DNA from: Eledone cirrhosa
Lineage: Eukaryota
Reading direction: 5' to 3'
Length of the DNA stretch: 64,000 nucleotides
Assembly: GCA_964016885.1 (NCBI GenBank)
Contig: OZ024743.1
Coordinates: forward strand, 302,746,001-302,810,000
Part shown: positions 1-64,000 of the stretch, piece by piece
Layout of the letters: the number at the start of each line of letters is the position of its first letter
How positions within the stretch are numbered: position 1 is the first letter of the stretch
The notes under the pieces: model-generated
Databases searched by the model: none
The model's input: only the letters and a program-made list of their open reading frames with translations
Told to the model about the DNA's origin: nothing
Translations under genes and position numbers: made by a program

Positions 1-235
1 CCATTTCCATTATGCCAAACCCATGACTTCCAGATATCTGATCCACCGAAACTCAGCTGTTTCGGATCACACCAATATAAACATACTGATTGCGGACTTA
101 GTACGGGTGATGAGAAACGTGTCCCGCATGGGCAACCCCAAAAAACTACAGAGACACATACAACACATCATCCACCATATGCAGTTCTCAGGTTACAATC
201 AGAGAGATAAAATCAGAGTATATACAGGAATATGT
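1..235 (+). pseudogene. Fragment of a Penelope-like element, post-RT (thumb) region, truncated at (TA)n
   Basis: Frame reads HYAKPMTSRYLIHRNSA...LVRVMRNVS...MQFSGY, resembling the PLE 'Y.KP....Y.H..S.H' thumb region; it then runs into a TA microsatellite. Confidence 0.55.
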
Positions 236-284
236 AATATATATATATTTAATGTTTGCGTATACATCTATATAATGTCGTTAC

Positions 285-328
<44 letters not shown>

Positions 329-515
329 TACTGATAAAAAAACATGGAGATTTTCAATTGATTTCATAGAAAAATGTTCACATCATCCCCCAGTGTATCA
401 CTGGTACCCTGTATATCATATTAACCCCATTTACCACTGGTACCCGTGTATTAACCACAGAAAGTTGACCGGGATTTAAACTAAATATTTTGTCTGACGT
501 TCCACCGATTCTGTG

Positions 516-542
516 AATCGCTCATATATCTTCTAATAGCGT

Positions 543-635
<93 letters not shown>

Positions 636-748
636 CACACACAGACATATATAGAGAGAGGCAGCATTATATATATACACAGGGTGTCCCCAAAAGATGT
701 ATACACATTTATGATTATGTTAATCGCTCATATATCGTCTAATAGCGT

Positions 749-805
<57 letters not shown>

Positions 806-870
806 TATATAGAGGGAGGCAGCATTATATATATACACAGGGTGTCCCCAAAAGATGTATACACATTTAT
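516..870 (+). repeat. Local tandem duplication (2 copies) containing a (TA)n tract and a Tc1/mariner-like terminal sequence CAGGGTGTCCCCAAAAGATGTATACAC
   Basis: aatcgctcatatatc..taatagcgtcc(TA)n...gcagcattat...cagggtgtccccaaaagatgtatacacattta occurs at ~516-711 and ~722-869. Confidence 0.75.
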
Positions 871-1194
871 CTTCAAGATAGAAAAGAGTAATCAGTACTC
901 CACCAACATGCTAAAATAGAACATAAGGTAAAAATTAGAGAACATAGTAACAAAAATAAAATCTACACACAGAAAAGACGCACTGTTTAGACAAAACACA
1001 AAGGCAATAAACATAAATGAACTCCAACCAAAATTATATAGAAAAGATGAATGGATTAGCCACGTCACAGTTTACAATTAAGGACAAAATGAAAACACAC
1101 ACACATAGAACAAAGAACCAACCAGTAATATGTAAATAAACAAATAAAACACACACAGCCACCCGGATGTAACACATGCGCAAACTAAGCACAC

Positions 1195-1460
1195 AACGCA
1201 CACAAAAACAAGATGGTATAGGACAGAACAAAGGAGAGGCACAACACAAAGAAAACAATCCCCCGTAACTGAAGAGGTCACATAATATGTGACGAAAGAA
1301 CTTGGACAATATGTGAACAAACGTCCAGTTGTCGAACCATACAACCAACAGGAAATTTATAAATGTTTAAATTTATTATTTAATTCATGATAAATTGGAG
1401 TGGAAGCACTGGTGCGTGTGTTTCTTATTGGCAACATTACCCTCCGAAAGTATAACAATA
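1195..1460 (-). repeat. Dispersed repeat (probable PLE pLTR/3' region); inverted homolog at ~14338-14580
   Basis: Reverse complement of 1200-1350 and 1385-1460 matches 14440-14580 and 14338-14410. Confidence 0.65.
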
Positions 1461-1481
1461 TATATATATATATATATATAT

Positions 1482-2250
<769 letters not shown>

Positions 2251-2261
2251 TATATATATAT

Positions 2262-4240
2262 AAATTTGCACCAGTTCCAGGAAGACAGCCCTCCTTTTCG
2301 AGAACTCCAAGTGGATAAAGAGAACTGGCGACTCCCCCTTCGATGTCAGTATGAGCGCGACGACTCGGCCGGGGTGACCGATCTTATAGGATTATTCCTA
2401 CGATATATTACCTGATTTCGGCGGTGGATTGTACAGAGACGAAGGGCTATTCTCCTCAAAGTGTACAATCCCAGTAGTACAGACCGGGTCCGTAAAATAC
2501 TAATCAACGTCCCTAACCCGAATCAATTTCCTGGGCGTTACACTCAACCTGGAAAGTGATCTGTACTACCCATACAGGAAACCAAACAACAACCTGAACT
2601 GCATCCACCACCACTCTAACCTTCCTAGAAACATCACCAATAACCTGGTTAAAAACATCTCCCTCCGCATATATCATTTTTTCGCTAATGAGCAGATATT
2701 CGATGAAGATGCGCCTCATTACAATCTGACCCTCAAGCGAAGAGGCTTTCGGGAATAAATCTCCTTCTCTCCAACTTCCTTTAGCGGAACCAGCAAGCAT
2801 CCAACCGCTCATGCCGCGTGACGTGGTTTAACCGTCCCCACAATGCTGAGGTGGCAACACCTATCGGGAAAATCTTCTTTAGGCTCCTCGAAAAACACGT
2901 CCCACCACAACACGCTACCACAACATAATAAACAAAATCACTATGAAACTCTCCTGCAGCACCACACCCAACTTCGCACAAAACATCGCCTCCTCAAACA
3001 ACAATAAACTCAACCTCTATGGAGGAAACAACCTAGACATTAGTAGAGATCCGACCAGGAGGTGTAACGGCCCTGATAGATCTACGTGCCTCCTCAACAA
3101 CAGATGCCGAGAACGGAACCTGATCTACCAGTGCAACGTGAGGACGGAAAACTTCAGCAAAGCCTATATAGAATTAACCCCTTGCGACTTCAAGACACGG
3201 CTCTATCAACACCGATATGCGTTCCAAACCCCGCTCAATGACATGCCACTACCCTTTCGGGCCACATCTAGGACTTCCAAGATAGCAACATAACATACCA
3301 CCTTACTTGGAGCTTACTGTCCAGGGCTACCTCCTACACGGGAGGACGCCGTCCATGTAACTTATGCTCGGAAGAAACACTACAAATACTGTTTACGAAA
3401 AACCAACTTCTAAACAAAAGACACGAACTTGTAACTGCATGTAAACACCAATTGCGTAGGACTTACCTCGCCCTCAAACACCCTCATGACCCGGGTAGGT
3501 AGACAATGGCTGCAACATCCTTCTTTATCCCGCACACCCAACAAGATAGGGGAAACCCCAGCCTACATACGTATATCTACTTCTTTTGTTTTTGTTTTTC
3601 TTTTCTTCTTCCATTTATCTTTTCTTATCACTTCCTTCCACTCCTACTCCCCTTACTTTCCCTTTTTCCTCTTTCGCGTACCCCAAGGCAGCCCACCGAG
3701 CCTCTTTTGCCTCAGTAACCCCACTCCAGTACATTATATATAGCATTGATCGAACACGCAATACCAGCTCAAAATATAGCAACTGCTTTAGACTCTAGAG
3801 ATTCGTTTATATATTTTTACTATTTAATTTTATTATTTTTAATTTGTTTTATATATTATCTTTTAATCTCAATCTATTACACATTTATATAACGTCCCCG
3901 TCTCAGTGTCCTTTTTCGCCTGCTTCCTAATTAGCCTAATTTCATACACACTCCTCAGAATTTGCTATATAGAATTCATTTTCAACGCTTTAAGGACTCC
4001 ACCCACTCATTATTGTTCTACAGGCAAGTTCACGTCACCATAACCCCCACCCACTGCTATGAAAGATTTAATTATGTTTACAAGAAATGTTAACAATTCC
4101 TTTTGACAACTATATACTTCCCATATAAGGAATTACCCCTTGAAAAGTTCGGCTATTTATTACCACGCTAAACATTCTAATTTAGCCCAGCAATAGCCGT
4201 CGAAACGGCTTGAGCTCTGCAGTCGGGCTTTAACATTTTC
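2262..4240 (+). mobile_element. Degenerate 5'-truncated Penelope-like element (Naiad-like): RT C-terminal part, GIY-YIG endonuclease, 3' UTR/pLTR
   Basis: Broken frames give DVSM..DDSAGVTDLIG, GGLYRDEGL, VTWFN.P, and RCNGPDRSTCLLNNRC..NLIYQCNV...YIELT..DFKTRLYQH; homologous to the element at 26313-28722; bounded by (TA)n. Confidence 0.85.
4137..4227 (+). ncRNA. Hammerhead-like motif with U3-A8 core variant (TTGAAAA), long stem II
   Basis: ccc-TTGAAAA(4140)-g..cggctatt...aatagccg.c-GAAA(4202)-cggc..gcag-TC-ggg; homolog at 29552-29650 (-). Confidence 0.55.
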
Positions 4241-4258
4241 CTATATATATAGAGATAG

Positions 4259-6377
<2,119 letters not shown>

Positions 6378-6436
6378 ATTGGTCATTTGCAATACAAACA
6401 CTTATATGATTGTATTAGTGTTTATCATATATATTA

Positions 6437-6895
<459 letters not shown>

Positions 6896-6958
6896 TATGT
6901 GTATATATATATATTTATATATACATACATAATCGAAATTTACGGTATATATATATAC

Positions 6959-7061
<103 letters not shown>

Positions 7062-7144
7062 CAGGGAGTGTAGCATGAAGTTACTGTAGATTACCCCGGA
7101 TGAGCACTCATATGGCATGACAGACAGCCGACCGTGTTATTCTT

Positions 7145-8230
7145 CACTGGCAAGAAGTTAATTTACGTTTTCTAGTGTGAAATAAAAGTCATTTTACTTC
7201 ATACAGAGAATGAACTTTAATCCATTATGTATTTTCCATTTTATTTGATGACTTTATGCCATATTTCTGGCAACTTCATCATTCCCCACCTATAGAAGTT
7301 CTGGTCCTTACCAGCCAAACACTGAAGCAAGTGCGATTTGAGGTCATCATTGTTATTGAATGTTTTACAATTCAAAGCATTTTGCAAACTTCTAAATAAA
7401 TTGTGTTCTGATGGTGCAAGGTCAGGGCTATATGGGTACGTGAGACATCACTTCCCAACCAAGCTGCAATAATTGTTTCACGAGTTAACAAAGACGTGTG
7501 TGGTCCAGCGTTGTCATGCTGAACACGATTCCGTTACAATTTGCCAATTATGACCCTTTTTCTTTGATTGCTTCATCCAGTTTCATTAGTGGTTGACAGT
7601 AAACATCTGAATTTATATTTTGGTTCCTTGGAAGCAGCCCACAATACACAAAACCATTGTAATCCCTTCAAACTGACGGTATGATATTTCTTGATGCAAT
7701 TCATTTTTAGATGTGGTTTGTGCTGCTTCATTACTGTTGTTTGTGCTGATCATTTTCGATTGATGTTATTGTAGACATTCCATTTTTCGTCACCAGTGAC
7801 TATTCGTTTAAAAAAAGGTCGATTTCATTGCGCGTCAGATGCATATCGCAAATATTGAATTGCTGTGTTAAGTGAACCTCTTTCAATTTATTTGGAACGG
7901 AAATATCGAGCTTCTAAACGAGTTCAAGACATTTTACGTGATTTTCAATTGTCTGTGATACATTTAACCTCTCTGCAATCTCGCACATTTATAAGACAAT
8001 GAGATTTATTTATGGCTTTGATTCGGTCATCAACTTCCGTAGGTCGACAAGAACGCTGGTCATCATTGAGAGAAAACATTGCCAGAACGGAATTTTAAAA
8101 ACCATTTTTGACATAGCCTTTCTGTTAAGCAAGCATCACCATAAACTTCACAAAACATGGCGAAAATGTTGAATGTTGCACTTCACATTAAAATTTCGAA
8201 CGTGCACGTTGTGAAATTTCTGCAGAAAAA
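7145..8230 (-). mobile_element. Degenerate mariner DNA transposon (transposase pseudogene)
   Basis: Minus strand encodes RIVTGDEKW (~7780-7806), HDNAGPH (~7499-7519), YSPDLAPSE (~7406-7432) and the C-terminus KLPEIWHKVI..NGKYI; stops and frameshifts present. Confidence 0.9.
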
Positions 8231-8307
8231 TGTTTGATATATGCATATAACTTGAAATTGCATTCCAAAGAAGTTAACTCCGATGGATCCCTTAAGTCTC
8301 TCATCGG

Positions 8308-8435
8308 GATACTCCCTTGATAATGGGTTTTTAAATCCCCAAAATATTTGAGATCATTAAATTTACTGAGGTAAGATTGCTTTGTTATCTTAGCGATTTA
8401 ATTTTCTTTCTAATGCATTATTTGGTTTTCAAAAT
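8308..8435 (+). repeat. Dispersed repeat, homolog of 23352-23475 (probable PLE pLTR)
   Basis: tactcccttgataatgg...gtaagatt...tctaatgcatt...ttttcaaaat is shared by both sites. Confidence 0.65.
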
Positions 8436-9415
8436 GTGTGGTCCCTATTCAACAATGCTTCAAGCAATCTACAAAACTATAATATGTGTATATGTGTATA
8501 TATTATGTATGCCTTAATTCCTTTAAATCTTCAACACTCATTAACACACAAACCCCAGACATCCAAATCTCTCTTATATATAGAGTCACACATCACAACA
8601 CAACCTGATCTCAGTTTGACAATCGTCACCGACGAATCCGAGAATGTTCTCCTGGAAAGTTAACCAGGAATCATTAAAAATCTTCCTACCGAAGTTAACA
8701 AAGGACTTACTAGATCTACCAACTCATAATATTAGGAAATTAAATCCAATTATTTAGAACTACAAGTGAAGTCATACTTTTCCTTTTTTCAAATATATAA
8801 ACATTTATATATATATATATACTACTAAAGCCAAGTGATTGTTTGCTTGCTTGTTTGTAATGTAATACTGCCAAATGTGCGCATAAAGGGAAAATAATTT
8901 GAAAGGAAGTAGCCCTTGAGATGGGAATACAAATGGAATAAACAAGTTACGCGTAAATCGGAGCACGTGTTCCCGAGATATGGAATTTTTTCTTGGGTAC
9001 CTTCATAAACAGAGAGATAGAGAGAAAGAGATAGTAATTGTAAGAGAGTAGATTTAAAGAGAAACAAAGAAAGGGGGAGAGAAAGAGACAGCGAAGAAAA
9101 AGTGAAGAGAAAGAGAGGTGTTGTTTTAATGACATTACAACCGGTGTCTTCAAAGAAACGAATAAGGGTTTCTAAGTGTGTGTGCATATGTCTGAATGTC
9201 TGAATATATATATATATATCCGGGAGCGGAACTATTTGAATTTCGTCTCCTGCTGTCACGTAAATTTCTAAATCGGTAGCCAATCAGGAGACAGAATTGT
9301 GATGCGTTCAGATTCCAGTTACCAACATTTCACTGTGTTGGCCGTCACATACAGTCAAAGACACCACGGATTGGAGTCGAATTATGTCGATCGATTGGTT
9401 ATTGATCAGGCGAAA

Positions 9416-9530
9416 CCCGCTGATGAAGCCACATGCACCGATTGAGCATTGTTGCATAATATATGTGGACAGAGGATGAAGTGTACTCTTTTGCTCAATT
9501 AGCGTGGCCGAATGTCGAGTTGAGTTCGGG
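9416..9530 (+). ncRNA. Degenerate hammerhead motif in a pLTR-like repeat; second partial copy at ~9968-10040
   Basis: cccg-CTGATGA(9420)-agccac...gtggcc-GAAT...gagTT-cggg; the second copy keeps GAAActcgattaagtt. Confidence 0.45.
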
Positions 9531-10056
9531 AACAATTGAAGGTACCCGTTTACGTGCGCTGTGTCGCAGTGAATATAACACTATGTGTATATTCTTGGAC
9601 TTTTTTTAACGTTACCTATTGAGTACGCTGAGATGCAACCGGTCCTAGCAGTGATATCTATTCTAGGTCCGTCAACTATTATTGTTTTCTCCTAACTAGC
9701 AGATTAACAATGAAAGTAAGTTGAATAATTGTTCACATTCTTTATTGTTTTGTTTTAATTTACGCTCTAATAACTGTTATGAATCTTCTCACTCACTCAC
9801 CTATTGAAACGTACAATTTGTGAAATAAAATGGTTTACGCACGTGTTTGGTCGAAATATCTAGAATTATGACTCTAACCAGCGTGCGAACTCTACATCGC
9901 TGCCTAATCGCCGGTAGGCATTTAATGTCCGGAAAGTTTGTAGCCACTACCATTGTTACTGTCGCATGATATATGTGGACAGAGTGTGCTGTGCACTCTA
10001 TTACTGCATTAAGTGTGGCCGAAACTCGATTAAGTTCGGTGGTCTAATATATATAA

Positions 10057-10107
<51 letters not shown>

Positions 10108-13100
10108 AATATATAATTAACAGGCGAACCTTATCGAAAGGAATGGGCAGAGCTGCGGTCGTTTCCTGATTCATTAAGTTAATCTAATTAAGTTCGAATA
10201 ATAACGTTCAAATCCAACTGATTAGAATGCACAGATAAGATAATTAATGTGATAAAATTGCGGCTTAGAACTCGGGTGGTTCCAGGTTGTAACTCCTCGA
10301 AACATCTTTAGTGGTTTATGTGATATATATGATATGTTCATGTTTAATAAACATACAATGGTCTCGGTTTCAATATGTTAATTTCTGCTCTTATCACATA
10401 TATCTCAGTAGTCACTTAGATATTATAAATGAGCTGTTAGAGTTTTGTCCATCATCGGTGGGACTTACCTATTTTTTACTCTGAAAGTATTAGTTAAATC
10501 AATTTCATCTTTCTATTTCTGTTGTTTGTTGGGATGGGGGGTGGGGTGCGGGGGGGATAGGGTCGGAACATTTGCTGGATATGCTGATTTTCACATAATG
10601 CGGGCTATCGTGTCATTCTTCTTAAGTGTTGGCTATCCCGGGTTTCTCGTTTTGTTTTTCACCCAATAGCGGAGGAAATTATTTGAATGTAGAGATATTT
10701 GGCGAATAGGTATACTTGGCATAACCACTGATTATAACTAGCGTAATCAAGTACACATTGTCTATACAATTGTTTCGCACTTTCCATTAATATTATGTTT
10801 CTAATTGAGGAACAAATTCAGCAATATTTAGAGAAGTGAATGTCAAGTAAATGGCCCAAGTTCTTGACTTTTATTTTGTTTACTCGACGTCTGAACAAGA
10901 AAAGGGAAAGGGAAAGTTGACCTTGGCAGAATTGAACTGTATTATTCGACAGAAATAAGGCTTGGATTTTTTCTGACGCTGTGACGATTCTAAAATGTCC
11001 TGCCCTTCTTTTCATTAAAGCTTGATTCAAACCTGTGTGTTCCTCTTGCTCCTGGTTACCTTAGTATATGTTTGTGCACTCAGTGTATATTTATGTCAAA
11101 GCAAAATCATAAATTTCAAATACTAAAACAGAGTTTTCAGTTAATATTATTCCAGAGACTAATATATGTAGGTCACTGTCTCTGATTCTTGTTGAATAGA
11201 CTTCAGTGAGTAAAGATAGTGTTACTAGCACATACTATATGACATTTAACGGGGCATCAAAATGTAATAGGTCTTGTGGAAAATCAAATAGATTTACACT
11301 TGTGTCAAAATTTTACGATCAAATATAAATCGATGTATCAGAAAGTAATGTTAAGATGAATTTAAAAAATAATATAGAAAGTTATAAACATTGTTGAAGT
11401 ACTTTCGCTGTGTCTTAAAAATAATTCAGTGACAAGAAAATGTAACGCTAAGAAGCTAAATCGACAAGTTATGGCCTCAGAATGTAAACGGATGTAGCTA
11501 AATACCTATAAGATCAACGTATACCTCTTTCCCCATCACCACCCTTAGTATGTTAAATACAATTTGCAACTATTTAGGATATCAACACTTTCTTCAGTAT
11601 TTTAGTAACTGAAAACTAAACATTTCATAGATAGGAGTGCACAATGCAATGATGTATGCTTTCGTTTTCTATTTATATATGAGCCAAATCATTATTTATA
11701 CAGGAATCCCACATTCTTAAACGGAAAGTGAATCACATACTAGCCATGATTTCGTTTCAATTCCCTGTTGAGAACAGCTAAACAATAATTCTCTGAAGAT
11801 CGCTCTTGAAACATATTACACACGCATATTTGCCTCCAATATATCAAAGATAAACTTTATATTAGACATTCAAATTGAGCTATCATCAATCATCCTTAAT
11901 AATGTATTTATTCACATCTCTTTGCGAAACGTATTTTTGAACGTTATTCCTCTATGGTCAAAGAGAAACTGTGTAAATACGTATGTCATTGCCCTTACCA
12001 GGCAGGTAGACGAAAGTGGAAATCGTTAATTATGAGCTGATACATCAGCATCAACACTATGTATACCTAATTATATATATATAGTGAAGTTTATAAAGTT
12101 CATCGCCCGTAATGGGATATATTATAGCAGCCATTTGGAAATATCATTAGCTCATTTAATACTGAACGTTGATGAAGGCAGAACTATGATCTATTGGTAT
12201 TTATGAGGGATGATTATGCTATGTACTTTGAAGTCGTAGAATATATATTTTGCAATAGTTATCTAGCAGTAACGTCATAGGATTTAACTAAATTTATAAA
12301 TGTATACTATATCGTGTGTATGTGAATGACATTTGTTATATAATGTATAATAAAATATTTCATATTCTGAAGTATGATTATAACATAAATTATCTTTAGT
12401 GTTGGTGTTGATTAACACTTATTATATATACCGTACACATTCCGACGCATAACATACGTAACTTTATGTAACATATGTAACTTTACTATATATATCAAGT
12501 TCTATTTTCTATTAACTGAATTCACGTAGTGTTATGAAGAAATACATTGATGAAAACTTACTTTAATTCCAATAGAGTGAGATAAATTGCATTCGTAATA
12601 AATGTATACAAGCTTGACTGGAATTGATTTGCTGAAACTTATAACAGAATATACGGTTATAATTAAGCGTATTTTGAGAAAAAAGCGGGAAATTAAAAAG
12701 AAATATGTTATATGATATATAGTGACATTAAACGACAGAAACCTTTGTGAGTATTCTTCATATTTATTATGAACGTGTCTCAAAGATATTTTAGTGTAGC
12801 AATAAAATCAAAGTATTATTGGTGCTTAATCCGTTCAGAAGTCGTATATATCTGTTACCTGTGACCTGGAAAATCGAAGTCTAAATTTCGCACAATCCTA
12901 TATAGTGATATAGAAGTTGCAGATACTGTATGATGATTGGTTTGGATAATATTAACATTACCTATCTTCTTCTGGATTCAAATATTTGTTCCATCATTTA
13001 TATGTTGATAATTTAAACGGTAGCCAGAAATGTTGAAGTTGCAATTGATTATACCCATCACACATATATATTTCATTGCACGAATACGAGTTCTATGTAA

Positions 13101-13347
13101 TGTATATATTTAAACCAACTATTGTATATAAGCAAATTGGTCTTCTGAAGTTGAATATTTTCGGCTAAACTTCAGTAACAAATCAACAAAAGATGTGAAT
13201 GTTACTAGTAACAAGAAGGTTTGCATCACAGAATATGAAATCTCACATACGGATACACGAATATATGACTATATTGCTGTTAAATCATATATCTTAGATC
13301 GTCATTAAATATACAATGTTCTCATACATTACCTATTGCATATTTCA

Positions 13348-13418
<71 letters not shown>

Positions 13419-13479
13419 TCTCTCTCTCTTTCTCTCTCTCTCTTTATCTATATATTGTTGTATATATATATATATATAG

Positions 13480-13515
<36 letters not shown>

Positions 13516-13977
13516 TTATACATGTGCTCCGTGTGTGTGTGTGAATGTGTGTCTCGCTGCGTGATAGAACGATATATATATATAGAGAGAGTAATAAAAA
13601 CTCTCTGCATGTCTTTTCTATAACATATGAATTCGCATACTCTACCTAATAAAACTACTTTTAACTGAATAAATATGAGACACGATTATGACATAATAAT
13701 TATGACGATACTCAACAGGGGATTTAAATGTTCACCAGTTCATGGTTCATTAATTGACCCTACATTACTGTTGGCCCTACATTACTGTTGTTTCTACGTT
13801 ACATTTTTGAGCTATAATCATTGAATTATTTGAAGAGATATTAGGATATTTTCCACATGTATGTTAAACCAAAAGAAACGTGAATTGATGTTCAACGGAT
13901 CTTTATCCTCACTAATTTATTATTATTTTTAGCAATCATCACATTTTTTTTTTAGCCAGGCTAGTTCAACAAATCAT

Positions 13978-14280
13978 TCACACACACACATTCATATGCA
14001 TATGCACACAATTATACACACAGCATACACACTCACGCACACACATACACACACACAAACACACACACACAAACACACAAACACACACATACATATACAC
14101 ACACACATAGACACACACACACAAACACACATACACACCCACACAACGAACACAACCACACACACATACACACACACGCACAAATGCACATACACACACA
14201 CACAAACACAAACACATACACACACGTACACACTCACATAAACACACACACACAAACAAACACACACACACACATATATA
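13978..14280. repeat. Degenerate (CA)n microsatellite
   Basis: Visible CA/CACATA repeat. Confidence 0.9.
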
Positions 14281-14969
14281 ATTCGTTTTTGAAGTTTTTT
14301 TGCGAGGTTTCTTATCTGAAAACGTGTGTTGAAACAGATATTGTTATACTTTGCGAGGGTCATGTTGCCCAATACAACAAACGCACCTGCTGGATTTCAC
14401 TTCAATTTATTATAGATTTCCGATTGGTTGGTTTGTTGGTTGGATGGTTCGATAACCGGAGGGTTGTTTATATATATTCAAACCTCTTTCATCACACATT
14501 CTGTGACATCCTCACTGACTAGGTTTTTTATTTTGTGTACCTCCTTTGTTCTGTCCCACACCATCTTGTTTTTGTGTGTAAATATATGTTCTATGTTTAC
14601 AGGAAATAAGTCCAATCGGTTCGTTGTAACTTATTCTATTTTCTCCTCGATTACTCACTTGCATGTGCCATTGTCCTCTGTCCCCCCTCATTTCGGTTTG
14701 TTTATTTCGTTTTTATCTCTCCCTTTTCTCTTTCTCATCCTTTTCTTTTCTTTCCGTAATGGCCTTTTGATTGATAAAAGGGCTTGGGCGCTCCTTATCG
14801 ATTTCGATGTCCTGTTTTAAGCGCCGAAATTTCTATGATCCGAAGTTACCAGCTGATGAAGGGTTTCTTCTCTTGTTTACTTCTATATTACCATCTTTCA
14901 CTTTGTTTACAGGAAGCACACAGCCTGCTTCGTTTCTTGTAATTATATATATATATATATATATACACA

Positions 14970-15700
14970 CAAATATAATTTCAGCGAGATCGTATTTTGG
15001 CGGGGGCCAAAATCAAAGCGAAACGCAATCTTCGAGATACACAGCAAGCGCTCAATGGACTAAAACAAGACCAGAGCAATTAACATATGTTATAGGGGCC
15101 AGTCAAAATGAAAACAGTGGTCGTGAGGCTATCAGCCCCCGGAGCCAAAAATACGAAGCAAACTAAGTAGGTTAACAAAATAATTTACCTGGACCTCCTG
15201 GAAATTGGTGGTAGAATCCAGTGGGAGGTTCTGTGATTGCTAAATCAATTATACTGCAAGCTTTCTTTGCAAACTTTTGGTATAACGATCGAACAAGGCA
15301 GCCATTTCGTCAACAGGTATTTCATCAACAGTTATTTTGTTCTCAGCCGGCCAGCGGGTTCCAATTGGTGGAGTGACTACCCCTCGTGTTTACCCTGCAG
15401 TGAGGTAAACCCGGTTTTTGGCAGATGCATTCAAAATGTGTAAATGTATTGCAAAAATTGTAAAAAACTGCACAAATCGAAGTAAGCGCTCGACCGGGTT
15501 GTTTTTACATAAACTTAAGCAATTAATCAGTCAATAGAATTGTCGAATTGAATTAACTAATTAATAGCTAGGCCTGTGAGATTAATACACATATAATTTC
15601 AGCGAGATCGTATTTCGGCGGTGGCCAAAAACAAAACGAAACGCAATCTTCGAGAAATGCGGCAAGCGCTTAATGGACTAAAAGAAGACCAGAGCAATAT
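14970..15700. repeat. Repeat element with ~110-bp direct repeats at ~14973-15080 and ~15592-15698
   Basis: ataatttcagcgagatcgtattt.ggcgg.ggccaaaa..aaa.cgaaacgcaatcttcgaga...gaccagagcaat occurs twice. Confidence 0.7.
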
Positions 15701-16124
15701 ATATATATATAATGGTTTGTTTAAAACAACAGGAGGCAGGACTGCGAATGATCCTTGAAAGTTAATTGTTACAAAAACACAACATATATTTTAATGTCTC
15801 TGTTACGTAAGATCCTTGGCAAAATCTTCTGGTTCAGATGCATTATTAGTTAATCAATAAAGGAATGACCGCATACATGAGTAGAAAAAAAAACTTTCAT
15901 GGCCTGCGATCTAGGTGTTATCTTTTTCGCAGACAATACCGTAATTTAATTAAACACATATATATATATATATACATTTCGAGTATATGTTGGTTGTATA
16001 CCAACACCTCAGTATGCAGATTGGAGCACTCGACGAAGTGCGCAAGTTTGTTTGGTTACTCCGGAGTAATGTAAAATAAAATAAAATAAACAATTCAAAT
16101 GTTTAAAATTTGGCTTCGTTTATT

Positions 16125-16179
16125 AATGCTATATATATTTCGGTGACAGCCATCTTTGGTTGTGACCTCTTCAGGCAGT
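16125..16179 (-). ncRNA. Type I hammerhead motif (left-arm copy)
   Basis: Minus strand: actgc-CTGAAGA-ggtcacaacc...ggctgtcacc-GAAA-tatata-TA-gcatt. Confidence 0.7.
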
Positions 16180-16409
16180 CCGAATTTGTGTGGTAGAGAA
16201 GAGTATACATGTTGTTGAGGTGTTTTATTTTGTCAATACTCTGATATGCCCAGTTCCTGGTTGGGTTGTTATTTCACTGAGGAACTGGAATCATATGATT
16301 CCAGTTCCTCAGTGAAATAACAACCCAACCAGGAACTGGGCATATCTGTGTATTGACGAAGTTAAACACCTCAACAATATGTGTACCCGTCTCTACCACA
16401 CTAATTCGG

Positions 16410-16464
16410 ACTACCTGAAGAGGTCACAGCCAAAGATGGCTGTCACCGAAATATATATAGCAGT
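16410..16464 (+). ncRNA. Type I hammerhead motif (right-arm copy), followed by AATAAA
   Basis: actac-CTGAAGA(16415)-ggtcacagcc/ggctgtcacc-GAAA(16448)-tatata-TA-gcagt; palindromic stem III. Confidence 0.75.
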
Positions 16465-16666
16465 AATAAACGAAGCCAAATTTTAAACATTTGACTTATT
16501 TATTTTATTTTATTTTATATATATATATATATATATAGTAAGGTGCATTATTGGTTGTGTAAAATGTTCCAATAACTTTATGTCAGCAATATTAAGTTCT
16601 CCACGCTTTTGTATATCTCCAATTCCATTCAAGGGAACATCTAGATGATGTAAAACGGAGTATAAG

Positions 16667-16749
16667 TATCAAAATGAAAATCTGAAGGCATTGAAACATG
16701 TTTCGTGATTAAATGATTGGAATGTTTCCATGCCTTCGGATTTTCATTT

Positions 16750-16754
<5 letters not shown>
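16667..16754. repeat. Small hairpin / mini-MITE with ~33-bp inverted arms
   Basis: tatcaaaatgaaaatctgaaggcattgaaacat ... atgtttccatgccttcggattttcattttgata. Confidence 0.7.
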
Positions 16755-16801
<47 letters not shown>

Positions 16802-17941
16802 CAGAACTTATTTTGGCCGATATGTCAATGTATTACAGAGAGAATAATAATAAAAAATATAGTAATAATATTATAATATTCGGTTTGTTTGCAAGAAAAC
16901 AGCCTCATTACGCATGTGTTCAAGGCGATTAACGTAAGCGTTTTGTTCGAAATGTAGGAGAGAGACAAATAATCAACAGTTGTTTCAAGTTTATTTCCGT
17001 TTATAAAGATTGTGTATTTCACTCCTTTTCTGCTACACCGTGGAATTGTTGAGAATATATAGTATTCTCTGAAGTATATATCGGCTGATGAAATTAATTT
17101 GTATACCGAGCGATTTTACGGTTGGTTTGCCGAAGATTAAATCAAAATTTGGTTTCGCCCTAACTTCGCGGTTTTGTGCAAAGAATGAATTATTCCCCGA
17201 TGAAATACGACCCAACTTTAAATCATTGGTAATGAATGACGTAGACTGGTGTTTCAAAATCAAATGAATTTCCATCTTAAGATGTTACCGAAACTTGTTC
17301 CTCGTTAACGTGGATGGCAAATTGTTTTTGTTATATATGATATGCTGTTATGATCTAGACTTTAGAAAATTTATCTTTGACATAGTTATACTTCGTAAGA
17401 GAAATTCAAATTATAAGCGACAATAGCACCAACGCACATTTGAAAACAGATTCTTGGATTGGAGATGTGTTAGATTCAATCTTACATTTCATACATACTA
17501 TTGAAACAAAAAAATCCAAGGTTTTGGAATGTATTCACACGCTAGAGCGTGGAATATATGACATTATATTGACACTAGAATATTATACACCTGACTGATA
17601 ATATGTAGTCAGCTACGGATCTAAATTCTATTATAAGCCCGGGTATAATATAATATAAGCTATATTCTAGAGAATAAATCTATTTTATAGGAATGCAGGC
17701 AAGAGCCCGGATTTGTAAAATGATTGTTAGTAGACAATATAAATATCTGTTATTAATATGAAAATATTCATAATGTGATAATGTGATGTATGCAGAATAA
17801 TATCAAATATCCTATGGGTATTTATGTAATTGTAGATACAATAAATATTGCGTGAAAATTAATAACAAGTAATCGCATTAGAAGATTTATCACACAAGAT
17901 TTCAGCAGTATAACAAATGCACACACACAAACACACGCACA

Positions 17942-18006
<65 letters not shown>

Positions 18007-18094
18007 ACACACACACACACGCACATATATATATATATATATGAATGTGTGTATATATATATGTGTATTTATAAATATATATATATATATATAT

Positions 18095-18223
<129 letters not shown>

Positions 18224-18819
18224 ATATATATAGTATATGTATATGAAGCAAAAGAAGGGGGATTATTGATACAGATAACTGTATTTTATTTTATTATGGA
18301 ACTCTCATAGAAAAATACGTATATTTTTTCACAGATGCTACCCAATAATTTCCTATTCAGAATATTTCCGTGATATTTTTCTTATGAGTTCTCTCGTTAG
18401 ATTTTAAAGATTTATTGATGTTCCTAATATAATGTTATGTTTGTTCGAAGGCTGTAGCAAGGAAAAAAAGACGGATTCGATATCATGCTTAGGGGATATA
18501 TAGTCCTTTATAGTATATAGATGTGTGTCTGCAGGTCGAATTGGAGATATGGTGATTTTTGGTAATTTATAATTTACAAGGTTTTTCGCAATATTCCCTT
18601 TTCAATCATGTTCGTGACCAGTCTATATATCGATACGCAGTTCAAAGCTAACCACCCTCGCATGCGACGTTAATATGCATTTGGCTTTGCTTATAAATAT
18701 AAAGTATATATATCTACTGAAAAGAAAGCACCAACACTTGTTTGAGACGAATATCCCAGAATAAATCGTTAGTGCCAATGTGTCTACATTGCTAAAGGGA
18801 ATGGTATTGCATATGCCGA

Positions 18820-18958
18820 AATTACATATCATCCATTGAAAATATTTTTTCATTACAAACACTATTAAGCCCTTAGCAATATACTGATTTGTACCGGATA
18901 AAATGAGTATTATGATTATATGAACACGAATAGACAAACACACCCACGCATATGCATA

Positions 18959-19006
<48 letters not shown>

Positions 19007-19140
19007 TATGCATATGCGTGGGTGTGTTTGTCTATTCGTGTTCATATAATCATAATACTCATTTTATCCGGTACAAATCAGTATATTGCTAAGGGCTTAA
19101 TAGTGTTTGTAATGAAAAAATATTTTCAATGGATGATATG

Positions 19141-19145
<5 letters not shown>
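18820..19145. repeat. Perfect inverted duplication (~140-bp arms) centred on (TA)n
   Basis: Arms are exact reverse complements; the ORF track shows the same peptide on both strands. Confidence 0.95.
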
Positions 19146-19194
<49 letters not shown>

Positions 19195-20378
19195 TATACA
19201 CAGACAATATGTATTTATATATATATAGTCGACGTACATTCAGAAAACACATGTCTGCTCAATAATGTGCGTATGTATGTATGTATGTATGTATGTACAT
19301 ATGAAAGTATGAGTTTCTGCTGTGTGATATTTAGTTTTCGCAGAATAAATACAGGACAGTAACAAGGTGACATGTATCATGACTTTTCTGCTCATTTGTA
19401 ATTATATGAATGTCTTAATGAATATATGGACACATCAATGCTATATCACGAATTTGTATTCGCAATATTTAAGTTTCCTGTTTCACCCCAGTACCTGACA
19501 TCTATGGCATGTGCTACTCCCTACACTCTCAGTTGGAGCCATGACTTGTGGGTGGAATTATGGAGAGGGTCACACTTTCGTGGTCCGTCAGATAGAATGT
19601 TCTTGCATTTCATTTGGCCTGCCGTTTCATAGAATTTGCCAAACTGAATTTCCCAGAGAAATATGTTAATGATACACGTGCTTCATGAATGCTCACACAT
19701 TTAGTTGCTCTTTTAATGTGCAGACTGTTCCATCGTTAGTTGAATTGGAACAGACGTCCTCAAAACGAACGCAGTTCTACTCAATATTTGTAGGTGTATG
19801 CATGTGTGTGTATTTATATTTGAGAGCATCTGAATATAAATGATATTTTATTCATTAATTTAGATGTTGTCAGTCATACTACTGGAGTAATTCTTATCAC
19901 AACACTTAAGGTATTGGCATGGGTTCATTCTGGTAGTTACGCATTCTTCTTGGGTTACACTCTCCGTTCCAATATTAATAAAATAATAATCCTTTTTATA
20001 AATGTGTTAATTATGAAAGATTTAGAAAAAAGGATTTGCAGAATTTATTGCAGCTCGTTGTGTGTTAAGTGTAGAGGCACGTGTAAATAATTTGCACGAT
20101 TATGCAAATTAAGCCAAGGATATACACACCAATAATAATCACAAAGAAAGCCCATTTAATGATGATGCTAGACAGTGGGTAAAAGAATGAAAGATTATAT
20201 TTCCTTATTTAACTAACAAAATACAAACACGGTATAATGAAAGAATAATAAATAACTCTTTCCCTCTATACATACTCACATACATACATACATGAACACA
20301 TATATTCATCTCCACCCCCGCATAAATATACACAATCACACACACACATATTAATATATATATATATATATATACATG

Positions 20379-20627
<249 letters not shown>

Positions 20628-21345
20628 GAATTACATTTTCGAAAATTAATTTTACACTTAAGAACACACAAATAGTGTTATATTCAATTTCCGTATTTAT
20701 CTTGAGGTGTCAAAATTGTTGTGACACGGTCACTAATACAATCTATCTTCAGCCGTTGAAAATTATTTCACTGGGCAATTGTTAAAACAGTCGGTGTCTT
20801 TCTCATACCAACTTTTGCTTTTCTCGTTTCATAAACATTTCAGAGTTACGCGTCTATTCTACATCTGTTTTAGACATATTTTATCTAGATTCACTTCCTT
20901 CTTTTGTGATCTTGATGTGAAGTATTTCCGACCAGTCTTATTGTGATTCGCATTAATCCTGGTGGTTTGTTTTGAACATATGAATATATCAGTTGAACTG
21001 CACTTAAATCAAAGTGTTTGCAATATTTGTTTATAATATAATTCTAAATTAAATTTGTGCTATATTGGTGCATCTTTCAGGATAGCAAAATATTTCAGTA
21101 AATTATGGTCTTGCCCGATGTTGATCTGGACTGTGAAAGAGGTTACGGTCTAATGCGACGCAGCTTATAAGTTAATATCATGATGAACATCTCAGTTGGT
21201 TGAGCAAATGAATGTCAATTGTAGAAACTATTGGAAATCCATTTACTATCTGGAAATCAGCATTCAAAGACGTTTAAATATATCAACGTATGAAGAACCA
21301 TTTGATTTGAACGATAATTTCATATTTCCAATATTATATACATTA

Positions 21346-22637
21346 CTAGCAGTGGTACCCGGCGTTGCACGAGTAAGGTATTTTGAAAGGCGGGCCGCCG
21401 ACAGACCTGATCGTGGAAAAATTGCATGCCTGGACAATGTGTAACGAAAATAAACCGAATAATCTGATGGTTGGATAATCTTTAAAATTTTCCTCGATGA
21501 AGCAGGAAAAATGCAGATTTTCACCTAATACGGGCCCTAGGGGATCAAGAAAATGAATTTTTTTATGTGCATAATATGCCTTGAAATTTAGGGAAAATCG
21601 GCTAGATGTAACGCCTCCAAAAAGCCCTAAAAAGCTGAAAAGTGATGTTTTTCCCCTAATGCGGGGCCTAGGCCATAAAAAGGCTGGTGTGTCTTTGCTC
21701 ACGGTATGAAGAAGAGACTAACTAATACATAGTTACAATTTCAAGGAAATCGGTCCGACGTAACACCTCAAAAAACCCCTAAAAGACGCAGTTTTCACCT
21801 AATTCGGGCTCTAGGAAATCAACAATTTGTTTATGTGCGCAACAGTCACGGACACATAAGTAATACACATGTAAAGTTTGAAAATAATCGGTTGTGTACT
21901 TCTCGAGTTTTAGGAATTCAAACTCACAGTCACACAAACAGAGTCAGACATCCTCAGGGAAGTGACGTAATGCAGACAGTCAGACAGACATAAATACATA
22001 TATTATAAGGGCGCGAGTTATATGTATGTATCTATCTAAAAAGAGAAAGACTATGAATTATAGAGAGAGATCGCTAAATCGCCTAATGTGGTCCCTAGGA
22101 CAATTACTTGTTCGTGATTGGTCAATTTCTAAGTTCAATTAGTGTATTATCAGTAGTCATCAAATTCTCGGAATTCAGAAAACTATGTCTTTCCAAGAAT
22201 TAATGTGAAATTGAAAGTATTCAATTTCCACGAATCTCAGAACAGTGTTTTTCTGCTAATTCAAGTGATAAACTGGAAGTAGTGTTTTCCACGAATTGGA
22301 GTGGGGAACCTGTGTACACTACAATAGTACTAGTTCATTTATACATTGCACCCTTGGCATTTTCTTTGCACCTTTTTCAGAAAACCAAAAATATTAATGG
22401 TAATGTAAATATTTATTTTCTTAAGGAACCCGGAGTTTGTTTTACGGAACCCATGTTGGCGACCACTGCCCTAGGGCATTGAAAATTTCAAATGTTTTTT
22501 GCCCAGAACACTCCCCTGAAACATAAGTATTACATGTGTCAAGTTTGAAAAGAGTCGGTTGGGTGGTTTTCGAGTTTTAGGGATTCAAACTCACACACAT
22601 ACACACACAGGTATCCTCAGTTTTATATATATATAGA
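21346..22637 (-). mobile_element. Non-autonomous Helitron-like element (possibly with a nested insertion at ~22.0-22.47 kb)
   Basis: Minus strand starts TCTATATATA at 22637 and ends with a GC hairpin (cccggcgttgcacgag) plus CTAG at 21346; A|T flanks; internal subrepeats aagtttgaaaa..tcggtt..tcgagttttag. Confidence 0.6.
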
Positions 22638-23159
22638 TAAACAATGTTCAATACGTTAAATACTATTCACCACTACAAGGAAAGAAGAGAAAACATGCAA
22701 AGAGTGACTTTTTAAAAAGAATGTTTAGTACTGAAACATAAATGTCGGAAAACTTTTCCTATCGTTAACAAAGCCTGCCAGATGTTAAAATACCAACAGC
22801 ATATATTCAGTAAAACGTAATTTGTCTGCAAAAAAGGACAATTAAAACCACCGTTATTACTAATTTTGACCACTTGTAATGCCGTTATTTTATTGACAAC
22901 ACATTGTCAACATCCGGTATAAAGACAAAATGAATTTAACTCTTCATGTAATTAATGTAGCTCTTATGACATGTGATATTCTCAGATTTAAGACGTGGGA
23001 TCGAATCGAATCACTTGCAAAGCAATCACAATTCCGATTACACACACACAGATATACACACACACACACATAAATAAAACGAGTATATCAGACAAAGCTG
23101 GAATTCCTTTTATTAATGTAATCTTCTATACACAATCATACACACTCGTGTATATTTAT

Positions 23160-23228
<69 letters not shown>

Positions 23229-23356
23229 GCAGATTTAATTTAAATGTAATGAAATAGACGTACAAATTTCGAGCTTGCGCGTTCTGAAATGTCTGATTCC
23301 TATATTGGACCATTTAATTTCCTAATGCCTTTAATTTAAGACCCTCACTGTGGTAC

Positions 23357-23396
23357 TCCCTTGATAATGGCTTTTTATAACCTGAAATATTTGGGA
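23357..23396 (+). ncRNA. Possible minimal hammerhead (U3-A8 variant) in a pLTR-like repeat
   Basis: tccc-TTGATAA-tgg..cct-GAAA-tattt-ggga, followed by a donor-like AG|GTAAG; stem II is weak. Confidence 0.3.
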
Positions 23397-23544
23397 TTAT
23401 TAAATTTGCTAAGGTAAGATTCTAATGTTATCTTGGCACTTTTTCTTTTCTAATGCATTGTATGTTTTCAAAATCGTTTATATATACATGTATATATAAA
23501 TATATCGTAATTGAGGGTGGATTTACGATTTTAAGAATACGATT

Positions 23545-23632
23545 GGGAATACATGGATGAGGAATGCACGATCTAGAGAGGAATGGGCAGCGTGCTGTGA
23601 CCAGCGGCACTGAATGGACGCCCGACAGGCTG

Positions 23633-23636
<4 letters not shown>
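23545..23636 (+). mobile_element. 3' terminal fragment of an RTE-like LINE
   Basis: Encodes GNTWMRNARSREEWAACCDQRH*, resembling the RTE C-terminus W...A.DR..W; then a short UTR and (TA)n. Confidence 0.5.
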
Positions 23637-23723
<87 letters not shown>

Positions 23724-24498
23724 GATATATATATATATATTTTAGATCTATGTACAAAATTATACAAAATTATACAAATTATCAAATATAATATATATAC
23801 CAACACATACATATGCCGCCTTCAGAAATAATGAAATATATTTATTGATAATAACAACAATTCAAAATTACAGGTCTGTTTGGGAACAGAGTTCAAATTG
23901 ACCAATGAAATACACAAAATATATCAATAAAATACAGTTAGGTGTGTGTATATATGTAAGTAACTTCGTTCACAGATATGCATAAAAATATATGTTCACA
24001 TGCATACGCATGTCGAAAAAAATGTATGTAAATACAAACAATTCAGGGCTAATGTCTCTGTATGTTTATAATCTACAGATAAAATACACATACGCATATA
24101 AACATATATAGATTCATATATACACACATATATATACACGCACATTCACACACACACGCGCATATACACATAAACATACACATACCCATGAACATACACA
24201 CACACACTCACACACACACACACACACACATATATGTATATATTATTATTATAACTATATGGATATTTAGGCACACACATAAACACTGCTACATATATTT
24301 TTACATCCAAATGCAGAAGTCGGTAAGGGGTTCAGTAATAACTAAGGATGTCAGGGAGCTGCCTATTTAAAAATGTATCTACAAATTTAGAAATAAAAAG
24401 AAATATATGAAAAAAAAAATATATATATATAAACAAGTAAAATATACTCATACATAAAATACATACCGATATACATATACATATAAATACACATACAC

Positions 24499-24555
<57 letters not shown>

Positions 24556-24699
24556 GACATATACACGTACACATACTCATACATACATAAATATACATAC
24601 ACATACATATATAAATACATAGACACACATACCAACACACATATATATAAAAATATATACATATATTCACAACTCACGTACATATATACACATATATGT

Positions 24700-24740
<41 letters not shown>

Positions 24741-25093
24741 TACATACAGACACATATATATACACACATATATACACACACACATATATATATATATACA
24801 TACACACACATATATACATATATATATATACACACACACACAACACACACACACACATACATATACGTATATATACACACACATACACATATCCATGTAT
24901 GTATATACACATACAATCACACGCTCACACAACTCAGACAATTATGGACACATATATATATATACACATACACACATCCCTACAAATATATATACACATA
25001 TACGCACGCACGCATACATATATACATACACACATACTTATACATAGACATATATATACATACATATGTATACATACATATACATATATATAC

Positions 25094-25138
<45 letters not shown>

Positions 25139-25299
25139 CAATCATAGACACTTATTTACATGCGCACATATGTATTTTTATACTCACATATAAACACCCA
25201 AACATACATACCTACTTACATACACATACATTCATCCACGCTTACAAATATAAATAATTATAGGGGGGGGGGAGGGATTAAAATTATTAGTGGGAAAAA

Positions 25300-25785
25300 G
25301 TAAATATAGGTTTCAAGGAACATAGAATATTAATCTGCATTTAGATCATAATATATGTTTACATAGTAGTTTCAGTATTAGGAAATGTAAGAAAGAAGGC
25401 AAAATTATGCATTTTAATATAAGTAGACTATTAATTAAAGGTTAACTAAATTAAAATTAGTTAATATATTGATTTCTAAGGTGTATACTACTTAGGTTTA
25501 TAATATTTGAAGCGGAATTTTGAAGTTAAATAGTAGTAGAATATTAATTATATCATAACTAAATTAACATATTAACATTATGGTATCAATATTAGGAAAT
25601 TAATTTAGTAATAGGGAAAACCAAATCAAGTATTTCATCGGTAGTAGAATATAAATTATAGGTTAACTAAATTAAAGAATTATATATTAATTTCTATAGT
25701 ATATGTTAATTAGGTTTATAATAATTAAAGCAGATTTTGTATTTTATCTATAGTAGAATATAATTATAGGTTAACAAAAATTAAA

Positions 25786-25841
<56 letters not shown>

Positions 25842-26366
25842 TTTTAATTGTAAAGAATATATTGATTAGGTATATATTTAAAAATTTATCTCAGTTTATG
25901 ATTACATGATATTCTGCAATCCATCTGTATTGGAATTTAAATTTTCAGCTAATTAAATTAAAATTATAGGTAAACTAAATTAAAATTAATTTATAAATAA
26001 CTTTCTAAATTGTATATTAATTAGGTTTATAATATTAAAAATATTTCTCTCTTATTGATTACACGATGTTTTGTTATATTTCATCTATAAAGGAATTTTA
26101 ATAAAAGGTTAAATAAACTAAAATTAATCTATAAATTAATTTACAAAGTATATATTAATTATGTTAATAATATTTAAAAGTTTTTCACTATTTATGATTA
26201 CACAATATTTTTTATCTCATCTGTATTAGAAATTTAATTAAATTAAATTTATAGGTTATCTACATTTAAATTAAATTATATATTAATTTCTAAATTTCTA
26301 AAATATATATTATTATTTAGGTTTATAATATTTAAATGTTTTTCTCAGTTTATGATTACACGATAT
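25300..26366. repeat. Degenerate AT-rich tandem repeat (~140-160 bp) in the PLE 3' region
   Basis: gattaca marker at 25900, 26057, 26196 and 26354; recurring tagaatattaattataggttaactaaatt. Confidence 0.75.
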
Positions 26367-28722
26367 AATTAATTCCTGTCGCTTATTTAATAGGATATCT
26401 TTAGATTTCATTATTTCAAATAGTTCTTGGGAACATAATCTACATTCATTTCTATTATTTTGATAAGGGGTGGCTCTTTTGAGCACACTCCAGGTCATAT
26501 CATATTCTATATTCTTATTTCTACAACTATTAATTTTTTCTGCTAGAGATGTTGTATTAGCCAGTGCGGCATGTTTGAAACTATGTTTGTGGGTATTAAA
26601 CCTTACCTTAAAATTGTTAGAAGTAGCTCCTATATATGAGCAAATAGAGTCTTTAGTTTTAACCTTACATTTATAAACTATGTTGTTAACAAGACAATTT
26701 CCTTTTAATGGGCAGTTTGCTTTGTTTCTACAGTTACAACCTTTCGTTAATTCTGTATTTGAGGAGATATTATGGTTAGTTTGATGTATTGGTGGTATAC
26801 TTATGGTTTTTTTACATTTATATGCATTATAGGCACTTATATTTTGTTTTATGTTTTTGGTTGTTGAGTATGAGAATTTAACTGTTGACCTATTTAAGAT
26901 TTGATGGTATTTGTGGTTTGGCGGGAAGTCTTTCTCTAGGATATAAAAAAATTTGTTAGCAATATTATCCTTAATTTGTAAATTAAATGGAGCATTATAC
27001 CAAGTAACTCGTCTATTCCGGTTTCTATGTTGTTTATTATTTTTATAGGTTGTATCGTGATGTTTACTAGGAGGATTAATGTTAATGACATCACCACGCA
27101 TATTTTTAGTTAGATTTATTGATTTAGGTGTTTTATCATGTTTATTAGGAGTTTTATTGTTAACATCTATTAGAGTTGTATGATGAGTAGTTTTTTGAGA
27201 GTTACTATAGTTTATATTAGAGGAGTTGTTGGTATTTTGGGGTATAGTGTGGGTGGCATTTAGGTGTGTACTTTTCATTTGGTGTTTGTTGGTAATATTA
27301 GGCTGTATGTTTATAGTATTTTTAGTAGAAGGTATATATTCTAATCTATTTTTGTGGCCACTTCTATCTAGAGCTTCGTTATAGAAGGTCGCATTTTTAT
27401 CAAATACATCTTGGTTAGATGAAAGGTTAGAAATTATAAGTGATATATTATATGCAAGGTTTTTAAGGATAGATTTAGGGTGATTAGATTGTGAGTGTAT
27501 GTAGTGTAAGTTTTGGTTGGGTTTATGGTAAGGTTGGTAGATACCCGTAGCTAAGTCTAAAGTTATATCTAGGAAATTAACTACTTTACTTGTGTTTTCA
27601 AAAGTAATATGAAGACTATAATAGTCTTTAAGGAAAGTTCTAATAAGCTTTTTGTTTTTTTTCTATTTCTGAGAGGCTAAGGTTGTTGGAAAGAAGAAGA
27701 CAGTCATCACGATATAAACCACCTTTAAGGTGGGGGAAAGGAAGCATGTATGTTGAAAAGAAGAAAGAGGCCCACAAGATCAGTAATTTGGGCAGAATCG
27801 CTTGAACCCATAGTAATATCAAATAGATTACTATATGTGTTTCTGGTCCAATATTCATTCTGAAATTCAATAAGTGTTAGTCTAGCATGTGTAATAATAT
27901 TAATGTCATCCAAAGTTAAGTTAGATCTATTTTTAGCAAATATCAAAGCTTTGTTCAGGAGTATAGGTGAAATAGAAGAATAGTAATTATCAATATCAAA
28001 TTGTAGAAATGAAGCAGAAGATTTACATCTAATATTTTTAAACCAGTTAATTACCTGGGAAGTGTTTTCCCAGAGTGGTAAATTAACATGTTTTCTTATT
28101 TGTGGGATGACTCTATCCAAAATTTGTTTGCTAATTATTCCAATATCAGATTTGGAGGGACATATAAGTCTTATAGAAGGATTTGAGTTAAAGTTTGATT
28201 TATGATCCTTCAGGTTAAAGTGTGGTCTTTTCAATGCCAAAGGTTCAGTTCTATCTTCAATGTTTAGTTTTTTTACTATGTTGTGTGTTTTGTTGTTGAT
28301 ATTGGTGAGTGACGCATTATTAGATTTTTTATAGTTTTTCCTGAGTTCTTTATATATGAACTCATTATAATCTTCAATATTCATGTGATACAAGTTTCCT
28401 GTTTTATCCGAGTGGACATGGATTTTTTTAGACTTTTTTAGGTCCAAAAGGGTAGAATCAAGGTCCTTTTGAAAGACTGATTTATACTTCTTAAATTTGA
28501 GGTGTTTAATTAACTTAAAAAGGTCTTTCTCAAAGTCTTCAAGTAGAGAGTTGTGTGGTGGATTCTTGTAAGTATTGAAATCATACATATATTTCCTATC
28601 TGCATATTTAGATTTTTTATCGAAGTGGTAGGCCCTCCATCTCACTCTTCTGATAAATTGGTTAGTTTTTTGTATCATAAGGAGTAAGAAGTCGTCCTTA
28701 GAAGGTATTGGTATATTCTTTT
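26313..28722 (-). pseudogene. PLE reverse transcriptase + GIY-YIG endonuclease ORF, two frameshifts (~27730 and ~27650)
   Basis: KNIPIPS, VHSDKTGNLY, RLICPSKSDIG, QFDIDNYYSSI, DITMGSSDSAQITDLVGL, GLYRDD, VNFLDITLDL, CNCRNKANCPLKGNCL, IVYKC..SYIG...FKVRFNTH, CRLCSQE, LLNKRQE..SCNH. Confidence 0.93.
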
Positions 28723-28924
28723 TTGTATTTACATACATTTTTTTCGACATGCGTATGCATGTGAACATATATTTTTATGCATATCTGTGAACGAAGTTAC
28801 TTACATATATACACACACCTAACTGTATTTTATTGATATATTTTGTGTATTTCATTGGTCAATTTGAACTCTGTTCCCAAACAGACCTGTAATTTTGAAT
28901 TGTTGTTATTATCAATAAATATAT

Positions 28925-29077
28925 TTCATTATTTCTGAAGACGGCATATGTATGTGTTGGTATGTATATTATATTTGATAATTTGTATAATTTTGTATAA
29001 TTTTGTACATAGATCTGTTGAATATGCATACCAATTCTAACACATATATGTCCTAGAAACGATCGTTATATAATGAA
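28925..29077 (+). ncRNA. Hammerhead motif with ~115-nt extended stem II in the inverted pLTR
   Basis: ttcattattt-CTGAAGA(28935)-long stem (ttggtatgtatatt/aatatgcataccaa)-GAAA(29056)-cgatcg-TT-atataatgaa. Confidence 0.6.
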
Positions 29078-29272
29078 CTTTTTTTGTTTAATATAAGGAA
29101 CTGTTTCATTGTTTTATTCATTATTTTTTTAACATTTTATCTTGACTATGTATTCCGTTTATCTTTCACCGAAAGTGATTTTTGAATGCATCTCTTCTTT
29201 CCATGATATCCGGATTATATTGAGTTCTTCATACGGATTGGACACTACCGTAAACTCTTGGTAGATTTATCT

Positions 29273-29456
<184 letters not shown>

Positions 29457-29551
29457 ACGTAGGAAATGTGCTAAGGAACAAGGTGGACCATAACGCACCA
29501 AAGTACTCAATACTTAGGGTAGTAGAGTGGGTAATAGGAACGAGTAGGACA

Positions 29552-29650
29552 CCGACGGCTCAGCTCAAGCCGTTTCGACGGCTAATTCTGGACTAAATGA
29601 AAATGTTTATCCTGGTATGTGAATAGCCGAGCTTCTCAAGGGGTAATTCC
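29552..29650 (-). ncRNA. Hammerhead motif with U3-A8 core (TTGAGAA), GUC triplet
   Basis: Minus strand: cc-TTGAGAA-g.tcggcta...tagccgtc-GAAA-cggct..agccg-TC-gg; homolog of 4137-4227. Confidence 0.6.
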
Positions 29651-30287
29651 AAATATGGTAAAGGGTGGTTGCTGGCCTTGTGCCTAGGGTGGAAACAATT
29701 ATTTCGTATTAGTTTCGGGACTCTGAATTATTATTTCGTGGTAGTTTCTTTAGTATTTTTGCCTCCCACTTGTTGACCTGTCACCGTGACATATACTCGG
29801 TTGATTACTACTAACTCTTAAAATGGTATCATTACAATTCCGTCCCACCTACTAAACTTTTCTATAGTTTAGCAGTACCAGTGAGAGACTTGATGACTCT
29901 CGTTAGGGAATAGTAACCAGAAATTGTTTTTTTATATTTTTAACATTCTTGGTATTCTTCTATATATTTACTCCATATTGATTTATTTATTGTTTCGAAT
30001 TCCTCCCTCTCCCCCTCCCTAGTATACTTGCTTGACCTCCTGCCTTGCTGTAGTTGGCACTATCAACGCACGATGGGTTTCCTCCACTCCCTCTCCCTCT
30101 TTCTTCTACTGGCAGGTTCAGCTACCCCTTCCTTCCACAAATTGCCATGATAGAATTATGTGTCTCAACAACATACTTTTTACCAATCCTTGGGAAAATC
30201 ACCGTGAGATTGCTTGAGTTTGTGGGCTCCAGGTAAGGTTCCTATACTTAATTCTTCACATATTTCCTGTTATAAAACCGCGCAACA

Positions 30288-30846
30288 CATGTACCTGCAC
30301 ACATACGAACGTAAACATCAAATAGACATACAAAATATATATGTGTGTGTGTATACATATAATTATATAAACGTATATGAATATACACACATAAATACGT
30401 ATATAACGCACGCACACACATACCTACAGGTAAATACACACATGTTCACCAAACGTATGTATATCAAATTTCAATGTACATATATACACACCTTACATAC
30501 GTGCAAGCACGCATACACGCATACACACACAAACACAAAATACACATATAAACATAATCACATATACATATATATATAATATAATATATACACCTATAAC
30601 CAATAGAGGCATATATACTTACGAGAAAGTATACCTACCTTCACAAAACATACAGGCAAGGTATACTTACCTAAACAAATAAATAATGGTATAAACATAA
30701 AATATACTTAGCTACCGCGTGCGTTATATACGTATTTATGTGTGTATTTATATACGTTTATATAATTATATGTATATATACACACACACATACATATATA
30801 TTTTTTTATGTGTATTTGGTGTATACGTTCGCATGCACGTGTATGT
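30288..30846. repeat. Diverged inverted repeat (~125-bp arms)
   Basis: 30288-30413 matches the reverse complement of 30717-30846. Confidence 0.65.
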
Positions 30847-30949
30847 ACGTATAAAGATGTGTGTATGCATATATTTAGTTATCATTACTTTTATGATTTT
30901 AATAACCTCTGTCATTTTCGTTTTAGTAATTTATTTACATGATTCTTAA

Positions 30950-31097
30950 CTTTCCAGTATAGTTACGTCCCTTTACGGTCTGAGTTCAAATCCCACCGAG
31001 GTTAACTTTGGTTTTCATCCTTACGGGGGCGATAACATAAAGTACCAACATGCACTGGGAAATTGCTGCCCTTGTGCCAAAAGTAGAAACAATTATT
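30950..31097 (+). mobile_element. tRNA-derived SINE fragment (octopus-type)
   Basis: B-box-like gagttcaaatcc (30982), core ccgaggttaactttggttttcatcc..gataa..aagtacca, tail gcccttgtgcc..agaaacaattatt (tail also at ~29670-29703); family assignment is from memory. Confidence 0.7.
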
Positions 31098-31386
31098 CTT
31101 AACTCCGAAGTGGAGAATCATTCGGTTTCCTAAAGAGAATATTAGTCTACGACACCATGTATACCATAAGCGTGTTTTTTTCGACGTATTATATTCGTTT
31201 TTTTCTGTTCATTGCCAGGGAATGTCTTCACGAACCAAAGTATCGTCTTCCTGTTCTCCTTCGGTTGCATAGTTTTTCGAAATATTTAATTCTGCGTTCA
31301 CAGATTGACTTTTTAGTTTCAGAAGATCCCGTTAAGGGTGAAAGCATGGATTATTTGCTTAAACTTCAATCTGTTATTTTAATAAA

Positions 31387-31460
<74 letters not shown>

Positions 31461-31462
31461 CT

Positions 31463-31603
<141 letters not shown>

Positions 31604-32704
31604 AGAACGATAAATTGATAGATATATACATATTTGTGTATATGACTTAGAGGTGACAATACCCATTGCAGTTACTGTCGTATCTTGCATATGTAATTAA
31701 GTGAGATAAATAACTAGATTCACTAAGGTTATGCAATCTATTAATATGGAAAATGATCGCTGTATTTCATTGTCATATAAAGTCAAGTATATCTATATCG
31801 ATATATTTGGTCATTATTCACTATGTATATTAGATGGATGTGGGTTTAACTCAAACTTGTAAAAACAATGCAGCCTAATGGACAGCAAAGAAGCAAATTC
31901 CACTCAGATATACATATTAAGAGTTATCAATATACATCGAAATGAAGGAGATGTGTCGACAGGAATTATGAATACTAAACGTAAGCCCCCTACATAAAAT
32001 ACCGCAGGGGAGGCTTCTACACGCATACTATAAATACAGTGGGTTGTCGTAAACGTAACTTGGTAAACTTGCTAGAATCGACCAGTTTTCATTCCGAAAG
32101 ATGTACAAGCCATTATAGCTGTTTGATTTTCATAAGTTTGCCTTTACATTATGACTCCTTGTAACTTTTATCAATACAATGTTATTGTATATATTATTTC
32201 TCTCTTTATATTTCTACTTATTATCGAACTTTTACTTTCATGCTGCCATTAACAAGTATTCTGAGTATAAAAGATTTCCGGTGGCAAAAATCTTTTAGTA
32301 GAAAATTGCTTCCGTTACAATATTTTATACAAGTAATTTTTTTATGATATTATTTTTCATTTTGATTTTCTTATTTTCTTATTTTCTCTACACAGCCCAT
32401 GAATTATGGATATTTTTTCTATTTATTTTCCATTTACTTTTCATTCTTTTCGTATATCGTTTCGAAAAATATCACTGCCTGTGGATTGCTGCCAATATTC
32501 CATTTTTTTTATTCCGTGTACTTGGCAAGATCAGGTTGGATAGATCAAGGAATTTGGCTTCTTCAAAATGGCTAGTGGCAACATTTACAAAGAAGATATA
32601 TTATAATTGGAAATCACTTTTACAATAAAATTACGTTATAGTTTGTGCAAGTTAAGGCTTATTATTATTATTACACTTATTATTATCATTATTATTATGA
32701 TTAT

Positions 32705-34075
32705 TGTTCTTTGAGTCTCGGTCATTGATGTTATTTAACTGGAAATGTTGTTGAAATGAATATCAAGCCACTACCTGCAGCCTCATATATTTAGGACGTA
32801 TCGGAGAATTCTTGCTGTTACCAGCAAGCATGCCTTTTGAAGTGTTCCAAAAAGCGGGGCGGGACCAATTTTCTTTAACTATCCTTGGAAACTCTTTGAG
32901 ATAGTACCTTGTGCGCCTATGATAATCGGGACCACTTTGACCTCATGGCACTTCCAAATCCTTTTTACCTCCCACTTTAAATCCTGACATCGGTTAATTT
33001 TCTCCCTCTCCTTCTCTTGCACTCTCGTGTCAAATGGGCAGGCAACATCCACAATCAATCAGTCACGATCTTTTTCCCTTGTCCAAAACCACCAGGTCAG
33101 GTCTATTGTGTTCCAGTTTCTTGTCCGTCTGTATCCTAAAATCCCACAACACCTTCACCTGATCCATTTCTATTCCCGACTCTGGCTTATGCTCTTACCA
33201 CTTCTCAGAATGTGGTAAATTGTTTACTTTGCATAGGTGCCAGTGGATCACCCTGCCCATCACATCATGTCTCCAGCCTTTATAGTGAGTCTGGGCTAGG
33301 TGTTTACACTCGGATACAATGTGAGCCACAGTCTCCTCTCTCTCTCCACATATCCTACACAGTGGGCTAGCCTCTTCCTTGTAAATATGGTGTTTCAGCC
33401 ACTTCGTTTTGATGGCCTGCTCTTGCGGAGACATTAGCATTCCTTCTGTAGCCTTTTTAAGGTCATCTCTTATCAAGCAGCTCCATGTCTGTGGATCTCT
33501 AAATTCAGTTTTCTCAAAGAAGGTACTATGAAGGGATTTATCATAAAGGTTGCTTTTTTCTCCTTGTTGTTATTTCCTCCTTGGACATCCCCTGGTCTAT
33601 TGTCCTCTTCTCCAGTACAATTATGAGCATTGGCTCTCTACTATTAGTCACGTTTTGTGTAGGTTGTTTTACTCCATCTGAACACAGTGCTCTATGCTGA
33701 TAAGACCTCTTCCACCTTCAGATCTCCTTAAGTAGAGTCTATCGACATCACTCCTCTTGTGGAACATGTTGTAGAGAGTCAATAGCTTCATAGTCTTCCT
33801 ATCTATTTCTTTTTATTCAGCAACATTCCATCTCAGAATTCCCGCACTGTACCTAATAATAGACACAACTCGGGAATTCACTGCACTTATGGCATTCCTA
33901 CTGTTCAGATGTGACTTTAATACGCTTCTTACTATCCAATGTATTCATATCTTATCCATTCCTTCATTTTTTTGTTCTCGGTGTCATCAGCCTCCAGAAC
34001 ACCTAAATATTTGTATTCTTCATCAGTATCAATTTACTTTATCATCTCACCTGTTCGTACTTGGTTTCCGTTGCT
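32705..34075 (-). mobile_element. R4/Dong-like family B, older diverged 5'-truncated copy (B0)
   Basis: DLKKATEGMLM..QEQAIKT...CRICGEREETVAHIVSEC; homologous to 53115-54490 with many indels; (TTA)n on both sides. Confidence 0.9.
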
Positions 34076-34103
34076 ATTATTATTGTTATTATTATTATTA
34101 TAG

Positions 34104-34735
34104 TTGCATTTATCTTGCTTTATGTTCATACGATTTATCACCAAGCCACAACCAGTGACCTCAAGGGACAACAAGGTCCGCCATGTTCAAGAAAGAACAT
34201 ACATATACACACACATGCATCTTTGGGTGTTTAGACTTGTGATGTACTTATATTGACAGAATCCTCCTTAGATTCTGGGCAGTTCCCATTAGTACTATCT
34301 TTTGTATTTCTCCTATACGCGGGTTTCCTGGGATTAGCGATACGTAATCATTAGACCTCTTGGGTATCATTCCTAGAGCGCCTACAACCACTAGTATTGT
34401 TCTAGGTCTCAATTTCCACATTTTTCCAATGTCTCTCTCCAGGTCCTCATACTTGCTCAATTTTTCAAATGTTTTTATAAATATATTCTTGTCTATTGGA
34501 ACGGACATATCAATTAGCAGCCATACCTTCTTGTTAAAGTCCTTCAGTATTATATCAGGTATATTTGCATCTATTTTTTGGTCTGTTTGGATGCTAATGT
34601 TCCACAAGATTGAGATGTGATCTTTTTCAAGTATGGGAGGTGGTTGATGCTCACATCAATTCTTTTGATGGGGCAGGTCAAAATGCTTACACATTATCCA
34701 ATGTATGTATTGTGGAGCTCTGTCATGCCTGTTTA
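34104..34735 (-). mobile_element. R4/Dong-like family A, 3' fragment (A1)
   Basis: RLE domain DANIPDIILKD..LIDMSVP..EKLSKYEDL; 3' UTR shared with A3/A4. Confidence 0.9.
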
Positions 34736-34748
34736 TTATTATTATTAT

Positions 34749-35165
34749 TTGCATTTATCTTGCTTTATGTTCATACGAGTTATCACCAAGTCACAACCAG
34801 TGACCTCAAGAGACAGCCAGGCCCGCCATGTTCAAGAAAGAACATATATACAGACACATGCATCTTTACGTGTTTAGACTTGTCATCTACTTATATTGAC
34901 AGAATCTTCCTTAGTATATGGGCAGTTCCCATTAGTACTATATTTTCTATTTCTCCTATACGCGGGTTTCCTGAGATTTGCGATAAGTAATGCATTAGAA
35001 CCCTCAACCACTGGTTCTTAATTTCCACATTTTTCAAATTTCCATCTCCAGGTCCTTATACATGCTCAATGTTTCAAATGTTTTTTATAGATAGATTCTT
35101 GTCTATTTGAACGGAGATATCAATTAGCAGGCATACCCTCTTTTTAAAGTCCTTCAGTATTATAT
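34749..35165 (-). mobile_element. R4/Dong-like family A, short 3' fragment with internal deletions (A2)
   Basis: Same 3' UTR tgcatttatcttgctt... plus partial RLE coding sequence; TTA-flanked. Confidence 0.88.
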
Positions 35166-35191
35166 TATTATTATTATTATTATCATTATTA

Positions 35192-38100
35192 TTTGCATTT
35201 ATCTTGCTTTATGTTTATACGAGTTATCACCAAGTCACAACCAGTGACCTCAAGAGACAACAAGGTCCGCCATGTTCAAGAAAGAACATACATATTCACA
35301 CATGCATCCTTAGTGTTTAGACTTGTGATGTACTTATATTGACAGGATCTTCCATAGTAAATGGGCAGTTCCCATTAGTACTATCTTTTGTATCTCTCCT
35401 ATACGCGGGTTTCCTGGGATTTGCGATAAGTAGTCGTTAGACCCCTTAGGTATCATTCCCAGAGCGCCTACAACCACTGGTATTGTTTTAGTTCTCAATT
35501 TCCACATTTTTCCAATTTCTATCTCCAGGTCCTTATACTTGCTCAATTTTTCAAATGTTTTTATAGATACATTCTTGTCTATTGGAACAGACATATCAAT
35601 TAGCAGGCATACCCTCCTGTGAAAGTCCTTCAACATTATATCAGGTCTATTTGCATCTATTTTTCGGTCTGTTTGGATGCTAAAGTTCCACAAGATTGAG
35701 ATGTGATCTTTTTCAAGTATGGGAGGTGGTTGATGTTCCCACCAATTCTTTTGATGGGGCAGGTCAAAATGCTTACACATTATCCAATGTATGTATTGTG
35801 CAGCTCTGTCATGCCTGTTTAGGTATTCGGTTGGAGCTATAGGACTGCACGTTGAAATTATATGGTCATTGGTCTCTGGTTGTTTTTTGCATACACGGCA
35901 TAATGGGCTGCACCCATTTTTTATTATGTTGGCTTGGTAATTTTTTGTTGGCAGACACTGATCTTGTGCGGATATAATCAGTCCTTCAGTCTCCGATTTC
36001 AATCCAGAGGATGCCAACCACTGATGGGTTAAAATTTTGTCAACATCAGGATTGTTAGCTCGCTCTGGGTATTTTCCATACAGAGGCTTTTCTTGCCATT
36101 TCTTAGCCAGTTTCTGTAGCAGTTCTTTCTTTGCAGTTACTTTTACCTGCTTTGCTTTTTCTGTGTTTTCCATTTCAGCAGTAAATGGGACTTCTGAAAT
36201 TTGTAGTCCATTACTGTATCTTTGTGCATCTTTTGTAATGGAATATGATCTTTTGGTGTTTTCGTGTTTCAAAACGAGTTTGATCATTCAATCATGTGAT
36301 TCCCTTAGATATGTGGATAATCCAATTGTTGCAGTTTTCAACGCAATGTCTAACTGGATTAACCCACGTCCTCCTTCTTTCCTAGGGAGATATATTCCAT
36401 CTATGTCTGCCTTAGGGTGATGCATTCTGTGCATGGTTAAGAATTTTCTGTTTTTTGTATCGAGCCTACGGATCTCTGTGCTTGACCAGTTGATGACATT
36501 GTAACTGTAGGTTACTACTGGTATGGCAAGTGTGTTTATGGCATCGATCCTATTCCTTGCATTCAATTCCGTTCTTAAGATTGCTCTGACTCTGCGGTAA
36601 CATTCCTTCCTTATCCTTTCCCTCATTGTCGAGTGCTTGATTCCGTCTCCTTCACAAACACCTAGATATTTGTAAGTTTTTTCTTGATCAAGCTCTCTTA
36701 TCACGTTCCCCCGATCAAGATTAATGTCTGAACTCTTCAGCAGCTTTCCTCTGGTGAACGTTGCTTTGGCGCATTTATCCAGTCCAAACACAATTTTAAT
36801 GTCATCACTGAACTGCTTCACAGTGGACAATAGCCCTTGTAATTGTTCATCATTCTTTGCAAATAGTTTCAGGTCATCCATGTAGAACAGGTGATTAATG
36901 GTTTTGTCATAGACTCTATATCCATGTTTTGTTTCATTGAGCATTTTACTTAATGGTATAAGTGCGATGCAGAATAAAAGCGGTGATAAAGAGTCACCCT
37001 GAAAAATTCCACAATTAATGTTAACTTCTCCAGCTTCCAGTGATTTTGTTTCACTATTCAAAAGGAGTGTCGTTCTCCATGTCCTCATACTGAATGACAA
37101 AAACCTCCTGACAACGGGGGATATTTTGAAAATCTCTAAACATTTTTCAATCCAACTGTGTGGCAAACTATCGAATGCTTTTTTATAATCTATCCAAGCA
37201 ATGGATAGATTTTTGTGTCTATTATGACAATCTTCCAGTATCATTTTGTTAACCAGAAGCTGATCCTTACAGCCATATGAGCCTCGTTTACACCCTTTCT
37301 GCTCAATGGGAAATAGGTCATTTGTTATCAGGTGGTCATATGTGTATTCAGTTAGGACTGATGTTAAAATGTTATACATTGTGGTCAAGCAGGTTATCGG
37401 TCTGTAATTTTTGGGATTGTTTGTCTCATCATTCTTCGGTAGCAGGATTGTAATGCCGTTAACTAGCCATGATGGTATCTTTTCTGGCTCCTTAACTAGT
37501 TCATTGTAAAGTTGGGCTAACAGCTCATGAGACTCTGTGAAGGCATTTATCCAAAAGTTTTGTATTTTGTCTTTTCCTGGAGATTTCCATTTGCTGGTTT
37601 TTCTTAGAGCCAAGCGCAGCTGTTCAACTGTTATATTTTCCCATGTTTGTTCTTCAAGGTGAGCTGTTTCTTTCATTTGTCTGTCTATCCATGGGGCATG
37701 TATGTTATGAACTTTTTTTTCGGCCCAGATCTTTTCCCAGAATTCTTGCACTTCCTCCGTGGGTGGTATTGATTTAGCAGTTATTGTTGACTTACCAATT
37801 TTTCTGTAGAATTTTCTTTGGTTGTTTTTGAACATATTACTGTCCTTATAGAATCTAGATCGTTTTTCAAAGCGCCTTATACGAGCAGCTTTGGCCGACA
37901 CTTTTTGCTTGATTGTTTCTATCAGCATGTCTATGTCACATGTTGATCTTATACTGTACTTTTTTTTCAATTTTCTAAGTTTAGTTTGTTTAACATGTTC
38001 ACCTACTTTATAGTTTGTTAAAATTTCTATGTCAGATCGGAGAATGTTTATTTGGCGATTGATGTTATCTTGCCAAGTAGATTTCTCGTGGGAATCCCTT

Positions 38101-40101
38101 TGTTTTTTCATCTTCACTCCACATAATTGAGTGGTGACTTTAGCCGATGCATAATAGAGATGATTTAAGTCAGTAATGTTTAGTTTGTTTGTGATGATAA
38201 TGTTTTTGAGAATTATGTTAGTCTTGTGTATTATCTTTTGGTTCAGTTTGGAGTTCTGGATCTTAGGGAGGGTGTCTCGTTGCCCCATGTCAGATTCTTT
38301 CATTTTCATCCATTCGATCATAATTTCATCCTTCAAGTTGGCAAGTTCATTCTCATTCATTTCTTTATCATTTACGATCTCATTATTTTCATTTGGAGTT
38401 TCATCCTGAGCATGCACTCCCTCCACTTTTTCGCTCCTTTCTTTAATTTGTTCTGTTGCCAGTGATTCCGCCCCAACCCTGGGATTCGAAGTGTTACAGT
38501 TTACCTCGTTTTCACTGACACATGCTTCATTTTCCCTTCGCTGACTTTGTGCTACTAGCTTGATCTGATCAATTTCTATATCAGTTAGTAACTTTTTTCT
38601 TACAATATTTCTTCGTATATTGGCTAGTTTGTTACTGTCAATATAGCCTCTGTTTTCGGGATGTTTCTTTTTCCAGTTGATATATGTTTGTTCTGTATTC
38701 GATGTATTTGATGGGTAGTACATGGTAGCGTATAAAGACTCAAGGACATCTTTATTATCTTCCCTTGACCATTTTTCTCTCTTTTTCTTTGGATTTCTTG
38801 GTGGTGAGCATGGAGGGCCAACAGTAGGAGTATTCCGGTTATGGGAGGTCTCCAGCTCCGAAGTGATGGGAAGGTTTGAACCATTAGCTGATTTTTCGAC
38901 CCCAGTCTGGTTCCTCTCCGAGGGACGCGGCCCTTTTTTACCCGGGTGACGGCCGATCCGGTATGAGATTTTATCATTAGACATTTACTTTATTTTGTCG
39001 CGTTTTATCCTTATCCGCCAAGGGGTAATCATTTCGTGTTACCACTTCTAGAACGAGTGTCAACCAAGACTAGAGGGGTCGTCCTCCCCTAGAGACATGG
39101 CTATTCCCCGCCGGCCGCCATCCCGGTATTTCTTGGTCACGGGGTTTTCTTTTTGTTGTTTTTTTTTAAATTGTTATTATCATGAGTGGTTCCTTAATGT
39201 GAGCATTGTGTGGCTTAAGAATGAAATTATTAATAATTGTCTCCACTCCAGGCACAAGGCCAGCAATCACCTAGTGCATTACAATAATATAATATACTTT
39301 TTGTTGTAGTTGGCTGTTATTGTTGTTGGCTATGTCGGTGGTGGTGCCGGGGCTTTTTATATCGTTGGTGAGGAAGGGGTGAGCCAGCAGTCCCATAACT
39401 GTTGACGTAGACGTTTGGCCGTGGCAAGGTCACCAAGTCAATCTATTTATATCTTTTGCTAGCCTCTCTCTTGTCTAGTGCTACCGCCACCTTCCCTTTT
39501 CTCTCTCAAGTTAACAGGGGAATAGTGTCAGTAGCATTGAATGAGTGGTGGCGGCGATGATGGATGTGGTGGGGTGGTGGCAGCGGTGGAGTTGTGGTTA
39601 CTGATATAGTATCTATGAGTTTGTGTTCGTATGTTTAATATATATTTTTTATTATATTTTGTGTTGACATATTCCCGTAAAATTTGAATTAAACATTTTT
39701 TAAAATTTGAGACAATAATAATAGTAATTATTATTATGATGCCGGTGAAATTGCCGTTATCTGGCTGTTATATTTAGTGTGATGGGATAGGTAGTGTATC
39801 AAGTTTCTGGTGTTGGTGAAATTGAAATTGCTGCTGTTCTATATAGTGTAGACAGAGGGTGTTTTGTTCCATTTATAACCATTTTCTTTTTTTTGAATAC
39901 AAAATATATAATACAAAATTGAATATTTGAGCGATACAACAATATAATATGGATCCGAAACTTTATGGGACCTCATTCGGTGCCTTTATGCAACATTTGT
40001 GCTAAGAATTGCTCTTTCACAATTGATTTAAATATGTTAAAAATCAAAAAACTTACGGGAGCATTTTCGTGACGTTCTACCACCTCGTGCGTCTTCTTCC
40101 C
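35192..40101 (-). mobile_element. R4/Dong-like family A, apparently full-length (~4.9 kb) copy (A3)
   Basis: ~1.1-kb 5' leader, single long ORF, short 3' UTR, (TAA)n at both ends. Confidence 0.95.
35334..38984 (-). pseudogene. R4-clade ORF (~1216 codons): Myb-like N-terminus, RT, CCHC knuckle, restriction-like endonuclease; one in-frame stop at 36288-36290
   Basis: KWSREDNK, KSPGKD, NYRPITCL, WIDYKKAFDS, GIFQGDSLSP, FYMDDLK, CRVC..ET..HIISTC, RPD..D..K..KY; TGA where A4 has TGG. Confidence 0.95.
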
Positions 40102-40126
40102 TTATTATTATTATTATTATTATTAT

Positions 40127-43100
40127 TTGCATTTATCTTGCTTTATGTTTATACGAGTTATCACCAAGTCACAACCAGTGACCTCAAGAGACAACAAGGT
40201 CCGCCATGTTCAAGAAAGAACATACATATTCACACATGCATCCTTAGTGTTTAGACTTGTGATGTACTTATATTGACAGGATCTTCCTTAGTATATGGGC
40301 AGTTCCCACTAGTACTATCTTTTGTATTTCTCCTATACGCGGGTTTCCTGGGATTTGAGATAAGTAGCCGTTAGACCCCTTAGGTATCATTCCCAGAGCG
40401 CCTACAACCACTGGTATTGTTTTAATTCTCAATTTCCACATTTTTCCAATTTCTATCTCCAGGTCCTTATACTTGCTCAATTTTTCAAATGTTTTTATAG
40501 ATACATTCTTGTCTATTGGAACAGACATATCAATTAGCAGGCATACCCTCCTTTTAAAGTCCTTCAATATTATATCAGGTCTATTTGCATCTATTTTTCG
40601 GTCTGTTTGGATGCTAAAGTTCCACAAGATTGAGATGTGATCTTTTTCAAGTATGGGAGGTGGTTGATGTTCCCACCAATTCTTTTGATGGGGCAGGTCA
40701 AAATGCTTACACATTATCCAATGTATGTATTGTGCAGCTCTGTCATGCCTGTTTAGGTATTCGGTTGGAGCTATAGGACTGCACATTGAAATTATATGGT
40801 CAATGGTCTCTGGTTGTTTTTTGCATACACGGCATAATGTGCTGCACCCATTTTTTATTATGTTGGCTTGGTAATTTTTTGTTGGCAGACACTGATCTTG
40901 TGCTGATATAATCAGTCCTTCAGTCTCCGATTTCAATCCAGAGTATGCCAACCACTGATGGGTTAAAGTTTTGTCAACATCAGGATTGTTATCTCGCTCC
41001 GGGTATTTTCCATTCAGAGGCTTTTCTTGCCATTTCTTAGCCAGTTTCTGTAGCAGTTCTTTCTTTGCAGTTACTTTTACCTGCTTTGCTTTTTCTGTGT
41101 TTTCCATTTCAGCAGTAAATGGGACTTCTGAAATTTGTAGTCCATTGCTGTATCTTTGTGCATCTTTTGTAATGGAATATGATCTTTTGGTGCTTTCGTG
41201 TTTCAAAACGAGTTTGATCATCCAATCACGTGATTCCCTTAGATATGTGGATAATCCAATTGTTGCAGTTTTCAACGCAATGTCTAACTGGATTAACCCA
41301 CGTCCTCCTTCTTTCCTAGGGAGATATATTCTATCTATGTCTGCCTTAGGGTGATGCATTCTGTGCATGGTTAAGAATTTTCGGATTTTTGTATCGAGCC
41401 TACGGATCTCTGTGCTTGACCAGTTGATGACATTGTAACTGTAGGTTACTACTGGTATGGCAAGCGTGTTTATGGCATCGATCCTATTCCTTGCATTCAA
41501 TTCCGTTCTTAAGATTGCTCTGACTCTGCGGTAACATTCCTTCCTTATCCTTTCCCTCATTGTCGAGTGCTTGATTCCGTCTCCTTCACAAACACCTAGA
41601 TATTTGTAAGTTTGTTCTTGATCAAGCTCTCTTATCACGTTCCCCGATCAAGATTAATGTCTGAACTCTTCAGCAGCTTTCCTCAGGTGAACGTTGCTTT
41701 GGCGCATTTATCCAGTCCAAACTCCATTTTAATGTCATCTCTGAACTGCTTCACAGTGGATAATAGCCCTTGCAATTGTTCATCATTTTTTGCAAATAGT
41801 TTCAGGTCATCCATGTAGAACAGGTGATTAATGGTTTTGTCATAGACTCTATATCCATGTTTTGTTTCATTGAGCATTTTACTTAATGGTATAAGTGCGA
41901 TGCAGAATAAAAGCGGTGATAAAGTGTCACCCTGAAAAATTCCACAATTAATGTTAACTTCTCCAGCTTCCAGTGATTTTGTTTCACTATTCAAAAGGAG
42001 TGTCGTTCTCCATGTCCTCATACTGAATGACAAAAACCTCCTGACAACGGGGGATATTTTGAAAATCTCTAAACATTTTTCAATCCAACTGTGTGGCAAA
42101 CTATCAAATGCTTTTTTATAATCTATCCAAGCAATGGATAGATTTTTGTGTCTATTATGACAATCTTCCAGTATCATTTTGTTAACCAGAAGCTGATCCT
42201 TACAGCCATATGAGCCTCGTTTACACCCTTTCTGCTCAATGGGAAATAGGTCATTTGTTATCAGGTGGTCATATGTGTATTCAGTTAGGACTGATGTTAA
42301 AATGTTATACATTGTGGTCAAGCAGGTTATCGGTCTGTAATTTTTGGGATTGTTTGTCTCATCATTCTTCGGTAGCAGGAATGTAATGCCGTTAACTAGC
42401 CATGATGGTATCTTTTCTGGCTCCTTAACTATTTCATTGTAAAGTTGGGCTAACAGCTCATGAGACTCTGTGAAGGCATTTATCCAAAAGTTTTGTATTT
42501 TGTCTTTTCCTGGGGATTTCCATTTGCTGGTTTTTCTTAGAGCCAAGCGCAGCTGTTCAACTGTTATATTTTCCCATGTTTGTTCTTCAAGGTGAGCTGT
42601 TTCTTTCATTTGTCTGTCTATCCATGGGGCATGTATGTTATGAACTTTTTCTTCGGCCCAGATCTTTTCCCAGAATTCTTGCACTTCCTCCTTGGGTGGT
42701 ATTGATTTAGCAGTTATTGTTGACTTACCAATTTTTCTGTAGAAGTTTCTTTGGTTGTTTTTGAACATATTATTGTCCGTATAGAATCTAGATCGTTTTT
42801 CAAAGCGCCTTATACGAGCAGCTTTGGCCGACACTTTTTGCTTGATTGTTTCTATCAGCATGTCTATGTCACATGTTGATCTTATACTGTACTTTTTTTT
42901 CAATTTTCTAAGTTTAGTTTGTTTAACATGTTCACCTACTTTATAGTTTGTTAAAATTTCTATGTCAGATCGGAGAATGTTTATCTGGCGATTGATGTTA
43001 TCTTGCCAAGTAGATTTCTCGTGGGAATCCCTTTGTTTTTTCATCTTCACTCCACATAATTGAGTGGTGACTTTAGCCGATGCATAATAGAGATGATTTA

Positions 43101-43961
43101 AGTCAGTAATGTTTAGTTTGTTTGTGATGATAATGTTTTTGAGAATTATGTTAGTCTTGTGTATTATCTTTTGGTTCAGTTTGGAGTTCTGGATCTTAGG
43201 GAGGGTGTCTCGTTCCCCCATGTCAGATACTTTCATTTTCATCCATTCGATCATAATTTCATCCTTCAAGTTGGCAAGTTCATTCTCATTCATTTCTTTA
43301 TCATTTACGATCTCATTATTTTCATTTGGAGTTTCATCCTGAGCATGCACTCCCTCCACTTTTTCGCTCCTTTCTTTAATTTGTTCTGTTGCCAGTGATT
43401 CCGCCCCAACCCTGGGATTCGAAGTGTTACAGTTTACCTCGTTTTCACTGACACATGCTTCATTTTCCCTTCGCAGACTTTGTGCTACTAGCTTGATCTA
43501 ATCAATTTCTATATCAGTTAGTAACTTTTTTCTTACAATATTTCTTCGTATATTGGCTAGTTTGTTACTGTCAATATAGCCTCTGTTTTCGGGATGTTTC
43601 TTTTTCCAGTTGATATATGTTTGTTCTGTATTCGATGTATTTGATGGGTAGTACATGGCAGTGTAGAAAGCCTCAAGGACTTCTTTATTATCTTCCCTTG
43701 ACCATTTTTCTCTCTTTTTCTTTGGATTTCTTGGTGGTGAGCATGGAGGGCCAACAGTAGGAGTATTCCGGTTATGGGAGGTCTCCAGCTCCGAAGTGAT
43801 GGGAAGGTTTGAACCATTAGCTGATTTTTCGACCCCAGTCTGGTTCCTCTCTGAGGGACGCGGCCCTTTTTTACCCGGGTGACGGCCGATCCGGTATGAG
43901 ATTTCATCATTAGACATCTACCTTATTTTGTCGCGTTTTATCCTTATCCGCCAAGGGGCAA

Positions 43962-43966
<5 letters not shown>
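40127..43966 (-). mobile_element. R4/Dong-like family A copy truncated in the 5' leader (A4)
   Basis: Near-identical to A3 from the 3' end to ~50 bp upstream of the ATG; TTA-flanked. Confidence 0.95.
40268..43917 (-). pseudogene. Family A RT-RLE ORF with stops at 43498 and 41683 and a 1-bp deletion at ~41643
   Basis: ORF pieces of 139, 558 and 456 aa are colinear with A3. Confidence 0.95.
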
Positions 43967-44002
<36 letters not shown>

Positions 44003-44439
44003 GTTGTTATTCCTTGAATCTCAGTCATTGATGTTGGTTAACTGGAAAGTCCGTTGGAATGAATATCAAGCCACTACCTGCAGCCTCAGATATTCAGGAC
44101 GTATCGGAGGGTTCTCGCTGTTCCAAGCAAGCATGCCTTTTGAAGCGTTCCAAAAAGCGTGAAGGGGCCGATTTTCTTTAACCATCCCTGGAAACTTTTG
44201 GAGATAGTCCCCAGTGCGCCTATGACAATCGGCATCACTTTGACTTCATGGCAGTTCCAAATCCTTTTCACCTCCCACTTTAGGTCCTGGTATCGGTTAA
44301 TTTTCTCCCTCTCCTTCTCTTGCACTCTCGTGTCGGACGGGCAGGCCACATCCACAATCAGACACGATCTTTTTTCTTTGTCCACAACCACCAGGTCAGG
44401 TCTATTGTGTTCCAATTTTTTGTCCGTCTGTATCCTAAA

Positions 44440-44441
<2 letters not shown>
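44003..44441 (-). mobile_element. R4/Dong-like family B, 3' fragment (B1)
   Basis: HNRPDLVVVD..VDVACP..EKINRYQDL..RYVLNI plus family B 3' UTR. Confidence 0.93.

Positions 44442-44509
<68 letters not shown>
44441..44509. repeat. (TTA)n spacer, longest of ~11 such tracts between array elements (others at ~32660, 34076, 34736, 35166, 40102, 43967, 47541, 53071, 56910, 61336)
   Basis: Direct reading. Confidence 0.95.
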
Positions 44510-44511
<2 letters not shown>

Positions 44512-44512
44512 A

Positions 44513-47500
44513 GCGACCTACGTATATGTACTATCGTGAGCTCCGCAAAGTTTTGTTGTTTTCAGTAGTTTAAAATGGTTATGGTTAACTGTATATAAGG
44601 GCACATACATTGTTTTCTGAAAAGGACACTCAAAAATTTAGAGGACACCCAAAAGGACACACAAAATTTAAACTTTTATAATTATCAAACAAAAATTTAT
44701 TAGAAAAGATCATGGACATCTCACAGTCACACCTTCCTCACAAACTAAACCTCACAATGACACCACCATTGTAAATATTACTACGTTTGCCAACACTAAA
44801 AATATAAGCAGTAGCAATATTTAAATTTGTCTCAGGCGGACATTCGTTTCCCGCCTTTACCAATGACTGCAGGTGTTAAAGCCGGACACCCCCACCATCA
44901 CCAAACCAACAACAGAAACAAAAGAAAAAAATAAATTATCTCGTGATATCGAAATGAATTCACCCAAAATGAACTTCCACACCGAAAACCAGTGACGCCA
45001 CCACCACCACAACTGAAACTAAAATTAACAATGACAAAAATAACGACAACAACAACAGAAACAATGAGCAAACCACCCTGTCTTTTGCCAGAGTAGCAAA
45101 AAAGTGCGAGGCAATCCAGGTAACTCAGCAGGAATTAGAAGAAGCCAAAAGATTGGTAAATAAAGATGGGTACAGGGTCAGCCTCAACCCCCCCCCCCAC
45201 CTAATAAAATGGAGCATCGGCGCCTATGCACCGTGTATTATCGGACGATTAACATAAAATCGCGCCGAGTAGAACGGGCATCCGAGTCCCAAATCCAAAA
45301 AGCTTTGGGACATGTGTGGGCAAAGAAAACCCGTGGGCAGAAATATGTAACCGTGGGCAGAAATATGGAACCGTGGACGTGTTCTTTGAAACACCAGAGG
45401 AAGCCAGAGAACACACCATGTCCCCATTAAGACGTGAAGACTTCACACTCGTCCTAAGCTATTGTGGCCAGAGACTCGTCAATATCAGGGTCACCCACAT
45501 TCCACCGGCCATCGAAATTCCCTGGCTAATAGCTGCCGTCCTCGCCGGCATCGAAGCCAACACCAAGATAATCGAAATAGCGAAAAAAAAGCAGGAGAAA
45601 TGGTCCGGATCTGGGATGGAGCTCCTGATCCAAGCGGACCAAATAAGCATTGAGGAGATCCCAGAGGTAATAGACCTTACTGAGGGCAGCCACCTCACCG
45701 TAATGGTCGAGGGCAGAGGGCCTAGATGTGTCGTTTGTGGAGAAGGAACCCACCTAAGGGCTTTCTGCCCTCAGGCTAAAAGGTTGAGGCACCTCTCTTG
45801 CCCTCCCCAGTGACTCAACCATCAATACCACCAGCAGCAGAGATGGCAGCAACAACTGTAGCAGCAACAACAGAAGCAACTGTAAGAGCAACAACCCCAG
45901 CAACAGTAGCAAAACACCACCACCACCACCCAATGCGCCAGAACTAGCACCAGCGCCTACACCATCCACCTCGCCACAACCAAAACCAACGCCTGTGGAG
46001 GATTTTCCACTCCCCGGCCTATCACAACTGGAGACAGATTGTGACGACGAGGAGTAGGAAACGGTATCAGGAAAAAAGAAAAAAAAGAAACCAAAAAAGA
46101 AAATATTCTCTTCCCTCCCCTTCCAAAAACAAAATTCAGAGGAAAACAAATAAACTATCAAACAAAAAGGTTAGGACAGATATGCCACCATCCACACCAG
46201 CATCACCAACCCCATCAGAAATGGGCGGAGAGGAAGCTATCCCTGAAAAGTCGAGCGGAAGTGGCTAACGCGTACATCGCGTCCGTCATCTACTACCGCC
46301 TGACCGTCGTACCTTGACCTAAGCCCCGCCAGACTGCGCTGGAGCGTTTGCTCTTTCGCTTTATGTGGAAGAGACGCGCTCCGATGGTCAGGCCGTCCAT
46401 CTGCTGTCAACACCCGCTAAGTGGAGGGCTGGGCAAGCCGTGGCTGATGATGCGCAGACACTCGCTCAGGCTACGACATCTCCACCTCTTCCTCGACGGT
46501 GATCAGGTGTGGTCGCCGTTTGCTAGACACGTCTTTCCGCAGCTCGTCTCCTTGACGGAGCTGCAGTCCTGGGTCAAGCGAAGACCGAGAGGGGGCGCTT
46601 GGAGACTGGAATGTCTTCAGGCGCTCACAGCCCTCGACCAATCGGGCAATGTGATCGGTGGAAACTCCACCTTGGCGTTCTATAGAGGATTAGTGGAGGG
46701 GTAGGGCGACGACGTACTTGGAGAAACTCTAGGCGTCGACGAAAATCAACTAGCCAATCTCTTCGGAGGGACTTTCGGGCCGGGGCTTATGGACAATTTC
46801 CAGAAATCCCTGGCCTGGCAGTGCTACCGAGGAGCTTTGCCAGTTCGGGATAAACTCTACAGGCATGGAGGTGCCGTCAGCCAGGCATGTCCGAGATGCA
46901 CGTAGGGCGACGAAACCGTCCTGCACGCACTCGTCCAGTGTCCGAGCATTGCTGACTTGTGGGTTTATGTCGAACACCTGCTGTCGCGTGTAGCACGGAT
47001 CCAGCTATCAGCTGTGTCCATCGTGAGGATTGCCCCGCCCAGTACCTTTAGCCGGGAAGGGCAGGCAGTTATTATCTGCCTGGTGGCCATGGAGAAAGAG
47101 ATAGTATGGTGGACACGTTTGAAAGGGCTGAAGTCGAACACTTACCTCTTCGGTGATGCCCTGATTAACTTTTTCAAGTTTCATTTGAAAAGGAAAATCA
47201 GGGTAGAGAGGGAAATGCTCTGTTCCCAGAATTTTGTTGAAAGATGGGTGAGAGAAGCAAGTATGGACCGAGTGAAAGGGCCTACTCTGAATATATGTCT
47301 GTAAATTAAAGGTGGAAACTGGGAGGGGGCACTTGCCTTGGTGGTCAGGGTGACAGTGGCTTTTTAATGGGTTTTCTCCACAAATGTCTCTCGGAAGTCT
47401 CCCCCCTATTGGGGAATTTTTCATTGTTATTTTTTTATTACATCCTCTGTTTTTTTACACGCAGATATGCCCATTTGTACCGTCCTATACTGTCCTTAAT

Positions 47501-47540
47501 GTCTACTTTATGTAAACCCTTGTGGTTAATAAAGAAAGCA
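44513..47540 (+). mobile_element. Tx1/L1-like LINE copy T1, internally deleted (ORF1 joined at ~46218 to post-RT ORF2)
   Basis: ORF1 knuckle CVVCGEGTHLRAFC; after the junction WAERKLSLKSRAEVAN, FRFMWK..P.V, GGLGKP, ACPRC..DETVLHALVQC; AATAAA then (TTA)n. Confidence 0.9.
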
Positions 47541-47546
47541 TTATTA

Positions 47547-47599
<53 letters not shown>

Positions 47600-47794
47600 G
47601 GCGACCTACGTAGTAAATCGTATCATCCTGAGCTCCGCAAAGTTTTGTTGTTTTAAGTTTTTTTAAATTGCCATTTATGGAAAACTGTTATTGTTAACTG
47701 TATATAAGTGCACATACATTGGTTTCTGAAAAGGACACTCAAAAAGATTGGGGCCTTGAGCCCAAAATTTAAACTTTATAATTATCAAACAAAA

Positions 47795-49754
47795 ATGTAT
47801 TTGAAAAAAATCATGGATGACTCAGAGTCACATCTTCCTCACAAACTAACACCTCACACCGACACCACCATTGTAAATATTACTACATTTGCCAACACTA
47901 AAAATATAAGCAGTAGCAATATTTTAAATTTTTCTAAGGTAGACATTCATTTCCCGCCATTACCAATGTCTGCAGGTGTTATAGCCGCCACCCCCACCAC
48001 CACCACCACACCGACAACAGAAACAAAAGAAAACAATAAATTAACTCGTGATATCGAAATTAATTCAACCAAAATGAACTCTTCCGCACCGAACACCACT
48101 GACACCACCACCACTACAACTGAAACTAAAATTAACAATAACAAAAATAAAGTTTACAACAACAGCAACAATGAAATTAAAAAAACTACCCTGAGTTGTG
48201 CCAGAGTAGAAAAAACGTGCGAAACATTCCAGGTAACTCAGGAGGAATTAGAAGAAGCCAAAAGAATGGTAAAGAAAGATGGGTACAGATCAGCCCCCCC
48301 CCCCCCCCTCCCACTCCCCACACACCTAATAAAATGGAGCACGTGGCCTATGCACGGTGTCATATCGGACAAATAACATAAAATCGCACCGAGTGGAACG
48401 GGCATCCAAGTCCTAAATGCAAAAACCTTTGGGAGATGTGTGGGCAAAAAAAACCCACATCAGACGTGGGCAGAAATATGGAACCGTGGACGTGTTCTTT
48501 GAAACACCACAGGGGGCCAGACAACACTCCATGACCCCATTAAGAAGTGACGACTTCACACTCGTCCCAACATATTGTGGCCATATCTTGTGAAGATCAG
48601 GGTGACACACGTTCCACCGGCCATCGAAATTCCCTGGCTAATTGCTGCCGTCCTCGCTGGCATCGAGGCTAACACCAAGATAATAGAAATAGCGAGAGAA
48701 AAGCAGGAGAACTGGTCCGGATCTGGGATGGAGCTCCTGATCCAAGCGGACCAAAGATACATTGAGGAGATCCCAGAGGTAATAGACCTCACTGAATGCA
48801 GCCACCTCACCGTAATCGTCGAGGGCAGAAGACCTAGGTGTGTCGTTTGTGGTGAAGGAACCCACCTAAGGGCTTTCTGCCCTCAGGCTAAAAGGTTGAG
48901 GCCACCTCTCTTACCCAAGCCAGTGATTAAACCATCAACAGGACCAGCAGCAGAAATGGCAGCAACAACTGTAGCAGCAACAACAGAAGCAAATGTAAGA
49001 GCAACAGCCCCAGCAACAGATGCAAAACCAACACCACTACCACCCAACGCGCCAGAACTAGCACCAGCGCCTATTCCATCCACCACGCCACAACCAAAAC
49101 CAACGCTTGTGGAGGATTTTCTACTCCCCTGCCTATTACATCTGGAGACAGATTGTGACGACGAGGAGTGGGAAACGGTATCAGGAAAAAAAAAAGAAGA
49201 AACCAAAAAACAAAAAATCCCCCCCCCCCCACTCCAAAAACAAAATACAGAGGGAAACAAATAAACTATCAAACAAAAAAGTTAGGACAGTTATGCTACC
49301 ATCCACACCAGCATCACCAAACCGATCAGCACAAACACCAACACCATCACCATCATTAACCCCAACACCACTATCACCAACACCACAAAAGTCACCAAAA
49401 AGCGAAACAGAAAGAAACCTACAACAAATGCAAACAAAACAAAACAACCAAAACGATACACACTACACAGCATTAAATTTGAACAACAACCAATTATTAA
49501 ACTACATCCAACACAACACAAGCATCACAGAAAAATACTACACAGCAACCCAAAAGTTCACACCATCTCCACTCATACAAATCACTCGCATCACACAGAA
49601 AACGTACATGACACTAAAACAAAAATTCCCCAATGATATAGGAAACTTCCGACACGTACTCTCCAGGAGGATTTATAAGGACATCCTTCCGGAGGAGCCC
49701 ACTAGCAGTGAAAAGGATGGAGAAATCATCCTTCCTCTACGAGAAGTTAGGTAA
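47795..49754 (+). pseudogene. Tx1-like ORF1 (CCHC zinc knuckle, Pro/Thr-rich), frameshifted
   Basis: RGQKYGTVDVFFETP, VKIRVTHVPP, RCVVCGEGTHLRAFCP. Confidence 0.8.
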
Positions 49755-52700
49755 GTGGACTTTCCCAACTTGTCCACTCCATTTCAACATGACCTCACTA
49801 GAATAGGCAGCATAAATGCGCGTGGCTTGGGGTCGTCACGGAAGCAGGGCCACCTGCCCAACGACCTCAGGTCACTAAACATAGATGTAGTGGCCATCAG
49901 CGAGACCAGAATCTCCGAAGCACGGGCCTTCGCACCGATCTTCGGCGGCTACGATGTGTACGCCTCTCCCAGGCGTCCGGGATCGGAGGGAGGAGTTGCT
50001 GTGCTTTTTCGGAAAGGTTTGGATCTCGCCATACGGGCCATCTTACTGGGCCCAGAAGGTAAGTTGGTGGTGCTGGACGTGACCAGCGGAGAAGGGCAAG
50101 CTTTCAATATAGTGGCCGTCTAATACCCGACAGGAGCAGGGCACCCTGATTTATTTCGGCGTCTAGAGACCTTCTTGGAACGTCCCGCTCTTTAGTGTTA
50201 GTGGGCGACTGGAACGGGATCTTAGATGCACGCTGGGACTGTGTGGGATTACCGGATAGGGGAGGAGAGTGCAAGAGTCTCACCAACCTGCTCAGGCGTT
50301 TTGAACTGTCTGACAGGTACCGATTGGATTTCCCGAATGTGCTAATGTGGACTTGGACAAATCGCATAGGGTCATCCAGATCATATCTAGATAGAGTATT
50401 TTGTAGGGAAATAGTTAGGTCTAGCATAGGCTGTCCACAATTCAAGATAGTCAGCTACGCCGACCACAAATTCGTGATCTGTGTGCTTGACTTAAATAGG
50501 CTTAATAGACGAGGACCTGGCTACTGGAAGCTAAACGCGTCCTTACCAGCGCGCAAGGCCTACAGAGACCGGATTAGCGAATTAGTTAAGCGGGCGTTGA
50601 CGGGGGCCATCGTCAACAACAAGTAGTGGTTTGCTCTGAAAAGAGCAATTAGAATAGAGTCCATTAGGTTTAGTAAGGCTTTAGCAATAGAGAAAAAATA
50701 GAGCAGAGGAAAATTAGTTAGAAAATTAGACGAGGCGCTCAGCAAAGGCATTGCGACCGACGTACTTGCGGAGATAATGGGCCCTTGACCAATTCTTCAA
50801 TGCAAAGCATGAAGGCTACGTTGTCAGAGCTAGGGTGGGTGCTCTCACACTCTCAGACACGAGGGGACGAAAGCCGTTCAATTGACCCGAGTGGCGGAGG
50901 CGCGTCGTGGCAACAAAGCCACGATCCGTTATTTGCTGGACCACGACGGGCGCATGCTACTCGATCCCGCCAAATGTGTGAAGCTTTTCAGCGACTCTTC
51001 GCTCAAATGTTCGGGGGAAGCGGCGGTCCGGATCGAGGGATGGACTTTAGTGTCTACCTTGACGGACTACGCGGATCTCGGCCACTGAGTCATAGTGTTG
51101 CGTAAAGCCGATAACAGCCGCTGAAGTACGGGAGGCAATGACTGGCTGCACAAGGGGTAAATCTCCTGGTTTGGATGGTCTGTGAACTTTACGTACAGAT
51201 GCCAGAATTGTTCGGAGACCTTTTGGCGGACGTCTACTGCAACTGGCAACAGAACGGGAGAATTCCCAGCTCTGTGAGCCGATGAGCGGTCGCGCTGCTG
51301 AGAAAGGATCCAAACAAGGGGGATAACGTAGATAATTTCAGGCCCATAACTCTGCTAAACACAGAGTTCAAGATGTTGGCCAAGGTGCTAGCAAAGAGTT
51401 TGGCGCTTGTCGTTGGTGGTCTGGTGGGAGAGTCGCAGTCATGCGCCTTTCCCGACAGATCCAGCCACGACAACCTCCACCTCATGCGATGCATCGTAGA
51501 GAGGGTAGCTAGAGATCCTGGCACGGGTGGGTCCTTGATCAATTTAGATCAGTCGAAAGCTTTCGATAGGGTCGACCATCGTTACCTAGCGGCAGTCCTG
51601 AGGGCGGCTGGCTTGGGCCCGTCTTCAGAGGCTGGATCGTTGCCATGCACAGCGACAACTGCTCTGTGGTAAGAGTGAACGGTCACCTTTCGGAACCGTT
51701 CAACATCATGCGCTCGGTCCGCCAAGGATGTCTCCTCTCGTCCCTCTTGCACGTATTGACTCTCGAGCCATTACTGCACAAACTGGAGACGTTGAGGCGC
51801 GTCCCGCGCAAACTAGGATGCGGAAGATCCGTCTCAGCATATGCGGACGATGTCACCGTAGTGGTGTCGAACGCCAAACACATCGAGGCGATCGGCACTA
51901 CACTAAGAGAATACGAAGCGGTGACAGGAGCAATGATCAACCAGGAAAAGTCAGTGGGCCTGCTGCTCGGCACCTGGAGAGGCAGGTCCATGCCGTCCAA
52001 CAGCGTCGTCGGACGCTGGACGGACGGAGCAGGTGTGGTCGCCGTTTGCTAGACACATCTTTCCCCAGCCCGTCTCCTTGCAGTCCTGGGTCAAGCGAAG
52101 ACCGAGAGGGAGCGCTTGAAGACTGGAATGTATTCAGGCGCTCACAGCCCTCGACCAATCGGGCAATGCGATCAGTGGACACTCCACCTCGGCGTTCTAA
52201 AGATGAGTAGTGGAGGGGAAGAGCGACTACGTACTTAGGGAAACTCTAAGCGTCGACGAAAATCAAGTAGCCAATCTCTTCGGAAGAACTTTCGGGCCGG
52301 GGCCTATGGACAACTTCCAGAAATCGCTGGCCTGGCAGTGCTACCGAGGAGCTTTGCCAGTCCTGGATAAACTCTACAGGCATAGAGGTGCCGTCTACCG
52401 GGCATGTCCGAGATACGCGCAGGGCGGCGAAACCGTCCTGCACGCACGCGTTCAGTGTCCGAGAATTGCTGACTTGTGGGTTTATGTCGAACACCTGCTG
52501 TCGCGTGTAGGATGGATCCGGCTATCAGCTGAGTCCATCGTGAGGAATGCCCCGCCCTCTTCCTTTAACCGGGAAGGGCAGGCAGTTTTTATCTGTCTTG
52601 TGGCCACGTCGAAAGAGATAGTATGATGGATACGTTTGAAAGGGCTGAAGACGAGCAATTACCTCTTCGGTGATGCCCTGATTAACTTTTTTCAAATTTC

Positions 52701-52822
52701 ATTTGAAAAGGAAAATCAGGGTAGAGAGGGAAGTGCTCTGTTCCCAGCATTTTGTTGAAAGATGGGTGAGAGAAGCAAGTATGGCCCGAGTGAATGGGCC
52801 TACTATGAGTATGTGTCTGTAA
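49755..52822 (+). pseudogene. Tx1-like ORF2: AP endonuclease + RT + zinc motif; many disruptions and a deletion at ~52030
   Basis: SINARGL, AISET, VGDWN, WTWTN..SYLDR, ADHK, GPGYWKLN, KSPGLDG, FRPITLLN, DQSKAFDRVDH, RQGC, AYADDV. Confidence 0.92.
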
Positions 52823-53067
52823 ATTAAAGGTGGAAAACTGGGAGAGGGCACTTGCCCTGGTGGTCAGGGTCACTGTGGCCTTTTAATGGGCTTTCCCCAC
52901 AAATGTCTCTCGGAAGTCTCCCTCCTATTGGGGAATTTTTCATTGTTATTTTTTTCATAACATCCTCTGTTTTTTTAGTCGCAGACATGCCCATTTGTAC
53001 AGTCCTGGATTGTCCTGTACTGTCCTTAATGTTTACTTTATGTAAAAACTTGTGGTTAATAAATAAA

Positions 53068-53114
<47 letters not shown>

Positions 53115-56100
53115 GTTGTTATTCCTTGAATCTCAGTCATTGATGTTGGTTAACTGGAAAGTCCGTTGGATTGAATATCAAGCCACTACCTGCAGCCTCA
53201 GATATTCAGGACGTATCGGAGGGTTCTTGCTGTTCCAAGCAAGCATGCCTTTTGAAGCGTTCCAAAAAGCGTGAAGGGGCCGATTATCTTTAACCATCCC
53301 TGGAAACCTTTGGAGATAGTCCCCAGTGCGCCTATGACAATCGGGATCACTTTGACTTCATGGCAGTTCCAAATCCTTTTCACCTCCCACTTTAGGTCCT
53401 GGTATCGGTTAATTTTCTCCCTCTCCTTCTCTTGCACTCTCGTGTCGAACGGGCAGGCCACATCCACAATCAGGCACGATCTTTTTTCTTTGTCCACAAC
53501 CACCAGGTCAGGTCTATTGTGTTCCAGTTTTTTGTCCGTCTGTATCCTAAAATCCCACAGCACCTTCACCTGACTGTTCTCCATCACCGCCTCTGGCCTA
53601 TGCTCATACCATTTCTCAGAATGTGGTAGATTGTTTACTTTGCACAGGTGCCAGTGGATCACCCTGCCCATCACATCGTGTCTCCAGCCCTTATAGTGGG
53701 TCTGGGCTAGGTGTTTACACTCGGACACAATGTGAGCCACAGTCTCCTCTCTCTCTCCACAGATCCTGCACAGTGGGCTAGCCTCCTCCTTGTAGATATG
53801 GTGCTTCAACCACTTCGTTTTGAGGGCCTGCTCCTGCGCAGCCATTAGCATTCCTTCTGTAGCCTTTTTGAGGTCTCCTCTTCTCAACCAGTTCCATGTC
53901 TGTGGATCTCTAAATTCAGTTTTCTCAAAGAAGGTGCTATGAAGGGATTTTCCCTTAAGGCTGCTCTTCCTCCTTGATGTTATTTCCTCCTTGGACATCC
54001 CCTGGCCTACTGTCCCCTCCTTCAGTACAGTTCTGAGCATTGGCTCCTTACTATAGGTCACGTATTTGTATAGGTTGTTTTTCTCCATCTGAACACAGTC
54101 CTCTATGCTGATAAGACCTCTTCCACCCTCAGATCTCCTTAGGTAGAGTCTATCGACATCACTCCTCTTGTGGAACATGTTGTAGATAGTCAATAGCTTC
54201 CTACTCTTCCTATCCATTTCTTTTTGTTCAGCAACATTCCATCTCAGAATTCCCGCACTGTACCTAATAATAGACACAGCTCGGGAATTTACTGCGCTTA
54301 TGGCATTTCTGCTGTTCAGATGTGACTTCAATACGCTCCTTACTCTCCGAATGTATTCAGTTCTTAACAATTCCTTCATTTTTTTGTTCTTTATGCCATC
54401 AGCCTCCAGAACGCCCAAATACTTGTATCCTTCCTCAGAGTCAATTTCCTTTATCATCTCACCTGTTGGTATCTGGATCCCGTTACTTCTGCTCAACCTA
54501 CCCCTCTTCATCACAATGACTCCACATTTACCAATACCAAACTGCATACATATATCACTGCTGAAAATACGGACAGTGTCAACAAGCACATCCAACTCCT
54601 TCTCACTTTTCCCGAAGAGCTTAAGATCGTCCATGAAGAGGAGGTGATTGATGGTAATCTCTCCCCTTCCCAACTTGTATCCTGCTCTCACTTTTCGCAG
54701 CATAATGGTCAAGGGCATCAGGGCAAGGACAAACAACAGAGGGGACAGGCTATCTCCCTGGAAGATACCTCTCTTGATCTTCACGCTTCCCAAGGATACT
54801 CCAGTTGATGTCAACTCTGTCTCCCAGGACCCCATACTCCTGCCTAGCAACTGTCTGATGTTATCTGCCACCCTGAAGATCTCCAGGCTTTTGGTGATCC
54901 AGGAATGAGGCACCATGTCAAATGCCTTTCTGTAGTCTATCCATCCCATGGCAAGATCAGTGTGTCTCCTCCTGCAATTCCCCATTACCATCTTATCAAT
55001 AAGTAACTGGTCCTTTGTACCACGTGACTTCTTTCGGCATCTTTTCTGTTCGTCCGGTAACAAGTTGTTTGTGTGGAGGTGATGGTAGATTTCCTCAGAC
55101 ACAATGCTCGTCAACAGTTTCCACATTACGGACAGACATGTGATAGGTCTATAGTTGGTAACATCATTACCCTTGATTCGGTCTTTCATTATCAGAACTG
55201 TGGTACCTTTTGTCAACCACTCTGGCACCTCACCCGACACCAAGCAGTCATTGAACATGGCCGTCAGCTTCGGGTGGAGGGATGTTAAATGTTTAATCCA
55301 ATACCCCTGCACACCATCTGGGCCTGGTGATTTCCAGTTGGTTAGTTTTTTGGCCTGTCCCTTAAGAGTTTCAACTGTGATACTCAAATCAGTTTGTTGT
55401 TGTGCCTGCTCACCGATCTCCCTCTGTACTGTCTCAATCCACCCTGCCTGGGCATTGTGTCTAACATCCTGCTCCCATATTCCTCCCCAGAATGTTTTAG
55501 TTTGCTCCGCCCCAGGGATCAAGTCGTTGCCTCTTTCTTTCCCCTCAAGCTGTCCAAACAGCATCTTCTGGTTGTTGTCGAACATGCGGTTCTGTTTATA
55601 CTGACTGACTCTGTTCTCGTATCGCCTGATTTTTGCACTCTTTGCTACAATGCGTTGCTTCAGTTCCTCTATGATAATATTTAGCTTTTTCCTCCTAGTT
55701 TTGTATTTTATTTCCAGTCTATTTTTAGTGCCTATGTTTTTTAGTGTCCCATTCAGTAGTGACTCAAGCTTTCCTATGTCATTTCTCATTTCCCCGATTT
55801 GCCCACTCAGTCGCTTCTTCCACCACGGCTCTGCTCTTTCTTGTCTGTTGTTTCCTCTCGCTTTTATACCAAGTAGTTTCCTCACCGTATTTGCTGTTGC
55901 TTTGAGGATATTGTTGCACTGGTGAAGGCTCCTCGGCTCAAGGTATGGGATGACTTTGTTTACATTAGCTGTTGTTTCTTTTAACTTTTTCCTGTCTACA
56001 AATCTTAGGTTCATAGGTCTCCCACTATCATTGTTCAATTAATCTACCACTAAATTTAGGATGTCAACCGAATCTTGTCCTAGCCCGTCAGCATTCATCT

Positions 56101-56897
56101 CCTCAGTGGCCGTATCTCTGTTCCAGGTATTATTTATCTCAGTATTCAGATTATTGTCTGCTTCGGGTGGTTCCTCCGTTCTCAGGACCTCTTCACCTTC
56201 ATTTCCCACTGGCTCGCTTGTCTGGCATACTACACCCGCCATCTCCAAGCCATTCTCTCTGCTCAGTTCCTCCAGTTCCAGATCGCTTATCCGTCCATTA
56301 GTTCTTATTACCCGAACCTGCCCGGCCAATTTTTGTTCATCTAATTTAAATAAACCAATCTCGTTCCAGATGTTATGCATCCGTCTCCTGTAGCCCCTCT
56401 CCTTGGGGTTACTGTTCAGGTAACATTGCATAACAGTTCTATTCAATTCTTTCGTCCAGTTGGTTCTGGCCCCTTTCCTTCTTCTCCTTCCTCCAACATC
56501 AGCAGTATTTGGTTGACAGTCAGGTTCCTGCTGCTGAGCCAGGGGGCACCTGTTGGGTGAGAGTCTGTCACATGACGTTCTAGTCTCCATTTCACCGTTA
56601 TTCGAACTGTTTATGTTCGATATTTAAACACTCTTATCGAGGATTGGCGAATGTATGGTTACATATCCATCTGTCGATCCGCCATTCCACTTGGCCCTTG
56701 TGTGGCATTATCACCACGCTGTATACGAACACACATAAACAAACAAACACACAGGCAGAAAGGGCCCCAAAAATGAATAAGCATAAGTTTCATTGTAATG
56801 TAGTGTTCGAATGTCTGACTTAGTTTTTGTTTTTTAAGTTTTAGTTTTTTCCCCCTCTTCTCTGTCCGTCCGCCTGCTTCTCTCTTCATTCTTATTT
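53115..56897 (-). mobile_element. R4/Dong-like family B copy (B2), truncated in the 5' leader
   Basis: Complete coding region plus ~300 bp of leader; TTA-flanked. Confidence 0.95.
53198..56590 (-). pseudogene. Family B RT-RLE ORF (~1130 codons), single in-frame stop at 56039-56041
   Basis: NWTKELN (Myb-like), KSPGPDG, WIDYRKAFDM, GIFQGDSLSP, LFMDDLK, CRIC..ETVAH..SEC, RPD..D..EK..RY. Confidence 0.95.
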
Positions 56898-56928
56898 ATT
56901 TTTTTTTTTTATTATTATTATTATTATT

Positions 56929-59900
56929 GTTATTGTTATTCCTTGAATCTCAGTCATTGATGTTGGTTAACTGGAAAGTCCGTTGGATTGAATATCAAGC
57001 CACTACCTGCAGCCTCAGATATTCAGGACGTATCGGAGGGTTCTTGCTGTTCCAAGCAAGCATGCCTTTTGAAGCGTTCCAAAAAGCGTGAAGGGGCCGA
57101 TTTTCTTTAACCATCCCTGGAAACTTTTGGAGATAGTCCCCAGTGCGCCTATGACAATCGGGATCACTTTGACTTCATGGCAGTTCCAAATCCTTTTCAC
57201 CTCCCACTTTAGGTCCTGGTATCGGTTAATTTTCTCCCTCTCCTTCTCTTGCACTCTCGTGTCGAACGGGCAGGCCACATCCACAATCAGGCACGATCTT
57301 TTTTCTTTGTCCACAACCACCAGGTCAGGTCTATTGTGTTCCAGTTTTTTGTCCGTCTGTATCCTAAAATCCCACAGCACCTTCACCTGACTGTTCTCCA
57401 TCACCGCCTCTGGCCTATGCTCATACCATTTCTCAGAATGTGGTAGATTGTTTACTTTGCACAGGTGCCAGTGGATCACCCTGCCCATCACATCGTGTCT
57501 CCAGCCCTTATAGTGGGTCTGGGCTAGGTGTTTACACTCGGACACAATGTGAGCCACAGTCTCCTCTCTCTCTCCACAGATCCTGCACAGTGGGCTAGCC
57601 TCCTCCTTGTAGATATGGTGCTTCAACCACTTCGTTTTGAGGGCCTGCTCCTGCGCAGCCATTAGCATTCCTTCTGTAGCCTTTTTGAGGTCTCCTCTTC
57701 TCAACCAGTTCCATGTCTGTGGATCTCTAAATTCAGTTTTCTCAAAGAAGGTGCTATGAAGGGATTTTCCCTTAAGGCTGCTCTTCCTCCTTGATGTTAT
57801 TTCCTCCTTGGACATCCCCTGGCCTACTGTCCCCTCCTTCAGTACAGTTCTGAGCATTGGCTCCTTACTATAGGTCACGTATTTGTATAGGTTGTTTTTC
57901 TCCATCTGAACACAGTCCTCTATGCTGATAAGACCTCTTCCACCCTCAGATCTCCTTAGGTAGAGTCTATCGACATCACTCCTCTTGTGGAACATGTTGT
58001 AGATAGTCAATAGCTTCCTAGTCTTCCTATCCATTTCTTTTTGTTCAGCAACATTCCATCTCAGAATTCCCGCACTGTACCTAATAATAGACACAGCTCG
58101 GGAATTTACTGCGCTTATGGCATTTCTGCTGTTCAGATGTGACTTCAATACGCTCCTTACTCTCCGAATGTATTCAGTTCTTAACAATTCCTTCATTTTT
58201 TTGTTTTTTATGCCATCAGCCTCCAGAACGCCCAAATACTTGTATCCTTCCTCAGAGTCAATTTCCTTTATCATCTCACCTGTTGGTATCTGGATCCCGT
58301 TACTTCTGCTCAACCTACCCCTCTTCATCACAATGACTCCACATTTACCAATACCAAACTGCATACATATATCACTGCTGAAAATACGGACAGTGTCAAC
58401 AAGCACATCCAACTCCTTCTCACTTTTCCCGAAGAGCTTAAGATCGTCCATGAAGAGGAGGTGATTGATGGTAAGCTCTCCCCTTCCCAACTTGTATCCT
58501 GCTCTCACTTTTCGCAGCATAATGGTCAAGGGCATCAGGGCAAGGACAAACAACAGAGGGGACAGGCTATCTCCCTGGAAGATACCTCTCTTGATCTTCA
58601 CGCTTCCCAAGGATACTCCAGTTGATGTCAACTCTGTCTCCCAGGACCCCATACTCCTGCCCAAAACTGTCTGATGTTATCTGCCACCCTGAAGATCTCC
58701 AGGCTTTTGGTGATCCAGGAATGAGGCACCATGTCAAATGCTTTTCTGTAGTCTATCCATCCCATGGCAAGATCAGTGTGTCTCCTCCTGCAATTCCCCA
58801 TTACCATCTTATCAATAAGCAACTGGTCCTTTGTACCACGTGACTTCTTTCGGCATCCTTTCTGTTCGTCCGGTAACAAGTTGTTTGTGTGGAGGTGATG
58901 GTAGATTTCCTCATACACAATGCTCGTCAACAGTTTCCACATAACGGGCAGACATGTGATAGGTCTATAGTTGGTAACATCATTACCCTTGATTCGGTCT
59001 TTCATTATCAGAACTGTGGTACCTTTTGTCAACCACTCTGGTACCTCACCCGACACCAAGCAGTCATTGAACATGGCCGTCAGCTTCGGGTGGAGGGATG
59101 TTAAATGTTTAATCCAATACCCCTGCACACCATCTGGGCCTGGTGATTTCCAGTTGGTTAGCTTTTTGGCTTGCCCCTTAAGAGTTTCAACTGTGATACT
59201 CAAATCAGTCTGTTGCTGTGCCTGCTCACCGATCTCCCTCTGTACTGTCTCAATCCACCCTGCCTGGGCATTGTGTCTAACATCCTGCTCCCATATTCCT
59301 CTCCAGAATGTTTTAGCTTGTTCCGCCCCAGGGATCAAGTCGTTGCCTCTTTCTTTCCCCTCAAGCTGTCCAAACAGCATCTTCTGGTTGTTGTCGAACA
59401 TGCGGTTCTGTTTATACTGACTGACTCTGTTCTCGTATCGCCTGATTTTTGCACTCTTTGCTACAATGCGTTGCTTCAATTCCTCTATGATAATATTTAG
59501 CTTTTTACTCCTAGTTTTGTATTTTATTTCCAGTCTATTTTTAGTGCCTATGTTTTTTAGTGTCCCATTCAGTAGTGACTCAAGCTTTCCTATGTCATTT
59601 CTCATTTCCCCGATTTGCCCACTCAGTCGCTTCTTCCACCACGTCTCTGCTCTTTCTTGTCTGTTGTTTCCTCTCGCTTTTATACCAAGTAGTTTCCTCA
59701 CCGTATTTGCTGTTGCTTTGAGGATATTGTTGCACTGGTGAAGACTCCTCACCTCAAGGTATGGGATGACTTTGTTTACGTTAGCTGTTGTTTCTTTTAA
59801 CTTTTTCCTGTCTACAAATCTTAGGTTCATAGGTCTCCCACTATCATTGTTCAACTCATCTACCACTAAATTTAGGATGTCAACCGAATCTTGTCCTAGC

Positions 59901-61331
59901 CCGTCAGCATTCATCTCCTCAGTGGCCGTATCTCTGTTCCAGGTATTATTTATCTCAGTATTCAGATCATTGTCTGCTTCGGGTGGTTCCTCCGTTCTCA
60001 GGACCTCCTCACCTTCATTTCCTGCCGGCTCGCTTGTCTGGCATACTACACCCGCCATCTCTAAGCCATTCTCTCTGCTCAGTTCCTCCAGTTCCAGATC
60101 GCTTATCCACCCATTAGTTCTTATTACCCGAGCCTGCCCGGCCAATTTTTGTTCATCTAATTTAAATAAACCAATCTCGTTCCAGATGTTATGCATCCGT
60201 CTCCTGTAGCCCCTCTCCTTGGGGTTACTTTTCAGGTAGCATTGCATAACAGTTCTATTCAATTCTTTCGTCCAGTTGGTTCTGGCCCCTTTCCTTCTTC
60301 TTCTTCCTCCAACATCAGCAGTATTTGGTTGACAGTCAGGTTCCTGCTGCTGAGCCAGGGGGCACTTGTTGGGTGAGAGTCTGTCACATGACGTTCTAGT
60401 CTCCGTTTCACCGTTATTCGAACTGTTTATGTTCGATATTTAAACACTCTTATCGAGGATTGGCGAATGTATGTTTACATAGCCATCTGTGGATCCGCCA
60501 TCCCACTTGGCCCTTGTGTGGCATTATCACCACGCTGTATACGAACACACATAAACAAACAAACACACGGCAGAAAGGGCCCCAAAAATGAATAAGCATG
60601 AGTTTCATTGTAATGTAGTATTCGAATGTCTGACTTAGTTTTTGTTTTTTAAGTTTTACTTTTTCCCCCCTCTTCTTTGTCCGTCCGCCTGCTTCTCTCT
60701 TCATTCTTATTTTCTTTACGTTTTTGGGGTTTCTTTTTTTGTTTTTGTTTTTCTCTGTTTGTTTTTCTCGTTTTTTGCTGTTGTTGCTGTGCTGCTTTGG
60801 TTTTGTTGTTTGTTTTTTCTTTTTTCTTTTGAGTCTATCTATATATTTTGATGCCTTCCTCTTTGTTAGTAGTAGGAATTCTATAATCGGCAAATGGCAG
60901 CCAGCAGGGAGAAGTGGGAGACTGGCGGCGTTGGCGATAATGAGACAGTGGTGGCGGTGATGTCGATACCGAGGCAGTGGTGGCGGTGATGCGACCGTAT
61001 TACTGTAGTGATGGTGCTGTAGCGGTGGCAGCAGCAGTGAAGGAGTCAAGGGGTGGTGGCGGCGGTGATGGGATAGTGGTGGTAATGATGGCCGTAGTGA
61101 GCGGTGGCGGTGAAGGTGAAAATGCTGTTGTGTTTAGTGTACACAGATGATGGGGTGGGTGGTGTATCTAGTTTCTGGTGTTGGTGAGTTTAGCTGTCCT
61201 ATATAGTGTAGCCAGAGGAGAGGAGGGGGGGGGGGGGGTTCTTCTTCTTCCATTTATAGCCATTTTTTGGGGGGGATATACAGTGTACAATACAAAGTTG
61301 AATATTTGAATATTTGAGCCTTATAACAATA

Positions 61332-61335
<4 letters not shown>
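56929..61335 (-). mobile_element. R4/Dong-like family B copy (B3) with ~930-bp 5' leader
   Basis: Near-identical to B2; the leader extends further; TTA-flanked. Confidence 0.95.
57015..60406 (-). pseudogene. Family B ORF with a 1-bp frameshift at ~58662; ACG where B2 has its start ATG
   Basis: The 544-aa and 549-aa pieces overlap at the frameshift; compared with B2. Confidence 0.93.
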
Positions 61336-61369
<34 letters not shown>

Positions 61370-64000
61370 GTTATTGTTATTCCTTGAATCTCAGTCATTG
61401 ATGTTGGTTAACTGGAAAGTCCGTTGGATTGAATATCAAGCCACTACCTGCAGCCTCAGATATTCAGGACGTATCGGAGGGTTCTTGCCGTTCCAAGCAA
61501 GCATGCCTTTTGAAGCGTTCCAAAAAGCGTGAAGGGGCCGATTTTCTTTAACCATCCCTGGAAACCTTTGGAGATATTCCCCAGTGCGCCTATGACAATC
61601 GGGATCACTTTGACTTCATGGCAGTTCCAAATCCTTTTCACCTCCCACTTTAGGTCCTGGTATCGGTTAATTTTCTCCCTCTCCTTCTCTTGCACTCTCG
61701 TGTCGAACGGGCAGGCCACATCCACAATCAGGCACGATCTTTTTTCTTTGTCCACAACCACCAGGTCAGGTCTATTGTGTTCCAGTTTTTTGTCCGTCTG
61801 TATCCTAAAATCCCACAGCACCTTCACCTGACTGTTCTCTATCACCGCCTCTGGCCTATGCTCATACCATTTCTCAGAATGTGGTAGATTGTTTACTTTG
61901 CACAGGTGCCAGTGGATCACCCTGCCCATCACATCGTGTCTCCAGCCCTTATAGTGGGTCTGGGCTAGGTGTTTACACTCGGACACAATGTGAGCCAAAG
62001 TCTCCTCTCTCTCTCCACAGATCCTGCACAGTGGGCTAGCCTCCTCCTTGTAGATATGGTGCTTCAACCACTTCGTTTTGGGGGCCTGCTCCTGCGCAGC
62101 CATTAGCATTCCTTCTGTAGCCTTTTTGAGGTCTCCTCTTCTCAACCAGTTCCATGTCTGTGGATCTCTAAATTCAGTTTTCTCAAAGAAGGTACTATGA
62201 AGGGATTTTCCCTTAAGGCTGCTCTTCCTCCTTGATGTTATTTCCTCCTTGGGTATCCCCTGGCCTACTGTCCCCTCCTTCAGTACAGCTCAGAGCATTG
62301 GCTCCTTACTATAGGTCACGTATTTGTATAGGTTGTTTTTCTCCATCTGAACACAGTCCTCTATGCTGATAAGACCTCTTCCACCCTCAGATCTCCTTAG
62401 GTAGAGTCTATCGACATCACTCCTCTTGTGGAACATGTTGTAGATAGTCAATAGCTTCCTAGTCTTCCTATCCATTTCTTTTTGTTCAGCAACATTCCAT
62501 CTCAGAATTCCCGCACTGTACCTAATAATAGACACAGCTCGGGAATTTACTGCGCTTATGGCATTTCTGCTGTTCAGATGTGACTTCAATACGCTCCTTA
62601 CTCTCCGAATGTATTCAGTTCTTAATAATTCCTTCATTCTTTTGTTCTTTATGCCATCAGCCTCCAGAACGCCCAAATACTTGTATCCTTCCTCAGAGTC
62701 AATTTCCTTTATCATCTCACCTGTTGGTATCTGGATCCCGTTACTTCTGCTCAACCTACCCCTCCTCATCACAATGACTCCACATTTACCAATACCAAAC
62801 TGCATACATATATCACTGCTGAAAATACGGACAGTGTCAACAAGCACATCCAACTCCTTCTCACTTTTCCCGAAGAGCTTAAGATCGTCCATGAAGAGGA
62901 GGTGATTGATGGTATGCTCTCCCCTTCCCAACTTGTATCCTGCTCTCACTTTTCGCAGCATAATGGTCAAGGGCATCAGGGCAAGGACAAACAACAGCGG
63001 GGACAGGCTATCTCCCTGGAAGACACCTCTCTTGATATTCACGCTTCCCAAGGATACTCCAGTTGATGTCAACTCTGTCTCCCAGGACCCCATACTCCTG
63101 CCCAGCAACTGTCTGATGTTATCTGCCACCCTGAAGATCTCCAGGCTTTTGGTGATCCAGGAATGAGGCACCATGTCAAATGCCTTTCTGTAGTCTATCC
63201 ATCCCATGGCAAGATCAGTGTGTCTCCTCCTGCAATTCCCCATTACCAGCTTATCAATAAGCAACTGGTCCTTTGTACCACGTGACTTCTTTCGGCATCC
63301 TTTCTGTTCGTCCGGCAACAAGTTGTTTGTGTGGAGGTGATGGTAGATTTCCTCAGACACAATGCTCGTCAACAGTTTCCACATTACGGGCAGACATGTG
63401 ATAGGTCTATAGTTGGTAACATCATTACCCTTGATTCGGTCTTTCATTATCAGAACTGTGGTACCTTTTGTCAACCACTCTGGCACCTCACCCGACACCA
63501 AGCAGTCATTGAACATGGCCGTCAGCTTCGGGTGGAGGGATGTTAAATGTTTAATCCAATACCCCTGCACACCATCTGGGCCTGGTGATTTCCAGTTGGT
63601 TAGTTTTTTGGCTTGCCCCTTAAGAGTTTCAACTGTGATACTCAAATCAGTCTGTTGCTGTGCCTGCTCACCGATCTCCCTCTGTACTGTCTCAATCCAC
63701 CCTGCCTGGGCATTGTGTCTAACATCCTGCTCCCATATTCCTCTCCAGAATGTTTTAGCTTGTTCCGCCCCAGGGATCAAGTCGTTGCCTCTTTCTTTCC
63801 CCTCAAGATGTCCAAACAGCATCTTCTGGTTGTTGTCGAACATGCGGTTCTGTTTATACTGACTGACTCTGTTCTTGTATCGCCTGATTTTGGCACTCTT
63901 TGCTACAATGCGTTGCTTCAATTCCTCTATGATAATATTTAGCTTTTTACTCCTAGTTTTGTATTTTATTTCCAGTCTATTTTTAGTGCCTATGTTTTTT
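61370..64000 (-). mobile_element. R4/Dong-like family B copy (B4), runs off the window; in-frame stop at 62290-62292
   Basis: 543-aa and 229-aa ORF pieces near-identical to B2/B3; AGA>TGA change. Confidence 0.95.

Follow-up and report, generated by a model that had tools for sequence, protein, structure and literature searches.

A stack of R4/Dong-like and Tx1-like retrotransposons in a (TAA)n microsatellite of Eledone cirrhosa

The stretch of the Eledone cirrhosa genome considered here, 64,000 nucleotides long and in the following called the window (C4:302746001-302810000, on a contig of 378.8 Mb), contains non-LTR retrotransposons that follow one another with only a simple repeat in between, which raises the question of how such an array can arise. 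An initial annotation made from the letters alone had proposed that each insertion leaves target on both sides, and that a single microsatellite has thereby become a self-renewing landing site for at least 11 copies of three families. By self-BLAST and tract mapping, 11 inserts are found at 32659-64000, 5 of family A and 4 of family B on the minus strand and 2 of family C on the plus strand, which matches the earlier count (4+5+2) with the labels A and B swapped, and likewise the statement that all nine R4-type copies are on the minus strand. As assembled, the mixed stack is 33.7 kb long, its right end lies 2.4 kb beyond the window, and it comprises 12 inserts: 5 of family A and 5 of family B, both R4/Dong-like LINEs with a restriction-like endonuclease (RLE), and 2 of the Tx1-like family C. 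All spacers, 16-84 bases each, are (TTA)n or degenerate (TTA)n, and tract mapping of every spacer found no unique DNA between the inserts, just as had been claimed. In window positions, the stack reads as follows:

32659..32703, left terminal degenerate (TTA)n tract
32704..34075, minus, A1, older family A copy, 5'-truncated (93% to nearest outside copy)
34107..34735, minus, B2, older family B copy, 5'-truncated (94%)
34752..35165, minus, B3, older family B copy, 5'-truncated (about 92%)
35196..40101, minus, B4, family B, full-length, with RT, CCHC and PD-(D/E)xK motif
40130..43966, minus, B5, family B, 5'-truncated (99%)
44007..44441, minus, A6, family A, 5'-truncated (99%)
44441..44509, (TTA)23, head-to-head between the 5' ends of A6 and C7
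44510..47540, plus, C7, Tx1-like, both ends present, 2.8-kb internal deletion
47600..53070, plus, C8, Tx1-like, both ends present, 0.4-kb internal deletion
53071..53118, (TTA)14, tail-to-tail between C8 and A9
53119..56910, minus, A9, young family A, 5'-truncated, ORF 53198-56038 (RT, CCHC, RLE)
56936..61334, minus, A10, young family A, near full-length, frameshifted
61377..64000 and on to C4:302812229 (window-equivalent 66229), minus, A11, young family A, full-length
beyond A11, (TTA)4, before the family B stub
C4:302812248-302812280 (window-equivalent 66248-66280), insert 12, 33-bp family B 3' stub
after the stub, ending at C4:302812364, (TTA)28 that closes the stack

The ORF of B4 (35334-38984) carries one stop, and both ORF1 and ORF2 (AP endonuclease and RT) of C8 are decayed. 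The (TTA)23 tract lies between two 5' ends, and neither neighbour can therefore have contributed it as a tail. Over its left 32.6 kb, the window has no match to the three families in self-BLAST and contains only three TAA/TTA runs of 3 units each, so that chance is excluded as an explanation of the stack. Non-family DNA flanks the stack also on the right, from about window-equivalent 66365, and as the locus lies at 302.8 Mb of the 378.8-Mb contig, the stack is interstitial, as the initial annotation had supposed. The left flank also contains a 77-aa open frame without a Pfam match. In a read layout (X1, X13, X14, X5), the left flank is one contig and the tracts are skipped; complete coverage of the locus is found only in X1-X3, which are one sample and possibly the source of the assembly, and are thus not independent of it. 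There was no RNA sample with the locus among the samples listed.

Families A and B each have a single ORF with RT, CCHC and PD-(D/E)xK motifs, which is matched by RVT_1 and is intact over 1141 aa in a copy of family A (L165) and over 1216 aa in a copy of family B (L034). R2 proteins are their top match by sequence profile as well as by fold. No N-terminal C2H2 finger was seen in these proteins, and in the predicted structure residues 51-128 form a confident four-helix domain, the best structural match of which is the Myb of Rap1 (score 0.87); this is a lead only, and the domain has no Pfam Myb match. By their architecture and target the two families are classed as R4/Dong-like, the name Dong or R4 being absent among 120 listed homologues. 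Their copy numbers are at least 11.8 and 4.9 thousand, their proteins are 41% identical, and their ORFs have no BLASTN similarity to each other. Family C has a putative CCHC ORF1 and an ORF2 with AP endonuclease and RT. Its ORF2 matches Exo_endo_phos (1e-13), RVT_1 (5e-29) and zf-RVT (1e-7) in Pfam, and the ORF1 of a sister family matches zf-CCHC at 0.0015, which is below the Pfam cut-off; architecture and targeting make family C Tx1-like. In random sequence, the three families together make up as much as about 7%.

That these elements target TAA repeats, as the initial annotation had noted for Dong, holds genome-wide. All 100 listed 5' ends of full-length Tx1-like copies (of 1,817 in the genome) are preceded by TTA repeats in one phase, and 85 of the 100 listed 5' ends of families A and B (of 1,294, counted by eye) are preceded by at least 2 TAA units, while the displayed letters contain no TAA in the other 15, GAA repeats being present in 10 of these. 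Among fetched copies, which are mostly truncated, an own-strand tract adjoins the 5' junction in 49/65 (A), 43/49 (B) and 36/42 (C), and a tract is found in the 3' flank in 68/73, 51/51 and 48/53, respectively. Families A and B lie on the TAA strand and family C on the TTA strand, a rule that is kept by 129 of 133 adjacent pairs in the fetched loci; family C is strictly targeted to the same repeat as A and B, on the opposite strand. In young R4 copies the 5' tract is more often longer than the 3' tract than the reverse (34 vs 12 of 47, p 0.003). The only target-site duplication observed is that of the Tx1 copy L047, where the TTA-to-TCA boundary is doubled on both sides; within perfect repeats such duplications are invisible.

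The proposed renewal of the target is supported by the amount of repeat in the stack. It contains about 150 perfect TAA units in total, while in the 3-Gb genome there are only 3 tracts of at least 50 units, the longest having 58, and therefore target has been gained and not merely split. When long tracts were sampled by position, 21 of 30 adjoined one of the three families. The stack is read as 12 separate non-LTR insertions, and it is likely that it grew by insertions that left and added repeat for the next one. Insertion would occur by target-primed reverse transcription at (TAA)n, with the restriction-like endonuclease of R4 presumably nicking the TTA strand and the AP endonuclease of Tx1 the TAA strand, and one usable tract would subsequently be turned into two by target duplication, by repeat tails and by slippage. 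With two tracts per former one, it is proposed that occupied sites gain inserts faster than empty ones, in a rich-get-richer manner; nothing in this implies a host function of the stack.

The C4 locus is an upper-tail case of a genome-wide pattern and not exceptional. Other stacks, taken from hand-picked clusters, are 21-43 kb long with about 7-12 inserts each, and in the first 26.8 Mb of C1 the strand rule is kept by 66 of 69 neighbour pairs. Cluster sizes are described better by log-series, Yule or geometric distributions than by Poisson (by 12-14 lnL units); heavy-tailed sizes could also arise where accessibility or selection differs between regions. A polar growth of stacks, like on a conveyor belt, was also considered. 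At C4 the oldest R4 copies lie at the left end, but upstream-younger and downstream-younger R4 pairs in the fetched stacks number 17 vs 17, with 36 ties, and a general conveyor-belt model is therefore rejected.

It could be argued that TAA targeting is true but that stacks reflect permissive regions, with open chromatin or weak selection, rather than a renewal of the target. Several stacks indeed lie near one another within C1:36.9-37.2 Mb, and heterogeneity among sites would also predict overdispersed cluster sizes, but a null that preserves the regional density (5,000 jitters of 0.5 Mb either way) has on average 18 and at most 37 clustered element ends in C1 0-26.8 Mb, against 102 of 152 observed. 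The inserts also abut via tracts instead of being scattered, the left 32 kb of the window are free of the three families, and the repeat units of the C4 stack exceed any one tract in the genome, which together make permissive regions an improbable explanation. A join of unrelated loci via TAA tracts by the assembler is still less credible: the strand rule would survive such joins, too, and the read layout did not bridge the tracts, but the spacers are so short that sequencing which yields 400-Mb contigs is expected to read through them, most of the copies sampled lie in stacks as well (a linked neighbour is present for 19 of 19 family B seeds), and some neighbours are fused without any intervening tract (L035, L029).

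The same low probability has to be given to an origin in which a few insertions were multiplied by tandem duplication or by unequal crossing-over; the initial annotation had already argued against tandem duplication. In its favour, A9-A11 are adjacent and 98.5-99.1% identical, and B4 and B5 cluster in the tree (support 0.88) and share 4 non-majority sites, 2 of them private to the pair, besides 26 and 17 that are private to each; this pair might conceivably go back to a shared source or to an old local copy. However, A9-A11 and B4/B5 each have a nearer relative at another locus than inside the stack, A9 and A11 being placed in the tree beside copies from other contigs (support 0.97 and 0.99). 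No two of the 12 inserts agree in both length and internal structure, and three unrelated families alternate with ages from about 92% to 99.5% identity, so that independent insertion remains the preferred reading.

The stack contains a further trait of these families in B4, the 5' leader of which is homologous to the leader of family A. The two R4-like families have exchanged 5' leaders in spite of their divergence. In the shared leader of 330 nt no ribozyme was found by Rfam, nor by an HDV-like descriptor that lacked a positive control, and 17 leaders have no conserved RNA fold, 30 of 100 shuffles being equally good. A systematic co-mobilisation of an upstream stub was rejected, as 5 stubs of less than 130 bp had no recurring unit. 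In the widest reading, two unrelated endonuclease classes converged on opposite strands of (TAA)n, make most of their own long targets, build tens to hundreds of interstitial stacks of the 30-kb class, and swap 5' promoter leaders between deeply diverged families there; as a whole this is a tentative picture that may well not hold.

TRAS and SART, with which the stack had been compared, belong to the R1 clade and are oriented opposite to each other. They are elements of the telomeric (TTAGG)n of the silkworm, and the comparison stands insofar as several families interrupt one simple repeat. As described in PMC4700185, TRAS and SART are AP-endonuclease elements, telomeric and mostly full length, whereas stacks of the C4 type are interstitial, occupy thousands of dispersed sites, are mostly 5'-truncated and involve two endonuclease classes. 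For the Dong/R4 clade, PMC7998251 and PMC3774820 describe a single ORF with RT and restriction-like endonuclease, a (TAA)n target of Dong-like elements in insects, molluscs and cnidarians, and an HDV-like ribozyme in Bombyx Dong, the former paper also a divergent SANT/Myb-like domain in place of an N-terminal zinc finger. Families A and B are alike in their single RT and RLE ORF and in a (TAA)n target with repeat on both sides, the N-terminal Myb-like helices being a lead only, and they differ in their multi-family stacks, in the exchanged leaders, and in that no HDV-like ribozyme was detected. Like family C, the microsatellite-specific Tx1 elements Kibi (TC)n, Koshi (TTC)n and those of crocodilians, (TTCC)n/(TTTC)n, have two ORFs, AP endonuclease and RT and a strict microsatellite target, and their target is shared by a SINE whose 3' end is similar (PMC4494074); the (TTA)n target of family C, to which elements of an RLE clade also insert, on the other strand, is not named in the text of PMC4494074 that was available. 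Leaders move among co-existing LINE families also in the mouse, where L1 families recruit and exchange 5' UTRs according to PMC3600994, but here the partners, A and B, have a protein identity of only 41%.

The targeting of TAA by Dong has already been published; no report of mixed interstitial R4/Tx1 stacks in (TAA)n was found in the literature searched, and an (ATT)n-specific Tx1 may be listed in supplements or in Repbase. Local transposon hotspots are here explained by insertion chemistry and not by selection or host function, and in genomes of this kind, microsatellite markers that consist of long TAA tracts have to be used with caution, being mostly transposon junctions. The stacks describe a gene-sparing growth of a sizeable part of the genome, and they offer thousands of natural replicates for the evolution of target specificity, for positive feedback, and for the exchange of modules between LINE clades.

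On contig C4 of Eledone cirrhosa, two R4/Dong-like LINE families (A and B) and one Tx1-like LINE family (C) form a stack in which the sole spacers are (TTA)n or degenerate forms of it. When the window was compared with itself and its tracts were mapped, 11 inserts were found in 32659-64000; they are numbered from left to right:

A1, B2, B3, B4, B5, A6, minus strand
C7, C8, plus strand
A9, A10, A11, minus strand

A11 was seen to be of full length in the 50 kb adjoining the window, and beyond it follow (TTA)4, a 33-bp stub of family B and (TTA)28, past which the nearest further family match is 40 kb away. With this stub and a flank without family matches, the stack thus comprises 33.7 kb and 12 inserts, and the stack of more than 31 kb, built of three families without unique DNA, that the initial annotation had described is real. 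The nine R4-type copies in the window, five of A and four of B, are indeed all on the minus strand, and the stack is interstitial as proposed, lying at C4:302.75-302.81 Mb, 302.8 Mb into a contig of 378.8 Mb (genome 3.0 Gb). In the 5' UTR of A11, about 330 bp are duplicated in tandem (locus L001:1745-2077, window-equivalent 65745-66077); locus L011 has this duplication, too. Elsewhere in the window, a 298-bp inverted repeat (99%; 23744-24041 and 28719-29016) encloses two AT-rich ORFs:

26313-27662, minus strand, ORF
27725-28774, minus strand, ORF

A Pfam search with these two ORFs gave no match; their motifs resemble those of RTs of Penelope type and of GIY-YIG endonucleases.

Families A and B have one ORF each, with RT, a CCHC finger and a PD-(D/E)xK endonuclease motif, and intact ORFs of 1141 aa (A) and 1216 aa (B) exist outside the stack. 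The two ORFs have no BLASTN similarity to each other, and the proteins are 41% identical over 630 aa. The best solved relatives of the A/B protein are R2 proteins, by profile (E 2e-69) and by fold, the predicted model used for the fold comparison being confident (mean pLDDT 86.9). The model has an N-terminal four-helix domain with Myb-like Atlas neighbours, and as a lead only, this predicted domain would fit the SANT/Myb-like domain of R4/Dong described in the available text of PMC7998251, which also gives (TAA)n as the Dong target in most insects, molluscs and cnidarians. Family C has an ORF1 and an ORF2 with AP-endonuclease and RT, the layout of the Tx1 clade, and is called Tx1-like by this layout; members of that clade are often microsatellite-targeted (PMC4494074, available text).

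Element ends were counted genome-wide by exact patterns, which gave 1,294 full-length 5' ends for A/B and 1,817 for C, and 3' ends numbering 11,943 for A (control 133), 4,933 for B and 22,263 for the Tx1 group (control 115). Tabulation of the flanks bears out the claimed (TAA)n targeting: among the first 100 listed 5' ends, TTA repeats in one phase lie upstream of 100/100 for C, and at least 2 TAA units upstream of 85/100 for A/B, the other 15 having GAA repeats (10), leader-start repeats (3) or other sequence (2), as counted by eye. A tract at the 5' end of an element is not explicable as a tail, and that at 44441-44509 has 5' ends on both sides. The sampled loci were the best 15 of 39 A, 20 of 40 B and 20 of 39 C matches, a choice biased to young copies, plus 40 windows of 10 kb drawn at random and a number of clusters, with L039 left out as a near-duplicate of L038. 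At these loci, the own-strand repeat was found at 3' ends in 68/73 (A), 51/51 (B) and 48/53 (C) cases and at 5' junctions in 49/65, 43/49 and 36/42, some misses being library gaps. Upstream of some A/B copies lies long (GAA)n and not (TAA)n (e.g. L024, L011, L168), and compound TAA-GAA tracts were also found empty (L137, L158). TATC- or TA-type tails occur in about 20 of 100 listed Tx1-group 3' ends, and (TATC)n, not (TTA)n, flanks a sister Tx1-like family whose 3' end is near-identical (e.g. C1:1832097, L020:165), which suggests a target switch within the Tx1 group.

Stacking is the norm for these families. A linked neighbour lies inside the 10-kb locus of 12/15 A, 19/19 B and 11/20 C seeds. 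In a position-unbiased test on all 3' ends listed for C1 0-26.8 Mb (72 R4 and 80 Tx1; 20/100 Tx1 rows whose tails are not ATT were excluded), 102 of 152 ends have another end at most 7 kb away, where the null gives a mean of 18 and a maximum of 37 in 5,000 jitters, and 66 of 69 adjacent pairs keep the rule that R4-type copies are on the TAA strand and Tx1-type copies on the TTA strand. The few exceptions in orientation may be due to flipped TAA/TTA tracts; an alternation (TAA)5 (TTA)4 (TAA)5 (TTA)5 was seen beside a B copy at L005:9504-9558 (window-equivalent 113504-113558). Full-length A/B 5' ends form 15 pairs within 12 kb, all same-strand, where 2.1 are expected. Clusters picked from the end lists turned out to be stacks, 21-43 kb long and made of about 7-12 inserts, such as the following on C1:

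37,168,738-37,211,492
37,102,391-37,141,960
2,789,259-2,814,575
26,002,007-26,030,570
82,778,659-82,805,051
11,275,323-11,296,721
36,941,125-36,965,259

A cluster at C1:21.47-21.50 Mb is looser, gapped and made of older copies. Given these other stacks, that on C4 is large but not unique, and extrapolation from fitted size distributions gives, depending on the model, 3 to about 250 stacks with at least 12 inserts. Stacks also contain more Tx1 families and, on the TTA strand, a SINE-like repeat of 190 bp. This repeat has a Tx1-like 3' end and TTA tracts on either side, in Tx1 orientation (L010:4884-5072, L055, L056, L018), and part of it is included in the family B 5' UTR. L038 and L039 (C3:14.72 and 14.62 Mb), near-identical 10-kb loci 98 kb apart, are a segmental duplication or a retained haplotype.

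The inserts had been regarded as independent insertions, not as tandem duplicates. In a tree of copies from the 3' 2.6 kb, A11 clusters with copies from contigs C3 and C1 (support 0.99) and A9 with copies from contigs C5 and C1 (0.97), which supports independence, and for A9, A10, A11, B4 and B5 the closest copy is at another locus, never inside the stack. B4 and B5 form a weak pair (0.88), with 2 shared private sites versus 26 and 17 found in one copy alone, and only this pairing speaks against full independence. As a measure of age, identity to the nearest copy outside the stack ranges from about 92 to 99.5% across inserts, and the sampled stacks have no general age polarity (17 vs 17 younger-neighbour pairs).

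The tracts of the C4 stack hold about 150 perfect-run repeat units (155 minus 3 inside B4), whereas only 3 tracts genome-wide have at least 50 units, the longest 58; repeat has thus been added to the stack, and one tract has not simply been split. The self-renewing (TAA)n landing pad of the initial annotation holds as a model. In a positional sample, a family member adjoins 21 of 30 tracts of at least 11 units (9 are without), and in 400 kb of random sequence, of which the family library (weaker relatives included) covers 6.9%, 9/21 tracts of at least 4 units and 3/3 of at least 8. Cluster sizes are much better described by rich-get-richer models (lnL -102.7 to -104.7) than by Poisson (-116.5), but site heterogeneity could mimic such sizes. 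In one Tx1 copy (L047), the TTA-to-TCA boundary is duplicated on both sides, as target-site duplication would give. Which strands would be nicked, and what shares target duplication, tails and slippage would have in the repeat gain, is what we infer.

A and B have in common a 5' leader about 330 nt long (39770-40101, minus strand, in B4; L001 at the A11 5' end). Identity is 83-87% between the leaders of young A and young B copies, but only 57-66% between old A leaders and either of these. Two B bodies are headed by a leader of young-A type (96%), and the leader of at least one A body (L028) groups among B leaders; the leader has passed between A and B at least twice (examples L028, L149, L178). 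Family C has two alternative modules of 5' UTR and ORF1 in front of one ORF2 (94% identity between the two types from ORF2 on), and one C-type leader also heads a D-type body (L018). Neither a ribozyme nor a conserved fold was found in the A/B leader, unlike Bombyx Dong with its HDV-like ribozyme (PMC3774820, available text); our guess is that the leader is an internal promoter.

Leader exchange is known from mouse L1 families (PMC3600994), tandem insertion at one target from Utopia (PMC4640811) and SINEU-3 (PMC4494074), and the nearest model for the stacks are telomeric TRAS/SART arrays (PMC4700185), all according to the available text. In octopus genomes, Dong-R4 and L1-Tx1 are reportedly abundant and recently active (PMC13282606, PMC8967140); in the available text of the former, "nested" is absent and the sole "microsatellite" stands in a figure legend, and in that of the latter "microsatellite" is absent. 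The literature searched, with subscription papers and Repbase outside the search, yielded no account of interstitial stacks in (TAA)n that mix R4 and Tx1 elements. All ingredients of the stack model have precedent; what sets the stacks apart is their scale, the opposite-strand rule for two clades, the target gain measured here and the exchange of leaders.

Follow-up and report, generated by a model that had tools for sequence, protein, structure and literature searches.

A genome-wide L1/Tx1-type LINE family in (ATT)n tracts of Eledone cirrhosa, inverted relative to neighbouring R4/Dong-type elements

Each conceptual element of the system described here has a precedent: microsatellite-specific Tx1 elements, the convergence of APE-type and RLE-type lineages (Keno and Utopia), and the sharing of a target on opposite strands (TRAS and SART). 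Kibi is specific for (TC)n, Koshi for (TTC)n and crocodilian Tx1 families for (TTCC)n or (TTTC)n (PMC4494074, PMC3812793). Like these, the family reported here, named the T family, is an APE-type LINE specific for a microsatellite; compared by description and not by sequence, it differs in its ATT unit, its octopod host and its thousands of 5′ ends. Dong elements occupy (TAA)n in the silkworm, mosquito and the snail Biomphalaria (PMC3812793), and Dong-R4 is listed for Octopus vulgaris (PMC13282606). The microsatellite is the same, and the R4a and R4b elements of the present locus behave as Dong does, whereas the T family has an N-terminal APE and two ORFs and faces the opposite way. Keno (APE) and Utopia (RLE), both inserted in U2 snRNA genes (PMC4640811), likewise show one target common to APE and RLE lineages, but at the same 3′ flank, whereas T-family and R4 elements are inverted and stack in the same microsatellite tracts of one genome. 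TRAS1 and SART1 enter one repeat, (TTAGG)n, in opposite directions, and the TRAS1 endonuclease nicks at a T-A step (PMC7265360), as the T-family enzyme probably does; both, however, are APE elements with a telomeric target, in contrast to APE versus RLE on dispersed repeats. Finally, ‘L1-Tx1’ elements of Octopus vulgaris comprise 13 recently active families, 421 insertions and 80 consensus sequences (PMC13282606). As far as the published account goes, their class, size and recent activity fit the T family, but the word ‘target’ is absent from its text and supplement as examined. No ATT- or TAA-specific Tx1 family was found in the literature searched, which included portions of PMC3747384, PMC4494074 and PMC3812793 and left Repbase and most subscription papers outside its scope; the portion of PMC9115989 consulted makes no mention of Tx1.

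The window is a stretch of 64,000 nucleotides of contig OZ024743.1 (positions 302,746,001 to 302,810,000). Its last 32 kb form a stack of non-LTR retrotransposons with ATT tracts between the members:

35193-40101 and 40127-43964, minus strand: two R4b copies with RT, CCHC and RLE motif, separated by (TAA)8 in their own sense
44001..44441, minus strand: 5′-truncated R4-type (RLE) element of family R4a, matching the 3′-terminal 444 bases of the R4a copy 56927-61334 at 98%
44440..44511, plus strand: (ATT)23 and AAT, the tract upstream of T1, read from the sequence
44512..47539, plus strand: T1, with an A-type 5′ end, part of ORF1 and ORF2 residues about 779-1139
47540..47599, plus strand: (ATT)20 with one ATC, both the 3′ flank of T1 and the 5′ flank of T2, read from the sequence
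47600..53069, plus strand: T2, a near full-length A-type copy with ORF1 and ORF2 broken
49789..52822, plus strand: T2 ORF2 remnant (APE, RT, C-terminal zinc finger), from Pfam Exo_endo_phos and RVT_1 pieces and tblastn with an intact ORF2
53070..53114, plus strand: (ATT)15, the 3′ flank of T2 and also, in the (TAA)n reading, that of the next R4a copy
53115..56908, minus strand: R4a copy with RT, CCHC finger and a restriction-like endonuclease motif (RPD...D...K)

T1 and T2 are both dead, decayed copies. One large internal deletion near 46217 has cost T1 the end of ORF1, the APE and most of the RT, and its 3′ UTR ends AATAAAGAAAGC. T2 carries frameshifts, stops and a deletion at 52027 that removes ORF2 residues about 748-872; the YADD of its RT lies at 51840-51851. 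Their 86-90% identity rules out a recent tandem duplication. According to the initial annotation, both copies start at the same base directly after the repeat, end in AATAAA...CA and lie on the strand opposite the R4 elements. The strand assignment is confirmed by sequence and family mapping (T1 and T2 on plus, the flanking R4-type elements on minus). The shared start position also holds, one base earlier than proposed (GGCGACC at 47600); T1 does not directly follow a perfect repeat (44512 is A, and the last unit is AAT). The 3′ ends read AATAAA(G/T)AAA(G/T)C at 47539 and 53069, the final A of the proposed motif being the first base of ATT. The 5′ junction of the R4a copy at 44001..44441 opens into the tract preceding T1. 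Elsewhere in the window, positions 26313-28774 (minus strand) hold two long open frames of 449 and 349 aa, neither of which has a Pfam match above cut-off; the C-terminal part resembles a Penelope-type GIY-YIG region. From the window alone the evidence for targeting is thin, since the 5′ tract of T2 is the 3′ tract of T1; the genome-wide counts are far beyond chance.

ATT targeting is real, strong and genome-wide. Across the whole genome, exact 24-base matches to the A-type 5′ end stand directly after ATTATTATT in 2,090 of 2,240 cases (93.3%), and exact 26-base matches to the younger B-type end in 1,564 of 1,604 (97.5%). The background for ATTATTATT, sampled in 20 fixed 10-kb stretches of the genome, is 119 of 400,040 positions (0.03%). 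Both shares in one repeat lie far above the 20% used as target-specificity criterion in PMC4494074. An ATT tract with unrelated sequence beyond it precedes all of the best 30 matches to the T2 5′ end (one being T2 itself) and all of the first 30 5′-end pattern matches by position. Upstream runs of 6-20 ATT units are found in 40/40 young copies, 29 of which have neither another family copy nor a SINE in front. On the 3′ side, ATT continues at 82 of 90 loci, does not at four, and four were not parsed. The flank check that the initial annotation had called for gave ATT on both sides and did not show random 5′ flanks; (TTA)n as a 3′ tail only is rejected. A few flanks are off-pattern. At L046, ATT is followed by (CTT)n, at L069 the 3′ flank starts in (AAT)n, and at L121 a relative's 5′ end lies head-to-head across (AAT)n; the loci whose 3′ flank continues as (AAT)n or (CTT)n are few (L069, L112 and L046).

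The family was traced in its own genome (3.0 Gb) by a search that took one copy's APE region as query. Among the 142 matches listed, most share one score, with open frames of 1,195-1,204 codons. The young-copy sample consists of 40 of these matches, all on the plus strand and none adjacent to another. Its members are about 6.03 kb long, with a median of 99.5% identity to one of their number; ORF2 is intact, the APE, YADD and zinc-finger catalytic motifs are kept in 40/40, and an ORF1 frame of at least 700 aa is present in 35/40. Young ORF2 matches Pfam PF03372, PF00078 and PF13966 (APE, RT and zf-RVT) above cut-off and aligns with residues 60-911 of human L1 ORF2p (E 1e-52). The young copies have a B-type 5′ half and T1 and T2 are of A type; between the types, ORF1 is 45% identical and the ORF2 region about 93% identical as DNA. 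A CCHC knuckle (C-x2-C-x4-H-x4-C) was read in ORF1 of both types, and a Pfam search of ORF1 gave no zinc-knuckle match. An ORF1 with a CCHC zinc knuckle is a feature of the Tx1 clade. Traits of the L1 group are present as well, namely two ORFs, variable 5′ truncation and target duplication (loci L166 and L037). Judged by its sequence, the family is an L1/Tx1-type non-LTR retrotransposon.

Its closest named relatives are from Argonauta hians (73% identity in RT, and 60% for another protein), which fits an octopod host; other, unnamed protein relatives are 40-53% identical. The RT scores 275 bits against a coral protein automatically named TX1 and 111-113 against human L1. In a 36-row RT tree built without curated Tx1 references, the family groups with Argonauta (100/99) beside unnamed proteins (100/100), and the backbone is open. 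The description as a Tx1-like APE LINE is therefore upheld for an APE-RT element of L1/Tx1 type, while strict Tx1 membership is favoured by the RT scores and left open by the backbone of the tree. In a metagenome scan, 64 loci were found, most of them with 21-37% identity over their best segment, and an ATT array was present in 0/8 inspected.

Several side observations concern the family at large. At least four distinct 5′ ends follow ATT in the same register, GAATGCC, GGCGACC, GGTTATC and GGTCTAAG (L061:1515, L089:1737, L083:2260 and L061:7549); the first three were traced to T-family ORF2, and because three different 5′ ends lead to the same ORF2 family, swapping of 5′ UTR and ORF1 within it is suggested. 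Truncation within about 1.6 kb was seen at 1/30 young 3′ ends (L181-L210), which is unusual for an L1-type element. Tandem copies at L190-L192 and L195/L196 lie about 6.06 kb apart with identical spacers, one even imperfect, which makes duplication or the copying of concatemers a likely origin of some arrays. Runs X5 and X6, which are coded as other organisms, contain long contigs that match the young element (L168:760-7520) at about 99% identity; these contigs may stem from close relatives, mixed samples or transfer. In the limpet Patella caerulea, eleven related ORF2 entries (protein P0036 cluster) bear neighbouring locus tags, which suggests a tandem, possibly target-specific array.

Copies that lack their 5′ end tell whether the upstream repeat is a mere leader. 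The 97 distinct 3′-anchored loci comprise 42 with the 5′ end outside the fetched DNA, 21 full-length copies and 34 truncated or deleted ones. Upstream ATT is present in 21/21 full-length loci and, at a score of at least 10/12, next to 17/34 truncated or deleted copies (16 by script and L193 hand-corrected), against a background of 0.69%. Split by length post hoc, positives number 17/24 below about 940 bases and 0/10 above. As ATT thus adjoins copies without a 5′ end, the repeat is not only a leader. For about nine positives, the tract in front is formed by the tail of a relative or of the SINE. The 17 ATT-negative copies, which include all 10 longer ones, speak against targeting at face value; they may be later deletions, since several of them abut the inside of an adjacent element and deletions are common in the T family. 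Microhomology at 17 truncated junctions (mean 1.4 versus 0.29 expected) carries little weight, because over-extended alignments in two cases have probably raised the value.

The same tracts are occupied from the other side. R4a and R4b have a single ORF in which RT precedes a CCHC and a PD..D/ExK-type endonuclease motif, assigned from sequence motifs and not from a tree with named R4 elements; the motif definition follows in part PMC4640811. In their own sense, 16/20 R4b 5′ ends come after (TAA)n (at least 10/12 in the last 12 bases), and a TAA run lies close upstream in 20/20; for R4a, the TAA flank was read in the window and in flanks only. The R4 clade carries an RLE. Beyond the tract, the next element is an inverted R4-type copy at 34/80 flanks of young copies (19 5′ and 15 3′ sides). 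The remaining neighbours are co-oriented family members (nine 5′ and eight 3′ sides), co-oriented SINEs (two 5′ and five 3′ sides) and unclassified elements (10 5′ and 12 3′ sides); a co-oriented R4 beside the 40 young copies was found at none of the 80 flanks. The proposed opposition between an APE-RT LINE in (ATT)n and RLE-bearing R4/Dong-type elements is thus corroborated, all 34 being inverted and the RLE motifs present. Each insertion of either family would turn one tract into two, and mixed inverted stacks such as that of the window would build up as a result.

An abundant 184-base SINE shares the ATT tail. It has a CCTTGTG...GAAAC end (L160:7180-7363, L211-L240), and its 3′ end resembles that of the T-family LINE. 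A near-perfect ATT run is found upstream in only 4/30 copies. Target duplications, present in 22/30, are of 9-20 bases apart from one pure repeat and begin with ATTA in 16/22, mostly at short ATTA sites. Such lax targeting means that an ATT tail by itself does not place an element in long tracts. Given the same ATT start and orientation, the SINE is a candidate partner of the LINE and may use the T-family enzyme with a laxer choice of site.

On balance, T1 and T2 are decayed members of an L1/Tx1-type LINE family found in (ATT)n genome-wide, and we consider it reasonably probable that the family gets there through an APE that nicks (AAT)n at the T-A step, with RNA repeat units likely pairing with the target to fix the register. 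Its machinery is seen intact in young copies: an ORF1 with a CCHC knuckle and an ORF2 that combines APE, RT and zinc finger. Where the sense strand is (ATT)n, target-primed reverse transcription would use (AAT)n as primer strand, and the 3′ junction C|ATT would put the nick at AAT^AAT. The 3′-AAT primer would pair with AUU at the RNA end. A second cut would fall at least about 18-20 bases downstream, so that several repeat units are duplicated; it is visible in part at L166, where a 14-base non-repeat stretch recurs on both sides, the duplication measures at least 20 bases and a long copied tail is absent, and at L037, where a non-repeat target is duplicated. The minimum 5′ run of six units agrees with the L166 duplication length. 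Full-length RNAs would start in or just inside the upstream repeat, the cDNA end then annealing to the target and giving the invariant ATT|G junction. All full-length junctions share a register, ATT followed by G, with at least six units, whereas truncated ones vary in phase and often have 3-4 units; the difference in register is expected if full-length RNA carries upstream repeat that anneals. Annealing of a co-transcribed target has been proposed for some Drosophila R1 elements (PMC2718515), and the endonuclease is the main target determinant in related systems (PMC4494074, PMC7265360). In the T-family APE, the DNA-reading loop of the L1 endonuclease aligns without insertion and with no visible specificity feature. 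R4/Dong-type elements would apply their RLE to the opposite strand of these tracts, the nicked strand being (TTA)n by the standard priming model.

The role given to the enzyme could instead fall to the RNA. An ordinary L1-like T-A nicker might owe its specificity to a long AUU tail, if only (AAT)n nicks pair and prime. RNA-target pairing has been named as a possible filter for L1 (PMC1950540), and 3′ runs exceed 5′ runs in 36/40 young copies (median 16.5 versus 9), an excess that fits equally an RNA-derived tail and a nick close to the left end of the tract. The SINE points the same way insofar as a few bases at its short ATTA sites (16/22) would suffice for the T-family enzyme, if the SINE uses it. 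It also points the other way: SINE copies often lie within reach of their own long tails and still follow a near-perfect ATT run in only 4/30 cases. At L166, moreover, the duplicated non-repeat target begins right after the element end, with only ATTAT of repeat. We rate selection by the tail as rather unlikely.

Two further readings dispense with a search for tracts. If the RNA bore (AUU)n at its two ends and these were copied into short ATT(A) sites, the element would make its own tracts. The single register and the six or more units of full-length junctions, set against the variable and shorter truncated ones, agree with this, as does the result at one young locus, where contigs of four public runs gave no joint skipping the element among the best-supported joints; with no empty site seen, duplication length and RNA-added units are not separable. 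Tract-making is nevertheless quite improbable, as half of the copies without a 5′ end (17/34) still adjoin ATT, 34/80 flanks are common to R4-type elements that themselves sit in (TAA)n, and compound (CTT)n(ATT)n(CTT)n arrays, e.g. L151, also contain insertions. Survival or tandem multiplication in repeat stacks, with no active targeting at all, could draw on the tandem runs with identical spacers (L190-L192, L195/L196) and on the 9/40 young copies that follow another copy. It is largely refuted and carries a very small probability in our estimate, because 1,604 B-type ends with 97.5% in-register ATT and unrelated flanks, in copies 99.5% identical, leave no time for passive sorting.

A wider version of endonuclease-led targeting is offered tentatively, as possible rather than probable. 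An active and undescribed octopod L1/Tx1 lineage would pick (ATT)n by its endonuclease; the repeat on both RNA ends would let both primings proceed by annealing, hence mostly full-length, in-register inserts; the abundant SINE would be mobilized; and with RLE-type R4 elements on the other strand, a self-seeding two-strand system would build much of the ATT microsatellite content of the genome.

Collectively, these data add ATT (sense strand) to the short list of targets of microsatellite-specific APE LINEs, and the sequences would place APE and RLE enzymes within one genome on opposite strands of a shared repeat. The question of whether the nuclease or RNA-DNA pairing chooses the site can draw on more than 100 copies whose endonuclease region is identical and whose ORF2 is open, with a built-in contrast in a SINE of similar tail and lax targeting. 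The data also carry a warning, namely that in such genomes many an ATT microsatellite is a retroelement junction.
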